The notes under the pieces were generated by a model. The model made no database searches. It saw only the letters and a program-made list of their open reading frames with translations, and was not told where the DNA came from. From assembly GCA_902384455.1 (NCBI GenBank), contig CABMCB010000071.1:32001-96000 (forward strand): a stretch of DNA of 64,000 nucleotides. Reading direction: 5' to 3'. The number at the start of each line of letters is the position of its first letter. The stretch's first letter is position 1. The translations under genes and the position numbers were made by a program. Shown here in pieces: positions 1 to 64,000 of this stretch. The DNA is from an uncultured archaeon (GTDB taxonomy: Archaea; Altiarchaeota; Altiarchaeia; IMC4; SCGC-AAA252-I15).

Positions 1-1039
1 TTTTGATTTCTTGGGCGACGAATTGGACTATTTTCTTGCGGTTTTCGTCGTTGTCTTCGGTTGTTTCGCGCATGAAAACTTCGTATCCGTATCCGCGGAT
101 TCTGCTTCTTAGTGCCGGGTGCATCTGCTCTATTATGTGTAGGTTGCCTGCGGCAATCAGGATGAAGTCGCATGGTACGGGGTCGGTGTAGACCATTGCG
201 CCGCTGCTCATCTCGCTTCTCCCTGTTATGGGCAATTGCTTTTCCTGCATTGCGGTCAGCAGGTCCTGCTGGCTTTTGCCAAGCATTCCGACTTCGTCAA
301 TGAACAGTACGCCTTTGTGGGCTTTGTGTATTAGGCCGGCTACGACTCTTACGTGGGCGGGCGTTCCCAGTCCTCCGGTCTGCAGGGGGTCGTGTTTTAC
401 GTCGCCAAGCAGTGCGCCGGCGTGTGCGCCTGTGCCGTCGTAGAAGGGGGCGATTTTTTGGTCTGCGTTATCGACTATTATGCGCGGGAAAGTCTGTTTT
501 TTGCCTCCCATGAATCCGCGGGAGCTTATGCCGAAAAGTAGGAAGAAGATTATCCCAAACGCCATCATTGCGGCGACTACTATCCCGTCGGTCACAATGC
601 CAAACAGGTAGAGTCCCAAAGGCATGAAGAAAAACAGGAACAAAAGCAGCGGAATGCGGTTTCCTTCATCCTTCTGCGGCTCACCCTCGGAACTCATCGC
701 CTCCTTAAGAGTCTTGCGTCCTTCGCCGGCAGGAACAACCTTTATCTTAGGGTTGTTCTCGTCGTCAAAGTTGGGGTAAGCCAAAACGTCCACCAAAGCC
801 TCAGCAGGCAAAAGCTCGGCCATCGCCTTAGCCAACATGCTTTTTCCGGTGCCCGGCTCCCCAATAAGCATAACATGGCGGCGCTGCCTAGCCGCCTTCC
901 TAACTATATTCACCGCCTCCTCCTGGCCGATAACCTGGTCTATGAGCACTGTGGGAACCACTATCTCCTCCGTAGTCTCGAAGCTGTCCCACTTTTTGGC
1001 GGTGACGCCTTTCTTGCTCGCGGCCTTCTTTTTGGGCAT
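1..1039 (-). CDS. lonB: Archaeal ATP-dependent protease LonB, 5' part (runs off window)
   Basis: Manual translation: MPKKKAA...[11 protein letters not shown]...[24 protein letters not shown] (Walker A), transmembrane insert, [27 protein letters not shown] (Walker B); absent from the ORF track because it is truncated. Confidence 0.95.
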
Positions 1040-1104
1040 GTTAGAGTATAAGGTATAGTTTGGTTATCCTATAAACGCAGTCTGCGGAGGGGAAAAATGG
1101 GTTT

Positions 1105-2007
1105 TTACTCCTCTTTCGGGTGCCGCATGGCTTCGTCCATTATTTGCGCGGCTCTTCTTTCCGCCGCAATTTCTTCTGGCGGTCTCTTGTGCGGGTTTTG
1201 CCGGGCTTCTTGCGGGCCTTCAGTCTGCCGTTGGGCGTCGAATTCCTGGATTTCGCGTAGGGTGTCTCTTTGCTGGCGCAATCCAAGCGATATTGCGCGT
1301 ATTTTTTCGGCCGGCGGCATTTCTCTCCACGTTGCTTCGTCCACTATTAGCGTCTCTTCGGGAGGTTTCTCTTGTGGAATAGGTATGCCTGCTTCCTGCA
1401 TGCGTGCCTTGGTTATGTCGTCGAGTCTTGTGAGGTTTCCTTCAACCGCTCTTTTTAGGACGTCAAGTTTTTCGGCGGGAGGCATGTTATTCCAGTCCTC
1501 GTCGCTTACCGCCTTAACGCCCTGAGGTCCGGCTGCCGCGGCAGCTTCAGCGCCTTGTCCCTTAATCAAATCAAGCTGCACCTTAAGTTGTTCCTGGCCG
1601 TTGTATAGGGAGTTTAGCATGCCTGGCGGTGTGAGTCCTGGGGCGGCGTGTAGGGCTTCGAGCATTACTCTTTCGTCTTCGGCTGAGGCGGTAAGTTGGG
1701 TGGCTTCCAGTTTGCTTCCTGCGGCGAGTTTGTCTGCGGAAGTCAGCGCTTCTTTTTGGAATCTGAGTGCTTCTGTGAGGTTGGTGTTTATGTCCGCACC
1801 TCTTTGCACGAGCATGGTGTCAAGTTTGGGTATGGCTGCTTTTGACAGGCCGCTTTGTCCTTTGTAGAATGCTATTTGGGCTTCCGAGAGGGTGGATGAT
1901 GATAGGAGGGCGGTGTCTACTTGGTTTGTGACTTGGGTTAAATCAATTTGAGCTGGTGCTTCGACGACGTCCCTTTGGGGGGCGTATACGGCGGGTGGTG
2001 CTGCCAT
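1105..2007 (-). CDS. Hypothetical protein, helical, with a duplicated 'W..MPPAEK' motif
   Basis: 300-aa ORF with GAGGAG upstream; DWNNMPPAEKL and TWREMPPAEKI repeats. Confidence 0.7.
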   Translation of the reverse strand: MAAPPAVYAPQRDVVEAPAQIDLTQVTNQVDTALLSSSTLSEAQIAFYKGQSGLSKAAIPKLDTMLVQRGADINTNLTEALRFQKEALTSADKLAAGSKLEATQLTASAEDERVMLEALHAAPGLTPPGMLNSLYNGQEQLKVQLDLIKGQGAEAAAAAGPQGVKAVSDEDWNNMPPAEKLDVLKRAVEGNLTRLDDITKARMQEAGIPIPQEKPPEETLIVDEATWREMPPAEKIRAISLGLRQQRDTLREIQEFDAQRQTEGPQEARQNPHKRPPEEIAAERRAAQIMDEAMRHPKEE

Positions 2008-2068
2008 TTTCTCCTCGTTATTATTCCTCTTTTTGAATGTAAAAGTGGCTAAGCTGAGGCGGTATGTC

Positions 2069-4255
2069 TTAACCTGGTTTGCGCCTTTGACTAGGCGGCA
2101 GTGCGGGCGGTAGTTCGCTGTGGGTTTCCGTTGTTCCTGCGGCCTCTCTGCCTAGTTCTTCCCGTGCTGCCGTGAAATATTGGGTTAATTCTCGTGCTTC
2201 GCGGATTAGGTCGTAGGGGGTTCTGCCTTGTTTGTCTTGTTTTTTCCCCAACTCAGGGTACTGTTTGAAGAAGCGTTCTGCGGCGTCAAGTCCCTTCGGC
2301 GCTGCTGTGGTTATCTCCCTCATCTCATCGAGAAACGGCGTAAGTTCGTCTTCGTCAACGTTGCGTAGGTGCGTTCGAGACTCAAGCACAGCGTTTTCCG
2401 CCCGGTTGGACAGCATCATCGCCGGGTTTAAAGCGTCCATGAGGTCTGCAATGGTGTCGTGGCCTCTTTTTCTGAATAGTGGCGTGAATAGTTTTTGGGA
2501 TGTTGTGCCTCTGATTTCTATGTCGTTTATCGGCGCTGCTATCCCCACTGTTCCATGGGCGACGTCCCTTAATTTTTCGTAGAGCATATAGGCTACTTGC
2601 CCAGCGTGCATGACCCTCTCCTCCACTTCGTTTAGTTGGAAGTCGTCGACTACGAGGTCGGTGATGCACGGAACTCCGCGGTGCGATGACTTACGGGAGA
2701 CGTCTTCGAAAAAAACCTTTATCGCAGGATTAACCCCCGCCTGGTTCGCTACCCTCACGTTCTCCGGGTGAGTCGAGGCGGCCGCAACCAACACCGCCAA
2801 ACGCAGCGTAGACATAGGGTTGTCTGGGTTGGGGCTTATTGAAACCGCAGGAACGTCCTCCGGTCGTTCGGCGATTATGTCGGTGAACCCGAATTCTCTC
2901 TGTAGGTCCTTCAATGAAATCTCCTGCCTGACGGGGATAGGCTGGTATTCGCCCGGCTGGTAGTCGCCGTCGGGCCTATAGGTCTTTCCCATGCAGTCGA
3001 AGGTCTCGAACTCGAAGAAGGCGTCTCTTTTAGGGTTCTCCCTCTGAGGCGTAAAACCCATTTTTCCTATGGATCCGCCCATGGAATGATGATGTCCCTC
3101 CCCGTTTTGAGCGTATGCGGCAAGCAAAGCAAGCAGGTACACTGCTCTATCCTCCCTTAGGTTGTTGGCTCTTGCAAGCTCGCCGACAAACGCCCTAAGC
3201 TTCTCCTCATTAGACCCCTTCCAGTCCTCAACATAAGCCTTAACCCCCATCCACGCAGGGTCGCCGTCACGCGGCCTGCTGAAGTCCAACATAAATGGAA
3301 CATGCAGTTGGCCGTCTGGGATTTCAATGCTGTTTCTTCCTCGGGCCATGTTTGATGCCGTGTCGTGGATGTTGCCGTCTGAAAGAAGACGGGTCGTCGG
3401 GACTGCGGTTTCAGATTCAAAAGTCGGTTTGGGGAAGTGGATTATGCCGTCCAAGGGGGTAGTCATGGGAACTCCCCTCAAGTCTATGAACCCGTATCTT
3501 TCGTTTGGGTTGGTGACCGCCGCCAAAACAGCGGGAACGGAGAGGCCGTAGGCGGCTATTTCCACCCGCCTGTGTAAGCTTACCTTCCTCTGTGACTCGC
3601 CCATCAAAGCGACTAGGGTGTGGGGCGCGTTTCCCGCGTTAAGCTGCGCCGGAATCTCGTCTGCTACCAGATGGTCGTAGCCGACGTAAGCAGCGACTTT
3701 CGCAGTGAGGTCTTTGCCGACGAAATCCGACAGTTCCCTTCCCATGTAGGCGCCTCGTTGGTGAGAGCGTTCTTCTGTCGGAACGGCTGTAACTTCCCTT
3801 TCGGGCATGTCAATGAACATAACGTTTTCTCGCCCGAAACACTGTGTTGCGGCGCCAAGAATTTCGGCGAACCGGTGGGGGATCCAGGTTCCTCTGGCTA
3901 CTTCTTCGGTTGTCAGCTGCCCTGCTTTGAAGGGTGCTTCAAGGTCTGAAGGAACCTCAAGCGCGAAGTGGGTGGCTCCCGCAGTTTTGAGTCTGTTCAT
4001 TTCCCCTTTTATTCCTCTTTGGATGGGTAGGGACTCGTGGTCGGTGTCCCCAAGCACAAGAACGTTTTTGCCTCTAAAAAGCTCATTGTAGTCCACTCCC
4101 TGCCGGTAGCGCGGAGGCATTCCCGCGTCGGCATCTCCCACCATAAGCCTATGCCAGTCGGCATATCTGAAACGGTCGCCTAAGTCAAACGGCATTATCC
4201 CCGTTACGTTTCCGTCGCCTTCCGCAGGGGTTGTTTTGCTGCGTCGGATTGGCAT
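2069..4255 (-). CDS. Large hypothetical protein with N-terminal EreA/ChaN/Tiki-like domain
   Basis: 728-aa ORF; motifs VLVLGDTDH, HFALE, RGAYM, AAYVGYDHL in the family order. Confidence 0.6.
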   Translation of the reverse strand: MPIRRSKTTPAEGDGNVTGIMPFDLGDRFRYADWHRLMVGDADAGMPPRYRQGVDYNELFRGKNVLVLGDTDHESLPIQRGIKGEMNRLKTAGATHFALEVPSDLEAPFKAGQLTTEEVARGTWIPHRFAEILGAATQCFGRENVMFIDMPEREVTAVPTEERSHQRGAYMGRELSDFVGKDLTAKVAAYVGYDHLVADEIPAQLNAGNAPHTLVALMGESQRKVSLHRRVEIAAYGLSVPAVLAAVTNPNERYGFIDLRGVPMTTPLDGIIHFPKPTFESETAVPTTRLLSDGNIHDTASNMARGRNSIEIPDGQLHVPFMLDFSRPRDGDPAWMGVKAYVEDWKGSNEEKLRAFVGELARANNLREDRAVYLLALLAAYAQNGEGHHHSMGGSIGKMGFTPQRENPKRDAFFEFETFDCMGKTYRPDGDYQPGEYQPIPVRQEISLKDLQREFGFTDIIAERPEDVPAVSISPNPDNPMSTLRLAVLVAAASTHPENVRVANQAGVNPAIKVFFEDVSRKSSHRGVPCITDLVVDDFQLNEVEERVMHAGQVAYMLYEKLRDVAHGTVGIAAPINDIEIRGTTSQKLFTPLFRKRGHDTIADLMDALNPAMMLSNRAENAVLESRTHLRNVDEDELTPFLDEMREITTAAPKGLDAAERFFKQYPELGKKQDKQGRTPYDLIREARELTQYFTAAREELGREAAGTTETHSELPPALPPSQRRKPG

Positions 4256-4292
4256 GGTAATTAAAGACCTGCAGTTAAAGGAAAAAAACGTC

Positions 4293-5045
4293 TTACTCCA
4301 GCTTTTTAGCCATGAACAATGATTGGCGGGTTTTTTCTAACAAACGTCTTTCTTCATTGAATGCCTCTTGGGCTTCCGAGTACTTCCTCCTTTTCTCTTC
4401 TCCCTCTTCAAGCCCCCCTTCATACACCAAGCGTCTCATGTCGCGGTCAAGTTCAGGCAGAGGATTGCCTCTGTTATCTTCCGGATGGAATCCTTCCCGC
4501 ACAAGCCAAACCAAGACTGCAGGGTTCGTGGGCAAGTCAGTGACTTTTGAAATACCGTACTTGCGGGCGGCTCCAATCATTACGCGATGAAGAAGGCCGC
4601 CTACGTGGTCTCCTAAAACTCCCCCTCTGACGTACGCCATGTAGGCCAAATCCTCTTTGGGCTGAAGGTCTACTTTACAGTACCCTAAGGGGAAATCCAA
4701 TGGGTCGTTTATCGTGAAAATTATGTCGCCGTCTTCGGCGCCCGCGCTCATAGTATACCCACAAAAATTTGTTTTAGGTTGAATAGCACTCCCCTCAAGT
4801 CGTCTTATGAACTCCGGCAGTTCCTCTGCCCCCCCAGGAAGAAGAGACAAAGCAGCGGGAATAGCATCAGCTTCAAGCGGATGCGCAGGGTTAGCCGCCA
4901 GCTTAGGGTAAAATTGAGGGTCAAGTTTAACGTCTTTCCCGGCGTCAGCCGCACCTTTCAGTGCCACCACAAAGTCTCCTTTAAGTTGGGGGCTTTCCCT
5001 CAGGTCTGCTTCGTTTAGTATCTTGGGTGGGGTGGCCTGCTTCAT
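4293..5045 (-). CDS. Hypothetical protein with GNAT-like acetyltransferase region
   Basis: 250 aa; AYMAYVRGGVLGDHVGGLLHRVMIGAARKYG...NPAVLVWLVREGF resembles GNAT motifs A/B. Confidence 0.5.
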   Translation of the reverse strand: MKQATPPKILNEADLRESPQLKGDFVVALKGAADAGKDVKLDPQFYPKLAANPAHPLEADAIPAALSLLPGGAEELPEFIRRLEGSAIQPKTNFCGYTMSAGAEDGDIIFTINDPLDFPLGYCKVDLQPKEDLAYMAYVRGGVLGDHVGGLLHRVMIGAARKYGISKVTDLPTNPAVLVWLVREGFHPEDNRGNPLPELDRDMRRLVYEGGLEEGEEKRRKYSEAQEAFNEERRLLEKTRQSLFMAKKLE

Positions 5046-5082
5046 ATGTAGTAATTACCTCGCAGATTTAGGTGAAAAATGT

Positions 5083-6063
5083 TTACCAGACTATTTCCAC
5101 GTCGTCTGTGCGTTGGTTTGGGTACACTTGGGATTCGTCTATCGGCGTCTCAAGTCCCGCCCGCCTCATCAAAGCGCCCACCACAGCAATCATGGCGCCG
5201 TTGTCTCCGTTGTATTTTCCGGCATTGGCGAACTTGGCGCCGTGCTCGCTTGCGACGAGAGAAACCATCTCGGCGAGCCTCTTGTTGTATCCCACTCCCC
5301 CCGTCAGTAGGACTTCTTTGGCGTTCAAGTGAGCAAGCGCCCTCTCAGTCACCTCACACAACATAGCAAACGCCGTTTCCTGCAAACTAAAACACACATC
5401 CTCCAAACGCTCACCCTCCTTATGATACTTCAAAGCCGCAGTCAAAATCCCCGAAAAACTCAAATCAGTCCCCTTCACCACGTAAGGCAAAGGAAGATAC
5501 TTCCCACCGTCTCTCGCCAAAACCTCAATTTTAGGTCCCGCAGGATGCTGAATACCAACCTCCCGCCCAAACTTATCCAGCATGTTTCCCACACCAATAT
5601 CCTGAGTCTCACCAAACACCCTATAACGCCCACCATTAAACTCAATAACCTGACTGTTACCCCCGCTAACATACAAAACAAGAGGCTTTTTGAACCCGGC
5701 CAAAACCCGTCCCACCTCAATATGGGCTATGCAGTGGTTGACTCCAACAAGCGGCTTCTTATGGTACAAAGCAAGAGCCCGCGCGGAGGTCGCCGCAGTC
5801 CTCAAGCAAGGGCCCAGTCCAGGCCCCTGACTGAACGCGACCGCATCAACATCACTCCACCCAACATTCGCATCAACAAGAGCCTTCCTAATTGTTTCCC
5901 CCGCGTTTTCGCCCATAAACTGCGCAGCATCCCGCGGCAGAATCCCGCTGCCAACCGCCGGAGTGTAAGTGCTTCTTACGTCCGAGAGAATCCTCCAGCC
6001 GACGCTATCAACTACGCCGACTCCGAACGTGTGGGCAGTGCCCTCTACTCCAACCACAATCAT
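5083..6063 (-). CDS. kae1: tRNA N6-threonylcarbamoyltransferase Kae1 (KEOPS)
   Basis: MIVVGVEGTAHT, QGPGLGPCL, VNHCIAHIE, VSGGNSQ, DNGAMIA, QRTDDVEIVW; true start 6063. Confidence 0.97.
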   Translation of the reverse strand: MIVVGVEGTAHTFGVGVVDSVGWRILSDVRSTYTPAVGSGILPRDAAQFMGENAGETIRKALVDANVGWSDVDAVAFSQGPGLGPCLRTAATSARALALYHKKPLVGVNHCIAHIEVGRVLAGFKKPLVLYVSGGNSQVIEFNGGRYRVFGETQDIGVGNMLDKFGREVGIQHPAGPKIEVLARDGGKYLPLPYVVKGTDLSFSGILTAALKYHKEGERLEDVCFSLQETAFAMLCEVTERALAHLNAKEVLLTGGVGYNKRLAEMVSLVASEHGAKFANAGKYNGDNGAMIAVVGALMRRAGLETPIDESQVYPNQRTDDVEIVW

Positions 6064-6100
6064 GGCGTATTTAATATGCAGAGGGCCGTTTATATTACTC

Positions 6101-6625
6101 GTGGCAACGGCGGCGATAGCAGTCGGCATACTATCTGGCACTAAAGTGGTGATAGCGGGAGACGGAGCCGCACTGCTTAAGGAACGCGGATTCGGCGAAA
6201 CAGAAGGCAAAAGAATCGTCTTATCCCTCATAGAAGCAGCATACCTAGCAGACACAGACCGCTTGGACGTAATGGACGGAGACAAAAAAGTTTCCGTCGA
6301 AGACCTCATAAAAACAGGCTCCTCGCACGAAAAAGAATTCCACAACCGATACCTAGTATACAAAGACCTTAGGGAACGAGGCCTACTCGTAAAAAGCGGC
6401 CTCAAATTCGGCACAGACTTCCGCATATACGAACGAGGCACATCAGTCGGAAGCGGCCACTCAACCAAACTCGTCCACGTCGTGCCCGAAGAATACACAT
6501 GCAGCTTCCCCGAAATGGCACGCGCACTCAGGCTCGCAAAAACAGTCAACAAAGAAATGATCTACGCCATAGTAGACGGAGAAAGCGACATAACATACTA
6601 CCTCGTAGACAGACTAAAACTCTAA
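6101..6625 (+). CDS. endA: tRNA-intron endonuclease, catalytic subunit
   Basis: LSLIEAAYL, YLVYKDLRERG, KSGLKFGTDFRIY, GHS, VNK (Tyr-His-Lys triad); GTG start at 6101 inferred. Confidence 0.92.
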   Translation: MATAAIAVGILSGTKVVIAGDGAALLKERGFGETEGKRIVLSLIEAAYLADTDRLDVMDGDKKVSVEDLIKTGSSHEKEFHNRYLVYKDLRERGLLVKSGLKFGTDFRIYERGTSVGSGHSTKLVHVVPEEYTCSFPEMARALRLAKTVNKEMIYAIVDGESDITYYLVDRLKL

Positions 6626-6628
6626 ACA

Positions 6629-7540
6629 ATGAACCTCGTAGCACTCGGCACAATAGCATTAGACACCGTAGAGACGCCATTCGGCCGCCGCGAAAACATA
6701 CTGGGCGGCTCAGTCACATACTTCAGTTTGGCCGCAAGCTTCTTCACCAAATGCGGCGTAGTCGGGGTTGTAGGCAGAGATTTTCCAAGCGAGCACTTTA
6801 ATGTGCTAAGGCGGCGGGGAATTGATACTGCGGGTGTTGAGTACGCGGACGGAGACACTTTCCGTTGGGAAGGATTTTATGAGTACGACATGAATCAGGC
6901 GCACACCAAGCGCACAGACCTTAATGTTCTGGCGTCGTTTGACCCCAAAATCCCCAAGGAATACAAGAACTGCAAGTACCTGTTTCTCGCCAACACCGAC
7001 CCCGAAATCCAGCTTAAAGTCCTAAACGAAGTGAAGCCGACTTACAGCTTCTGCGACACAATGAACTACTGGATTAACTCCAAAAAAGAAGTTCTCACCG
7101 AAGTCCTCTCTAAAGTCGACATGGCAGTCATAAACGAAGGAGAAGCCCGCCAATACTGCGGCACACCCAACCTCATTAAATGCGGACGCACTCTTTTGGA
7201 CTCAGGCGTCAAAAAAGTCATAATCAAGAAAGGCGAACACGGCGCACTATACTTCTCAGAAGGCGAATTCTTCACCTCCCCCGCATACCCCATAGAAAAC
7301 GTCGTAGACCCCACAGGCGCAGGAGACAGCTTCGCAGGAGGCACAATAGGACACCTCGCTAAACACGGCACACTAACAGACGCAGACATCAAAAAAAGCA
7401 TGATACTAGGCGCAGTAATCGCAAGCTACGTCGTGGAAGGATTCAGCATAGACGCAATCAAAAACAAAACACAAGCCGACATAGAAGGCCGATACCGCGA
7501 GTTCAGGAAAATAGTGGCGTTCGACCATCAAATGCAGTAA
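6629..7540 (+). CDS. PfkB-family carbohydrate/nucleoside kinase
   Basis: GTIALD, LGGSVTY, DPTGAGDSFAGG signature. Confidence 0.93.
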   Translation: MNLVALGTIALDTVETPFGRRENILGGSVTYFSLAASFFTKCGVVGVVGRDFPSEHFNVLRRRGIDTAGVEYADGDTFRWEGFYEYDMNQAHTKRTDLNVLASFDPKIPKEYKNCKYLFLANTDPEIQLKVLNEVKPTYSFCDTMNYWINSKKEVLTEVLSKVDMAVINEGEARQYCGTPNLIKCGRTLLDSGVKKVIIKKGEHGALYFSEGEFFTSPAYPIENVVDPTGAGDSFAGGTIGHLAKHGTLTDADIKKSMILGAVIASYVVEGFSIDAIKNKTQADIEGRYREFRKIVAFDHQMQ

Positions 7541-7631
7541 GGGCGCCGGTCGTATTTCGTGGCCTTCGCATTCTATAAAGGCCTCTAAAAGAAGGCGGAG
7601 TCGTTTTTATCCCTATTTCTCTCGGTAATTA

Positions 7632-8606
7632 ATGGTGAAAGCGAGGGAGACTACTGTCGGGCGGCGGCGTGCGCAAGAGGTGCCTGCGGATGCTGCTGTT
7701 GCTTCTCCAAGTGTTGGCGTAGATTCGAGGCAGCTTTCTGCTGAGTTGGCGGCTATGGAACGTGAAGTGGGGGCTGCTGTGGATAAGGTTTGGAATCCTG
7801 ACGTGCGTTCGGTTCAGGAACGTCGCAGGGACGTGAGGCAGTTGAGTCCGCCGGTTTCGGATTGGGTGCATGCGTATGCTGCGGGTGGTTTTAAGCCGGA
7901 TTTTCTTGTTCGAAGTGAGGATGTCGGCGGGATTATAACGGCGGCAAGTAGGATACAGCTTGGAAACTGTTCTGTTCAGGAGGGAGTTAAGCCTCTTGAG
8001 GGGTTGCGTGTTTTCGAGCCAAGCAAGGATTTTGCTTTAGATCAAGCAGATATGTTGCCGTACAATCACCTTGTCGACGTGGCAAAGCAGGCGAGAGTCG
8101 AAGAAAGCTCGCTTCAGCGGGCGCTAATTGGGGCATTGGTTTTGCAAGACTATAACAAGACGAAAGGAGTCTCTCCTGACGTCACCCCCGACTTAGTGAG
8201 AGAAACTGGCTTTCACGGTGGGCTTGCCATAACCATTGCTGGCGCTTTGTCCGAAGTAGTATTACTTCCATTAAGCTACCTTACAAACCCACCTAACTTA
8301 CTCTGGGCTATTGGTCTTATCCCGACAATAGGTGGTCTATTCGTCCAAGCTGGTTTAACGGTCTTAAGCTCAGGAATGGAGGCTTCCCCTCGGCTCAATG
8401 AGTTCGTAAGCAACAATCCTGTTGCCAAATTCGCAGTGAGAACTTACTCCAGAATTAGATATGCTTTGATGGGTGAGGAAACGGCTAAGTACACGACCAA
8501 TGAAGGTGGTCTTGCGCGTCAATACTGGCATGGGCAGGCGTGGAAGGACCTTGAAAAAGATAGTCCTCCGACAGCTCCAACCCGCCCCACCGTAGAACGC
8601 TGGTGA
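7632..8606 (+). CDS. Hypothetical membrane protein
   Basis: 324-aa ORF with two hydrophobic segments. Confidence 0.65.
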   Translation: MVKARETTVGRRRAQEVPADAAVASPSVGVDSRQLSAELAAMEREVGAAVDKVWNPDVRSVQERRRDVRQLSPPVSDWVHAYAAGGFKPDFLVRSEDVGGIITAASRIQLGNCSVQEGVKPLEGLRVFEPSKDFALDQADMLPYNHLVDVAKQARVEESSLQRALIGALVLQDYNKTKGVSPDVTPDLVRETGFHGGLAITIAGALSEVVLLPLSYLTNPPNLLWAIGLIPTIGGLFVQAGLTVLSSGMEASPRLNEFVSNNPVAKFAVRTYSRIRYALMGEETAKYTTNEGGLARQYWHGQAWKDLEKDSPPTAPTRPTVERW

Positions 8607-8634
8607 AATACGTTAAAACAGGGACATTCTGAAG

Positions 8635-8985
8635 CTACAAGAGCGACTGGTTCATTACGTCTTCGTCTGTTCTGACTGCGTCGTCGGCTATGTAGTCGCT
8701 TGTGTTTCCGACTCCGTTCGCTTCGTTGACTATGCCTTTGCAGTCGTCTACTGTGTATGTCGCGACTTCCTTGAAAATCCTCACGCACTCTCCCGAAGTA
8801 ATGCCCGTTTCATTAAGCACCTGGAGGCAGTCGGCGCTTCCTCGGTTTCCTCCGTCGTTGACGCACTCTTGGCAACATCGGTTTTCATTGACGGAAAAAG
8901 GAACGACTGTATCATTACTTCCTCTGCTTACGCAGCCGGACGCAAAAAGCACAAACACAATCCCAAGCAAAGCAAGGCGCTTCAT
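8635..8985 (-). CDS. Small Cys-rich putative lipoprotein
   Basis: MKRLALLGIVFVLFASGC signal peptide plus lipobox. Confidence 0.65.
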   Translation of the reverse strand: MKRLALLGIVFVLFASGCVSRGSNDTVVPFSVNENRCCQECVNDGGNRGSADCLQVLNETGITSGECVRIFKEVATYTVDDCKGIVNEANGVGNTSDYIADDAVRTDEDVMNQSLL

Positions 8986-9014
8986 GAAATACTCTTTTCC
9001 GCCTGCCATAAAAA

Positions 9015-9758
9015 TCATCTTTCAGCGCTTTTCCACATCAACTTGAAGAATTCGCGGTAGGAGTCTGCTACTTCTTTGCTTACAATCTCCACCGCAAGCA
9101 ATCTCTCAGTGAAAAGGAACGTTATAACGCGGTCTGCGTAAGTGAGGACGTAGGAGTTGGTGGGTGTGGCCATGAATCTCGTTTCCATCAGCTTGAATTC
9201 CGGCGTTTTCTCAAGCACGTTTTTTCTGACGTCTTCGTTGAATATGATTTTGGCTTTAATCCCCCGTTTCTCTCTGAGGCGGTGGAATGACGTGAGCATA
9301 ATATTGAGTTCTTCGTTTACGGGGTCTCCGATTTGGCGGGCGCCGAAGACGAAGTACTCGTCGCCCTTCTTCAATGTCCTAAACAGCCTGTCGTACACTC
9401 CCTTATACCCCTTGTATCCCTCGTGGACTACTGCAGAAACCGGCTCCTTCGCAGACTTCACAAGAGGTTCAAGGCGCGGTATTAAGTCTTCAGCGAGCCT
9501 ACGCTTTTCTTCGGCGAAGGCGAGGAGCTGACCGGGCTCTGCCGCCTGAAACTGCTTGCGGTTCGCCTTAATGACGTGGGTTACTAGGCCTTTCTCCTGT
9601 AGGTTGTTTAGGGCGTAGTAGACGGCTGAGACTCGGATTTTGGTTTCCTTGATTATTTTGCCGCTTGTTGTTGGGCCGAGTTTGAGGAGTGCGAGGTATA
9701 TTTTGGTTTCGTTGGGCGTTAATCCGAACGCTTCGAGGTCGTCAGCTAAGGTCGTCAT
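9015..9758 (-). CDS. TrmB-family transcriptional regulator
   Basis: FGLTPNETKIYLALLKLG...VYYALNNLQEKGLV wHTH plus C-terminal effector domain (FFKLMWKSA). Confidence 0.9.
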   Translation of the reverse strand: MTTLADDLEAFGLTPNETKIYLALLKLGPTTSGKIIKETKIRVSAVYYALNNLQEKGLVTHVIKANRKQFQAAEPGQLLAFAEEKRRLAEDLIPRLEPLVKSAKEPVSAVVHEGYKGYKGVYDRLFRTLKKGDEYFVFGARQIGDPVNEELNIMLTSFHRLREKRGIKAKIIFNEDVRKNVLEKTPEFKLMETRFMATPTNSYVLTYADRVITFLFTERLLAVEIVSKEVADSYREFFKLMWKSAER

Positions 9759-9763
9759 CTATG

Positions 9764-9787
9764 TTATTCTCCTAATTAGAAGAATAA
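9764..9787. promoter_or_regulatory. 24-bp palindrome, putative TrmB-family operator
   Basis: TTATTCT-C-CTAA|TTAG-A-AGAATAA in the divergent intergenic region between the regulator and the ABC operon. Confidence 0.6.
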
Positions 9788-9820
9788 AAACTTATAATGA
9801 ATAATTGAACAATGTTTAAC

Positions 9821-10858
9821 ATGGAAAAATCAACCGCGTTAAAAAACAAATACCTCATAGCAGGAGCACTACTCATAGGAATAGCAATCATCCTGTCAAT
9901 TGCCGCAACCACAAACACGCCCCTAACCGGGCACTCAGTTGACGCACCCAAAGAGACGCCAAAAGAAACAACCCAAGTAACAGTCGCATACCTGCCTGTC
10001 GCCCAAGTCCTGCCTCTGTCGCTCGCAATAGAAAAAGGATACTTCACGAAAGCAGGAATAAACGTGACAGCAGTAAGATTCGAGTCGCCAAACCTTCTCA
10101 TGGACGCCATAGTAGCAGGCCGCGCCGACTTCGGAGCTCCGGGAACAGCGTCGGGAATAACCGGCATCGTGGAAAGCAAGAAGCCGGGTGAACTTAAGGT
10201 CTATGAGTTCATCGGCGGAGGAGACGACGTAATAAACGACCTACTTCTTGTCCGCAAAAACAGCACACTCCAATCAATAGCCGACCTAAAGGGGAAGAAT
10301 CTTGGGATACTGCCCGGAATACAATTCCGCACCATAGCCCGTCACATCCTCGCCCAAAACAACCTGACTGCCGACAAAGACGTAGCAATAACTGAAATCG
10401 CTCCTGGTTTGCAGGTTCAGGCGCTTGCGGCAGGGCAAGTGGATGCTTTGCTTACGATTGAACCCATGGGAACGGTCGCCAAGGAAAATGGAATAGGCAA
10501 AGACCTAATCCGCTCGCCGATGGTGACATACATATCCAACCCGTGGTACGGCGCAGTGGGAGTAGTTCGCACGCAATACGCACAGGAAAATCCAGAGACG
10601 ACTAAGAAATTCATTGAAGTGTTAGCCCATGCAACAGACGAAATAAACAGCAACCCCGAGTCATCAAAGCAGTACCTGAAAGGATACGTGTCGCTCTCCG
10701 ACCAGCTGATACAGAAAACGCCTCTTCCAGTCTACAAAATGTACACGGACTTCACCAAAAAAGACGTAGACAGCTACCAGCAATTCCTAGACATATTCAC
10801 AAAGTACGGAGTAATCAACGGCACAGTCAACGCAAACAACCTCATATACAACCCATGA
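9821..10858 (+). CDS. NitT/TauT (SsuA/THI5-like) ABC substrate-binding protein
   Basis: N-terminal anchor; AIEKGYFTKAGI, SIADLKGKNLG, GQVDA. Confidence 0.88.
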   Translation: MEKSTALKNKYLIAGALLIGIAIILSIAATTNTPLTGHSVDAPKETPKETTQVTVAYLPVAQVLPLSLAIEKGYFTKAGINVTAVRFESPNLLMDAIVAGRADFGAPGTASGITGIVESKKPGELKVYEFIGGGDDVINDLLLVRKNSTLQSIADLKGKNLGILPGIQFRTIARHILAQNNLTADKDVAITEIAPGLQVQALAAGQVDALLTIEPMGTVAKENGIGKDLIRSPMVTYISNPWYGAVGVVRTQYAQENPETTKKFIEVLAHATDEINSNPESSKQYLKGYVSLSDQLIQKTPLPVYKMYTDFTKKDVDSYQQFLDIFTKYGVINGTVNANNLIYNP

Positions 10859-11595
10859 CGCCCATAACCGCCGCCAAAATACGAAAGCAATACGGCGGAA
10901 AAACAATCATACAAGACGTAACATTCACGGCGAAAAAAGGAAAAACAACCGCAATATTCGGGCCAAACGGAAGCGGAAAAACAACCCTGCTGAACATAAT
11001 AGCCGGCCTAACCCGTCCGGACGGGGGGGCAGTTGACGCGTCCTACAGTCCTTTCACTTGTAGTTACATGTTCCAGAACTATAGGGAGTCATTGCTTCCT
11101 TGGCGCGACAACTGGGGCAACCTGTCTTATCCTCTTGAAATACAGGGGAAAGATAGGCGGGAAATTAGGGAGCGCGTTGAGGAAGCGGACGGGTTTTTCA
11201 GAAAAAGAGTCGACCTGAAGAAATACCCGTATGAACTGTCCGGGGGGCAGCAGCAGCTTCTTGCGTTCATGCGCACACTCATAACCAAGCCCACGTTGCT
11301 TTTGCTTGACGAGCCGTTTTCCGCCTTAGACTACGAAGTCAACCTTTGGCTGCGCGTGAAACTCCAAGAGTACCAGCAGAAGGCGGGCGCTACGATAATT
11401 GCGGTAACCCATGACGTAGACGAAGCAGTTCACATAGCAGACGAAATAATAGTGCTATCCAAAAACCCGACGCATGTGGCGGGAACAATCCGAAACAAAA
11501 TATCCCGCCCCAGAGACGCAATCACACTAACCTCACAAAAATTCATCAAGACAAGAAAGGACGTCCTTGAATTATTCGCGAGAGAAACACAATGA
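10855..11595 (+). CDS. ABC transporter ATP-binding protein (NitT/TauT)
   Basis: GPNGSGKT, LSGGQQQ, LLLDEPFSALD, VTHD. Confidence 0.93.
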   Translation: MTPITAAKIRKQYGGKTIIQDVTFTAKKGKTTAIFGPNGSGKTTLLNIIAGLTRPDGGAVDASYSPFTCSYMFQNYRESLLPWRDNWGNLSYPLEIQGKDRREIRERVEEADGFFRKRVDLKKYPYELSGGQQQLLAFMRTLITKPTLLLLDEPFSALDYEVNLWLRVKLQEYQQKAGATIIAVTHDVDEAVHIADEIIVLSKNPTHVAGTIRNKISRPRDAITLTSQKFIKTRKDVLELFARETQ

Positions 11596-12332
11596 AACAA
11601 ATCATAGGGGGCGTCCTCATAATCCTAATTGCGTGGTCGCTCACAAGCCACTACAGACTAATAGACCCCTTTTTCCTACCTCCTCCAACTGAAACAATAA
11701 AAGAACTAATCAACCTGGCAACATCAGGAACAATAATGCCAGACGTAGCATCCACGCTCACAAAAACCCTGACGGCATTCCTAATCGCCGCGTTAGTAGG
11801 CATACCCGCCGGCCTACTAATTGGCAATTGCGAACGCATATACCGCACCCTAGACTTCCCAATAGACTTCTTCAGGTCAACGCCACCCACAGCACTATTC
11901 CCCCTATTCCTACTTGCCTTCGGAATAAGCGACGCACCCAAAATAGCGGCCGCAGCCTTCGGCGGGTTGCTGATAATAACATTCAACACCGCCTACGGCG
12001 TAATCAACGCAAACAAAGCGAGGATAAAGGCGGCCAAGCTCATGGGCGCTTCAGGCATCAAAATTTTCACTTCGATACTTTTGTGGGAAACGCTCCCGCA
12101 AACTATAGTGGGATTGAGGAGCGCAATAAGCCTGTCTCTCATAGTCATCATTGTCACTGAAATGTTCATAGGAACACAACACGGATTAGGGCGCCGGATA
12201 ATAGACAGCCAAATAACATACAATACGGCGGCGCTTTACGCAACAATACTTGCGACTGGAATACTGGGGTACCTGCTGAATCAAATATTGCGCCAAGTCG
12301 AAAGGAGATTCGCGTATTGGACGGTGAAATAA
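11592..12332 (+). CDS. ABC transporter permease (SsuC/TauC-like)
   Basis: Six TM segments; FLPPP, RSTPP, AAKLMGAS, EM...GLG. Confidence 0.92.
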   Translation: MKQIIGGVLIILIAWSLTSHYRLIDPFFLPPPTETIKELINLATSGTIMPDVASTLTKTLTAFLIAALVGIPAGLLIGNCERIYRTLDFPIDFFRSTPPTALFPLFLLAFGISDAPKIAAAAFGGLLIITFNTAYGVINANKARIKAAKLMGASGIKIFTSILLWETLPQTIVGLRSAISLSLIVIIVTEMFIGTQHGLGRRIIDSQITYNTAALYATILATGILGYLLNQILRQVERRFAYWTVK

Positions 12333-12337
12333 AATAC

Positions 12338-13210
12338 TCAGGCGAATTGAATCGGTACGTCAATGAGATTCCATCCAGTGTAAAGTGTCTTAAAGTATTC
12401 GCTTCCGCTGCTGCTGTTGCACGCAAAAGTGCATCCGGTTGATTCTCCGGTGTCGGTCCAAGTTGAAACTAAGTCGCATCTGTTGTTGTCGCCTGTGTTG
12501 CTGTCGTCGTCTGATATGTCAAGCCAGGTGAACGACGCCCTGTTGTTGTAGCAGAACCTGTTGTCGTTTAAGGTGTTTCCGGCAGACGCGGCGTTGCTGA
12601 ACGCCATCCCATGATACATGTTGTAGTTGGCTCTGTTCCTCGAAACCGAGTTGCCTACCGACTGCCCCCCCAGCAGAGAATAAATGAATATCCCATAGTT
12701 ATTGTAGTCCGCAGTGTTGTTTATCAACTGATTGTACGACGAATCCCTCAAGTAAATCCCGTAGTTGGTGTTATTGTCGAATCTGCAGTTGATCACCGAA
12801 GAATTCTCAACCCCCAAAAAACCCACTCCATAAAAAAACCCATGAACAACGCAATTCATAATAGTCACATTGTTAGCCGCAATAACCATTATCCCGTAAT
12901 TTGGGCCACCGTTCAAAACGTTATTCTGGCAATCAAAAAACAAATTACTGAAACCAAACGGCCAGCTTATGCACGTGCCAGAATAGTTGTTAACCGGCAC
13001 AGTACCAGCGTACCTGACGCCCCTCCCGCAGGGGCCAGTATCCCCCAAGGCCATGGAACAGTCCACACAAGCGTCAGTTGCGTTTCCCCCAAGCGTAGTC
13101 AAACCGTTTCCGCATATGCAGACGCCCGACCCCGCAGAAGAATACGCTCCCACAAAGCCGGAAGCTGAAATGAGCAGAAGCAAAGCCGAAAAAATAACCC
13201 AACCTTTCAT
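12338..13210 (-). CDS. Secreted NosD/CASH beta-helix protein with C-terminal GWNLI tail
   Basis: Signal peptide; YGIYLRDSSYNQLINN repeats; ends YFKTLYTGWNLIDVPIQFA. Confidence 0.82.
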   Translation of the reverse strand: MKGWVIFSALLLLISASGFVGAYSSAGSGVCICGNGLTTLGGNATDACVDCSMALGDTGPCGRGVRYAGTVPVNNYSGTCISWPFGFSNLFFDCQNNVLNGGPNYGIMVIAANNVTIMNCVVHGFFYGVGFLGVENSSVINCRFDNNTNYGIYLRDSSYNQLINNTADYNNYGIFIYSLLGGQSVGNSVSRNRANYNMYHGMAFSNAASAGNTLNDNRFCYNNRASFTWLDISDDDSNTGDNNRCDLVSTWTDTGESTGCTFACNSSSGSEYFKTLYTGWNLIDVPIQFA

Positions 13211-13270
13211 AAACTCCCCCGAAAATACTTAAGAGTGCAAATAAAAATGCAGCAACAAACCCGTTCCCGC

Positions 13271-14263
13271 ATGAAAACATATCTTGTGCCCGCAGTAATC
13301 GCATTAACTCTTCTTTCCGCAGGATGCCAAAATGCCACACAAACGCCAGATAACAACGAAACTATCCCCTACGCAATTCTCTCGACTCAACCGTACAACA
13401 ACAGCCTATGCGGAGGAACAGGATTCCACTACGAAGAGGGCGGAGTAAAAACTGGGTTAAGGCTTATCATTAAAGACGCAGAAACCCAAGAAAACTTCAC
13501 TGGGCGGGCGAAAGTAACTTTATCGGACTCGTCCCAAGGAAGCATCTTCGCGGGAGAATCCTACTCATGCGACGAAGGGTTGCGTCCCCAAAGTGAAGTG
13601 CTGTCAGTATACGCGCAAGGTTACTCTCCTGCAGTATTTGCGTTCCCAATTACTGAAAACCAGCTTGCGGACGTGGAAGTGAGCCTGCAAAAAAGCTGCA
13701 CGCAAGGACTAACTTGCCTTAAGGACACGGAAGAAAGCATGCGTCTTGAACTCGCAGGGAACAAAACTGAAGCCCAAATAGCACGCGAAAACACAAAGCA
13801 ATACTTCGAAAACATCCTGCTGGAAAACTTCGGCATAAACCCCGCGGAAATCCAACTTACCTGCGCGGAATGCGACATGGGACGCGGAGGATACATCAAA
13901 GCAGCAGGCACAATCGGAAACGCCACATTCACCCTATACCGCAGAACCGGCTGGTGCAGAACAGGAGGAGGAGACTGCGGAAACACAATCTGCCTGACCA
14001 CCAACTCAGACGAACTAATACAAAAAGCAGAAAACAAAATCTGCCCCAACATATACTCCCTAAACCAAACCGAAGTCAACACTGAAGAAGGCGTATACAC
14101 AGTAGTACCAGTATCAGACACGACAAACCAGACCCGCGTAAACTGCCTCACAGGAGCATACACAACAACAAACGGCGACACAAAAACACTCGCACTAATC
14201 CAAGAAGCCAACAGATACAACAGCGCCGTAAAACCCCTAACAGCAAACTGCATAGAACAATGA
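13271..14263 (+). CDS. Cys-rich putative lipoprotein
   Basis: MKTYLVPAVIALTLLSAGC lipobox. Confidence 0.7.
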   Translation: MKTYLVPAVIALTLLSAGCQNATQTPDNNETIPYAILSTQPYNNSLCGGTGFHYEEGGVKTGLRLIIKDAETQENFTGRAKVTLSDSSQGSIFAGESYSCDEGLRPQSEVLSVYAQGYSPAVFAFPITENQLADVEVSLQKSCTQGLTCLKDTEESMRLELAGNKTEAQIARENTKQYFENILLENFGINPAEIQLTCAECDMGRGGYIKAAGTIGNATFTLYRRTGWCRTGGGDCGNTICLTTNSDELIQKAENKICPNIYSLNQTEVNTEEGVYTVVPVSDTTNQTRVNCLTGAYTTTNGDTKTLALIQEANRYNSAVKPLTANCIEQ

Positions 14264-14700
14264 TAAAAATAATAGCCGTAGGCCGACTCAAAGAACCCCA
14301 CTACCAACAGGCGGAGGCCGAATACTATAAGCGGCTTAGGAAGATTGAAGTTTTGGAAATCAAAGAATCTTCAGACAAAAACCCGGAAGTCGCCATAAAA
14401 AAGGAGGCCCGGGAAATCCAAAGTAAAATAAGCGCATCAAGCGACCAGCAAATTATTGCCCTCGAAGCAAGCGGAAAACAAGTGTCTTCCGAAGAATTCG
14501 CCAAACTAATCGCGAAAAAACAAGACACCACCTTCCTAATAGGCGGACCATACGGCCACACACAAGACACGCTCAAAAAAGCCGACTACGTCTTAAGCTT
14601 ATCTCAAATGACTTTTCCTCACCAACTGGCTAGAGTAATCCTCGCAGAGCAAATATACCGGGCACACACAATACAGGCGGGAAAAGAATACCACAAGTAA
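14260..14700 (+). CDS. rlmH: 23S rRNA pseudouridine-1915 N3-methyltransferase (SPOUT)
   Basis: IKIIAVGRLKE, FLIGGPYG, SLSQMTFPHQLARVILAEQIYRA, YHK. Confidence 0.95.
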   Translation: MIKIIAVGRLKEPHYQQAEAEYYKRLRKIEVLEIKESSDKNPEVAIKKEAREIQSKISASSDQQIIALEASGKQVSSEEFAKLIAKKQDTTFLIGGPYGHTQDTLKKADYVLSLSQMTFPHQLARVILAEQIYRAHTIQAGKEYHK

Positions 14701-14720
14701 AACCGAGCTAGTGCCTACAC

Positions 14721-16034
14721 CTAGATTACCTGCGGAATCGAAATCAAATTCCAGTCGGAGAACATCGGCATCCAGAAGTTTCCTATAGTGGTAGTCGTTG
14801 TCGTCGTAGTGGTTGTGGTTGTTGTCGTCGTTGTGGTAGTCGTTGTTGTCGTCTCGGATTCAAGTGTTCCTAAAGCATAAACCCTTCCTAGTCCGCTCGA
14901 AACAAAATACAGTACTCCATTCGCGACGGCTGGGGAGGTGGCTATGCCGTCGTATGCGTCGTAATTCCATATTAAACTCCCTGTAGATGCATTCAGCGCG
15001 TAAAGAATGTTATCTCCGGAACCTACATAAACCACGTCGTTAGAAATCGCCGGGGAGGTGGAGACGCTGTTTCCTGTCGTATAATTCCATACCAGCGCTC
15101 CCGTAGACGCATTCAAAGAATATACGTTGTAGTCCCACGCGCCAAAATACACTTTCCCGTATGCGGCTGCAGGCGAAGAATACAGGCATTGAGCGTCAAT
15201 CTTGTAACTCCACAATACCGCACCATTAGATGCGTTTAACGCATAGAAATTACTGTCATTTGACATCCACACGCAGACATACACCCTACCGTACGCGACA
15301 GCAGGGGAAGACTCGACCACGGCATTAAGCACCAAAGAATTCCAAATTTTCACCCCCGTAGACGCATTCAAGGCATACACCATACCATCCCACGAACCAA
15401 TATACACCACTCCACCCACAACAGCAGGAGAAGAGTCCACATAATGGCCAGTAGTGTAATTCCACACATGCTTTCCCGTCGAAGCATTCAAAGCATAGAC
15501 CCTACGATTGTTCGAACCGAAATACACAATCCCGCCAGCGACAGCAGGCGAAGAATCTATTCCCCCATCAACAGTGTAATAATCCCCCGTAGAATAATTC
15601 CAAACCAACCCCCCAGTCGAAGCATTCAAAGCATAAAACTCGTTATCCCGCGTACCAACGTACACAATCCCGCCAGCGACAGCAGGCGAAGACATTATGG
15701 TATCAACAAACACAGTCGAAAAATTCCACAAATACTCCCCAGTAGACGCATTAAACGCATAAACCCCGCTCCCATAATCCGGCTCCCAAGGAAAAGCCTC
15801 ATAAATACCCGCATACACCACGCCGCCCGCAACCGCAGGACTAGACGACCGACCCGCCATACTCAAATCAGTCGTATAATTCCAAAACGAAACATTACTC
15901 AAAGGACCCACACTCCCCGTAAAACCAGTATGATTCAAGTCACAACGAAACATCGGCCAATCCTCCGCCGAAACAAAACCGACCAAAGAAAACAAAACAA
16001 GAAATACGGCAAATCTCCCGTCCATACCAAACAA
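14721..16034 (-). CDS. Secreted PQQ-type beta-propeller repeat protein with poly-Thr linker and WNLISIP tail
   Basis: DWPMFR..L.HTG start; repeated SSPAVAGGIVY.G..D...YALNASTG..WNY; about 22 Thr; ends MFSDWNLISIPQVI. Confidence 0.9.
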   Translation of the reverse strand: MFGMDGRFAVFLVLFSLVGFVSAEDWPMFRCDLNHTGFTGSVGPLSNVSFWNYTTDLSMAGRSSSPAVAGGVVYAGIYEAFPWEPDYGSGVYAFNASTGEYLWNFSTVFVDTIMSSPAVAGGIVYVGTRDNEFYALNASTGGLVWNYSTGDYYTVDGGIDSSPAVAGGIVYFGSNNRRVYALNASTGKHVWNYTTGHYVDSSPAVVGGVVYIGSWDGMVYALNASTGVKIWNSLVLNAVVESSPAVAYGRVYVCVWMSNDSNFYALNASNGAVLWSYKIDAQCLYSSPAAAYGKVYFGAWDYNVYSLNASTGALVWNYTTGNSVSTSPAISNDVVYVGSGDNILYALNASTGSLIWNYDAYDGIATSPAVANGVLYFVSSGLGRVYALGTLESETTTTTTTTTTTTTTTTTTTTTTIGNFWMPMFSDWNLISIPQVI

Positions 16035-16106
16035 CCATTAAACCAACCAACAAATAAACCCCCCAAAATCAAACTCTTATCTCAGCAACGCGTATTCTCC
16101 TACCAC

Positions 16107-17042
16107 ATGCTTAAGGAAAACGACGCACAACAAGGAAATCAAACGCCCTTCCCAACAGTATACGCCATAGACTACCCTTGGAAGACCCCCGCCTTACTTA
16201 AACTCCCGGAAACCGAATTGAACGCCTGGTTCGATAACATGGAAGCAGGCAGAGACCTGTCCGTAAACGACATCCGACTAAAATACATCGCAGGAAGAAC
16301 AGTCCACTTATTCCGCATGACCCCGCAAACCCTCTACCTGCCAGACGGAACAAAAAGACGCCTCCCCTACACCCCAGACACCCAACAGCCCATGCTAGAC
16401 CCGCAAGACGAAATCATAAGCGTACTGCAAGCACACGTAAAAAACGGAGACATACCCGTACTAGAACTAGGAACACCCCGGCAACACATAGAAAACATGG
16501 TCAGACGACAATTCACGCTAATGGAAACATTCGGAGTAGAACGGCACGGAAGCTTCGAAGACGTACTCGGAACACTACACCACAGACAATACGACACCAA
16601 AGTAGACGTAGTAGTATCATTCGACCAATGCATAAAAGACCCGGAAGGAAACCTATACCCAAAACTATTCATGGAAGTAAACGCATACGGCGCACCAAAC
16701 AACCAACAATACATAAACTACCACACCCACGCCGGCGTAAACAACACATACCCCTCCGCAGGAGACGTACTATGGATGGAATCCCAAAAAAGAACCTCAA
16801 TAACAATAGGCACACTAGAAAACCCAGAAACATACCGAATAACCGAATGGAAACTCAAAAAAGGCCTACAAACATTAATGCCCCAAATCACAACACCCGG
16901 CCAAAGAACAGAAAACCCCTACGGCTGGTACCAAGGAGACCAACTACGCGAAATCATAGACCAAACATTCGACAGACGCGACTACCTACTAACCAGAAAA
17001 AACGGCCACACAACAATAACAGAAACAAACCCCACAAACTAG
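16107..17042 (+). CDS. Hypothetical protein with JAB/MPN-like metalloprotease motif
   Basis: YHTHAGVNNTYPSAGD; start set at MLKENDAQ because the upstream extension overlaps the PQQ gene. Confidence 0.6.
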   Translation: MLKENDAQQGNQTPFPTVYAIDYPWKTPALLKLPETELNAWFDNMEAGRDLSVNDIRLKYIAGRTVHLFRMTPQTLYLPDGTKRRLPYTPDTQQPMLDPQDEIISVLQAHVKNGDIPVLELGTPRQHIENMVRRQFTLMETFGVERHGSFEDVLGTLHHRQYDTKVDVVVSFDQCIKDPEGNLYPKLFMEVNAYGAPNNQQYINYHTHAGVNNTYPSAGDVLWMESQKRTSITIGTLENPETYRITEWKLKKGLQTLMPQITTPGQRTENPYGWYQGDQLREIIDQTFDRRDYLLTRKNGHTTITETNPTN

Positions 17043-17056
17043 AAAAATAGAAAAGG

Positions 17057-17072
17057 TGGGGCCGGGGGGATT
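17057..17072 (-). repeat. 16-bp direct repeat of tRNA-Trp 3' end (att-like)
   Basis: tggggccggggggatt identical to 17679-17694. Confidence 0.8.
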
Positions 17073-17160
17073 AACACCAACCTTTTTCTTTTTGCGAAAA
17101 AGAAAACGCTGACGAAAAAAATATCTGTCCCTTATATTCAGTACTTCTACAATACCTATC

Positions 17161-17673
17161 ATGGAAAAAATATTCTCCTTTTTACCTATTGCTTTTGCTC
17201 TTATCGCCATTAGCTGTATAATGGTATACTCTCCTCTTTCAAAGGATAAGCAACAAGAATTGGACGGAAAAGTATTTTCTGCTATGCTTGTTATGATAAC
17301 CGTTCTATCTGCTTTTTTCATTCTATTCTTACAAAAAAGAGAGGAAATATCAAAAGTAGTCTCAAGCTTTGACGAAAAAAAGAAAGAGACTATAGAACAT
17401 TTTTTTGAAACAGTACAACCAGAACATCGCTTAGGCTCCAAAGCATATAGTGATTTAGCCGATTCTCTTACCGAGATAGAATACCTCCAAGGAAAGTGTA
17501 TGTTACTCCAACAAACAACTTATCCTATCCTTATACTCCTCATGAGCCTAATCCTCACCATTTTCTTTTCACAATTTCAACTGCTTTCAATATTGGCCCT
17601 AATCTATTCCATCCATCAAATGTTTTTGATCTTAGTTATTATCGTTTCTCAAAAACTTTTTATTCATAAATAA
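17161..17673 (+). CDS. AT-rich hypothetical membrane protein (about 4 TM) in tRNA-Trp islet
   Basis: 170 aa, visibly lower GC than flanks, between tRNA-Trp and its 3' duplicate. Confidence 0.7.
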   Translation: MEKIFSFLPIAFALIAISCIMVYSPLSKDKQQELDGKVFSAMLVMITVLSAFFILFLQKREEISKVVSSFDEKKKETIEHFFETVQPEHRLGSKAYSDLADSLTEIEYLQGKCMLLQQTTYPILILLMSLILTIFFSQFQLLSILALIYSIHQMFLILVIIVSQKLFIHK

Positions 17674-17678
17674 ATGTT

Positions 17679-17906
17679 TGGGGCCGGGGGGATTTGAACC
17701 CCCGTCAGCAGGTCACTTCGGCTTTTTGGTTGGTTTCCTTTTTGAAGGCATTGAATACTTGTGGTATTCTTCCTCTGACCCTGTTTTTCGTCATCAAACC
17801 CAATGTTGGGTTCTCAGCGCTCCAAACATATTTGGCTTCCGGCCGAATTGTTTCGGTCGTTTTTGCCGCTGGAGCCCGCCAGGATGCCAGGTTACCCCAC
17901 AGCCCC
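17679..17906 (-). tRNA. trnW: tRNA-Trp(CCA) with 155-nt intron at 37/38 (17714-17868)
   Basis: GGGGCTG/CGGCCCC acceptor stem; GCGGG-CT-CCA-G|intron|A-CCTGC; GGTTCAAATCC T arm. Confidence 0.93.
17714..17868 (-). ncRNA. Intron-encoded box C/D guide RNA (Cm34 of tRNA-Trp)
   Basis: Guide TGTTTGGAGCG-CTGA(D')-stem AACCCAA/TTGGGTT-TGATGA(C'); the N+5 rule hits C34. Confidence 0.75.
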
Positions 17907-17976
17907 ATTTGGGAACGTTTATTATGGGCGTTTTCACTATATAACGTTTGTTTTAGGTTTTTGTGGGGGTGATTTG

Positions 17977-18492
17977 ATGGTGGAGTGCGAGTTGTGCGGT
18001 AAGGGTTTTATGGAGGGGTTTAAGGTTAAGGTTGAGGGTAGTTTGGTGAATTCTTGCGCTGCTTGCGCGAGTATTGGTGTTGTGGTTTCTGAGGTTAGCG
18101 ACCGAGGCAAGCCGAAGTTGAAGTCTGCGGCGGTTGAGGTTCAGTCGGCGCAGGCTGTTAAGCATGCTGTTCTCATTGAGGTTCCTGATGAGCCGGAGTT
18201 GGTTGAGGATTATGGCGGAGTCATTAGGCGTGCGCGGGAGAAGAGGGGTTTGAAGCAGAAGGATTTCGGGCGTCTTATTAATGAGCCTGAGAGTTTGGTT
18301 CACAGGATTGAGTCGGGTCATATTCCTCCTTCGCCTTCTGTTGCCGCTAAAATAATCAAGGCGCTTGGTGTCAGGTTGTATGCTTCGTCTAAGGACGAGG
18401 ATAAGCCGCAGGGAGGTAAGGGTCAGATTCCTAAGGATGTGACGTTGGGCGACTTGGTCGTCATACGGCGTAAGGGCGACAAGCAGAAGTAG
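17977..18492 (+). CDS. mbf1: Archaeal multiprotein bridging factor aMBF1
   Basis: CELCG...CAAC zinc ribbon; ELVEDYG..IRRARE HTH; TLGD. Confidence 0.92.
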   Translation: MVECELCGKGFMEGFKVKVEGSLVNSCAACASIGVVVSEVSDRGKPKLKSAAVEVQSAQAVKHAVLIEVPDEPELVEDYGGVIRRAREKRGLKQKDFGRLINEPESLVHRIESGHIPPSPSVAAKIIKALGVRLYASSKDEDKPQGGKGQIPKDVTLGDLVVIRRKGDKQK

Positions 18493-18500
18493 GTGTTTTA

Positions 18501-19985
18501 TTGGATTCCTCAATTTTGTTTGTTGGCTTGTTCCTTGCGGGAACCGTGGTTTTGTCTCGCATGAAGTTTGAGCGCGTTTTAGGCGTGGTTTTTCTTTTGC
18601 GGACGCGATGGGGGATAAAGTTGATCGACTCGATAGCGAAGTTGTCTCCCGGATTCTGGAAGTTCATGGCGGACGCCGGTTTGTTCCTTTCTTTCGGGGG
18701 TCTTGGAGCCGCTTACCTGCATAGGACTAAGGAGGGCTACAGGCATTTGCAGATTCTTGTTCCTGCAGTGGGAGTGTTGTCTGCAGTGTTCGCTTATCTG
18801 ACGGGGTACGTTGAGCTTGCGGTTGCGGCGCTGGTTCTTTCCGCGTTGGGCGTCGTATTCAGGAAGAGGATGGACGCAGTGTTTGCGGTCACAGTGGGGT
18901 ACTTTACTGTCGCATACCACGCGTTTTTCATGCTGCTTTTTTCGCCCCCGTCAACAATCTCAGTCCTGATTGCGTCTTTTACAGGCGTATTCGGGATGCC
19001 TGTTTTGCTTTTTGCAGGCCTGTTTTTTGGCGCATACCAGATTATGTTTAAGGCGTCCACGATGCCGGGCGTTTCGCCGCTGCTTCCCGCAACCAAAGGA
19101 GGCAATTTAGGGGTAACATTCCCCGGATACGACATATTCATTCCATGGTGGTACGCCTTAATCGCGCTGCTAACTACGCTAGTGTCGCATGAGATAGCGC
19201 ACGGAATAGTCGCCAAAGCTCACGGGGTGCGCATTAAATCAACGGGCTTGCTCACTCTTGGCGCGCTTCCTATCGGCGCGTTCGTTGAGCCCGACGAGGA
19301 GGCGTTAAAGAAGGGTTCCCACCTTACGGCAGCGCGAGTTTACGTCGCAGGCAGCTTCTCCAATCTACTGGTGTCTTTCGCGGCGCTGGGTTTGATTGCG
19401 GCGCTGGTGCTGTTCTCTTTCGTAGGATTGAAGTCTGACGGAGTACTGATTTTCTCGACTTTTGCAGGATCTCCCGCATCCTCGGTCGTCAGTTCAGGAA
19501 GCGTCCTTTACTCGCTAAACAATTACTCCATACTAAACGTTGAGGACTTTGTTTCCGCCGCCTCCACTGTGAAGCCCGGCGACAAAGTTGTTTTGAACAC
19601 GAGCGCGGGAGTAGCCCAGTTCAACGCCGCCGCAAACCCTGATAACTCAAGCAAAGGATTCCTTGGTGTGATGGTCATAGTCAATACCGCCGCGGGAAGC
19701 AGGGCACCCCAGCTTTATTCCGCAATAGGATTCGCAACCACCGCGCTTGAGTGGATTTGGTTTTTCACATTGAACATAGCGCTCGTCAACCTGCTGCCCG
19801 TCGTCCCATTCGACGGAGGATTCATATTCCCCAACTTACTAACCGCGCTGAAACTGAAGCCCGGCCAACTCAAGAAGATAACATACTGGCTCATCGCCTT
19901 GACGGCGTTAACATTCATAATCAACGCGTTACCCCTCATAAAATCATTAGGAGACGCAGTCCTCTCATTTGCGGGCTTAAACTAA
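18501..19985 (+). CDS. Site-2 protease (M50) with PDZ-like region
   Basis: HEIAH, GAFVEPD, AGSFSN, NLLPVVPFDGG. Confidence 0.93.
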   Translation: MDSSILFVGLFLAGTVVLSRMKFERVLGVVFLLRTRWGIKLIDSIAKLSPGFWKFMADAGLFLSFGGLGAAYLHRTKEGYRHLQILVPAVGVLSAVFAYLTGYVELAVAALVLSALGVVFRKRMDAVFAVTVGYFTVAYHAFFMLLFSPPSTISVLIASFTGVFGMPVLLFAGLFFGAYQIMFKASTMPGVSPLLPATKGGNLGVTFPGYDIFIPWWYALIALLTTLVSHEIAHGIVAKAHGVRIKSTGLLTLGALPIGAFVEPDEEALKKGSHLTAARVYVAGSFSNLLVSFAALGLIAALVLFSFVGLKSDGVLIFSTFAGSPASSVVSSGSVLYSLNNYSILNVEDFVSAASTVKPGDKVVLNTSAGVAQFNAAANPDNSSKGFLGVMVIVNTAAGSRAPQLYSAIGFATTALEWIWFFTLNIALVNLLPVVPFDGGFIFPNLLTALKLKPGQLKKITYWLIALTALTFIINALPLIKSLGDAVLSFAGLN

Positions 19986-21647
19986 TTTCTTACCCATGTA
20001 CGGGCCTGCGCGCTCATAACCCAGCTTCCTGTAGTAATCGCGCGTGCCCGCCGCGCTAATCACAATCATCCGGTCGAAACCGAATTCCTCGCGCGCTATT
20101 CGTTCCACCTCAGCAAGAAGCTCGCGGCCCAGGCCCCTATGCTGCCATTCCTCAAGAGGCTTCTCGCCTACTTCCACCATCGGCCCATACACGTGCAGTT
20201 CCCTTATCAGGCCGGTGTTTTTGGTTATTTCAGGGCGGGTTGGATTGTGGGGCGCCCTAAGGCGTATGAACGCGAACAAAGCGTCGTATTTCTCATTCTC
20301 AAACGAAAGGAACACTTCCTTCCCTTCAGAGGCCTCATAGTCCGTACGCTTTATCTTCAATTCCTCCGGCTTGACTTTGGCGTCCGGCGGGAGCTTATGG
20401 TACACTTCCCTGCACCTTATGCACTTGCATTGAATTCCTCTTTCATGCATGTACTCTGAAACAAGCTGGCCGAGGTTGCTGTTTTTGATTCCCGCGGCTA
20501 TGTCTGTGACGGGAATGTCTCGGTTGATGCGCATCGTCCTAACCCACGTCGGAAGAATCCTTTTGATTTCAGCAATAAGCGGAACCGCTGTTTCGGTGTC
20601 ATAAGGCGTGTACTCCCCGCTCTTCCAGCGCTCATAATACTGCGTGTGCTTCATCACGAGAAGAGGATAAATCTTAATGTGGTCCGGGCGGAACCGCGAA
20701 TCCTCAAAGACGGTTTTGGCGGCCCAGACGTCGTAAACAGGGTTTACTCCGTTCAACCCCGGCATCATGTGGTAAGCCACCTTGTATGCGGCGTCCTTCA
20801 ACTGCTGCGTAGAATCGACGACGTCTTGGACAGTATGCCCCCTGTTCACTTTCTTATACAATTCGTCGTCGGGCGCCTGCACTCCCATCTCAACGCGCGT
20901 CACCCCGAAACGCAATAAGTCGTCAATTACCTTCCCCTTCGCATACTCCGGCTTAGGCTCAAAATCAAGGCCCACACAGCGCACGGCGGCTTTCTCGTTG
21001 GCCTCCTTAAGATACTCTATGTTTGCGCCTTTAGCGACGTAAGGATTATTGAAGTATTCTTCAACGTACTTTTCGCAGTCCTCTCCCATGAACTTCTTTT
21101 TGTTTCTGCCGTAGTCATTTAATGCCGCATAAATGCTCGAAACGACCTCCTCCTGAAACTCCATCGGCTGCGCGGTAAGAGTGCCACCCTGCACAACAAC
21201 CTCGACCTTATCCACAGGATGCCCTATCGTCTCCAACTGAGCAAGCCGCATAGTCACAATCAAATAAGGGTCGTATCCGTAGCGTATGGCGCGCAAAGTA
21301 CTCGGCTCCTTGCCGCTATAACTCTGAGGAACACCAAAAGCAACCCCGCCGGGGCAATAAGCGCAACGGCCGTGCGGACAGGCAGTCGGCCTGGTCATAA
21401 CCGCCACCACAGCAACCCCAGAAGCGGTCCGAGTAGGCTTCTTCTTCAGCAAAGAAAGAACAACCTTACGCTGCTGGGGAGTTGCCAGCCGAAGTATGTC
21501 GCTGTTTCTGGGAAACACGCCCGAACCCTCACTCTCCGCAGCACGCCTCTTAGCCTCATCAAGCTCATGGTAAGACGTGATGCGGCCTTTGACTATGTCT
21601 TCGAGTATGCCGGCGAGGCGTTTTTCGGAGACGGGTTCGTTAGCCAT
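19977..21647 (-). CDS. elp3: tRNA uridine(34) acetyltransferase Elp3 (radical SAM + KAT)
   Basis: CPHGRCAYCPGG, QGGT, IRELHVYG, WQHRGLG, YYRKLGY. Confidence 0.96.
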   Translation of the reverse strand: MANEPVSEKRLAGILEDIVKGRITSYHELDEAKRRAAESEGSGVFPRNSDILRLATPQQRKVVLSLLKKKPTRTASGVAVVAVMTRPTACPHGRCAYCPGGVAFGVPQSYSGKEPSTLRAIRYGYDPYLIVTMRLAQLETIGHPVDKVEVVVQGGTLTAQPMEFQEEVVSSIYAALNDYGRNKKKFMGEDCEKYVEEYFNNPYVAKGANIEYLKEANEKAAVRCVGLDFEPKPEYAKGKVIDDLLRFGVTRVEMGVQAPDDELYKKVNRGHTVQDVVDSTQQLKDAAYKVAYHMMPGLNGVNPVYDVWAAKTVFEDSRFRPDHIKIYPLLVMKHTQYYERWKSGEYTPYDTETAVPLIAEIKRILPTWVRTMRINRDIPVTDIAAGIKNSNLGQLVSEYMHERGIQCKCIRCREVYHKLPPDAKVKPEELKIKRTDYEASEGKEVFLSFENEKYDALFAFIRLRAPHNPTRPEITKNTGLIRELHVYGPMVEVGEKPLEEWQHRGLGRELLAEVERIAREEFGFDRMIVISAAGTRDYYRKLGYERAGPYMGKKLV

Positions 21648-21690
21648 ACGGTATCAATTGCGTAGGTGTGAGGAAAAAGAAGGAGAGGGT

Positions 21691-21807
21691 GGTTGACAGC
21701 GCTCTGAGCTTCCCACTCGTTGAGCAGTACAACTCGATTCGCAAGGAGGCTTAACTTCTGCGTTCGGAATGAGAGCAGGTGTTTCTCTCCCGCTATGACC
21801 GTCAACC
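21691..21807 (-). rRNA. rrf: 5S rRNA (stand-alone)
   Basis: GGTTGACGG...CTGTCAACC terminal helix; CATAGCGG, ACACCTG, CATTCCGAAC.CAGAAGTTAAGC, GTACTG, TGGGAA. Confidence 0.93.
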
Positions 21808-21842
21808 AAGACTAATATACGCAGGATGCCTATTTAAACGCT

Positions 21843-22580
21843 GTGGAAGTGCCGGACGACCACCCGCGGAAGGCTTCATTAGAAGTTCGCCATCTTCTTA
21901 CCGATGGATTTAAGGCCGGTTTGGTTGCCGAAGCGGGTTTGATTGCTCATGGGCGCGGCGAGGCGTTCGATTACCTGCTTGGCGAGAGGACTCATCCGTT
22001 TGCCGACCGCGCCTGCCGTGCGGCTGCGGCGCTTCTGGTTTTGGCGAAGAATCCCGTGTTCTCAGTGAACGGCAACGTCGCCGCATTATGCCCAAAAGAA
22101 GTGGTTGCGCTATCTGAGGCAGCTGACGCGGAGATTGAAGTTAACCTTTTTTATAGGACGCGGGAGCGGGAGGAAGCGATAGCCAAAAAACTCACGGACA
22201 GCGGGGCGAAAAATGTCTACGGAATAGGCGCATCAACCCGCCTTTTAGGACTTTCCAGTCCCCGCGCACTAATAGACAAAGCGCTTAAAAACGCGGACGT
22301 AGTCATAGTGCCTCTTGAAGACGGAGACAGAACGGAAGCACTAAGGAAAGCTGGAAAAAAAGTGATTGCCATAGACCTGAATCCCCTCTCACGGACGGCG
22401 CAGACTGCCGACGTAACCATAGTGGACAACGTAGTCCGCTGTATGCCCCTGATGGTCCGGCACGCCAAGGCGCTTCACGGAAAGACAGACGAAGCCGACA
22501 AAATCATCCGCTCATACGACAACAAAAAGACGCTTATAGAAGCGGAAACGACAATCAGGAAAGGCGCAAGACCGGCCTAA
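21843..22580 (+). CDS. Archaeal 4-phosphopantoate--beta-alanine ligase (phosphopantothenate synthetase)
   Basis: HPR..SL..R, GLIAHGRGEAFDYLLGE, SVNGN, VPLEDGDR, IDLNPLSRT. Confidence 0.95.
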   Translation: MEVPDDHPRKASLEVRHLLTDGFKAGLVAEAGLIAHGRGEAFDYLLGERTHPFADRACRAAAALLVLAKNPVFSVNGNVAALCPKEVVALSEAADAEIEVNLFYRTREREEAIAKKLTDSGAKNVYGIGASTRLLGLSSPRALIDKALKNADVVIVPLEDGDRTEALRKAGKKVIAIDLNPLSRTAQTADVTIVDNVVRCMPLMVRHAKALHGKTDEADKIIRSYDNKKTLIEAETTIRKGARPA

Positions 22581-22603
22581 TCTGCCCGAACCTCTCGCTT
22601 AAG

Positions 22604-23362
22604 CTACTTGTAGGAATCAAGCATCTCCTCTTCGGTGAAGTGGAGTTTGCCGGGAATAATAAGGCAGTGAGGCGGCTGCCCGAAGTCGAATTTCAGCAAA
22701 TCCTTAAGCGTCCCCGCCTTAATCACCGCGTCGTCAGAACCCAGCCGGGCGATGCCCACGACCAAAGAATCCGGACCACAAACCCCCTTCCTCTCCTCCG
22801 ACTCAAACTCCGAAAGTAAACTCAACCCCTCCGTAACAGTCATATAACGCCCTTCATCCGCCTTAACGTCCAACAACACTAGCGTATGCAAACCAGCCTC
22901 TTTGTTATCCGCGATCACCAAGTAAGGGCTCTTCGGCCTATAACTGCCTTCAGGGTAAGCAAGAGTCGTAGTGCGCCCCATCTTGTACAGATGCAGGCCG
23001 CATTCCGCGACAGCGGAAAAAATGCTGCTTGCGTGCACAATCCTCACCTGAATGCCGCGTTTCCTAGCCTGAGCAACCAAATGCAAGTGGGTCGTTGCGG
23101 CAAGAGGGTCGCCGGGAACGCAGACGGCCACATCCCACCCCGTCGCCTCCTCAATAATCTTCTGTGCCCCCTCCTCAAGGCCGCTTCTTGGAAGCAATAT
23201 AATCTCCTTCTCGCACCAGCCTTCCAGCGTCTTCAAGCTGCCTCCCCACAGGTTGGTGTACATTTCCGCGTAGATGACGTGGGCGCGGTTAAGCGCGTCC
23301 AAACCGCCTACAGTAATGTCCCTCTCGTTAAACAAACCCAAGCCGACGAGAATGAGCGCCAT
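22604..23362 (-). CDS. dph5: Diphthine synthase
   Basis: LVGLGL..E.DIT, GDPLAATTH, GLHLYKMG, GLHTLVLLD, PPHCLIIPG.LH. Confidence 0.96.
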   Translation of the reverse strand: MALILVGLGLFNERDITVGGLDALNRAHVIYAEMYTNLWGGSLKTLEGWCEKEIILLPRSGLEEGAQKIIEEATGWDVAVCVPGDPLAATTHLHLVAQARKRGIQVRIVHASSIFSAVAECGLHLYKMGRTTTLAYPEGSYRPKSPYLVIADNKEAGLHTLVLLDVKADEGRYMTVTEGLSLLSEFESEERKGVCGPDSLVVGIARLGSDDAVIKAGTLKDLLKFDFGQPPHCLIIPGKLHFTEEEMLDSYK

Positions 23363-23529
23363 CAGGAATCGGCCTCCTTATCCAGCGTGTCAAATATAAA
23401 GTACCCTAAGTAGGCGGCGCATAAAATGCCGACCCACAAACCCAACATGTCTTCGCGGATGATATGGACTCCTACCACGACGCCTACCGCCCAAAACCCG
23501 GCAGCACCAACTGCAGTAGCCCTGTCCAT
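23362..23529 (-). CDS. Small 2-TM membrane protein (55 aa)
   Basis: MDRATAVGAAGFWAVGVVVGVHIIREDMLGLWVGILCAAYLGYFIFDTLDKEADS; stop overlaps the dph5 ATG. Confidence 0.6.
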   Translation of the reverse strand: MDRATAVGAAGFWAVGVVVGVHIIREDMLGLWVGILCAAYLGYFIFDTLDKEADS

Positions 23530-23569
23530 ACAGTAAAACAGTTATAACCCTTTTAAGGTAAAAACTGAT

Positions 23570-26254
23570 TCAGTGAATGTTCCCCTTAAGCCACCCAATC
23601 AAGGCGTCAGCCGCCTTAAGCGTGTCCGTGGCCTTGTATCCTGCCACAACAAGAGTGTTGTTGCCTTCAAGGTGAACCACGTAGTTTTCGGAGCTGGCGA
23701 GTATGCTTCCCGCCGATATTGTAGTGAGGTTGTTCACGGAAGGTCCTCCAACCAAAATAAGGTTCTTGTCGGGGTTGGCTTCCTGCGGGGTGACGACCAG
23801 GTTGCCTGTGATCGGAGAGATTACGTGGGTGATTCGGAGGACTTCGCCGCCGACTGTTATGTTGTAGAGCACGACGTTCAGGTTGCAGCATCCTACCGTC
23901 TTGTTAGTGCCTTCGTCCGCCTTTGTTATCTCCGTGTCTACTGCGGTTGATTGTTCCCCCAAACCCAAAAATACTGTGGGGTAAACGTGTTTTGTCGGAT
24001 GGCATAGCGTCACCTCCTCCAGCATCCGCTTGTCGCCGTATGTGGCAGTAAGCCGGTCTCCGCCGGCTGGTAGATACAGCACGGTGTCTCGAGGATTGTT
24101 CAAAGTGGCTCTGACATCCGCAGAATAAACAGGCGAAGAGGAAGATACGCGGTGGGTGGTCGCCTTCACGCTTTGAGCATAAAACCTGTCGTCGGTGCTC
24201 CCGTTGAAATCGCGGTCATACAAATCCACAACATAAAACTCCTCCTCGTCATTCTCGAAAACAAAAAGGACGTCGTTAAGGTTAGGGCTGTGAAGCCCGA
24301 CTGGCTCAGCATTAAGGTCGGCCGAACCGTTCTCAGCGACAGCCCAAAAATACAGCCGGTTGCTGTATCCGTCGAAGTCGTCAAACCTACCAATCTGCAG
24401 CGGATTAGGCGCAACCGTCGTATTGCTGAAATAAATACGCCTATCCTGATCGTACAGAAGAGGCAGGCCCTTGTATGTGCCGAAGAAAACGGATGTGTAC
24501 TCAGGGTCGTCGTCCGGAGTGATCTCAAACGACTCGTCGTTGCTTTCGCCGTCATCAAAGCTGTAAGTCGTCACGTTAAACTTAGTGCTGTTGTACGGTT
24601 CAAGGTTTATGCGGTCGACGTTGCCTGTGAGAACGTTCCTCAATGAAACCTCCATCCTCCTGGGGTTCGTCAACTCCTCCGCATCAACGTACTCCATTAT
24701 CCCGCCCTGCACCATGAGCAATTCCCCCTTCTCAAAAGGTCCGCCGTCAAGCCGCAAAGCATACCTGTTGCCGTCGTCCGCCTGGAATGCGAGCACAGGA
24801 GAGTAACTGCCGTCCTTAGTCAAAATGATGCTGCCGTTAACTCCGCCCCCGCCACTGCACACCGGAACAGCAAAATCCCTGGTCCGGTACCCGTCGAAAG
24901 TGAACAAATACCTCTGAGGGAAAAACAGGCTCTCGTTCTCCCTAAGAGTAACATCCCTGACGTAAGTGACAGTAACATTATGAAGTATAGTGCCGTTCTT
25001 CCCGACATACTCCCGGGTATCCAAAGTATTCCTGAAACCACTAGCATCAGAAGTCTCAGTTGCGAACTGAACACGCCAACCCGCCCGCGAAGAATTCCCC
25101 ACCACAACATCAGACCCATCCTTCAAAACCACCCCCTGAGAGTTATCATAAACCACAGCCTTCGCAGTAACAACGCCATCAGCCTCCTCAGCGTAAATCC
25201 CCGCTATCTCCAGGTTGTCAACCACCCCATTGTTCAAGCGCGTAATCCTCACCGGCACAATCTTCCCGTCAGGCGTCTCAACGTCAAGAATCACCCCCGC
25301 AGGCTTATACTCCCCCGCAAAAAGTATGCTGTCCACCTTAAACTTGTAGCCCAAGAAACTGCTGGTGAAACCTTCGCTGCTGATACCCTCCAAAACCTTC
25401 CCCTTAGCAAGATGAATCTCATTAAGGCCCGCAACATCCTTCACGTAGTATTCTTCCCCGAACAGGAGGAATTTGCCTCTATACTCATAGTCGATGGGCG
25501 CGTCCGACTCCCCTACCCGAGAAAGCGGCAATTCACCTGTTTTCACGGCATAAACAAAGGACTTGCCGTCCACATCCAACTGGAGCCTCTCAAGGTCGTC
25601 GCTGCTTAAGCCGTTCTCAAGCCACTGCAATCCGCTGTAATCCGCCCTAATACTTTCCTCAAAAGTATGCATCGGGTTCTGAAGGGTATCCGAGCAGAAT
25701 CCCTGGCAAAAAAGCCAGTGAATATTCCCGTAATCCTCCTGCCTGAGCACCGAGACATCACTGTGCTCCAGATTACACGCCAGATTATACATCAAAAAAC
25801 CGTCTTTCCCATAAACAAAAGTGCCGTTCAAAAAAGCAAGCCCCACATGCCGCTCATAAAAATCAGCCACACCATTCGCTTTACCATCCTCATCCAACAA
25901 AGCAACCCCCGGCGTAACCTCGCGTTCACCCTGAACATACTTCCCCGTAGCCCCCGCAATAGGCGAAGAAAGAAGAAGCCGCTTAGTCTCCACAACAACA
26001 CCCCCCGAATCATTCTCCTTACGGACCGTATAAGCAAGATTACCCAAAGCCGCCGCAATATTTCCCGCCGCCACAGCATCACTAGAAGCCGCCTGATCAC
26101 CCACAACAATCTGGGCTATAGGCGAATAATCACTGTCAAAAAAGAAACTGCGGTCAAGCCCCCTAGAATCCAACCCACCCATCGCCCACCCGCTAAGCAG
26201 AACAAACACCGCCAACGCAGCCGAACCTAACGTAAAGGCATTCTTCGCCGTCAT
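23570..26254 (-). CDS. S-layer family protein
   Basis: Signal peptide; IVVGDQAASSDAVAAGNIAAALG N-domain and NLILVGGPSVN...LVVAGYKATDT C-domain typical of archaeal S-layer proteins. Confidence 0.85.
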   Translation of the reverse strand: MTAKNAFTLGSAALAVFVLLSGWAMGGLDSRGLDRSFFFDSDYSPIAQIVVGDQAASSDAVAAGNIAAALGNLAYTVRKENDSGGVVVETKRLLLSSPIAGATGKYVQGEREVTPGVALLDEDGKANGVADFYERHVGLAFLNGTFVYGKDGFLMYNLACNLEHSDVSVLRQEDYGNIHWLFCQGFCSDTLQNPMHTFEESIRADYSGLQWLENGLSSDDLERLQLDVDGKSFVYAVKTGELPLSRVGESDAPIDYEYRGKFLLFGEEYYVKDVAGLNEIHLAKGKVLEGISSEGFTSSFLGYKFKVDSILFAGEYKPAGVILDVETPDGKIVPVRITRLNNGVVDNLEIAGIYAEEADGVVTAKAVVYDNSQGVVLKDGSDVVVGNSSRAGWRVQFATETSDASGFRNTLDTREYVGKNGTILHNVTVTYVRDVTLRENESLFFPQRYLFTFDGYRTRDFAVPVCSGGGGVNGSIILTKDGSYSPVLAFQADDGNRYALRLDGGPFEKGELLMVQGGIMEYVDAEELTNPRRMEVSLRNVLTGNVDRINLEPYNSTKFNVTTYSFDDGESNDESFEITPDDDPEYTSVFFGTYKGLPLLYDQDRRIYFSNTTVAPNPLQIGRFDDFDGYSNRLYFWAVAENGSADLNAEPVGLHSPNLNDVLFVFENDEEEFYVVDLYDRDFNGSTDDRFYAQSVKATTHRVSSSSPVYSADVRATLNNPRDTVLYLPAGGDRLTATYGDKRMLEEVTLCHPTKHVYPTVFLGLGEQSTAVDTEITKADEGTNKTVGCCNLNVVLYNITVGGEVLRITHVISPITGNLVVTPQEANPDKNLILVGGPSVNNLTTISAGSILASSENYVVHLEGNNTLVVAGYKATDTLKAADALIGWLKGNIH

Positions 26255-26418
26255 ATCCTCATCCTACAGCACACCAACCCAAGCCGCAAGAACCCCCCAA
26301 ACCCCAATAATCCATAAGATACCGGGGATTAAAAGGGCACTACAGCCGGCAAAAACCCGCTTAATCCACTTCCCCCCACTCTAAAACTGTCAAGAAACAA
26401 AAATACTTTGGTGCTAAG

Positions 26419-26500
26419 CGGGCTCGCTGGGACGCTCAAAATCGCCCTGCGATTTTGGCGCGCCGGAAACCTTCGGGTTTCCGAGCGTTCGAACCCAAGT
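26419..26500 (-). repeat. Duplicate of tRNA-Arg(UCG) 3' end interrupted by a 55-nt structured insert
   Basis: cgggctcgctggga[26433-26487]ttcgaaccca matches 27039-27062. Confidence 0.8.
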
Positions 26501-26531
26501 TCAAGCGTCCACTAAACCGATGACGTGTAGA

Positions 26532-26936
26532 CTAAGTCTTTCTTAATGACTTTTTTATAAACGCGGATGCTATGCGCAACGACTGGAGTCTATTTCGCTG
26601 CAAAGTATGTTGAGAAGTTCCTGGCGAGAATTTTGCTTGAGATTTTTCGGCCTTACTTATCATCGAAGCAAATGCGCGGAGGGCTTCCTGTAAATCGTCC
26701 CGCGTGAAGTTATCCATATCATCGGTTTCCTTGTTCATTAGCGCACATGCAATGTGTAACGCTTTGAGGTTGTTTCGCAGCATCGAATGTTGCCACGTTC
26801 CTGGAGCCAGTTTCTGCTGTGCTTTTTCAGACTTTCTGATTAGTGAAGCTATCGGTCGAAGTGCTTTCTGAAAATCGTCTGCTGTGAGGTTATCTGTAGA
26901 TTGGATGGCCTCGTCTACAGTTTTTTCTTTTTTCAT
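26532..26936 (-). CDS. Hypothetical protein made of two ~60-aa tandem repeats (tRNA-Arg islet)
   Basis: DDFQKALRPIASLIRKSEKAQQKLAPGTWQHSMLRNNLKALHIA versus DDLQEALRAFASMISKAEKSQAKFSPGTSQHTLQRNRLQSLRIA. Confidence 0.75.
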   Translation of the reverse strand: MKKEKTVDEAIQSTDNLTADDFQKALRPIASLIRKSEKAQQKLAPGTWQHSMLRNNLKALHIACALMNKETDDMDNFTRDDLQEALRAFASMISKAEKSQAKFSPGTSQHTLQRNRLQSLRIASAFIKKSLRKT

Positions 26937-27038
26937 GGTTTTGGGCGAAAATTCTTGACAAAAAAATTCAATTTTACGCCTAAAATCAGCTGGCAAGCCC
27001 CCATAGAGGGCGAGCCAAACCGTTCTTTTCCTAACTGA

Positions 27039-27134
27039 CGGGCTCGCTGGGATTCGAACCCAGGTCCCGGGGTTTCTCTAAGCATTGTTGGCTTTCCGAA
27101 GCCCCGTAGGATATCCAAGCTACCCCACGAGCCC
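27039..27134 (-). tRNA. trnR: tRNA-Arg(UCG) with 22-nt intron at 37/38 (27074-27095)
   Basis: GGGCTCG/CGAGCCC acceptor stem; CGGGG-CT-TCG-G|intron|A-CCCCG; GGTTCGAATCC. Confidence 0.93.
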
Positions 27135-27147
27135 TTTATGCGTCTTT

Positions 27148-27200
27148 TTCTTTCTTTGAACCCGAGGGCCTTTCTTTCTTCCTAAGAAAGAAAGGGGCTC
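27148..27200 (-). repeat. tRNA-associated hairpin repeat, copy A
   Basis: GAGCCCCTTTCTTTCTTAGGAAGAAAGAAAG...CAAAGAAAGAA, near-identical to 52492-52542. Confidence 0.8.
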
Positions 27201-27223
27201 TATTCAAGCTACCCCACGAGCCC
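27201..27223 (-). repeat. Duplicate of tRNA-Arg(UCG) 5' end (23 nt, 1 mismatch)
   Basis: GGGCTCGTGGGGTAGCTTGAATA versus GGGCTCGTGGGGTAGCTTGGATA. Confidence 0.8.
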
Positions 27224-27307
27224 TTGACGTCTGATTACGAACTCAAGGATAATACTTTGGGGTGGCGGGCGTTATTAAGCATCCAGACGCCAGCCCTCTT
27301 TCCTGTC

Positions 27308-28231
27308 CTATACGTTGAGTGAGAGTACAATCAGATTCCAGCCCGTATATAAGCTTGTTTGGAAGGGCGATATGCTACAGGGGCTGGAGCATCCCAGAGA
27401 GCGGCCTTCGTCCGTCCAGTTGTAGACCGTGTCGCAGGTGTTGTTGTTTCCTGTGTTGTTGGCGTCGCTTGATATGTCAAGCCATGTGGATGCTGCCTGA
27501 TTGTTTGCGCAGAATGTGTTGCCTGTGAGGTTGTTTCCGCTGGCCGTTGTCCCCAAGAAAGTCATCCCGTTATATGCGCTGTAGTTTACGGTATTGCCGA
27601 AAATGACGTTCCCGCTGGTAAAGGTAAAGGCCGTGGAATTGACGAATATTCCGTAGCTGCTGTAGAGGACGGTGTTGTGGGCGAGGGTGTTGTTTTGCCC
27701 GTCCCGCATGTAGATTCCATAGGAAGTGTGGTTGAGGAGGGTGTTGTTCTCGAGGCGGCAGTTCTGGGATCCCGTCAGCCATATGCCGGTTGTGAACCGT
27801 TCTATGACGCAGTTTTGCACTATAACGCCGGTTCTCGTCGGCAAATATATCCCATAGCCTGAGCCGCTTCCCCTGAGCGTGTTTCCGCCGCAGTCGAACG
27901 TCCTTTCCGAGAAAAAGCGTTGGTCGATGCAGTTTCCGCTGTAGTTTGAGACGGGTACACTGCCGGAATACCAGACTAATGTCGCGCAGTGTGTGCTGTC
28001 GCCCAGCGCGCCTGAGCAGTCCAGGCATGCGTTGGTGGCGCTTCCGCCCAAGGAGGTGTCGCCGTTTCCGCAGGCGCACGTGTCGTTTCCGGCCTGAGAA
28101 TAGGCGGCGGCATATCCTGCGTGCAGGAGGGTGAACGCGAGAATCAGGGACAGAAGAGCTAAAGCGAGAAGCCCCGTTGTTCGCTGCGGTGCCACATGAA
28201 ACCTTACGCGTATCCAGTTAAAACTTGGCAA
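27308..28231 (-). CDS. Secreted NosD/CASH beta-helix protein, paralog of 12338-13210, with GWNLI tail
   Basis: Shared C.CGNG.T.LGG.AT.AC.DCS.ALGD N-domain; ends FQTSLYTGWNLIVLSLNV; exact start uncertain. Confidence 0.82.
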   Translation of the reverse strand: MPSFNWIRVRFHVAPQRTTGLLALALLSLILAFTLLHAGYAAAYSQAGNDTCACGNGDTSLGGSATNACLDCSGALGDSTHCATLVWYSGSVPVSNYSGNCIDQRFFSERTFDCGGNTLRGSGSGYGIYLPTRTGVIVQNCVIERFTTGIWLTGSQNCRLENNTLLNHTSYGIYMRDGQNNTLAHNTVLYSSYGIFVNSTAFTFTSGNVIFGNTVNYSAYNGMTFLGTTASGNNLTGNTFCANNQAASTWLDISSDANNTGNNNTCDTVYNWTDEGRSLGCSSPCSISPFQTSLYTGWNLIVLSLNV

Positions 28232-28272
28232 GAAATTTAAAAAGGGAAAAATAGGCCGGACATGTATCGCCT

Positions 28273-29655
<1,383 letters not shown>

Positions 29656-29656
29656 T

Positions 29657-29754
29657 TAGTTTAAATTTGAAACTAATTTGTTCTATTTTTAGAAAATATT
29701 TTTAAAGTTTAAAGTATTTAGTTTAAAATTGAAACCAGTTTTGGTTTGAAACTA
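29657..29754. promoter_or_regulatory. Three 19-bp imperfect palindromes (YAGTTT-N6-GAAACYA), putative Lrp operators
   Basis: 29657-29675, 29719-29737 and 29736-29754, between divergent gdhA and Lrp genes. Confidence 0.7.
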
Positions 29755-29759
29755 TTGCG

Positions 29760-30362
29760 ATGACAGTCAAACTTACCGATAACGAGAAGAAAGTCCTTGA
29801 GTTCCTGCTCACGGACGGGCGGACATCCGCGACAGAAATAGGAAAGCACCTTGGAATCACTCCCCAAGCTGCAGGAAAAATCAAAGACAAACTAGAGGAG
29901 AAAGGAATCATCAAAGGATACACTGCAATAGTCGACTACTCAAAAGTCGGAATCTCAGTATTCGCAATAGGCTTCTTCAAATTCAAGTCCGGCGCATGGA
30001 CGCGGCTGGAAGACGAAGACATAACCAACCGCATGAGCGGCCCGCATCTTATACGCGTATTCCGCTTCCAAGAAGGAGAATTCACCCACATGGTAGTCTA
30101 CGGATTCCGCTCAATAATGGAACTCGACCACTACTTCCACATACTCCAAACCGAAAGAGGACACATCTCAGAACTCAAAAAACTTTACGTGCTTTCAGAA
30201 TCGAGCATACTCAAAGATTCCCCAAACGAACTCCTGGTGAAAGCAATACAAGAACTAGGCAAAGAAACACTAGCACGGCCGGAGCAGCCGCCTTCTAGCA
30301 GGTATTCTGTAAAGGGTACAACTTTAAAGGATGTTCGGGGTCCAAAGTTATCATTGCGATGA
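29760..30362 (+). CDS. Lrp/AsnC-family transcriptional regulator
   Basis: LTDNEKKVLEFLLTDGRTSATEIG...LEEKGIIKGYTAIVDYSKVG. Confidence 0.9.
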   Translation: MTVKLTDNEKKVLEFLLTDGRTSATEIGKHLGITPQAAGKIKDKLEEKGIIKGYTAIVDYSKVGISVFAIGFFKFKSGAWTRLEDEDITNRMSGPHLIRVFRFQEGEFTHMVVYGFRSIMELDHYFHILQTERGHISELKKLYVLSESSILKDSPNELLVKAIQELGKETLARPEQPPSSRYSVKGTTLKDVRGPKLSLR

Positions 30363-30378
30363 TATGGACTGTGTTTTT

Positions 30379-31437
30379 ATGACGCGGCGGCTGGTTGTTG
30401 GCGTGGTTCTTGTCTGTTTGGTTCTTTGGGGAGTTGTTGTTTCTGAATCTATGTCCCGTGACTTGAGCGTCGATGTTGTTCAAGGTTTTCACGTGTCCAA
30501 TATTTCAAGGGTGGTTTTGGTCTCTTGGGATGGCGTGAGGGTTGCACGGCTTAATGATATGCTAGCGTCGGGTGAATTGGGGAATTTGTCTGCTATTATA
30601 GCTGAAGGGCGGATTACCAACGTCACAATCGCGGATCATTCGGTTACTACGACTGCCCCCGGTCATGCGGCGATGTTGTCTGGCTACGGAAGTAGTGCGT
30701 CTGGAGTGGTGAATAACACATGCGGGATTTCGCTACCTTTAGGGTACTCTGTTTTTGAGCGGCTTAATGCGTCTGTTCTTGGGCTGGCGACTGGTTCTGT
30801 CTGGGGTAAAAGTACTTGCTATGTGCCTGATAGCCTGTTGTCTAATGCTAGGCAGTCCATCTGGTGGTGGGGGAACTTTTCTTTGATTGGCGGTAAGTAC
30901 TCTTCGTCGCGTGCCCGCGCCGGGGGTGTGGCCAACGAGTCGCTTAAGTTTCTTTCGCAATATGGGAACGGGAGTTTCTTTTTGTTCGTTCATTTTACAG
31001 ACCCTGATTATGCGGGTCACATTTTCAGCGAGGGTAGTGCAGAGTATCGGGCCGCCCTTGTGGAGGCGGACGGTGGATTAGGGATTATTACCGAAGAATT
31101 GCGAACGTTAGGTGTGTATAATGAGACGGTGATTATTATCACGACTGATCATGGGTTTGAGGAAAATGGCGCAGGTCATACGTCGGGCGGAGTCAGTAAC
31201 CCCGACTTGTCTGTATTGTTTGTGGCAAGCAACAAAGGGTGGGCTGTCGCGCGGGAAGGCGACCGTAAGGAAACAGATGTTGCGGCGACAGTTTACGATT
31301 TATTCAACGTTAATTCTTCGGCTTTCGTTCCTGCTCTGGATGGAACCTCCCTCGCGGTTCTGCCGGGTAATTTTGCCGTAGGTCTTTCGCCAGGATGGAA
31401 CTTGCTGTCTATCCCGTTTAGCCTTAATTTTGCCTGA
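30379..31437 (+). CDS. Secreted alkaline phosphatase/phosphodiesterase-superfamily protein with GWNLLSIP tail
   Basis: VSWDG, TTAPGHAAMLSG, DPDYAGH, TTDHG, DVAATV; ends FAVGLSPGWNLLSIPFSLNFA. Confidence 0.85.
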   Translation: MTRRLVVGVVLVCLVLWGVVVSESMSRDLSVDVVQGFHVSNISRVVLVSWDGVRVARLNDMLASGELGNLSAIIAEGRITNVTIADHSVTTTAPGHAAMLSGYGSSASGVVNNTCGISLPLGYSVFERLNASVLGLATGSVWGKSTCYVPDSLLSNARQSIWWWGNFSLIGGKYSSSRARAGGVANESLKFLSQYGNGSFFLFVHFTDPDYAGHIFSEGSAEYRAALVEADGGLGIITEELRTLGVYNETVIIITTDHGFEENGAGHTSGGVSNPDLSVLFVASNKGWAVAREGDRKETDVAATVYDLFNVNSSAFVPALDGTSLAVLPGNFAVGLSPGWNLLSIPFSLNFA

Positions 31438-32809
31438 TAGTGTGTCTTCCTTGTTTTATGGCGTTGGCGCACGCTTCCTCCAGCGCCTCCGCAAGAGTTG
31501 GGTGAGCGTGTATCGTTCCAGCAACGTCGGCGAGTGTGGCGTTGAGTTTTATCGCTAGTGCCGCTTCGGCAATGAGGTCTGTCGCCTGAGCGCCAATCAT
31601 GTGGACGGCAATTATCCTCTTTGTTTTGGCGTCAGCAATTACCTTAACGAAACCTTCGCGTTCGGCCATGGCGTGGGCTTTGCCGAGTATGGCGTATTCC
31701 GAGCGTCCGACGGTTATATCCCCTTTTTTGTGCGCCTCGTCTTCAGTAGGTCCTACTGTGCCTATTTCGGGTAGGGTGAATATTGCTGATGGTAGTGGTG
31801 ATGTTGTATGTTGGGTTTTTTTGAGTATGTGTGCTGCGGCTGTGTCCGCTTGGTGGTATGCTGCGTGTGCGTATTGCGGTCCGCCTGTGACGTCTCCGAC
31901 TGCGTATATCCCTTTTATGTTTGTCTGCTGGTTTTCGTCGGTTGGAATGCCTTTTTTTGGGTCGTATTTGACGCCGATTTTTTTGAGCGGCTCTTCGTTG
32001 ATTGTGGGGCGTCGTCCTACTGCGACCAGCACTGCGTCTGCTTGTAGAGTTTCTTTTCCGGCGGGCGTTTCGATTGTTATCGTCCGGGATTTTGTGTTTA
32101 TTGATTCTGCTTTGGTTGATGTGAGGATTCTTATTCCGTCTCTGGTCATCTGTCTGGTTGCTTCCTTTGAGATGTCTGGGTCGAGGGTGGGCAGTATTGT
32201 TGGGAGTGATTCTATGATTGTTGTGTTTGTTCCGAGTGAGTTTAGTATGCTTGCGAATTCGCAGCCGATGACTCCTCCGCCTATTATGGCGAGTTTTTGC
32301 GGTTGGGTTTCGTTTGCAAGTAAGCTTCGGCTGTCGTGTATGAATGTGCCGTCTGGTGCGAATCCGGGAGGAAATATGGAGTGGGCTCCCCACGCGATTA
32401 TGATGTTTTTTGCTGTTATTTCGGCGGGCTTTTCTCCTTCAACTCGGACTTGTGTCGGAGATACTGGAACGCCTTTTCCGCGTATTATGTCGACGCCGTA
32501 TGTTCTGAGCAGGTTTTCAGTGCCCGTTGCAAGTGTGGCGACGACCTGATTCTTCCTTTTGATGAGCGCCCTGTAGTCGACCGTTGCTTCAGCGGTTATT
32601 CCGAAGCGACGGGATTTCTTGTCCAAGTCTTTCTTGATGTGCGCCGCTGCCTGAAGGGTCTTGGTCGGTATGCATCCGTGGTTGGTGCATTCGCCACCTA
32701 CACCTTCCGCTTCGACTACTGCAGCGCTTCCTCCGTTTTGAGCTACTCGGAGTGCGGTCATGTATCCGCCCGGTCCGCCTCCAAGCGATATGGCGTCGTA
32801 TGTCTTCAT
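31424..32809 (-). CDS. lpdA: Dihydrolipoamide dehydrogenase (L protein)
   Basis: GGGPGG, GGECTNHGCIPTK, IGGGVIGCE, HAHPTLAE. Confidence 0.95.
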   Translation of the reverse strand: MKTYDAISLGGGPGGYMTALRVAQNGGSAAVVEAEGVGGECTNHGCIPTKTLQAAAHIKKDLDKKSRRFGITAEATVDYRALIKRKNQVVATLATGTENLLRTYGVDIIRGKGVPVSPTQVRVEGEKPAEITAKNIIIAWGAHSIFPPGFAPDGTFIHDSRSLLANETQPQKLAIIGGGVIGCEFASILNSLGTNTTIIESLPTILPTLDPDISKEATRQMTRDGIRILTSTKAESINTKSRTITIETPAGKETLQADAVLVAVGRRPTINEEPLKKIGVKYDPKKGIPTDENQQTNIKGIYAVGDVTGGPQYAHAAYHQADTAAAHILKKTQHTTSPLPSAIFTLPEIGTVGPTEDEAHKKGDITVGRSEYAILGKAHAMAEREGFVKVIADAKTKRIIAVHMIGAQATDLIAEAALAIKLNATLADVAGTIHAHPTLAEALEEACANAIKQGRHTIRQN

Positions 32810-33567
32810 CTTTTGTTGTTCCATGCGTCTGAACTGTATTTTGCTTGCAGTTCTGCAGTCTCTTCTTTTTCCTGCTGCGTTAGTGATCCTTCCGTTAATG
32901 TGATGTGTAGTGCTTCTTCGAATCCTTTTTTGAGGGCTTTTTGCGTTTCGTCGAATTTGACGTCGCGCTTGAGGATTTCGCTTGCGCTTGTGACTCTTTG
33001 TTTGACGTCTTGTATCACCCTTCCTTTTTGCTTTTCGTTGGGCACTAGCAGTACTTTGAACATCTCGTCTACGTCAACATTCAGGAGTACTGTGCCGTGT
33101 TGAAGCAGCACGTTTTTTCTGCGGGTCTGGGCGTTTCCGCTGATCTTCTTCCCGTTTGTGATGATGTCGTTTAATGGCGCAAACTCCGAATTAATGCCCA
33201 AGTGCGTAAGTCCTTTCGTAAGCCCCTGGCATATCAGACGGTAGCTTTCCAGAATGTTTTTTGGTGTTATGGGGTGCGCTTCAGGTACGTGTACGCTGTA
33301 CGTCACCTCCTCCTTGTGGTAGACTGCTCCTCCGCCAGTCATCCTTCTTACGACGTCAACACCCAGTTGCCTGCACAGGCGGACATCCACTTCTGCCGCT
33401 AGGCTCTGGAAGTACCCTACCGTGACGCAAGGCGGATTCCAGCCGTAAAGGCGAAGTGTAGGCGGGCTTTTTCCCTCGCTCACCGAGTTCAGCACCGCCT
33501 CGTCAAGGGCCATGTTGTATGGGCCCCACTGGAAGCCTGTAAGAAGCAGCCTCCACTTCTCTTTCAT
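32806..33567 (-). CDS. lplA: Lipoate-protein ligase A, catalytic subunit
   Basis: NMALDE, RRMTGGGAVYH, KKISGNAQ, LQHGT. Confidence 0.93.
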   Translation of the reverse strand: MKEKWRLLLTGFQWGPYNMALDEAVLNSVSEGKSPPTLRLYGWNPPCVTVGYFQSLAAEVDVRLCRQLGVDVVRRMTGGGAVYHKEEVTYSVHVPEAHPITPKNILESYRLICQGLTKGLTHLGINSEFAPLNDIITNGKKISGNAQTRRKNVLLQHGTVLLNVDVDEMFKVLLVPNEKQKGRVIQDVKQRVTSASEILKRDVKFDETQKALKKGFEEALHITLTEGSLTQQEKEETAELQAKYSSDAWNNKR

Positions 33568-33839
33568 TCGGCGGCCTCCGCTGCTGAGGCGATTAGTTCT
33601 TCGGGGGTTATGCCGTAGAATTCGACCGGGTGTTTTTTAAGCAGTTCGCGTATTTTTGTGGCGACGTCTTTGGTGGGGCATCCTATGAGTTCGGCTTCTA
33701 GTTGTTCGACGGCTTCTTCCGGGTGGGCGAAGTAGTCGCCGGTGAATTTTATTGAGATTATTTTTCCTCCGTCTGTGCGGGCTATAGTCCTAAGTAGTTT
33801 GCCTCCGGGAGATTTGCGAAGTACTGCGTTTTCTTTCAT
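33564..33839 (-). CDS. Lipoate-protein ligase small/C-terminal subunit (LplB-like)
   Basis: KSPGGKLLR, IKFTGDYFAHPEE..LE..L.G. Confidence 0.85.
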   Translation of the reverse strand: MKENAVLRKSPGGKLLRTIARTDGGKIISIKFTGDYFAHPEEAVEQLEAELIGCPTKDVATKIRELLKKHPVEFYGITPEELIASAAEAAE

Positions 33840-33881
33840 GGGGTGCCGGTTCTTTACCCCATTTTGTCGTCTCCGCTTAAA

Positions 33882-34751
33882 TCAGAGTTTTCTCGCCGAC
33901 AGGTAAGATTCGCGGGCACGGTAGCTTGTGCGGGCCAGCGGGTGAGCTACTACAATGGGGAATCCCATGTCGCACGCTTTTTTTCTGAGGGCTTCGAATT
34001 TTTCCGGGTGGACGTACTCCTTAACCGGAAGGTTGCTGGGTGTGGGCTGCATGTACTGCGTCAAAACTAGTATGTCGCATCCGGCAGCCCGTAAGTCGCG
34101 TAGGGCCGCTGTTATTTCCTCGTCTGTTTCTCCTACGCCGAGCATTAGGCTGCTTTTGGTGAGGGTGTTTGGGGAATTTTTTTTGGCGTTCTCTAGTGTT
34201 TCTAGGCTTTTGGTGTAGCAGAAGCGGGGGTCGCGCACCAGAGGCGTCAGACGCTGGATGACTTCTATGTTGTGGGCGAGGACGTCTACTTTGGCGTCAA
34301 GCATTTTTTTGATGCCGTTCTCGTCGAAGTCGGGAATCAATGCTTCTACGGGGACGTTCGGGAGTTTCTTTTTCACTGCTGCGACGCATGCGGCAAAGTG
34401 TTCTGCTCCGCCGTCCGGCAGGTCGTCGCGGGTGACGCTTGTGAGAACTACATATGAGAGGCCGAGTTTTTTTGCGGCTTCAGCTATTCTTTCCGGTTCT
34501 TTTGTGTCGAGGGGGTTTCCTTTTAGTGATGTTTTGACTGCGCAGAATCTGCAGCCTCGAGTGCACACGTCTCCCAACACCATAAAGGTAGCGGTCCCTG
34601 CATTCCAGCATTCGCCTCTGTTGGGGCATTTGGCTTCCAGGCAGACTGTGGTAAGTTGAAGGTGGTTTAGGATGTTGGAGACGGCCGCGTATTTTTCTCC
34701 TCCGGGTAGTGGGGCTTTAAGCCAGGCGGGTTTTCTTTCTGGGGGATTCAT
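33882..34751 (-). CDS. lipA: Lipoyl synthase
   Basis: CLEAKCPNRGEC, CTRGCRFC, RTSY. Confidence 0.97.
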   Translation of the reverse strand: MNPPERKPAWLKAPLPGGEKYAAVSNILNHLQLTTVCLEAKCPNRGECWNAGTATFMVLGDVCTRGCRFCAVKTSLKGNPLDTKEPERIAEAAKKLGLSYVVLTSVTRDDLPDGGAEHFAACVAAVKKKLPNVPVEALIPDFDENGIKKMLDAKVDVLAHNIEVIQRLTPLVRDPRFCYTKSLETLENAKKNSPNTLTKSSLMLGVGETDEEITAALRDLRAAGCDILVLTQYMQPTPSNLPVKEYVHPEKFEALRKKACDMGFPIVVAHPLARTSYRARESYLSARKL

Positions 34752-34756
34752 TTGGT

Positions 34757-36205
34757 TTATCCGCCGTTTTTCTTTGGGGTCCAGCGTAGTACGGGGTTTC
34801 TTGCGGCTTGTGTTTCGTTTAGTCGTCTTACTGGCGTGTTGTGTGGGGCTGTTTTGATTTTTTCGGGGTTTGTTTTGGCTTCCTGCCTGATTTTTAGGAG
34901 GAGTTCTGCGTATGCGTCGAGGGTGTCTTTGTTTTCTGTTTCAGTTGGCTCTATCATCAAAGCTTCTGGGACTATGAGGGGGAAGTATATTGTGGGCGCA
35001 TGTACGCCGTAGTCGAGGAGGCTTTTGGCCACGTCCAGCGTGTGCACTCCGGTTTCGTCTGCGAGTGGTTTGCCTGTAAGTACGACTTCGTGCATGCATG
35101 TGCGGTCTATTGCGGGGGGGTAATCCTTTAGTTTGACGCGCATGTAGTTGGCGGACAACACCGCCTGCTCAGACATCCTCTTTAGTCCCCGTCCGCCGAG
35201 GCTTCTCATGTAGGCGTAGGCGCGAACCATCACGCCGAAGTTTCCGAAGTAGCTTCTGACGCGGCCTATGCTTTTTTCGCGGTTGTAGTCAAGCCGTATT
35301 CTGCCTCCTTTTTTCACAAGTATTGGCGCGGGCAGGTACGGTTCAAGGTCTTTGGTGACGCCTACCGGTCCTGAGCCGGGTCCTCCTGAGCCGTGGGGTG
35401 TTGCGAATGTTTTGTGTAAGTTTATGTGCAGGACGTCGAAACCCAAGTCGGCTGGGCGCGTTATCCCCACTATGGCGTTAAGGTTGGCTCCGTCTCCGTA
35501 GACGTATCCGCCCGCGTCGTGGATAATTTTAGTGACCTGAAGTATGTTCTCCTCAAACAGCCCCAGCGTAGAAGGGTTGGTGAGCATCAAAGCGGCCGTG
35601 CGGTCGTCGGCTTCCGCGGCAAGAAGGTCCAATGAAATGTTTCCTCTGCCGTCGCTTGGAATCTCGACTATCTCAAACCCTAAGGCTGCGGCTGAAGCCG
35701 GGTTTGTTCCGTGGGCACTGTCTGGGATTAGTATTCTGTTTCGGCGCGTCTCATTTTTGTCTTTGAGTGCGGCTTTGATTATGAGCAGTCCCGTGAGTTC
35801 TCCGTGCGCTCCTGCGGCCGGTTGCAGTGTGAATGCGGGGAATCCTGTTATTTCGGAGAGCATTGTTGAGAGCGTGTACATTAGGCGCATGGCTCCTTGG
35901 GTTTCATCTTCCTCCTGTAGGGGGTGCAGGCGGAGGAATCCTTCTTGGTTTGCCGCGTCTTCGTTTATTTTGGGGTTGTACTTCATTGTGCAGCTTCCAA
36001 GAGGGTAGAATCCTTTGTCTACGTTATAGTTTCGGGAAGCAAGCTCTGTGAAATGGCGCACCACGTCAACTTCGCCAAGTTCGGGAAGATGAAGCGACTT
36101 CCTTAAAGCCTCCTTAGGCAGGGCAATCGGTTCACCTGCCGTGCCGCGCGGAGGTATGACTCCTCGTCTGCCGTTCCTGCTTTTTTCAAATATGAGATTT
36201 GTCAT
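34757..36205 (-). CDS. gcvPB: Glycine dehydrogenase subunit 2
   Basis: YPLGSCTMKYNP, PAAGAHGE, HGTNPASA, NLHKTF.TPHG.GGPG. Confidence 0.97.
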   Translation of the reverse strand: MTNLIFEKSRNGRRGVIPPRGTAGEPIALPKEALRKSLHLPELGEVDVVRHFTELASRNYNVDKGFYPLGSCTMKYNPKINEDAANQEGFLRLHPLQEEDETQGAMRLMYTLSTMLSEITGFPAFTLQPAAGAHGELTGLLIIKAALKDKNETRRNRILIPDSAHGTNPASAAALGFEIVEIPSDGRGNISLDLLAAEADDRTAALMLTNPSTLGLFEENILQVTKIIHDAGGYVYGDGANLNAIVGITRPADLGFDVLHINLHKTFATPHGSGGPGSGPVGVTKDLEPYLPAPILVKKGGRIRLDYNREKSIGRVRSYFGNFGVMVRAYAYMRSLGGRGLKRMSEQAVLSANYMRVKLKDYPPAIDRTCMHEVVLTGKPLADETGVHTLDVAKSLLDYGVHAPTIYFPLIVPEALMIEPTETENKDTLDAYAELLLKIRQEAKTNPEKIKTAPHNTPVRRLNETQAARNPVLRWTPKKNGG

Positions 36206-37527
36206 TTTGCCGCCTCCGTTGCCGCTTCTATGTAGGAGTCCAAGTCTCCTTTAGTGTGGAGCTCAGTCGTTGCAACAAGCAGTCCTCGCGGGTACTCCTT
36301 TTGGGCTATGGGCAGCCCCGGCTGGAATCCTGCTTCAGTCAGGCGTTCCAGTGCGCCCTTAGGCGGAGTAAGAATGAATTCATTGTAGAACGGGCGGTTG
36401 AAAGGCGCCTCCCAACCAGCCTTCTCAATGAGGTTGCGGCGTAAGTAAACAGCGTTCCTGTGGCTTGACTCCGCCACATGCCTGAAACCTTTAGTCCCCA
36501 AAAGAGCAAGGTGCGCGACAGCCTGGATGGCCATGAGGCTCTGGCTTGTGCAGATGTTGCTTAATGCTTTCTCCCTTCTTATGTGCTGTTCTCTCGCCTG
36601 CAGCGTTAGCACGTATGCTCGTTTTCCGTCCGCATCCACCGTCTCCCCCACGAGCCTTCCGGGCATCTGCCGGACAAAGCTCATCTTCGTGGTGAGGAAT
36701 CCGAAGTGCGGACCGCCGAAATTCAAAGGTAAGCCTAAAGTCTGTCCTTCCCCCGCGACTATGTCCGCTTCTGTCGGCGGCGCAAGAAGTCCCATGCTTG
36801 TGGCCTCAAGCACGCTGACGATAAGCAGCGCGCCTTTTTCGTGCGCTATTTTGGATATTTGCTGGACGTCTTCCGTGTGGCCTAGGAAGTTGGGGTGCTG
36901 GATTACTATTGCGCCTGTTTGGGGCGTGATTGCGTTTGCTATTGTTTGCGGGTTTGTGGCTCCGTCTTTTAGGGGTATTTCCGTGACCGGGTGGTTTGTG
37001 TTTGCGCCGTATGTGGAAAGGACTCCTCTGACGTGGGGGTGGACTCCCTGTGAGACGAGTATCTGCGGTCTTTGTGCGATGCGGGTGGCCATGAGGGCTG
37101 CTTCTGTTGTGGCTGTGGAGCCGTCGTACAGTGTGGCGTTGCTTACTTCCTGGCCTGTTAGTTCGCACATCAGCGTCTGGTATTCGAATAGGGCTTGGAG
37201 TGTTCCTTGGCTGACTTCCGCTTGGTAGGGTGTGTAGGCGGTTAGGAATGCGGGTTGTTGGGCTAGTTTGGGTGCGGCGGACGGGATGAAGTGGCGGTAA
37301 AGTCCTGCTCCCAGAAAGCAGCGGCCGTCTGCGGGTATTGTGCCGTCTTCCGCGAGAGTTTTTATGTGTGCTATTAGTTCGTATTCGGTTAGTGCTGGTG
37401 GGAGTTTGATGTCTTTTGTGAGTCGGGCTGATTCGGGTATGTCTTTGAATAGTTCCAGAGTTGAGTGGATGCCCACTGCCTTTAGCATCGCCGCCTTTTC
37501 TTCTATGCTTACTGGAACGTATGTCAT
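36202..37527 (-). CDS. gcvPA: Glycine dehydrogenase subunit 1
   Basis: TAYTPYQAEVSQG.LQALFEYQ, YDGSTA, REQHIRREKA.SNICT. Confidence 0.97.
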   Translation of the reverse strand: MTYVPVSIEEKAAMLKAVGIHSTLELFKDIPESARLTKDIKLPPALTEYELIAHIKTLAEDGTIPADGRCFLGAGLYRHFIPSAAPKLAQQPAFLTAYTPYQAEVSQGTLQALFEYQTLMCELTGQEVSNATLYDGSTATTEAALMATRIAQRPQILVSQGVHPHVRGVLSTYGANTNHPVTEIPLKDGATNPQTIANAITPQTGAIVIQHPNFLGHTEDVQQISKIAHEKGALLIVSVLEATSMGLLAPPTEADIVAGEGQTLGLPLNFGGPHFGFLTTKMSFVRQMPGRLVGETVDADGKRAYVLTLQAREQHIRREKALSNICTSQSLMAIQAVAHLALLGTKGFRHVAESSHRNAVYLRRNLIEKAGWEAPFNRPFYNEFILTPPKGALERLTEAGFQPGLPIAQKEYPRGLLVATTELHTKGDLDSYIEAATEAAK

Positions 37528-37534
37528 TGCTGTT

Positions 37535-37924
37535 TCAGTGTTTTCCTGAGGCGGTGTGTTTTTGGTAGTCTGCGGCGTTCATCAGCCGGTTCAGTTCGTT
37601 TTTGTCTGAGGGCTTTATCTTAAGTATCCACCCTTTTCCGTAGGGGTCTTTGTTGATTAATTCCGGGGTGTCAATTAAGTCCTCGTTTATTTCGGCGACT
37701 TCCCCTGAGGCGGGGGCGTATATGTCGCTCACTGATTTCACCGACTCAACGACAGCCGCGGCCTTTCCTTGCATTGTTTTTGCGCCTATTTTTGGCAGTT
37801 CTACGAATACGACGTCGCCTAGGGCGTTTTGCGCAAAATCAGTGATTCCGACTGTTACGAGGTCTTTTTCCTCTTTCGCCCACTCATGGTCCTTGCTGTA
37901 TTTTAGGGTTTCCGGTGTTTTCAT
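37535..37924 (-). CDS. gcvH: Glycine cleavage H protein
   Basis: HEW, GITDFAQ..LGDVVFVELP, VESVKSVSD, DPYGKGW. Confidence 0.97.
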   Translation of the reverse strand: MKTPETLKYSKDHEWAKEEKDLVTVGITDFAQNALGDVVFVELPKIGAKTMQGKAAAVVESVKSVSDIYAPASGEVAEINEDLIDTPELINKDPYGKGWILKIKPSDKNELNRLMNAADYQKHTASGKH

Positions 37925-37928
37925 TTCC

Positions 37929-39038
37929 TTACCTCTTTCTTTTGTAAAACGGTATTTCGACTACTTCTGCGGATACTTCCTTCCCGCGTATGACTACCTT
38001 AAGGGGTGTTCCAATGTTTGCGTACTCTGTCGGGACGTAGCCTAAACCGATTCCTTCGCTTAATGTGGGGCTGAAAGTTCCGCTTGTGACGTCGCCAATT
38101 TTTTCCCCGTTGCCAGTTATTTCGTAGCCGTGGCGGGGTATGCCGCGCTCGGTCATACTGAAGCCCACAAGCTTCTTCCTTACTCCTTGCTCTTTCTGCT
38201 TAAGTAGTATGTCCCTGCCGACGAAAACTGTCTTGTTGAGTTTCACAGTCCAGCCAATTGTCGCTTCAAGGGGTGTGGTCGCGTCGGTTATGTCGTTGCC
38301 GTAAAGCATTAAGGCGGCTTCAAGCCGCAGTGTGTCGCGCGCTCCAAGCCCGCAGGGAACAAGCCCGCTGGAGCTTCCGGCTTTTGTGAGCGCTTTCCAC
38401 ATGCTGGCAGTGTCTTTCTCTTCAACGAGCAGTTCGAATCCGTCTTCTCCCGTGTATCCAGTGCGCGAAACGGTCGTGTTTATGCCGGCGACTGTTACGT
38501 CGGGGATGAAGTGGAAGTATTTCAGCTGCGCAAGGTCTGCGGCAGTAAGCGTCGTAAGTATTTTTTCTGCGTTTGGCCCCTGCAGGGCGATTAGTCCGTA
38601 CTTGTCGCTTTCGTTTGTAAGCCGAACCCCTTTAGCGGGCAGGTGCTGTTTGGCCCAAGCAAAGTCTTTCTCTATGTTGGCGGCATTCACCACCATAAGA
38701 TACTTCTCATGGTTAAACCGGTATATGACGAGGTCATCAACTATTCCGCCCGTCGGACGGCACATGGGCGTGTAAAGGCAGCGGCCGTCCGTCATAGACG
38801 TCACGTCGTTTGTGACAAGGTTGTTGAGGTATGTTTCGGCGTCCGGGCCTTCTACTAGGAATTCTCCCATGTGGGATACGTCGAATAGTCCTGCGTGTGT
38901 TCTGACTGCGGTGTGTTCGGCTATGACCCCAGAGTACTCGACTGGCATCTCCCAGCCGCCGAAGTCCACCATTTTAGCCAAAAGCGCAACGTGGGTTTCG
39001 TATAGCGGCGTCCTCTTCAAAGCACCTTCAGCCATCAT
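37929..39038 (-). CDS. gcvT: Glycine cleavage T protein (aminomethyltransferase)
   Basis: FGGWEMPVEY, GLFDVSHMG, RTGYTGEDGFE, GLGARDTLRLEA. Confidence 0.97.
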   Translation of the reverse strand: MMAEGALKRTPLYETHVALLAKMVDFGGWEMPVEYSGVIAEHTAVRTHAGLFDVSHMGEFLVEGPDAETYLNNLVTNDVTSMTDGRCLYTPMCRPTGGIVDDLVIYRFNHEKYLMVVNAANIEKDFAWAKQHLPAKGVRLTNESDKYGLIALQGPNAEKILTTLTAADLAQLKYFHFIPDVTVAGINTTVSRTGYTGEDGFELLVEEKDTASMWKALTKAGSSSGLVPCGLGARDTLRLEAALMLYGNDITDATTPLEATIGWTVKLNKTVFVGRDILLKQKEQGVRKKLVGFSMTERGIPRHGYEITGNGEKIGDVTSGTFSPTLSEGIGLGYVPTEYANIGTPLKVVIRGKEVSAEVVEIPFYKRKR

Positions 39039-39129
39039 GCCACCCGAAACGTATTAGCCGAAGAACATTAAAAAGAAGCCGAGACCGGTTAGGCACGTTT
39101 TTTACGGGAAACCCACTAATTAATCCGCC

Positions 39130-39744
39130 ATGAGAGAAATCGTCAGCTTCGCAGTTGCGGTCGTTCTAGCATTCATATGCCTTATCTACGTTCAGGACCA
39201 TAGGCCGCAGCAGCCGTTTGGCGGTTTGCCTCATTCGGCTTCGACGACCACTACTACTATTCCTCCTCGCGCATCTAACCGTCAGCTTCTTGCGGACGGC
39301 GGGGATATGATATGCGCAGTTCAGGCGCAAGACGGAAGCCACCCCGTAATATATGTGTCTCAAGAAGACATCCGAGTGGAGTTTACGGCTCCCGACAACG
39401 AAGGGACATTAATCGAAATACTCCACAACGGCACAATGTACGTAAACAATCCCCCCTCACCGAACTGGATCTCATGGAGCATAAAAGACAAGGAGTCCTC
39501 AGTCGGGAAGCTGACCGGGCTGTACGACATGACAATAGACCGCGAGGAAATAACCCGACAGCTTGACCTTATGTCCTGCGAACGCGCAACACTTGACAAA
39601 ACACTTTTCACCCCGCCCAAAGACGCAAACATCACGCAAGTAATCAACCCCGAAGGAACCAGCGACTTATGCCAAATCTGCGATTACGCCCCAACACCCG
39701 CAGAAGCAGCCTCCTGCAAAGCCGAATGCGCAAACGGAGGCTAG
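39130..39744 (+). CDS. Hypothetical exported protein
   Basis: N-terminal hydrophobic helix, Thr run, Cys-rich C-terminus. Confidence 0.65.
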   Translation: MREIVSFAVAVVLAFICLIYVQDHRPQQPFGGLPHSASTTTTTIPPRASNRQLLADGGDMICAVQAQDGSHPVIYVSQEDIRVEFTAPDNEGTLIEILHNGTMYVNNPPSPNWISWSIKDKESSVGKLTGLYDMTIDREEITRQLDLMSCERATLDKTLFTPPKDANITQVINPEGTSDLCQICDYAPTPAEAASCKAECANGG

Positions 39745-39745
39745 A

Positions 39746-40411
39746 ATGCGCGTAGCATTCCACGTCCACACAACAAAATCAGACGGCACAGCAACACCAA
39801 AAGAAATGGTAGATGCCGCAGCCAAACTAGGCCTAGACGGAATGGTCATAACAGACCACGACTCCGTCTTAGGCGGACTGGAAGCTCAAAAAAACTGCCC
39901 GCATGGATTCCTCATAATAACAGGCGCTGAAGTAAGCTCTTCCGACGGCCACATACTCGCAGTCGACGTCAAAGAAAACATTCCACCCGGCCTTTCAGCC
40001 AAAGAAACAGTCGAAAAAATTCACGCGCTTGGAGGATTGGCCGTAGCACCTCACCCATACGACCTATACCGCGGAGGAGTAGGCGACTTAATCAAAACGG
40101 TCCCCTTCGACGCGGTAGAAACAATAAACGGCCACACGACGCTAAACCGGAAAAACCCGGCGAAAGCAGCGAAAGAAACAGGGCTGCCGACGATAGGCGG
40201 CCAAGACTCCCATACGACATACGAGTTAGACAACATTTTGATTGAGTACGAAGGAGACCTACGGCAGGCAATCAAGGAAAACCGCGTCCGAACAATCAAG
40301 CAGCCGCCATCCGTCATAATACCCCGCCACATACGCTACCTGATTATGCGCTGGAGGCACCCCAAAGAACGGCTGAAAACATTCATAAAACGACTAAGAA
40401 AGAAGGCGTGA
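39746..40411 (+). CDS. PHP-domain phosphoesterase
   Basis: HVHT..SDG, ITDHD, GAEVS, HP, DSH. Confidence 0.9.
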   Translation: MRVAFHVHTTKSDGTATPKEMVDAAAKLGLDGMVITDHDSVLGGLEAQKNCPHGFLIITGAEVSSSDGHILAVDVKENIPPGLSAKETVEKIHALGGLAVAPHPYDLYRGGVGDLIKTVPFDAVETINGHTTLNRKNPAKAAKETGLPTIGGQDSHTTYELDNILIEYEGDLRQAIKENRVRTIKQPPSVIIPRHIRYLIMRWRHPKERLKTFIKRLRKKA

Positions 40412-40468
40412 CGCCGTTACGCTTATATTTCCATAAGGCGATATTTCTTGGACACTGGTACATCTCAC

Positions 40469-41554
40469 ATGGACAAATTGCGAGTTGGAGTATTGGGGGC
40501 CACCGGAATGGTAGGTCAGAATTACTTGCGGCTTCTTGAGAATCACCCCTGGTTCGAGGTGGCGTACGTAGCCGCCTCTCCAAAAAGCGCAGGCAAACCC
40601 TACGCTGAGGCGGTAGCCGGCAGATGGAACCTCGACAAGCCCATTCCAGAAAAAGTCAAAGGCCTTATGGTTGAGGACGCCTCCAACATTGCGGCTGCTA
40701 AAGGCAAGGCGGACTTCGTTTTTTCCGCGCTTGATTTGCCCACAAAAGACGAGACTAAGGCATTGGAATTGGCGTACGCCAAAGAAGGATTCCCCGTGTT
40801 TTCCAACAGCAGCGCCAACCGGTGGACAGAAGACGTCCCAATGCTGATTCCAGAAATCAACCACGGCCACCTGAGTCTCATAGAGTCCCAGAAGAAGAAC
40901 CGCGGGTTCAGCAAGGGCTTTGTGGTAGTGAAACCCAACTGCTCGCTTCAGTCATACATTACGCCAATCCACGCTCTTGAGCAGAAGGGGCACAAAGTCG
41001 AACTGCTAGTCATAACGACCCTTCAGGCAGTTTCCGGCGCAGGATACCCCGGAGTGCCGTCGCTTGACATGGTAGACAACATCGTCCCCTACATCGGAGG
41101 CGAAGAAATAAAGACCGAAAAAGAGCCAAGCAAAATATTCGGTAAAATAGCCGCCGGAAAATGCGTCCCAGACGAATCAATCAAAATCACGTCCACATGC
41201 ACAAGAGTACCCGTCGTAGACGGCCACACAGCGTGCGTCACAATGAAGTTTAAGGGCGCAAAACCCTCCAAAGAGGAAATAATAAAAATATGGCGCGACT
41301 TCAAGTCCGCGCCTAAGGAGCTAAAGCTCACCTTCGCGCCCGAAAGACCCATAATCTACATTGAAGAAGAAAACCGGCCTCAACCGCGCAAAGACCGCGA
41401 CTCAGAGAAGGCAATGGCCGTCACATGCGGCCGCTTGAGGGATTGTCCGGTTTTCGACTACCGGTTCGTGGGGTTGTCTCACAATACTGTGCGCGGAGCT
41501 GCTGGAGGCGGAATACTCAACGCTGAGCTCGCCTATAAAAAGAATCTGCTTTAG
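40469..41554 (+). CDS. asd: Aspartate-semialdehyde dehydrogenase (archaeal/fungal type)
   Basis: GATGMVGQ, PNCS, QAVSGAG, RVPVVDGH, HNTVRGAAGG. Confidence 0.96.
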   Translation: MDKLRVGVLGATGMVGQNYLRLLENHPWFEVAYVAASPKSAGKPYAEAVAGRWNLDKPIPEKVKGLMVEDASNIAAAKGKADFVFSALDLPTKDETKALELAYAKEGFPVFSNSSANRWTEDVPMLIPEINHGHLSLIESQKKNRGFSKGFVVVKPNCSLQSYITPIHALEQKGHKVELLVITTLQAVSGAGYPGVPSLDMVDNIVPYIGGEEIKTEKEPSKIFGKIAAGKCVPDESIKITSTCTRVPVVDGHTACVTMKFKGAKPSKEEIIKIWRDFKSAPKELKLTFAPERPIIYIEEENRPQPRKDRDSEKAMAVTCGRLRDCPVFDYRFVGLSHNTVRGAAGGGILNAELAYKKNLL

Positions 41555-42051
41555 GCGTTGGCAAGTTCGCGGAGGGTTTTGGGCCAAGCGTCCCCAAACT
41601 TATCTTTGAATTGCCGAGGGGCATTCGCGTATTCGTCTACTACCTGCGGCGGATTGCTGCCGGTGTAAGGCGCTGACCTGAATATGAATGCGACGTGAGT
41701 GCCTTCTGCAACATTCATTCCATTAATGAGGCATTTGGCAGCTTTCACGTAATCCCCCGGGTTGGGGTTGCTTTCATGAGATCCGGCTTCAAACGCTAAG
41801 ACGCCTGAACTCAGGAGTCCTACGACAAGTTGATTCACACGTCTTGAACTTACGCCATCTAGGAACCCGTGATGGGGTCCGGCGTGAACGATAGTGCCGT
41901 CTTCTCCGCTGGCGGGGTCAAAAGCGAAAACAAGAGGGTCCCTTAAGCCCTGACTGAATTCCGTGAACATCCTGCCGACTTCGGCAGAATCCATGACGTC
42001 GTTCCCCTCTAGGTACGTGCGGTCCCGCTGGGCTCTTGTCACTTCCGGCAT
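41551..42051 (-). CDS. Hypothetical protein
   Basis: 166-aa ORF with plausible composition, fills the gap. Confidence 0.6.
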   Translation of the reverse strand: MPEVTRAQRDRTYLEGNDVMDSAEVGRMFTEFSQGLRDPLVFAFDPASGEDGTIVHAGPHHGFLDGVSSRRVNQLVVGLLSSGVLAFEAGSHESNPNPGDYVKAAKCLINGMNVAEGTHVAFIFRSAPYTGSNPPQVVDEYANAPRQFKDKFGDAWPKTLRELANA

Positions 42052-42068
42052 TTCATTAAAACACGCAG

Positions 42069-42293
42069 TTAAACCAGTCTCCGGGGACTGCCGTGAGGAT
42101 GCTCCTTTATGCCTACCGCATGAAGTCTATCCAGGGGGGAACGATGGACGGGACCGAAAGGCATCTCCTCCTGAAACAAGGGGTCCCCTCCGCCCGGAGG
42201 CTCATCTAGTTCACGCAGCATTTGACGGAACTGCCTTCCGGTATAATCCGGTGGATGCTGTTCCTTAATCGCATCCCCCTTTCCTGGAGCCAT
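42069..42293 (-). CDS. Small hypothetical protein
   Basis: MAPGKGDAIKE... 74 aa, fills the gap upstream of 42051. Confidence 0.35.
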   Translation of the reverse strand: MAPGKGDAIKEQHPPDYTGRQFRQMLRELDEPPGGGDPLFQEEMPFGPVHRSPLDRLHAVGIKEHPHGSPRRLV

Positions 42294-42373
42294 CAATAAA
42301 AACCCGTATCGCAAGCTTAAAACCGCCAAAAACGGTTAATAAGGAGGTATAACGCAAAAAATTAGACTACACG

Positions 42374-42868
42374 GTGGTACAAATGGACATAGAAATCCGC
42401 CTACTGAAACTACTGGAAGAAGACGCGACGACGCCCACAAAAGACCTAGCCTCAATGCTGGGGGCAAAAGAGGCGGCCGTCGCAGCCGCAGTCAAAAAGC
42501 TAAGAGACAGCGGCGTAGTCACAGGCCAGAAGGCGGTCATAAATTGGAAGAAAGCCGGAGCGCCATACGCGTCGGCGGTCATCCAAGTCAAGGTGGTGCC
42601 TCAAGCAAAAGACGGCTTCGCCAAAATATGCAAAGACATAGCCAAAAACCGCATAGTAGAAGACGTTTTGGTCGTCAGCGGAGAATACGACCTCATGCTT
42701 ACCGTCAGGGCCGAGTCCATTCAGGACATAAGTGATTTTGTGACTGAGGTTTTGGCGCCTAAGAAGGAGGTTGTGGGGACTAACACTCACATAGTTTTGT
42801 CTGAGTTTAAGCGGCGTGGAGTCTCGTTTACCGACGAGACGGGCAAAAGGCTTCCCGTCTCAATCTGA
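42374..42868 (+). CDS. Lrp/AsnC-family regulator
   Basis: HTH plus VSGEYDL RAM domain; directly upstream of the aminotransferase. Confidence 0.9.
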   Translation: MVQMDIEIRLLKLLEEDATTPTKDLASMLGAKEAAVAAAVKKLRDSGVVTGQKAVINWKKAGAPYASAVIQVKVVPQAKDGFAKICKDIAKNRIVEDVLVVSGEYDLMLTVRAESIQDISDFVTEVLAPKKEVVGTNTHIVLSEFKRRGVSFTDETGKRLPVSI

Positions 42869-42870
42869 AA

Positions 42871-44025
42871 ATGGTCGCTAAACGAGTCAGTGAGATACCT
42901 TTTTCGGGTATCCGGAAGTTCTTCGAGCTTGTGGAGCAAAGCAAAGGCATAGTCAGCCTGGGTGTTGGCGAGCCCGACTTCAATACTCCCCGGCCGATTT
43001 CAGACGCGGGAATACGCGCTATTGAAGCCGGTTACACAAGCTACACCAGCAACTGGGGGCTTTTGGATTTGAGGGCGAAGATAGCCGAGAAACTTAAGGT
43101 AGAGAACGGCTTACATTATTCGCCTGAAAATGAGGTCTTAATTACTGCTGGAACCAGCGAGGCGCTTGACCTTGCGTTTAGGGCGCTGATTAATCCCGGC
43201 GACGAAGTGCTTGTTCCTGAGCCAAGTTACGTCAGCTACAAGCCGTGCGTGTGGTTCGCTTATGGAACTCCGGTTGCAGTGCCAATGAGGGAGGAAAACG
43301 ATTTCCGCGTTCAGGAAGACGACTTGCGCAAGAAAATCACAAAGAAGACCAAGGCGATAATAGTCGCCTCCCCAAACAATCCGACTGGAAGCGTACTCAC
43401 CAAGAAAGACCTGAAGGCGATTGCTGCAGTAGCCCAGGAACACGACCTGTGGGTGATAAGCGACGAACTATACGAATACCTAATATACGACGGGGAAAAA
43501 CACGTCTCCATAGGAAGCTTCCCCGGAATGCGAGAACGCACAATAACAATAAACGGATTTTCCAAAGGACACGCATTCACCGGATGGAGAATAGGATACG
43601 CCGCAGGCCCGGCAGAAGTAACTGAGCTTATGATGAAAATCCACCAGTACACGATGCTTTGCGCGCCAACAATAGCCCAACACGCCGCGCTTGCCGCATT
43701 CAACTGCAAAAAAGAAGTCAAAGCGATGCAGGAGGAATACGACCGAAGACGCAGACTGCTGGTAGCCGGATTAAACGAGCTTCCAGGCGTAACCTGCCGC
43801 ATGCCCAAAGGAGCATTCTACACCTTCCCAAACATAACCGGAACAGGAATGGACAGCGAAACATTCGCCCAACGGCTCGTAAAAGAAGCGCAAGTAGCGG
43901 TAGTCCCAGGCCACACCTTCGGCCAGACCGGAGAAGGACACGTCCGATGCAGCTACAGCGTAAGCCGCGACATAATCACGGAAGCGCTCTCCCGAATGCA
44001 AAAATTCCTGGCGAAAAAAGTGTAA
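42871..44025 (+). CDS. Class I/II PLP aminotransferase
   Basis: SLGVGEPDF, PNNPTG, SDELY, GFSK...TGWRIGY. Confidence 0.95.
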   Translation: MVAKRVSEIPFSGIRKFFELVEQSKGIVSLGVGEPDFNTPRPISDAGIRAIEAGYTSYTSNWGLLDLRAKIAEKLKVENGLHYSPENEVLITAGTSEALDLAFRALINPGDEVLVPEPSYVSYKPCVWFAYGTPVAVPMREENDFRVQEDDLRKKITKKTKAIIVASPNNPTGSVLTKKDLKAIAAVAQEHDLWVISDELYEYLIYDGEKHVSIGSFPGMRERTITINGFSKGHAFTGWRIGYAAGPAEVTELMMKIHQYTMLCAPTIAQHAALAAFNCKKEVKAMQEEYDRRRRLLVAGLNELPGVTCRMPKGAFYTFPNITGTGMDSETFAQRLVKEAQVAVVPGHTFGQTGEGHVRCSYSVSRDIITEALSRMQKFLAKKV

Positions 44026-44135
44026 CAGAAACCTCCAGACTAGAAAAACCGCAGTTTTCGGCCGTTTCCGGCGGAAAAGAATAAATAATAGGCAGTCTGC
44101 CTCTTATCACTATTTAGCAGGGAGTATTAAGTGTC

Positions 44136-46142
44136 ATGGGCAGCAGCAGGGGCGAATCCCCCTTAGGGAAATTAAAGCGGATGGTACTTGGGGGAGCCCG
44201 CAATCCCCACGACCCGCAGCTGTTCCATAAGCTCTCTCTCATAGCGTTCTTCGCTTGGGTTGGCCTTGGGGCCGACGGACTGTCTTCTTCATGTTATGGT
44301 CCTGAGGAAGCGTTTCTTTCTCTTCAGGGGCACGTCTACTTGAGCATTTTCGTTGCGTTGGCTTCGGCGGTAACCATATTCATCATCAGCTCAAGCTACT
44401 CTCAAATAGTCGAGTTGTTCCCCACCGGCGGAGGAGGGTACCTTGTGGCCAGCAAGCTCCTTTCGCCTTCGTTGGGAATGATTTCCGGATGCGCCCTTAT
44501 GATAGACTACGTACTCACCATATCCTTATCTATAGCAAGCGGCTCCGATGCGTTGTTCAGCTTCCTGCCGCCCCATCTGTATTCATTCAAACTCGTTTTC
44601 GCTATCTCAGGAGTGTTGGTTCTCACCCTACTCAACCTGCGGGGCATCAAGGAATCCGTAATCCCCCTCGTGCCCATATTCATCCTGTTCCTGTTAACCC
44701 ACGCATTCGCAATCGTCTACGCAATAGCAACCCACGTGCCAGAAGTCGGGACAGTAATCGATGCGACTGCCGCAGACGTCCAAACAACAAGCGCAGAAAT
44801 AGGGATAATCGGGATGCTGCTGCTAATACTGCGCGCATACAGCATGGGAGCCGGAACATTCACAGGAATAGAAGCAGTAAGCAACGGCATACCCATACTG
44901 CGGGAACCCAAAGTCCAGACGGCCAAAAAGACGATGCGCCTAATGGCAGTCTCACTCGCATTCATGGTAATAGGTCTTATGATAGGATACCTGCTCTACA
45001 ACGTAGGCCATCAGCAGGGGAAGACGCTGAACGCAATATTCCTGGAAAAAATGACATACAACTGGGGGACAGTCGGCTACGCGTTTGTACTAATCACCCT
45101 GCTGTCCGAAGCCATACTACTATTCGTTGCCGCCCAGACCGGATTCTTGGACGGACCCAGGGTACTATCCAACATGGCGTTAGACCGATGGTTCCCATCC
45201 AGATTCGCCATACTATCCGACCGCTTCGTCACCCAAAACGGCATAATGCTCATGGGCGCGGCAGCATTCGTTCTGATGATAGCCAGCCAAGGCTCAGTGA
45301 AACTCATGGTCGTCCTATACAGCATAAACGTATTCATCACATTCCTACTCTCACAACTGGGGATGGTACGCCACTGGTGGGCCGAAAAAGCGACATCCCC
45401 CGGATGGGAAAAGAAAATAATAATAAACGGGATAGGACTCATACTCACGGCATTCATACTTGTGACTGTGGCATACCTAAAGTTCGAAGAAGGCGGCTGG
45501 ATAACAATATTCATAACAGGCTCCCTAGTATGCTTCGCCCTAATAATACGCCGCCACTACGACCACGCGCAACTGCGCCTCGAACGCCTAGACGGCCTAA
45601 TCCGCGACAACCTGCTTAAAGACGCAGACTTCTCAAACCCCAAATGCCTGCCCCAACAAAAAGAAGAATGCACGCCAGAATTCGACCCCAAAGCAAAAAC
45701 CGCAGTCATACTCGTCAACGGATTCAACGGACTGGGCCTGCACACAATACTTAACGTACTGAAACTAGGCGACATAAGAAACTTCTTCTTCGTCGAAGTA
45801 GGCCTTATCGACGCAGGAAACTTCAAGGGTCTGGAGGAGTTCGAGAAGCTGAAGAGCCACATAAACGACGAATTAGGCCACTACGTGACGTTCATGCAGA
45901 AGCAGGGCTTCTACGCTGAAGGACGCTCGGACATAGGAATAGACGGCGTAGACGAAACGTGCGCATTAGTCAACAAAATCATCGAAGCCCACCCCGACGC
46001 TGAAGTATACGGCGGACAGTTGGTTCTGCCTAAAGAGACTTTCTTCTCCAAGTTGCCTTACAACCAGACGACTTTTGCGGTGCAAAGGCGGCTTGAAGAG
46101 CAGCAGGTGCCATTCAGGATACTGCCCATACAGTTGGGTTAA
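44136..46142 (+). CDS. APC-superfamily transporter, KimA/YdaO-like
   Basis: ADGLSSSCYGPEE, GGGGYLVAS, LNLRGIKES, TGIEAVSNG; about 12 TM plus cytoplasmic domain. Confidence 0.85.
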   Translation: MGSSRGESPLGKLKRMVLGGARNPHDPQLFHKLSLIAFFAWVGLGADGLSSSCYGPEEAFLSLQGHVYLSIFVALASAVTIFIISSSYSQIVELFPTGGGGYLVASKLLSPSLGMISGCALMIDYVLTISLSIASGSDALFSFLPPHLYSFKLVFAISGVLVLTLLNLRGIKESVIPLVPIFILFLLTHAFAIVYAIATHVPEVGTVIDATAADVQTTSAEIGIIGMLLLILRAYSMGAGTFTGIEAVSNGIPILREPKVQTAKKTMRLMAVSLAFMVIGLMIGYLLYNVGHQQGKTLNAIFLEKMTYNWGTVGYAFVLITLLSEAILLFVAAQTGFLDGPRVLSNMALDRWFPSRFAILSDRFVTQNGIMLMGAAAFVLMIASQGSVKLMVVLYSINVFITFLLSQLGMVRHWWAEKATSPGWEKKIIINGIGLILTAFILVTVAYLKFEEGGWITIFITGSLVCFALIIRRHYDHAQLRLERLDGLIRDNLLKDADFSNPKCLPQQKEECTPEFDPKAKTAVILVNGFNGLGLHTILNVLKLGDIRNFFFVEVGLIDAGNFKGLEEFEKLKSHINDELGHYVTFMQKQGFYAEGRSDIGIDGVDETCALVNKIIEAHPDAEVYGGQLVLPKETFFSKLPYNQTTFAVQRRLEEQQVPFRILPIQLG

Positions 46143-46193
46143 TCGGCCCAGGTTATTTGGGATTTAAAGTTCTGGTTTCCAGAAATTAACGTC

Positions 46194-47510
46194 ATGGTCA
46201 TCCGTGAGGCATCCGCTGGCGGTAATATGGGCGATGTTGACGCCAGAATACTTTCGGCTTTGGGCGGGGGAAGCTCGCTTGAACTGGGAAACGCGATTTT
46301 CGCCAGCCGCCAGCCCCGCTCAGTAAGCGAACAACGCGGATTAGAGGCCAGCGAAGCCGCACAGCAGCCCCGTCCAATAGACGCGTCAAACACTGACACG
46401 TCATCGGTTGGCGCGGCAGCCAGAGGATTCTACCGCATCCTAATCAACGAACCGCCCCAAACCGGAAACTTCCTTAAGGCGCGGCTTCTGGCCGACCCCA
46501 CGGAACTATTCGCGTCTGTCGCAGAATTCCAAAAAAGAAGGACTGGGGCACTGCCATTAGCCGATGACCCGCCAGTGGCCGTAGAAGGCTTTCCGTCCCC
46601 CGCAGGTATGGCAAACATCAACGCGGCAATACTCCTCTACAGGCGGCTCCGCAATTATGCCGACGAACACCCGGACGACCAGCCTTTCGTCGCCGCGGCC
46701 TTCCTAAACAATCCCGGCGAAACAGTCAGTTTCCTGTCTGGTCACGTAAGCGAACGCTTCAGGCAGCTTGCCGGCACCACACTAAATTATTATCAGACCA
46801 CACCAGACGTCCTAGGGTACCCGTCCGACGTTAACGTGGCGGTAAACGGCGCGGCAAGACTTCTTCAGGCGGTGAACCTTTATGTTCCGCCCGACCATCA
46901 GGTTGCGGTTCTGCATAGGGTGGCGGATGCTGTAAGAGTCGCCGACCCGTCAAGACGAGCGGCGGTTGCAGAAGCCATCGGAGTGGCGATAGAAGAGGCG
47001 GTGAACAAGGACTTTCCAGGTTCTATGATACGCTTTGAAGTCGATGACGCCCTAAGAGACGTGACAGTGCAGGAAAAACAAACCCTACACGATTTAAGCG
47101 GCCTGAAGCGAAGGCGTCTTGCGGGCCGCAACTCATTGACTGGGCAAAGCGTTTCCAGCAAGGAATTATATGGTGTCCCGGTTTTGGGTGCGTTTGTTCC
47201 TGCGTGGGGTGGAATAGGTCGGCACATTGACGGTTTGGAGGGGGATGCCCGCAAAAGAGAAACCCTTCATGGTGTCCTGTGGTCTGTAGCGGTGGACGAC
47301 GTGAAAGAGGCTTTAAGCGCGGCTTTTTCGGGTGCTTCTCAGACTTTTGAGCGGGATTGGACGGGTGTTGTCAGAAGTTGGCTTAAGGATTCAATGCAGC
47401 ATCCTGCGCGAGGAGGATTTAGCGCAAACTCTCCGGAATACCAGGCGACACTTACCGCAACAAAAGTAGTGAAAGAAGGAAACCTCCCCGAACTGCACGA
47501 AACGCAATAG
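46194..47510 (+). CDS. Hypothetical protein
   Basis: 438-aa ORF, no recognised motif. Confidence 0.7.
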   Translation: MVIREASAGGNMGDVDARILSALGGGSSLELGNAIFASRQPRSVSEQRGLEASEAAQQPRPIDASNTDTSSVGAAARGFYRILINEPPQTGNFLKARLLADPTELFASVAEFQKRRTGALPLADDPPVAVEGFPSPAGMANINAAILLYRRLRNYADEHPDDQPFVAAAFLNNPGETVSFLSGHVSERFRQLAGTTLNYYQTTPDVLGYPSDVNVAVNGAARLLQAVNLYVPPDHQVAVLHRVADAVRVADPSRRAAVAEAIGVAIEEAVNKDFPGSMIRFEVDDALRDVTVQEKQTLHDLSGLKRRRLAGRNSLTGQSVSSKELYGVPVLGAFVPAWGGIGRHIDGLEGDARKRETLHGVLWSVAVDDVKEALSAAFSGASQTFERDWTGVVRSWLKDSMQHPARGGFSANSPEYQATLTATKVVKEGNLPELHETQ

Positions 47511-47563
47511 AATGGGCGGTCGCCCCTCTTTTTTATCCGCTTCTTCCAAAGGTTTTTTCTACG

Positions 47564-50401
47564 ATGACGGAATACGAGCATTCTGCGGTTGAATCTAAGT
47601 GGGGGCGGCGGTGGAAGGAGGCTCGGGTTTTCGAGAGCAACCCAGATGGCCGCGGCAAGTTTTTTCTGACTGTTCCTTATCCGTACGCTTCCGGTGCATT
47701 GCACGTGGGCCACGCCAGAAGTTACACTCTCGGCGACGTGACAGCGAGGTTCCAGAGGATGCTTGGCAAGAACGTCCTATTCCCGATGGCCAGCCACATC
47801 ACGGGCACGCCTATTCTTGCAATCTCGACTAAGATTCAGCAGAAGAATCCTAAGGCGCTCGCAAGCAACAAAGAGTACGTCGGGTTCTACGTGAAAGACG
47901 AGAAGAAAGTCGAAGAGATAGTGAACTCTTTCACAGAGCCGCAGAACGTCGCCAACTTCTACGCCAACGCCATAATACAGGACTTTGAGAGCATGGGATA
48001 CTCAATAGACTGGAGGCGCTTCTTCACGACAGGCGACAAGGAATACAATGCTTTCATACGCTGGCAATACCACCACCTCAAGGAGCGCGGCTACCTTGTG
48101 AAAGGCAAGCACCCCGTATTCTACTGCCCCCGCGAAGACAACCCCGTAACCACAGACGACATAGAAAGTGGAGATGAATACACCGTGGAGATGGCGCAGT
48201 TCAACCTGCTCAAAGAACCATTCCAAGACGGCTATCTCGTCGCGGCGACTCTGCGCCCCGAAACAATATTCGGCGTCGTCAACGTCTGGGTGAACCCTGA
48301 CAAAGAATACGTAAAGGCGAAAGTGGACGGGGAATTCTGGTACGTTGCGCCCCAGTTCGTCGAAAAATACAAGAGCCAACAGCACGAAGTCGAAATCATA
48401 GAACGCCTCAAAGGAAAAGACCTCATCGAAAAGAAAGTCCGCATCCCGCTCGCAGAACGCGACGTACCCATACTGCCTGCGCCGTTCGTGGACGTAAACA
48501 TCGCGACAGGAGTAGTCAACAGCGTCCCAGCGCACGCCCCATACGACTACGTCGCAGGCGAAGAAATCAAGGCCAAATACCCACAATACGACCTTAAACC
48601 AATCACATTAATCCGCACATCCGGCTACCAAGAAAACCCCGCGAAAGACCTCATAGAAAAAGAAGGAATCAAAAGCCAAGCGGACGTCGAAAAGTTGGAG
48701 AAAGTGACGGCAGACCTGTACCGCGACGAATTCTACCGCGGCATCACCAACAAAAACTGCGGCGAATTCGCCAACATGAAAGTGCAGGAAGCCAAAGAAG
48801 CAGTCACAGACGAACTTAAGGCGAAAAAACTCCTCGCCACAATGTACGAAAACGGCATCAAAGACAAACAAGGCAAACCCGTAATAGAACCCCACTGCCG
48901 GTGCGGAAGCCCAATAATAATCAAAGTACTACCAGACCAATGGTTCCTCGACTACGGAAACCGCGGATGGAAAGACGACGCCAAAAGCCTCCTCGAAAAC
49001 ATGCGGATAGAACCCGACAGCTACCGCAGAGGATTCGAACACACAATAAGCTGGCTACACGAATGGCCATGCACCAGAAACCGCGGATTAGGAACAAGAC
49101 TCCCATTCGACGAACGGTGGGTGATAGAAAGCCTGTCCGACAGCACAATATACATGGCGTACTACACATTCGTACACAAAATAAGAAACAAAGTCCCCGC
49201 CGAAAAACTATCCGTAGCACTATTCAACCACATATTCCTGGGACTAGGCGACACAAAGAAAATCTCCCACGAAACAGGCCTAACCGAACACGCAATAAAA
49301 GAACTCCGCGACGAATTCACATACTGGTACCCAATGGACGAACGCCGCACAGCAACAGCCCACATAAGCAACCACCTCACATTCATGATATTCCACCACG
49401 CAGCACTATTCCCAGCAAACCTCTGGCCCAAACAAATCAGCCTAAACGAAATGCTCATCGCAGAAGGCCGCAAAATGAGCAAGAGCCTGGGCAACGTCAT
49501 ACCCATCCGCCACGGCGTCGAACGCCTAGGCGCAGACACAATGCGCATGTACCTAGTGTACGCGGCAGACCCGGCCACAACACTCGACTGGAGGGAATCC
49601 CAGGTAGACAACGCCCGAAAAAGAATAAAACAGTTCTACGACATAGCCACAGAAATAGCGACAAAGCCAAAAGAAGCAGGCGAAGAAAACGAATTGGACC
49701 TGTGGATGCTCAACCGGGTGGATGAGGCCGCGTATTATTCTCGGTCTGCTCTTGAGGAAGGTAACGTCCGCAAAGCAGTTCAAGTAGCGTTCTACGACAT
49801 GCTCTCAAACTACAACTGGTATGTGCGCCGCAGCGGAAACCACCCCGGCACATTAAGGCATTTCGCTGAAACGTGGGTGAAGCTTATGACGCCCTTAACG
49901 CCGTTCCTTTGCGAAGAACTATGGGAGACGCTTGGGAAAACGCCTTTCGTGTCAAACGAAAAATACCCTGAAGGCAAACAAGCCGACCCGGAAGTGGACG
50001 CGGGCGAAAACATGGTGAAACTGCTGCTTGAAGACGTGCAAAAGATTCTTGAAGTCACAAAAGTCGCGCCAAAGAAAATTCACCTCTACGTAGCGCCAGA
50101 CTGGAAACGAAAAGCATACGCCCTAATCAAAGAAGGAAAAACGATGAAAGAGGCGATGGCAGACCCTGAAATACGCCCCCACGGCAAAGACGCCGCGAAA
50201 ATAATGCAGTCACGCAAAGAAGAGCTTCCTCAAACAATCTACTCCAAAGAAAAAGAAACAAGCATACTAAATGGCGCAAAAGAATTCATAGGCAGAGAAT
50301 TCAACGCTGAAGTCACAGTCCACACGGACGCCTCCCACGACCCGCAAGGCAAAGCCAAATACGCGTTGCCTATGCGCCCGGGAGTCTATGTGGAAGCGTA
50401 A
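47564..50401 (+). CDS. leuS: Leucine--tRNA ligase (archaeal type)
   Basis: PYPYASGALHVGH, ATLRPET, SVPAHAPYDY, KMSKS. Confidence 0.97.
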   Translation: MTEYEHSAVESKWGRRWKEARVFESNPDGRGKFFLTVPYPYASGALHVGHARSYTLGDVTARFQRMLGKNVLFPMASHITGTPILAISTKIQQKNPKALASNKEYVGFYVKDEKKVEEIVNSFTEPQNVANFYANAIIQDFESMGYSIDWRRFFTTGDKEYNAFIRWQYHHLKERGYLVKGKHPVFYCPREDNPVTTDDIESGDEYTVEMAQFNLLKEPFQDGYLVAATLRPETIFGVVNVWVNPDKEYVKAKVDGEFWYVAPQFVEKYKSQQHEVEIIERLKGKDLIEKKVRIPLAERDVPILPAPFVDVNIATGVVNSVPAHAPYDYVAGEEIKAKYPQYDLKPITLIRTSGYQENPAKDLIEKEGIKSQADVEKLEKVTADLYRDEFYRGITNKNCGEFANMKVQEAKEAVTDELKAKKLLATMYENGIKDKQGKPVIEPHCRCGSPIIIKVLPDQWFLDYGNRGWKDDAKSLLENMRIEPDSYRRGFEHTISWLHEWPCTRNRGLGTRLPFDERWVIESLSDSTIYMAYYTFVHKIRNKVPAEKLSVALFNHIFLGLGDTKKISHETGLTEHAIKELRDEFTYWYPMDERRTATAHISNHLTFMIFHHAALFPANLWPKQISLNEMLIAEGRKMSKSLGNVIPIRHGVERLGADTMRMYLVYAADPATTLDWRESQVDNARKRIKQFYDIATEIATKPKEAGEENELDLWMLNRVDEAAYYSRSALEEGNVRKAVQVAFYDMLSNYNWYVRRSGNHPGTLRHFAETWVKLMTPLTPFLCEELWETLGKTPFVSNEKYPEGKQADPEVDAGENMVKLLLEDVQKILEVTKVAPKKIHLYVAPDWKRKAYALIKEGKTMKEAMADPEIRPHGKDAAKIMQSRKEELPQTIYSKEKETSILNGAKEFIGREFNAEVTVHTDASHDPQGKAKYALPMRPGVYVEA

Positions 50402-50407
50402 AAGCTA

Positions 50408-51415
50408 TTAAGGCGTTGAAGCCGCAGCCTCCGCCTCCTCCCTCTTCTTCTTCCGGTGATACAGATACCAGCCTACGAAAGGCCCGGTGAAAACTCCAAA
50501 CGGAAAATTAATTACTCCCCCAGCGACCATGCCTCCAACGACGTACAAAGCCGCCTCGTGTTTAATCGGCTCTCTAGGCGAATATGGTTCGCCTCTGCGA
50601 CGCCGCTCAGACGCCTCCTTATCCGCCTGCTCCTCTACGTGACGCAAATACAATCCGACAGCAGCCCCCGGAATGATGCCCGGCAACCCGAAAACAAGCA
50701 GTCCAACAGCAGCGCTGACTCCACCCCACTTACTCACGTCCTTAACGTTATCCCAAGTGAACTTGCTCGGCGGCTTATAATCCTCCGGAAGACCATGCGC
50801 CTCAAGCCAATCCCTCCTCTCCCTCTCCCTATTAGAAACACGGTAACGAGACCCGACCCCACCCTGCTTTTCAACAGCCTTCTCAACGTAATGACCGATG
50901 ACATAACCAGTAGCCGCGCCCAAAGACACGCCGACCACACCCATAGGCAAAGCAAGCAATGCCGCTCCAGCAACCGACATGCCAGCAGGAGTACGCAAAA
51001 ACTGCGCAAAATCCTCCACCCTACTTCGGAACTTTCCAACATCCCTCTCCCGCCGCTCATCCAATCTCCTAGCCGCCCGTTCAACCTCCTCCATGGTTAC
51101 GCTGCGGCGTCCCGGAATATGAGCGTCCTCCAAATCCACAATCGGCTTGACTCTATCCAGGTAAGTGTCGCGGTATACGTTATAAATCCTCTGCTCCTGC
51201 TCTGTCGTCAATCCTGCGCCAAATTGCGTGCGAAACCTGCGGAAACCCCCATGCTCATTAAATTCCCTACGCCGCGGACCACCCCGTATGGCGTCATCCA
51301 CTGACGCATCAAGGCTTTTCTGCAGTTCAGGATCCCTAAAATAAAACCGTCCGCCCCTCTCCTCAACATCAGCAGCATCAGGAGGGGCAAAAGTCCGTCG
51401 CCTGGAAACAGCCAT
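50408..51415 (-). CDS. Hypothetical membrane protein with Gly-zipper-like hairpins
   Basis: Three paired G-rich hydrophobic segments separated by charged linkers. Confidence 0.65.
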   Translation of the reverse strand: MAVSRRRTFAPPDAADVEERGGRFYFRDPELQKSLDASVDDAIRGGPRRREFNEHGGFRRFRTQFGAGLTTEQEQRIYNVYRDTYLDRVKPIVDLEDAHIPGRRSVTMEEVERAARRLDERRERDVGKFRSRVEDFAQFLRTPAGMSVAGAALLALPMGVVGVSLGAATGYVIGHYVEKAVEKQGGVGSRYRVSNRERERRDWLEAHGLPEDYKPPSKFTWDNVKDVSKWGGVSAAVGLLVFGLPGIIPGAAVGLYLRHVEEQADKEASERRRRGEPYSPREPIKHEAALYVVGGMVAGGVINFPFGVFTGPFVGWYLYHRKKKREEAEAAASTP

Positions 51416-51518
51416 AACAGTTACTTACGTACATTACCAGTACTTAAGCGGCATCAAAGCGCAACATGCACTCCTGCCTTCCACTCTCATAACCGCAAAG
51501 GCAACAGACCTAACTCAC

Positions 51519-52292
51519 CTACTTCTTTCCAGCAGCCTTAGAGGCGCATTTGTCAGCGAAATCCCTCACCACAGACAAACTGCTTAACCCACCAACCAAA
51601 GAAGACGCATCAGCAGGACAGAACAACTGAGGCACAACATCCTTATTCAAATAACTCCCCAAGCACTCATCCAAAACCTGCGTATCCACAGCAACACCAG
51701 CATCAAAAGTCCTAACCCTATAAGGAACCCCAGACTCAGACGTAAGATTAGCCAACTCACCCACAAACTTAGCCGCCTCAACGCACGGACCGCAAGTAGG
51801 ATTAGAATAAAGCAAAACAGTATCCGCAGAAACACCCTTACCACTCAAGCAATCCCTAATCTTGCCGCTATCCGAAGCAAGACGATCACACGCCTTCTGA
51901 GAACGAGCATCCCTACACAAAGTAGCAGTAATAGCCGAAAGAGAACGCGCATCACCCAAAGTCACAACGCCATCCCCCGCAACCAAAACCTTAGGCTCCT
52001 TAACCGCAGGACTAACAAAAAAAGGAAGAGAAACACCAACATCCTGACCAATAGCAGACAAAACCGCCTGAGACCTAAAATAACCATTACACAAAACACA
52101 CGAAGGCATATCCTGACCACCACAAGACGAACAATCAGAAGGATAAAGATAATAAACCGCCGCACCACCCGCAACAGGCAAAACAACCTGACCCCCAACA
52201 CCAGACGAAACATAAAGGAAACGGCCTAAGGCAACACCCACAATCAAGCCGGCAACAACGCCGGCCACAATACCCCACTTGGTCTCAGCCAT
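51519..52292 (-). CDS. Membrane-anchored thioredoxin/glutaredoxin-like protein
   Basis: N-terminal TM; CSSC, CVLC, YSNPTCGPC...VPQ. Confidence 0.65.
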   Translation of the reverse strand: MAETKWGIVAGVVAGLIVGVALGRFLYVSSGVGGQVVLPVAGGAAVYYLYPSDCSSCGGQDMPSCVLCNGYFRSQAVLSAIGQDVGVSLPFFVSPAVKEPKVLVAGDGVVTLGDARSLSAITATLCRDARSQKACDRLASDSGKIRDCLSGKGVSADTVLLYSNPTCGPCVEAAKFVGELANLTSESGVPYRVRTFDAGVAVDTQVLDECLGSYLNKDVVPQLFCPADASSLVGGLSSLSVVRDFADKCASKAAGKK

Positions 52293-52404
52293 AAACTAGA
52301 TTTATTTACCGCAAACCCTAAAAACAATACCCGTAATCCATAAGCCGAGGTAGGCGCTAACCACAAGGGTTAGCTAACCGCGGCTTACGTCAAGACATCC
52401 AAAA

Positions 52405-52490
52405 GCCGAGGTGGCGGAGTTCGGACTAACGCGCGAGCCTGGAAAGCTCGTCTCCGAAAGGAGGCTTGGGTTCAAATCCCAACCTCGGCG
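52405..52490 (+). tRNA. trnS: tRNA-Ser(GGA)
   Basis: GCCGAGG/CCTCGGC; CGAGC-CT-GGA-AA-GCTCG; long variable arm; GGTTCAAATCC. Confidence 0.95.
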
Positions 52491-52491
52491 T

Positions 52492-52542
52492 GAGCCCTTT
52501 CTTTCTTAAGAAGAAAGAAAGTGCTTCACCCCAAAGAAAGAA
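52492..52542 (+). repeat. tRNA-associated hairpin repeat, copy B
   Basis: GAGCCCTTTCTTTCTTAAGAAGAAAGAAAG...CAAAGAAAGAA. Confidence 0.8.
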
Positions 52543-52576
52543 TTCGGCAACCTACGGTTGCCTCAAACTATGCGCT

Positions 52577-52661
52577 GCCGAGGTGGCGGAATCCGGCTAT
52601 CGCGCACGCCTCGAAAGCGTGTTCCCACAAGGGAGTTTGGGTTCAAATCCCAACCTCGGCG
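52577..52661 (+). tRNA. trnS: tRNA-Ser(CGA)
   Basis: GCCGAGG/CCTCGGC; CACGC-CT-CGA-AA-GCGTG; long variable arm. Confidence 0.95.
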
Positions 52662-52779
52662 TTTCGAACGAAGTGAGAAATGCGAGGTTAGCAAGTCGAA
52701 AGAATTGCGCAAACCTCGGCGTTTCCAGAAAACTCATCCACAAACAAAAAAGTTGTGAGTATAAAGGCGAGGAACGTCT

Positions 52780-53940
52780 TCAGATTGCTTTGACGATTGC
52801 GTCTTCGACTTTCTCCCCGATGACCTTGTTTGCTCTGTCTTCAGCCGCGAACTTCACCTTATCCAAAAGTCCCGGATAAGCCCTCGTATACTGCTCCTGG
52901 CAAAACCCTTTAGTCTCCTCATTTTTTATCCCGTCGCACATCGAGATGTTTTTGGCGGCTACCGCTACTTTGGACACGCAGCCGTCCGTGTCGTAAGGCA
53001 TAGACCTGCATTTCTGCGGGTCCTTCCACGCCACTGCGACATCTTCGATGCAGGAAACAGTGTTTGAGATGTCTTTAGTGCAATACAGCTCGTTCCCTCC
53101 GTTCATGGCGACTCCTGCGTAACATTTCTGCTGGTAGCCGTGGAGCTGGTCTGCCGAAAGTTTTGCGCAAATCTCAGGGTTAATTGAATTTATTCCGACT
53201 TCAGTCAAGCATTCATCCGTTCTGTCGCCGGTCATATTACATGCGGAAGCGTCCTTACCGTTGGCCGCTATGCAGAAGGTTCGGCTTTTTTCGTCGGTTA
53301 TTTTTTTGCATACGTCCGGGTCTTTTTTGCTTACGCCGACTTCCGTGTTGCAGTCGTCTCTAATCGAGATGTTGTTAACCTTGTCGCATTGGGTTGAGTC
53401 TCTGAGTGTCTTGCCTAATTCGACTTGGCAGTTCGTTTTCGTCTCCTCGTCGTTTACTATCTTATCGCATGCTTCCGTGCTGTTGCTGTATTTAGCAAAT
53501 CTTTCAAGGCAAAAATTCTTGGAGCCTGAATCGCTCAATTTCTCGCAAGTACTGACGTCATTTCCCGTTTGGGCGATTCCGAGGTAGCACCTAGATTTTT
53601 CAGTTTCATCCGATATCATGTCGCAGTATGTGGTGTCGCCACCTCTTTGAGCGAACTTATAGAAGCATGATTCCCGCGCCTTGTCTCCCTTGATGAGGGC
53701 GCACTTCTGCGGGTCGGTCACGGCCAGAGCAACGGCGTTGTAGCAATCCTGTTTCGCCTTATCTGTCGTCTGCTGCTCGCATATAGTCGGATCGCCCTTC
53801 TGCTTCGCATCATCGGTTATGGGGTCAGAATCGCCGAAAAGGCAGCCGGAAGAAAACACAAGCAAAACTACTGCGGTCAGCAAAACGAGCAAAAACACAG
53901 TTCCATACTCCCCACGAGATTTAATGGAGCACTTACTCAT
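52780..53940 (-). CDS. Cys-pair repeat lipoprotein
   Basis: FSSGC lipobox; about 12 repeats of D...C..I......C...[VL]A. Confidence 0.8.
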   Translation of the reverse strand: MSKCSIKSRGEYGTVFLLVLLTAVVLLVFSSGCLFGDSDPITDDAKQKGDPTICEQQTTDKAKQDCYNAVALAVTDPQKCALIKGDKARESCFYKFAQRGGDTTYCDMISDETEKSRCYLGIAQTGNDVSTCEKLSDSGSKNFCLERFAKYSNSTEACDKIVNDEETKTNCQVELGKTLRDSTQCDKVNNISIRDDCNTEVGVSKKDPDVCKKITDEKSRTFCIAANGKDASACNMTGDRTDECLTEVGINSINPEICAKLSADQLHGYQQKCYAGVAMNGGNELYCTKDISNTVSCIEDVAVAWKDPQKCRSMPYDTDGCVSKVAVAAKNISMCDGIKNEETKGFCQEQYTRAYPGLLDKVKFAAEDRANKVIGEKVEDAIVKAI

Positions 53941-53999
53941 GCTTACCTTCCCCCGATATACTATTAGATAGAAATACGGTCTATGTTTAATAACGGCGT

Positions 54000-54206
54000 C
54001 TATCTCAGCCTTTCGTTCAGCAAGACGACTATCGCCTCTACCTGAAGCGGCTCAAGGTAAGGGCATTTATCTACGCCCTTAATGTCAGTGAACTCGTCAG
54101 AAAGAAACAACGCGAAGTCTTTACAAAGTTTAACCCCGCACTCCCCGCAGTCTCTGAGAGGCAGGTTCTTGTAAATCTTCATCGCCAAGACCGGGTCTGT
54201 CGCCAT
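54000..54206 (-). CDS. Small putative [4Fe-4S]-binding protein (CdhE/RnfB N-terminal-like domain)
   Basis: IYKNLPLRDCGECGVKLCKDFA...KCPYL (CxxCx4C...CP). Confidence 0.8.
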   Translation of the reverse strand: MATDPVLAMKIYKNLPLRDCGECGVKLCKDFALFLSDEFTDIKGVDKCPYLEPLQVEAIVVLLNERLR

Positions 54207-54360
54207 TTTAGGTGTTGGTGTTCTGCGCCGGGTTGGGTTACAGTCACCCCATCCGGAGTTCATCACTCCCCCGGGAACCTTTTGGGTTCGGTCTTGCAAG
54301 AGCCTATATCCAGCGCAGTGTCGCCCCCCATTTGCGTTCCACATCATTAAATCAGCGGAC
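54207..54360 (-). ncRNA. Candidate structured leader RNA
   Basis: 9-bp stem CUGCGCUGG/CCGGCGCAG enclosing four hairpins, just 5' of the Fe-S gene start. Confidence 0.4.
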
Positions 54361-54489
54361 TCTTCGCAGGCGGGCTTACTTAAGATACGGCAAGAAGCTA
54401 ATTAAACAAACGACCGACCCCGGATTCTTCGTCCAACAACGTTAAAGGCCGTTCCCCTCTTTTAAGCCCGTTTTGGTAATCCTTGACGT

Positions 54490-55137
54490 ATGGGCCGTCG
54501 GACGGTAATTGTATGCGCGGGAGATGGTGTTGACCCGGGTTTTCTCCGGAGCTTCCTGCAAAAAGGCGACGTAGTCTATGCTGTAGATGGAGGGGCAGAC
54601 TACGCGCTCAAAGCGGGCATAATGCCCTGCTGCGTAATCGGGGATTTGGATTCGGTAAGCCCTGGTGCTCTTAGGGAATTCAAGTCTAAGGGAGTGCGCG
54701 TTCTGAAGAAGCCCGACCAGGAGAAAACCGACGCGGAATGCGCCGTGGAAAAAGCCCTCTCAGACGGTGCAGACGAAATCGTCCTCGTATGCGCTTTAGG
54801 CGGAAGAATAGACCATGAACTCGCCAACATACTTCTTGCGGCGTCGCTGACTGTGCCTGCGCGCATAATCGACGAGAAGACCGAGATCCAGGCGATCCAT
54901 TCAAAGGCAACCTTAGAGGGCGAAATCGGCGACACAGTCACAATACTCCCCCTAACGCAAGCAGCCGAAGGAATAACCCTCAAAGGATTCAAATACGAAA
55001 TGGAAAACGGCACTTTACCGTTCGGCTCGACCAAAGGCGTGTCCAACGTCCTAAATAAGAAGAAGGCAGTAATTTCAGTCACAGACGGCGTCATACTTGT
55101 CATCAAAACGAAAGGCGGAAAAAATGAAACAAAATAA
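54490..55137 (+). CDS. thiN: Thiamine pyrophosphokinase
   Basis: AVDGGA, IGDLDS, KTD, ALGGRIDHELAN, GVSN. Confidence 0.95.
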   Translation: MGRRTVIVCAGDGVDPGFLRSFLQKGDVVYAVDGGADYALKAGIMPCCVIGDLDSVSPGALREFKSKGVRVLKKPDQEKTDAECAVEKALSDGADEIVLVCALGGRIDHELANILLAASLTVPARIIDEKTEIQAIHSKATLEGEIGDTVTILPLTQAAEGITLKGFKYEMENGTLPFGSTKGVSNVLNKKKAVISVTDGVILVIKTKGGKNETK

Positions 55138-56173
55138 ACCCGAGTACTTGGTTGCTGCAATGGCTTTCACAGTTTTTGTCGCATTATGCCTAAACGGCGG
55201 CGAAACAAACAATACTCCCCCAAATTTGACTGCAAAGCCTACGCTAACAGTCTACACATACGACAGCTTCAACGCAGAATGGGGACCTGGCCCAAAAGTA
55301 TTCCCAATATTCGAATCCCAATGCAACTGTAAAGTCAACGTCATAACAGCAGGAGACACAGGCCAAGTACTGAACCGATTAATCTTGGAGAAGGACAATC
55401 CCAAGGCCGACGTCGTAGTGGGTATTGATAATAGTTTCCTTTCTAAGGCGCTTTCTGCCGGAATACTTGTTCCGTATTCTTCCAGAAACATCGAGAAAGT
55501 GCCTCAGCGCTTGCGCTTCGACTCAACAGGCAGCCTGACTCCTTATGATTACGGCTACGTCACATTCGTCTACGACAGCAGCAAAATAAGTCCGCCTAAT
55601 TCACTGCTGGACCTGCTTGATCCGAAGTACTCTAAAAAGTTTATTCTAGAGGACCCTAGGACTTCGAGTCCCGGCCTTATCTTTTTCATGCAGACTGTTC
55701 AGGCGTTGGGCGAAGACAAAGCATGGGTTTACTGGCGGAACCTGAGCAAGCAGGCGCTGGCGATCGCTCCAAGCTGGGACGAAGCTCAGACGCTTTTTTC
55801 CTCCGGCGAAGCCCCGATGTACTTAAGTTACGCCACAAGCCCAAGCTACTACGTTGAATACGAAAACAAGACCAATTTCCTCGCAGTAGATTTCTCAGAG
55901 GGGCTGTTGGAGCAGGTTGAAGGCTCCGGAATAGTTAAAGGGACTAGGAATGTAGAACTTGCTCAATCCTTCATAGACTTCACGTTGACTCCTGAATTCC
56001 AGAATGAACTCCCTCAGACGCAATGGATGTTTCCCGTGCTGCCTGACGCAAAAATACCTGAAAGCTTCAGTTACGCGGTCAAACCCAATAAAACGCTGAC
56101 GTTAAACACTAATCTAACCAGCGAAGACACCCAACGATGGCTTGCCCAATGGGAAGACGCAGTCAAAGCCTGA
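55124..56173 (+). CDS. thiB: Thiamine ABC transporter substrate-binding protein
   Basis: LTVYTYDSF..EWGPGP, DPRTSSPG, SYATSP.Y, QVE, QWMFPV. Confidence 0.93.
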   Translation: MKQNKPEYLVAAMAFTVFVALCLNGGETNNTPPNLTAKPTLTVYTYDSFNAEWGPGPKVFPIFESQCNCKVNVITAGDTGQVLNRLILEKDNPKADVVVGIDNSFLSKALSAGILVPYSSRNIEKVPQRLRFDSTGSLTPYDYGYVTFVYDSSKISPPNSLLDLLDPKYSKKFILEDPRTSSPGLIFFMQTVQALGEDKAWVYWRNLSKQALAIAPSWDEAQTLFSSGEAPMYLSYATSPSYYVEYENKTNFLAVDFSEGLLEQVEGSGIVKGTRNVELAQSFIDFTLTPEFQNELPQTQWMFPVLPDAKIPESFSYAVKPNKTLTLNTNLTSEDTQRWLAQWEDAVKA

Positions 56174-57744
56174 TAAACGCATCGCCCGCAATACTACTTC
56201 TGACTGCGGGACTGCTCATACCGCTTCTTGCAGTCCTACGCCTAACTTCCACGCTAACAGCGCAAAAAGCCGTTGAAATAATAGCGGGAAACTCCGACGC
56301 AATATTCTACACAATAATACAGGCAACAGCATCCACAATAGGGGCATTAGCGTTAGGGATACCTGCCGCATACCTGCTTGCCCGCCGCAGACTCCCGTTC
56401 CACAACGTAATCCGGGCGGCGACGCTCACGCCATTCGTAGTCCCAAGCATACTGGTCTCGCTCTCATTCGCGCTCTTCTTCGGAAACAACGGACTACTAA
56501 ACCGTGCACTAATGAGCGCGTTAAACCTCACGTCCCCCCCTCTGCCGATACTGTACGGATTCTGGACCATAATACTCGCCCACACAGTCTACAACTTCCC
56601 GGCAGTCGCGCGATTCGTCTCAGACAGCTGGGAACGCGCAGACGCCTCAACGCAAGAAGCAGCGGAAACACTCGGAGCCAGCAAATGGACTATATTCAGA
56701 AAAATAACATTCCCCCACATCAAAGGAAGTCTACTATCAATAAGCGTCCTAGTCTTCACATACTGCGCACTAAGCTTCGCCATACCCCTAACACTCGGAG
56801 GCATAAAATACGGGACAATCGAAGTAGCCATATACCAGACAGTAACACGCGACCTAAACCCCGCAGCAGGAGCACTACTAAGCCTACTACAGGCAGCATT
56901 CCTAATAGCATTCTCAACGCTAACCCTCTCCACGCAAAGAACACTAACATTCACAGGAAAAACAAACTACCGAGAAAAACTCCCACTCAAAATAAACCGC
57001 AACAACATATGGGTCATACCATACGCACTACTCATAACCCTAATAACACTCGGCCCCGCAGCATCAGTAATAGCATACTCACTCACAGCCAACAACGGCC
57101 AACCAACGCTCACATGGTACCAACAAATAATCGGACTAACACCCCAAAGCGCAATAGGCGCCGGCGGCCTCATAGCAATAAGAAACACACTGCTCATAGG
57201 AATATCCGCGGCAACATTGGCTGTAATAGCCGGATTCAGTTTGGCCGTAGCCCGCAAAACACATCCTACTTTGGCTAGAACCATAACTTATGCGCCGGTC
57301 GCATTCTCCACAGTCACGTTAGGCTTGGGTTTCCTGCTCACATACCCCACAGGACGCTGGTGGACCATCGCATTCGCCCACGCCGTAATAGCCCTACCAT
57401 TCACAGCCCGCATACTCACCCACGCGCTCGAAAACCTGCCGCCAGCATACGCTGAAGCAGCCGAAACGCTGGGGGCAAACCGCAAGCTATTGGCGCGAAA
57501 AATAACGCTACCTCTTCTTACCCCCTCCGTAATAACAGCCGGAAGCTTCGCCTTCGCAGTATCCGCAGGAGAACTCGCCGCAGTATCACTACTGTCCGAC
57601 GGCGCATGGCCGACTATGCCAGTCTACATATACAGGTTTCTCGCCAGCCGCCAACCCCACGGCGCAGCAGCAATGGGCGTAACACTCGCCCTTATTACCC
57701 TCGCGGCATTAATCGTCATAGAGAAAGCAGACAACAAAAAATGA
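56137..57744 (+). CDS. thiP: Thiamine ABC transporter permease
   Basis: Two EAA loops (EAAETLGAS, EAAETLGAN); TIIQA..ST, PFVVP, AH; start uncertain. Confidence 0.88.
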   Translation: MACPMGRRSQSLINASPAILLLTAGLLIPLLAVLRLTSTLTAQKAVEIIAGNSDAIFYTIIQATASTIGALALGIPAAYLLARRRLPFHNVIRAATLTPFVVPSILVSLSFALFFGNNGLLNRALMSALNLTSPPLPILYGFWTIILAHTVYNFPAVARFVSDSWERADASTQEAAETLGASKWTIFRKITFPHIKGSLLSISVLVFTYCALSFAIPLTLGGIKYGTIEVAIYQTVTRDLNPAAGALLSLLQAAFLIAFSTLTLSTQRTLTFTGKTNYREKLPLKINRNNIWVIPYALLITLITLGPAASVIAYSLTANNGQPTLTWYQQIIGLTPQSAIGAGGLIAIRNTLLIGISAATLAVIAGFSLAVARKTHPTLARTITYAPVAFSTVTLGLGFLLTYPTGRWWTIAFAHAVIALPFTARILTHALENLPPAYAEAAETLGANRKLLARKITLPLLTPSVITAGSFAFAVSAGELAAVSLLSDGAWPTMPVYIYRFLASRQPHGAAAMGVTLALITLAALIVIEKADNKK

Positions 57745-58598
57745 ACCTAAAGCTGGAAAACACCACAGTCACACTCGGCAACTGGACGCTCCCGCCCACA
57801 ACAATCACAGAACCCTCCGGCACACTAACGACAATACTAGGCCCAAGCGGAAGCGGAAAAACAACAATACTACGACTAATATCCGGACTAACAACTCCCG
57901 ACGGAGGCCGCGTATTGTTCGACGGCTTAGACGTAACTGGCATTCCTGCTTCCAAGAGAAACGTCGGCTATGTCTTCCAGCAGAACGCTCTTTTCCCGCA
58001 CATGACCGTCCTTGAGAACATAATGTTTGGAGCTCAAGCGCGAGGAATCAAAAACCCCAAAGAAACAGCGGAAAAACTGTTGCCTCTCGTGGAGCTTAAG
58101 GGATTTGAAGGCCGCGCAATAGACGGGTTATCCGGGGGGGAGCAGCAGCGCGTTTCCATAGCTCGTGCGCTTGCTTCTCGCCCGAAGATTCTTCTTTTGG
58201 ACGAACCGTTGACTGGGTTGGCCGCCAACCTGAAGGAAACCCTCAAGTCCCTCATAAAAGACGTGCAACGACGACTTAATCTGACGGCGGTATATGTGAC
58301 TCACGACCAGGAGGAAGCATTCTACCTGTCAGACCGCATCTGCGTCTTTTCCCACCGCGGCGTGGAGCAGGAAGGCACGCCAGAAGACGTCTACCGGAAC
58401 CCTAAAACAGAATTCGTCAAAAACTTCCTATCAAACCACGTTCTATCAGAAGCCGAAGTCAAAAAAGAAAAAAATGAAAATTACGCGGAAGGAAAAATCA
58501 GGATGCCGCTCCCACAAAAATTCAAGGCAGGCGACCGAATACTCCTGTCTCTAAACAAAACAAACATCAAAAAGAAGGAAAAACAGGACAAAATTTAA
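57741..58598 (+). CDS. thiQ: ABC ATP-binding protein (ThiQ-like)
   Basis: GPSGSGKT, LSGGEQQR, LLLDEP, VTHDQEEA; operon context. Confidence 0.85.
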   Translation: MNLKLENTTVTLGNWTLPPTTITEPSGTLTTILGPSGSGKTTILRLISGLTTPDGGRVLFDGLDVTGIPASKRNVGYVFQQNALFPHMTVLENIMFGAQARGIKNPKETAEKLLPLVELKGFEGRAIDGLSGGEQQRVSIARALASRPKILLLDEPLTGLAANLKETLKSLIKDVQRRLNLTAVYVTHDQEEAFYLSDRICVFSHRGVEQEGTPEDVYRNPKTEFVKNFLSNHVLSEAEVKKEKNENYAEGKIRMPLPQKFKAGDRILLSLNKTNIKKKEKQDKI

Positions 58599-58643
58599 TT
58601 TTTCTGCTCAAAAAGTGGAGTAATATATACGAGAGGCACAACG

Positions 58644-59375
58644 ATGGTACAAACACAACCACCACAGGAACGAGGAAGTCCGGCCGTAGACGCCTTCAGA
58701 GGAGTCGAGCAAGTAATCGGAGAGGTGCGAGTCACTCGTGAACTTGTGCGGGAGGCAACGGAAGGGTCAGTCAAATTCTTCACCGACCTAGCCCAAGACG
58801 CGCAGATGCCCAAGCTCCTCAACCAAGCGAGAGCCGAAGAAGCCCACATACGATCCCTCAAGCGGAGAATGGGAATATCCGACAGGGAACTGCCCGACGT
58901 AAGGCCCGTCATCGAAATAGGCTTTTCCTCCCTCGACAAGATGCTCGAGCAGAGAATAGACGACCCGCGGGAAAGAGCCCAAGTCAGAGGCGAAATACGA
59001 AAATTACTCCGCGGAGTGCCCAACGCGCTCACAGTCACCCTCGACACAGACGGAGAAGCCATAACAGCCTCATCAACATTCGACGCGACCCGACGGCGGC
59101 TGTTTAGAGGATACACCGGAAAAGACCGGGAAATATCCACACAACCAGACGAACTAACTACATTCGCCACAGACCTCGCCCTCAAATACCCCCAACTCGC
59201 CCTCAAATACCCAGAACTGGGAGAACAGCTAGGCACAGCAACGACAACCCCCCTACTCGAAATAGGGCTCGCATGCGGCCTAACCCAGCTAGGCGAGAAC
59301 CTCCGAATCGCGCGAGAAACCATACAAAAAAGGTTCCCCACCATAGAGCCGCCCACACAAGGCGGACAACCGTAA
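58644..59375 (+). CDS. Hypothetical protein
   Basis: 243-aa ORF; short LALKYPQ/LALKYPE tandem duplication. Confidence 0.65.
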   Translation: MVQTQPPQERGSPAVDAFRGVEQVIGEVRVTRELVREATEGSVKFFTDLAQDAQMPKLLNQARAEEAHIRSLKRRMGISDRELPDVRPVIEIGFSSLDKMLEQRIDDPRERAQVRGEIRKLLRGVPNALTVTLDTDGEAITASSTFDATRRRLFRGYTGKDREISTQPDELTTFATDLALKYPQLALKYPELGEQLGTATTTPLLEIGLACGLTQLGENLRIARETIQKRFPTIEPPTQGGQP

Positions 59376-59380
59376 TAACA

Positions 59381-59482
59381 ATGGAAAAAAACGACGACGT
59401 ACGGAAGCTAATCAATGACATTGACGAGACGATAGCGTTAATCCAAAGCATTCAAAGACGCTACGGTCCAGGAACCGCATAG
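59381..59482 (+). CDS. Possible 33-aa peptide
   Basis: MEKNDDVRKLINDIDETIALIQSIQRRYGPGTA, amphipathic, 5 nt after the upstream stop. Confidence 0.35.
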   Translation: MEKNDDVRKLINDIDETIALIQSIQRRYGPGTA

Positions 59483-59535
59483 TATTCCCCCCCCGGTTTC
59501 GTCGCATTGTCCCCCCGTACTATACATACGCCCAC

Positions 59536-60429
59536 CTAATTATCGAACACAGTCTCCTTACTCCTAGCTTTCTCTATCAGCTTTAGCCTCTCCACCGTGT
59601 CCATGTCTTCCACGAGCGAAGGGTAAGGCCCAGGTTCTATGTGAACTCCAGACTTGCTTCTGTACTCTTGCTTCACAAGAAGAGCCGTAAGAAGCCCCTC
59701 AAGCTCTGAAACTCCCACGCCTGCGCGCTCATACCTGCGCAGTATCGAATGCGCCTTAATCACTCCGCTTACGCCCTCGCTGAAAGAAACCCGGAATACC
59801 CTCTTAAGAAGCGCAGGCGTCATCTTCCAGGCGTTGCCCCTCAATCCCATAGTCCTGCGGGGATACACCGCGTCAAAAATGTCTCCAATCAACTCAATGT
59901 CAAGAGCACCAGGCTTAAACACAAGAAGATTACTATGGCAGAAATCCCGCACAACACCCTCCATTATGATGCGGTAACCCCTCTTATCAAACGACACAAG
60001 ATCCGCATCAACAACCCCAATAACAAGCCCACAACCCAAAAAAGGGCCGACTGCATCCATATACGCCTTAATCTCATCCACCTTCGGCATGACGTCATAA
60101 TAAATCAAAGCAAAAGGCGACTGTTCACCATACCTCCCAGACATGAAGTCGCATACACCCCGGATGTTTGAGCCCACAGAACCGTCAACATCAATAATCT
60201 CCGACCCAACAAGACCCCCATAAACCCTGCGCGGACCAGCAACCAAAACATCAGAAAAACAACCAGACTCCTCCAGAACCCTAATCAACTGCAAAATCAA
60301 AGGCCGACCCAAAAAAGAAACCTCCGCCCCCTTATACACTCCCTCAAGCGTGCCTTCGCCGTGAACCTTCTGCGTCTGACTGAAACGGGCGTTTGAGCCG
60401 GCAAGAACCACAACAGGAATATTACCCAT
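59536..60429 (-). CDS. NTP-transferase (GT-A/MobA-like nucleotidyltransferase) family protein
   Basis: VVVLAG, K.....GRPLI, YDVMP, DMDT. Confidence 0.75.
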   Translation of the reverse strand: MGNIPVVVLAGSNARFSQTQKVHGEGTLEGVYKGAEVSFLGRPLILQLIRVLEESGCFSDVLVAGPRRVYGGLVGSEIIDVDGSVGSNIRGVCDFMSGRYGEQSPFALIYYDVMPKVDEIKAYMDAVGPFLGCGLVIGVVDADLVSFDKRGYRIIMEGVVRDFCHSNLLVFKPGALDIELIGDIFDAVYPRRTMGLRGNAWKMTPALLKRVFRVSFSEGVSGVIKAHSILRRYERAGVGVSELEGLLTALLVKQEYRSKSGVHIEPGPYPSLVEDMDTVERLKLIEKARSKETVFDN

Positions 60430-60460
60430 ACGCTAAACTATTCCCCCCAACTTAGAAAAA

Positions 60461-61258
60461 CTACGTGCCAGCCCTACAAGAATTAGCAAAAGAAGAAACA
60501 GAAGCAACAGCCGCCAAACAACCCGCCGCAACAAAAAAACTATTGCCCACCTCCAAACCAAAACTTACCGCCCAAGCCGCAGCCACCAAAGCATCCACCC
60601 CAAAATCCAAAAACCTACCCCTCCTAGACGCAACACCCGCTGCCCGCGCAATCATACCATCCAAAGCGTCAAATCCAAAATACAACAAAAAACAAGCCAA
60701 CATCAAATCAAGCCTAAGATTCCAAAAACCCCAAACACCAGCCAAACCAAAAAAAGCGGCAACCAAAGTAACCCTATTAGGAGTAAAACCCAACCCGTAA
60801 ACCCCCCTCAAAAAACTAGTAACCCCCTCCGGGAGAGGCCGCTTCAAAGAAGAAACCAAACCATACTGAAACCCGCCGGCAAAAACAATGTACGCAGCCA
60901 ACAAAACAGGAACAAGACCCTCATAATCAAAAGCAGAGGCCGCCAACCCCACGGCAGTGAAACGCAAAATAAACTGGCTCAGACGCACGCCCCTATCGCT
61001 CTCAGTATTTGTCGCACGCGCCAAAGCGCCATCCAAATAACTGGCCAACTCAAACAAAACAAAACACAAAATCGCTAAAGACGGGTTAGAACGAGCGTAC
61101 AAAACCAAACCGCACGCAGGCAAAGCGCTCAACCACGTCAAATCCTCCGCAGTCAAGCCCCGGCGACTCAAAATCCGCAGAAAAGGAGCAACCCACCCGT
61201 CAACAACCGCCCTCACACCCAAAACCCAACCCCAAAAAGAAGACACTTCTACCCTCAC
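60461..61258 (-). CDS. CDP-alcohol phosphatidyltransferase with tandem domains
   Basis: SYLDGALARATNTESDRG and TPNRVT...DALDGMIARAAGVASRRGRFLDFGVD. Confidence 0.85.
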   Translation of the reverse strand: MRVEVSSFWGWVLGVRAVVDGWVAPFLRILSRRGLTAEDLTWLSALPACGLVLYARSNPSLAILCFVLFELASYLDGALARATNTESDRGVRLSQFILRFTAVGLAASAFDYEGLVPVLLAAYIVFAGGFQYGLVSSLKRPLPEGVTSFLRGVYGLGFTPNRVTLVAAFFGLAGVWGFWNLRLDLMLACFLLYFGFDALDGMIARAAGVASRRGRFLDFGVDALVAAAWAVSFGLEVGNSFFVAAGCLAAVASVSSFANSCRAGT

Positions 61259-61314
61259 CGCCGCAATAACGATTTTTTATAGGCCCAACCCCCTTAAATA
61301 ACTTCCACTCACCC

Positions 61315-61388
61315 GCCCGCGTGGGGTAGCTTGGATATCCTAGGAGCTTGCGGAGCTTCGGACCTGGGTTCGAATCCCAGCGCGGGCA
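61315..61388 (+). tRNA. trnR: tRNA-Arg(GCG)
   Basis: GCCCGCG/CGCGGGC; GGAGC-TT-GCG-GA-GCTTC; GGTTCGAATCC. Confidence 0.95.
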
Positions 61389-61407
61389 ATGAACACTTTG
61401 TTCGTAG

Positions 61408-62244
61408 TTATTTTTGTGTGATTGATCTGAGTGTTGCGGCGTCGTTGGCTTCTTTTATGCAGTTCATTCTCGTGGTTTGGTTGTTTAGTTGGTCGCAGAA
61501 TCCTGGGCGGGCGAGTCTCATTGCGGTGAGGGCGATGCATTTGTCTGCGTCTTCTGGTGGGAGTTTCTTGCAGAATTCTACGGTGCCTGTTTCCATGCTT
61601 AGTTTGAAGGCGACTTCGCTGGAGCAGGTTTTTTGAAGGTCTTGATTCGTTATTTTTTTGCAGGCGTTGTTGTCGCTGAAGGAGTATGCGACTGCTTGGC
61701 GGCAGTTGTTTGCTTTTTCCTCCGCGTCTATTTTTGCGCAGACGTCTGGGTCTTTGTACTTCAGAGCTGACTTCAGGAGGCACTCCGCCTTTTGGAAGTC
61801 GTCTTTCTCTCTTTCGCAGTAGGCTCCTTTGCCGTAGACTGCGTCATACAACTCTTTAGCTTTCTCTTGGGCGGCTTCTGCGGCTTCTATCCCGTAAATT
61901 AAGCCGACTTTCGCCATGCATGCTTTGTTCTGCGCGGAGTCGTTGAGTTCGTCGCAGACTGAGAAGTCTTTTTTGTTGGCTGCGACTATGGAAACGCAGG
62001 GTTCCCTGTTTTCAGGGTCCTTAAGGAGCGCGCAGGCAGCGGTAGAATTGGTCTGGGAGGCGACCGACTTGAGGCAGCTGTCTATCTTCTCCTGCGGTTG
62101 AGGCTGGTCGGCAAGGTTTTTCTCGCATAAGCTGGGGTCGTTTGCTTTGATTGCGTCGTTGACTGCTTCTTCTACCGGTGACTTGTCGCAGCCGCAAGCT
62201 AATACAACTAAAGTTAGCGTTAAAGCAATTACTGCCGTTCGCAT
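61408..62244 (-). CDS. Cys-pair repeat lipoprotein (same repeat as 52780-53940)
   Basis: LACGC lipobox; D...C..[IL]......C...VA repeats. Confidence 0.8.
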   Translation of the reverse strand: MRTAVIALTLTLVVLACGCDKSPVEEAVNDAIKANDPSLCEKNLADQPQPQEKIDSCLKSVASQTNSTAACALLKDPENREPCVSIVAANKKDFSVCDELNDSAQNKACMAKVGLIYGIEAAEAAQEKAKELYDAVYGKGAYCEREKDDFQKAECLLKSALKYKDPDVCAKIDAEEKANNCRQAVAYSFSDNNACKKITNQDLQKTCSSEVAFKLSMETGTVEFCKKLPPEDADKCIALTAMRLARPGFCDQLNNQTTRMNCIKEANDAATLRSITQK

Positions 62245-62354
62245 ACGTTAACCCTTACTCCTCAAGGATAAATACGCCATTTCACGCTCTATGTCTGAAT
62301 GTGATTCTCTGTCCTTCCACGGTCTTATTCTAGCTGTTTTTGTTCGGTTTAGTC

Positions 62355-62768
62355 TTAGTTTCTGCGTGGTTTTTTCGTCCTGCGGTAGCAGCTCCACACC
62401 ATTATCTTCTGGACTCTAAGTAGCAGTTCAGGGATGTTTATCGGCTTCGCCATGAAGTCGTCTGCGGTCAGCATGCCCATCTTCTTAGTCATTTCGTAGT
62501 CGTACTTTGCCGTCACGTAGATTACCGGAACATCAGATGCTTCCGTCATTTTCAGCTTCGCCCGGAGGGCGAATCCGTCCATGTCCGGAAGCGCAATGTC
62601 CAACAGAATCAGGTTCGGCTTCTTTTGCATAACGTATTTCAGGCATTCCGAGGCGTTTTTGACGCAGTCAACCGCGTATCCCCTGTCGTAGGACTCCATG
62701 CCACCCTTAACAGAAGAGAGAACCTCTTCGTCGTCGTCCACAATCAGAATCGTCGTCTTAACGGCCAT
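62355..62768 (-). CDS. Stand-alone response regulator receiver protein
   Basis: ILIVDDD, LLDIALPDMDG, VTA, KP. Confidence 0.92.
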   Translation of the reverse strand: MAVKTTILIVDDDEEVLSSVKGGMESYDRGYAVDCVKNASECLKYVMQKKPNLILLDIALPDMDGFALRAKLKMTEASDVPVIYVTAKYDYEMTKKMGMLTADDFMAKPINIPELLLRVQKIMVWSCYRRTKKPRRN

Positions 62769-62794
62769 TATTCCCCTCTCATTCACGTTAGGTG

Positions 62795-64000
62795 TTATCC
62801 CCTCCTTGCTAGTCCCCCCCTTGTCTGGGTTTTAGGAGGCTCAGTGAAGTCCGTAAGTAGTTGTTCCCTGTTGCCATATACGCCGAGTATGGCATCTTTC
62901 ATGAACGCAGTGAATTGTTCGACTTCCATTTGGTACTGAGGATTTGCTTCGTCTACCGTGGTTATCTCGGATTCTTTCAATGCTGCTGCCTGGATTCTGG
63001 GGTCGTCGGTTACGCCGGGTATAGGCTCCCTGTGAAGGCTCCTTGAAACAATCAATTCGACGGTCGAATCCTCAGTGGACGTGCGCTGCGAACCGTATGC
63101 CAGTAGGCCGTTTCTGGCTCCTGCTGCTCCCACGAGGTTGTTGAACAGCACTTGGTCTCTTATGTCTTTGCTTTGCCAGATTGCAGCGTGGGGTTGCTCT
63201 GAGTCGCCTTCGTGAAAGTTGAATACGAGGCTGCCTTTTTCATGGGCGAGCGCGCTTGTGAAGTCTCTTGCCGGGGCTGCAGGATTATGTTGTTCCCATT
63301 CAGTGAACGAATGTCTGAGTCTTTTTGCGGTTTCGAAGGCTTCAGCTGCCATGCCTGAGTCAGCCCCTTCTGCGGTCATCTGATTCAGGACTACGTCCCG
63401 GACTCCGTCGCCGTAAGAAATCATTCCTCCGCCTGCTACGCGGGCTTTTCTGGCGGCGTCAAGCACTAAGGGGGCAAGGTGGTCGGGCACGTCAATGCCT
63501 ACTCCTTCAGAATCCCTCCAAACCCTAAGGCGGCTTACGTAGTCGCTGGCTCCATACTCCATATGCTCCCTAAAATCAACCACCTCCAAAATTTCAGGGT
63601 CGGCCGCAAGCCTCCTCATGACTTCTATGGGGGTGGGCTCAGAACTGCGGTGTTCCCCCCATAATATCACGGGTTTCATTTCCAGCGCCTGCGCGGCCGT
63701 GTGCGCATTATCGAGGGTGCCTGTTGCGTCGTCTGCTTTGTGGGCGGCAAGGACTTCATTAAAGGGTCTGCCGTATCTTTGGCAGGCTTCTAGTGTGAAC
63801 GATAGGTCGTCTATCATGTTTTTTCTGGGTGTTGCGCCGTCTTCTTCGAAGAAGAGTTTTCTTAAGGCGGCGGTTCTCTCGGGTTCTATTGTGTCGGGGT
63901 AATGTAGGTTGGCTACTGCGTAAAGCACGTCGTGCGCTTGCTGCCGTCCGGCTCCCAGCGCAGTTGCAAGCATTTTTTCGGTGGCAACCGCTGGGGTGTC
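62795..64000 (-). CDS. Large hypothetical protein, 3' part (frame open to window end)
   Basis: No stop between 63973 and 64000 in frame. Confidence 0.65.
   Translation of the reverse strand, partial: DTPAVATEKMLATALGAGRQQAHDVLYAVANLHYPDTIEPERTAALRKLFFEEDGATPRKNMIDDLSFTLEACQRYGRPFNEVLAAHKADDATGTLDNAHTAAQALEMKPVILWGEHRSSEPTPIEVMRRLAADPEILEVVDFREHMEYGASDYVSRLRVWRDSEGVGIDVPDHLAPLVLDAARKARVAGGGMISYGDGVRDVVLNQMTAEGADSGMAAEAFETAKRLRHSFTEWEQHNPAAPARDFTSALAHEKGSLVFNFHEGDSEQPHAAIWQSKDIRDQVLFNNLVGAAGARNGLLAYGSQRTSTEDSTVELIVSRSLHREPIPGVTDDPRIQAAALKESEITTVDEANPQYQMEVEQFTAFMKDAILGVYGNREQLLTDFTEPPKTQTRGGLARRG

Follow-up and report, generated by a model that had tools for sequence, protein, structure and literature searches.

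What do secreted proteins of unrelated fold share by ending in the same few residues? This question is raised by the window analyzed here, a 64,000-nucleotide stretch of an archaeal genome, for which an earlier note had described four such proteins of three fold classes with a common C-terminal tail and proposed that the tail is a beta-hairpin tag that docks its passengers by strand complementation. An ORF check recovered the four genes and their tails at the coordinates given there, and Pfam searches bear out the three classes. Two encode secreted beta-helix proteins on the minus strand, one NosD/CASH-type of 290 aa with a hydrophobic N-terminus (12338..13210; PF13229 1.8e-14, PF05048 1.2e-13) and one NosD-type of 307 aa (27308..28231; PF05048 1.5e-19). 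The former ends in YFKTLYTGWNLIDVPIQFA (12341..12397, minus strand; Trp 11 residues from the end; 36.4 bits against the tail profile described below; unit-profile positions 3-19), and the latter in FQTSLYTGWNLIVLSLNV (27311..27364, minus strand; Trp 10 from the end; 30.3 bits). The third is a secreted PQQ-type beta-propeller of 437 aa, also on the minus strand (14721..16034; PF13570 5.1e-58, PF13360 2.6e-48), in which a 22-Thr linker leads to the tail FWMPMFSDWNLISIPQVI (14724..14777, minus strand; Trp 10 from the end; 36.0 bits), where Gly is replaced by Asp. The fourth, on the plus strand (30331..31437; 368 aa from the first ATG at 30331, the likely start being 30379, MTRRL..., downstream of it), is a secreted type I phosphodiesterase of the alkaline-phosphatase superfamily (PF01663 7e-19) ending in FAVGLSPGWNLLSIPFSLNFA (31372..31434, plus strand; Trp 13 from the end; 28.0 bits). 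No Pfam or NCBIfam model overlaps any of these four tails.

The tail is more widespread than these four cases. The window belongs to an Altiarchaeota-type metagenome-assembled genome of 2.41 Mb in 103 contigs (91.9% complete; hereafter G000), and a six-frame scan of this whole genome found the tail on 15 long ORFs, with the consensus L-[YF]-x-G-W-N-L-[ILV]-[SDA]-x-[P]-x-x-x-stop. W-N-L is invariant and followed by 7-10 residues, the distance of the Trp to the end being 10 residues in 11 members and 11, 12, 12 and 13 in the other four. The passengers are of at least eight types: six beta-helices, two PQQ propellers, two CARDB proteins, one each of phosphodiesterase, subtilase S8, LTD and NHL, and one unknown. 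All 14 ORFs with an intact N-terminus carry a signal-peptide-like hydrophobic segment (a hydropathy estimate, no dedicated predictor being used), while the 15th is interrupted by a contig end and lacks its N-terminus. The strict motif GWNL[ILVF] is C-terminal in 14 cases and found elsewhere just once, in a 40-aa ORF, and is never internal in ORFs of at least 150 aa. A profile built on the 15 tails scores its members at 28.0-36.5 bits, the next best matches in the genome reaching 19.7, 18.5 and 12.0 bits, and a DNA pattern that includes the stop codon has 11 matches versus one for its reversed control. Since the core is encoded by diverse codons (six Leu codons; mean nucleotide identity 66%), conservation lies at the protein level. 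The idea of a modular tag, confined to the C-termini of Sec-type secreted proteins, is upheld. The Ser/Thr/Gly linker that had been described before every tail is clear in some members, with Thr runs of at least 20 residues in 3 of the 15, and is not clear in the rest.

Concerning the identity of the tail, its motif is in relatives the opening of a full unit of ~85 aa, present in two tandem copies at protein C-termini. The full module, found C-terminally on thousands of exported proteins, is a beta-sandwich of about 2 x 85 aa, usually with two units in tandem, each unit consisting of a hairpin, a short helix and four further strands that include G.GYW. In an AF2 model of a 197-aa member (pLDDT 92.7, pTM 0.83), the first hairpin of the unit corresponds to strands 28-34 and 37-42 (WNLISL), in agreement with the proposal that the tail is a beta-hairpin. 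All 15 tails, including the four of the window, span unit-profile positions 2-21, i.e. the hairpin only, and resemble unit A (GWNLIS.P) rather than unit B (GWNLVGY.S). In the tail, strands 1-2 of unit A ('..L.L..GWNLIS.P'), its first beta-hairpin, stand detached from the rest of the module, and full-domain membership of the GWNLIS...GYW module was rejected for the tail proteins, which carry this fragment alone. The module family comprises 18,945 representative clusters; it has no match in Pfam, NCBIfam or PDB and no name there or in the ESM Atlas, and we could not find any solved structure resembling it. Its ordinary members have both units intact and fused to their cargo (27 of 28 metagenome loci examined). 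The earlier note had held that its idea would fall if the tail were simply the truncated first strand of a described domain; the tails do consist of first strands truncated from a larger extracellular domain, but that domain is absent from Pfam, NCBIfam and PDB, and the truncation looks functional rather than trivial.

At the position of the tail, related proteins carry other endings. Orthologue P0159 (39% identity) has a TM anchor, a helix followed by RKR, in place of the tail of its window counterpart, a beta-helix protein of genome G025 has a full module there, and the LTD protein that ends in a tail in G000 has a full module at the same place in relatives. Two further arrangements were observed: a G023 protein in which an extra tail comes after a full module, and a G025 S-layer-like protein with a partial, hairpin-less unit at its end.

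We found that relatives also encode the complementary piece. This putative acceptor is a protein of ~175 aa in which a signal peptide is followed by unit A from profile position 23-25 and then by an intact unit B. The break points are complementary, the tails covering positions 2-21 and the acceptors beginning at 23-25 directly after the signal peptide; the opening hairpin of the module has its homologue in the tail, and the remainder in the acceptor. Of 61 genomes belonging to the phylum, 8 contain a stand-alone acceptor (alignment from profile position 1-5, ORF of 132-192 aa), and public data on proteins and metagenomes yielded five more (P0152, P0154-P0156 and L111). These hairpin-less proteins are conserved in relatives, with identities down to 23%. 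They occur in none of 38 genomes without a match to the tail pattern, in 8 of 23 with at least one match and in 6 of 10 with at least three, a co-occurrence that is suggestive only, because related genomes do not count as independent cases. Besides the module, the acceptor has no more than a signal peptide, whose -1 and -3 residues are small; it is therefore probably soluble, and it has no donor tail of its own. It counts against the pairing that a single acceptor gene would need to suffice for 3-13 tail genes. Above all, we could not find any acceptor in G000 (four profiles, one built from 341 units), where rest-of-domain sequences are confined to two large proteins, C96:6458-9925 and C94:71224-75369, whose tandem modules are complete and divergent, nor a stand-alone acceptor in the tail-rich G023 (93% complete), G027 (85%) and G019 (57%). 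For this reason, the mechanism in the organism of the window is inferred from its relatives.

Complex prediction suggests that the two pieces fit together. When the acceptor of genome G010 (residues 22-179) was combined with a 40-aa tail from the same genome, three runs scored 0.94, 0.94 and 0.93, versus 0.02 for the best of three controls; such a score expresses the confidence of the model in the fit of two pieces of one fold and is not a measurement of binding. Among solved complexes, 116 of 157 reach the mark for these predictions, as do 2 of 215 mismatched pairs; these counts are rough here as we used our own alignments. The runs share at least 91% of contacts, with a partner pLDDT of at least 62, and acceptor pLDDT is 92-93 with the tail versus 74-78 with unrelated partners. 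Tail residues 29-34 (GWNLIS) are predicted to pair with acceptor residues 73-78 (GYWVKV), which puts the tail into the acceptor's empty slot. Together with the hairpin-less genes of relatives, this model points to docking by strand complementation onto a dedicated receptor, which the earlier note had listed among its possibilities.

The tail being the first hairpin of a domain that relatives also encode without that very piece, it probably plugs its cargo into a common receptor. The explanation that we favor, though by no means firmly, is a natural split domain in which a donor hairpin on many cargoes and a single acceptor rebuild the module in trans. The module would have been split in this archaeal lineage, cargoes retaining only the hairpin and a separate small secreted protein representing the module minus the hairpin. 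After Sec export, the terminal hairpin of the cargo would enter the acceptor next to its 'GYW' strand, in the slot left vacant, and the complete module would re-form non-covalently, giving the cargo what a fused module provides, most likely retention in the cell envelope. Of this scheme, the tails and their modularity, their match to the hairpin of the domain, the conserved hairpin-less proteins of relatives and the complementary break points are observed, and docking is supported by a model; docking in the cell, the anchoring role and an acceptor in the organism of the window are parts that we infer.

The acceptor of relatives might be only one option among several, the hairpin of G000 docking elsewhere by strand augmentation or hairpin exchange, whether on the S-layer/hamus-like protein of the window (23570-26254), on the complete modules of C96 and C94, or on an outer layer. 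We regard this as rather unlikely. In its favor, G000 and G023 lack an acceptor despite 92-93% completeness, and the contig of the S-layer gene holds 6 of the 15 tail genes, four of them within 20 kb of it. A paralogue resembling the S-layer protein, encoded immediately upstream of the window, has the hairpin-like LTPDWNSISIPLDV right behind its signal peptide, and the hairpin-less terminal unit of the G025 S-layer-like protein is also in line with this reading. However, the C96 and C94 modules already contain their own hairpins, no part of the S-layer protein matches the unit profiles, and none of our results directly points to docking on the latter, one of the partners named in the earlier note. 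A receptor would be unneeded if the tail acted in cis or between like molecules, through pairing with its passenger or tail-tail oligomerization: six members are beta-helix proteins, whose helix an extra terminal hairpin could cap, and the module plus extra tail of the G023 protein suggests chain formation. This is hard to reconcile with a single tail on at least eight unrelated folds, sometimes behind Thr linkers of at least 20 residues. In addition, the AF2 model of the 290-aa window protein has a confident beta-helix core but does not pack tail residues 268-290 on the passenger (pLDDT <50), the model resting on a shallow alignment (six sequences) and being poor outside the core; we give this possibility little credence.

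A comparably small probability attaches to the tail being a signal for a processing or sorting enzyme, with cleavage followed by attachment to lipid, glycan or the outer membrane. Strict C-terminal position, co-occurrence with signal peptides and many unrelated cargoes are in line with it, as are the two membranes reported for this lineage (PMC4460559). Known sorting signals with dedicated sortases, namely PGF-CTERM/archaeosortase A, PEP-CTERM/exosortase and LPXTG (10.1101/2023.06.07.544157), are likewise short conserved C-terminal tags on varied Sec-exported surface proteins; they comprise a motif, a TM helix and a basic cluster, and are cleaved by a membrane enzyme. The tail has neither helix nor basic cluster in the 7-10 residues after W-N-L, and G000 (91.9% complete) has no match to TIGR04126 (PGF-CTERM) or PF09721 (exosortase/archaeosortase), although controls from Haloferax and Methanosarcina for the first and M. 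jannaschii for the second were matched, so that the distinction already drawn from PGF-CTERM/archaeosortase signals stands. An outer-membrane beta-signal was rejected, as the last residues are A6, I4, V2, F1, L1 and N1 (aromatic in 1 of 15) and the passengers are beta-helices, propellers and soluble enzymes, not barrels. A processing signal would also leave unexplained why the tail is the first hairpin of a domain and why hairpin-less modules exist. Finally, the tails might be non-functional remains of modules lost by truncation, from which they clearly descend, as the LTD orthologues and one decayed remnant of 36 codons illustrate. Nevertheless, 15 copies with a stop at a fixed distance (identical in 11), an invariant W-N-L and diverse codons, a truncation point shared by 10 or more genomes from 6 genera, and 28 clean cases in a scan of 185,579 species make this highly improbable.

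The proposed split domain has partial parallels in known systems. In the cellulosome, varied secreted enzymes share a C-terminal docking tag, the dockerin, for a common receptor module, the cohesin. The likeness lies in one C-terminal docking tag on many secreted enzymes; however, cohesin and dockerin are two complete, independently folding domains, whereas tail and acceptor are fragments of a single fold. Dockerins are of ~70 aa with a duplicated Ca-binding loop-helix, and we rejected a dockerin identity for the tail, whose length is about 18 aa; Pfam models of dockerin or cohesin gave no match in any of the 15 tail proteins (E<=0.01 or 0.001). SpyTag/SpyCatcher and strand 11 of split-GFP are man-made split domains in which a short terminal peptide supplies the missing strand of a truncated beta-domain, SpyTag through an isopeptide bond; the tail system would differ in being natural, genome-encoded, presumably non-covalent and spread over many cargoes. 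Donor-strand complementation in surface filaments is known from bacterial chaperone-usher pili and is reported for archaeal threads, cannulae and bundling pili (PMC9715654, 10.1101/2024.12.30.630787, PMC12337348). The tail system, in which docking is a prediction, would share with these an incomplete beta-sandwich completed by strands of another polypeptide, outside the cell, after Sec export and with no energy source. A sandwich of this kind, encoded without an edge or core strand of its own, is represented by the acceptors of eight relatives and was not found in G000. In such filaments identical or similar subunits polymerize, generally with a single N-terminal strand as donor; the proposed donor here is a two-strand C-terminal hairpin on many unrelated cargo enzymes, with one dedicated free-standing acceptor and no polymer implied. 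Head-to-tail polymerization was rejected, the donors being 15 unrelated cargo proteins and the acceptor having no donor tail.

We could not find any description of the tail motif or of the domain split in the literature searched. In its broadest form, which we put forward tentatively and give slightly less than an even chance, the scheme is that a natural, genetically split docking system has evolved in Altiarchaeota-type archaea. An ~18-aa C-terminal hairpin tag, carried by about a dozen unrelated secreted enzymes in each genome, would lock into a single small acceptor without the hairpin and rebuild the two-unit beta-sandwich, a non-covalent natural counterpart of SpyTag/SpyCatcher that would organize the proteome of the periplasm or cell surface in an archaeon with two membranes. 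The tail and acceptor could serve protein engineering as a ready-made natural peptide-tag/receptor pair, and the results direct attention to an uncurated family of extracellular domains that is very large (about 19,000 representative clusters) and has neither name nor structure. If true, cells would have a hitherto undescribed means of attaching many different secreted proteins to one shared partner, a single fold being divided into a very small portable tag and a common acceptor, and this would explain how an uncultivated, little-understood archaeal lineage whose envelope is unusual organizes its extracellular enzymes.

All four open reading frames for which the earlier note claimed a common C-terminal tail are present and end as described. 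Pfam likewise bears out their assignment to three different folds, namely two right-handed beta-helix/NosD proteins (12338-13210 and 27308-28231), a PQQ-type propeller (14721-16034) and a type I phosphodiesterase (30331-31437). The tails are covered by no model in Pfam or NCBIfam, CTERM families included. A six-frame scan of the whole genome containing the window (G000; 2.41 Mb, 103 contigs; the window is contig C71, 32001-96000) gave 15 long ORFs ending in the motif. Aligned, they give the consensus L-x-x-G-W-N-L-I-S-x-P-x-x-x, in which W-N-L never varies and all but one of the 15 keep the Gly, and the distance from Trp to the end is exactly 10 residues in 11 members and 11, 12, 12, and 13 in the remaining four. 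The strict motif GWNL[ILVF] is internal in no G000 ORF of at least 150 aa, and a profile built from the tails scores the 15 members at 28.0-36.5 bits, the next matches reaching 19.7, 18.5, and 12.0 bits. As proposed, the tail is therefore terminal in this genome, and it goes together with export: a hydrophobic signal-peptide-like segment, estimated from hydropathy only, is present in 14 of the 14 ORFs with an intact N-terminus.

The 11 members outside the window comprise a subtilase S8, two CARDB proteins, a lamin-tail domain (LTD) protein, NHL repeats, further beta-helices, a second propeller, and one protein without any family match. One tag is thus found on at least eight passenger types, which confirms and extends the initial observation. 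Core codons are varied (six Leu codons are used, and mean nucleotide identity is 66%), indicating that the tail is conserved at the protein level. In three G000 members it is placed after at least 20 Thr, and in the AF2 model of the 290-aa beta-helix protein of the window (shallow alignment, 6 sequences) it has a pLDDT below 50 and is not packed against the beta-helix.

A DNA pattern that includes the stop codon has 11 matches in G000 versus 1 for the reversed control. One of the 11 is a 36-codon ORF (contig C11, 30257-30364, plus strand) ending in GCTQTCATQATESTTLFTGWNLINLLLNI-stop, a decayed remnant of a sixteenth beta-helix-plus-tail gene with all frames closed upstream. A single N-terminal instance of the hairpin was also seen, about 3.2 kb before the window start, where the signal peptide of a 353-aa ORF is followed at once by a hairpin-like LTPDWNSISIPLDV (contig C71, 28786-28833, minus strand; 18.5 bits with the tail profile). 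This ORF is an S-layer-like paralogue resembling the mid-part of the 894-aa S-layer protein (23570-26254).

Of 41 related genomes, 39 have a match to the tail profile at E<=1. In the loci of these relatives the motif takes two forms, either the cut-short tail, with 10-12 residues from Trp to stop, or a longer C-terminal module made of a unit of ~85 aa that is opened by GWNLIS.P, closed by G.GYW[IVL]... and present twice. The second unit opens with GWNLVGY.S, and the tails resemble the first. A confident AF2 model of a 197-aa module member (pLDDT 92.7, pTM 0.83) shows the units as small beta-sandwiches that open with the hairpin, made up of strands 28-34 and 37-42 (WNLISL). The module has no Pfam or NCBIfam model, no match in the PDB by sequence at E<=1 and none to its structure by Foldseek at E<=0.001; a VIA wide structural search gave a best Z of 4.3, inside the tool's described noise range, and the ESM Atlas returned only 'hypothetical protein' entries with scores of at most 0.85. 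It is nonetheless abundant: with a profile of 12 single units, the number of matching representative clusters is 18,945 at E<=0.001, 6,835 at 1e-10, and 304 at 1e-30, and the typical picture is a pair of C-terminal stretches in a protein of 150-3,400 aa. The suspicion that the tail might be just the first strand of an already described domain or CTERM family was therefore half right: the tail is indeed the opening hairpin of an extracellular module, but this module, though very common, is undescribed.

A unit-profile search of the relatives returned short ORFs in which the alignment of the first unit does not begin until profile position ~22-30. These represent a conserved protein of ~175 aa, hereafter the acceptor. 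Its signal peptide, in which positions -1/-3 are small residues, leads straight into the helix at unit position 23-25, so that the hairpin is absent, and a complete second unit follows. Because the tails cover unit positions 2-21 and the acceptors start at 23-25, the break points of tail and acceptor are complementary. With a profile that included the signal peptide, stand-alone acceptors were detected in eight of the 61 genomes of the phylum (G007, G008, G010, G015, G017, G022, G029 and G039; that of G017 is cut by the contig end), and public data contributed five more (P0152, P0154, P0155, P0156 and L111). Pairwise identities among eight aligned acceptors fall to 23%; the hairpin-less architecture is accordingly old and maintained. 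A 162-aa ORF in G050 (contig C72, 519-968, plus strand) fits acceptor profile positions 24-174 with only ~12 residues upstream, and is possibly one more acceptor, its signal peptide being either of another type or absent. Separately, an S-layer-like protein truncated by the end of its contig (L041:1789-2352, minus strand; G025, contig C96) ends in a partial unit without hairpin and helix (profile positions 32-81), and may connect S-layer-type proteins with acceptor-like fragments.

We predicted the complex of a tail and an acceptor both taken from G010, a genome of the same family as G000 that has 12 tails. Inputs were acceptor residues 22-179, without the signal peptide, and the C-terminal 40 residues of a tail protein, with alignments of 8 and 21 sequences, respectively. 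The pair scored 0.94, 0.94, and 0.93, against 0.02 for the best of three controls; the mark for this score separates solved complexes (116 of 157 reach it) from mismatched pairs (2 of 215), a benchmark that is only rough with self-made alignments. Contact agreement between runs was at least 91% and partner pLDDT at least 62. The predicted interface comprises tail residues 19-40, with G29-S34 (GWNLIS) lying against acceptor residues 73-78 (GYWVKV) and further contacts to the second unit at 106-111 and 161-165, and the pLDDT of the acceptor itself is 92-93 with the tail versus 74-78 with unrelated partners. Since no like structure has been solved, the result is not recall of a known complex, though the model's familiarity with the intact fold may lie behind the score. 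The prediction shows that the two pieces are complementary; binding in the cell goes beyond what it shows.

At least three matches to the stop-including pattern occur in 10 of the 61 genomes, all of one order, and the 12 genomes of the two other families have none. Acceptors are present in 0 of 38 genomes without a match, 8 of 23 with at least one, and 6 of 10 with at least three; as kin genomes do not count as independent, this co-occurrence is no more than suggestive. The acceptor is a candidate for the co-distributed receptor gene that the earlier note proposed to look for: among the 61 genomes it occurs only in those with the tail pattern, and it was not detected in several tail-rich ones. 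Full modules are present in 9 of 9 tail-rich relatives versus 14 of the 31 remaining relatives. A stricter pattern (GWNLIS.P...stop), run over 185,579 species, had 63 matches, of which on reading the translations 28 were judged clean terminal tails and one a remnant, all from archaeal MAGs whose titles give Candidatus Altiarchaeota, Methanobacteriota, Euryarchaeota or uncultured archaeon. The other matches were rejected as in-frame stops, TGG endings (internal full domains) or three bacterial frames without upstream context. Among 28 metagenome loci related to one acceptor query, 27 are ordinary full modules and one is a hairpin-less acceptor. From these sequence distributions, the split looks like a lineage-specific innovation upon a widespread domain.

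Some relatives show other arrangements of the same parts. A 925-aa protein of G023 (L044:589-3363, plus strand; contig C12) bears an additional tail (IPLHNGWNLISLPVSV-stop) at its very end, behind a complete tandem module, so that module and donor hairpin can share one chain. Three loci (L021, L030 and L047, from G035, G034 and G039) contain a conserved gene pair, of which the first gene codes for nothing but a signal peptide, a linker and the tandem module (223-300 aa; with a degenerate hairpin in L047) and the second for a small Ig-like protein with a truncated tail at its end.

In G000 itself we could not find an acceptor with the rest-of-domain profile, the acceptor profile, phmmer with the genome's own modules, a 341-unit profile or searches of the genome set, the marginal matches being judged noise upon inspection. 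Module sequence beyond the hairpin is confined to two large proteins, on contigs C96 and C94, whose tandem modules are complete and divergent. One of these (contig C96, 4001-9925, plus strand) has a single in-frame TGA at 6455-6457, at the position where a paralogous repeat within the protein has Cys (GYH*KD versus GYQCKD). ARAGORN found no tRNA-Sec, and a mutation or sequencing error is more likely than selenocysteine. The same program predicts unusually many tRNA genes in this 2.41-Mb archaeal MAG (131 for 47 anticodons, up to 6 copies each), whose contamination is rated 0.9%; tRNA arrays, over-prediction or mixed strains could account for the excess.

A stand-alone acceptor was likewise not found in G023 (93% complete), G027 (85%) and G019 (57%), although congeners of G027 and G019 do carry it. 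Either the gene has been missed in G000 and these other tail-rich genomes, the assemblies being fragmented and the acceptor in some genomes almost the same as a stretch of the adjacent protein, or tails can use another receptor. In G000, with its 15 tails, the locus syntenic with the acceptor genes of its relatives is broken at contig ends, the LTD orthologue being split between the end of C3 and the start of C56; the other genes of that locus are scattered, and an exact 60-nt search found no longer public contig spanning the C3 end. That the tail is a decay remnant is contradicted by its copy number, fixed stop position and codon diversity. A sortase-type signal is a weak candidate, given that the tail has no TM helix or basic cluster and that neither exosortase nor PGF-CTERM was found in G000, in agreement with the difference from PGF-CTERM/archaeosortase signals claimed from the start.

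What occupies the place of the tail in related proteins points to an anchoring or retention device, as judged from gene comparison. Exactly at the tail site, P0159, the sole database homologue of the 290-aa beta-helix protein (39% identity), has a terminal TM helix followed by RKR; a beta-helix protein of G025 has a full module at the equivalent place; and the LTD protein, which in G000 has a tail only, carries a full module in six relatives, where it adjoins the acceptor. In G010 (L036:607-5777) and G015 (L032:2-4267), the acceptor lies in a conserved five-gene cassette of surface proteins, in the order LTD protein with full module, C-terminally TM-anchored protein, acceptor, and two smaller C-terminally TM-anchored proteins. 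The first TM-anchored protein (~470 aa) has a Cys-rich C..G..N..E...DCGG.C..C motif. As a tethered peptide of 18 aa cannot fold alone, a partner in trans can be argued for.

By mechanism, the closest known systems are the donor-strand complementation of pili, archaeal threads, cannulae and bundling pili, which build homopolymers, whereas the tail system would dock many cargoes on one acceptor. Cohesin-dockerin pairs have a common docking logic but involve two complete domains, and the engineered SpyTag/SpyCatcher pair has the split-fold principle in common with tail and acceptor. Among the papers listed in literature searches on the motif, Altiarchaeal surfaces, C-terminal sorting and donor-strand systems, the motif, the module and the split were not found described.

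We lean slightly towards strand complementation as the way the tails work, each completing the fold of the acceptor and thereby docking many different proteins onto it; our confidence is lower for the organism of the window until its acceptor is found. The relatives of G000 carry the name Candidatus Altiarchaeota, and Ca. Altiarchaeum has been described as having a double membrane, a periplasm of ~32 nm and Sec-exported hamus subunits (PMC4460559). With such an envelope it is conceivable, as speculation, that a soluble acceptor could act in a periplasm.
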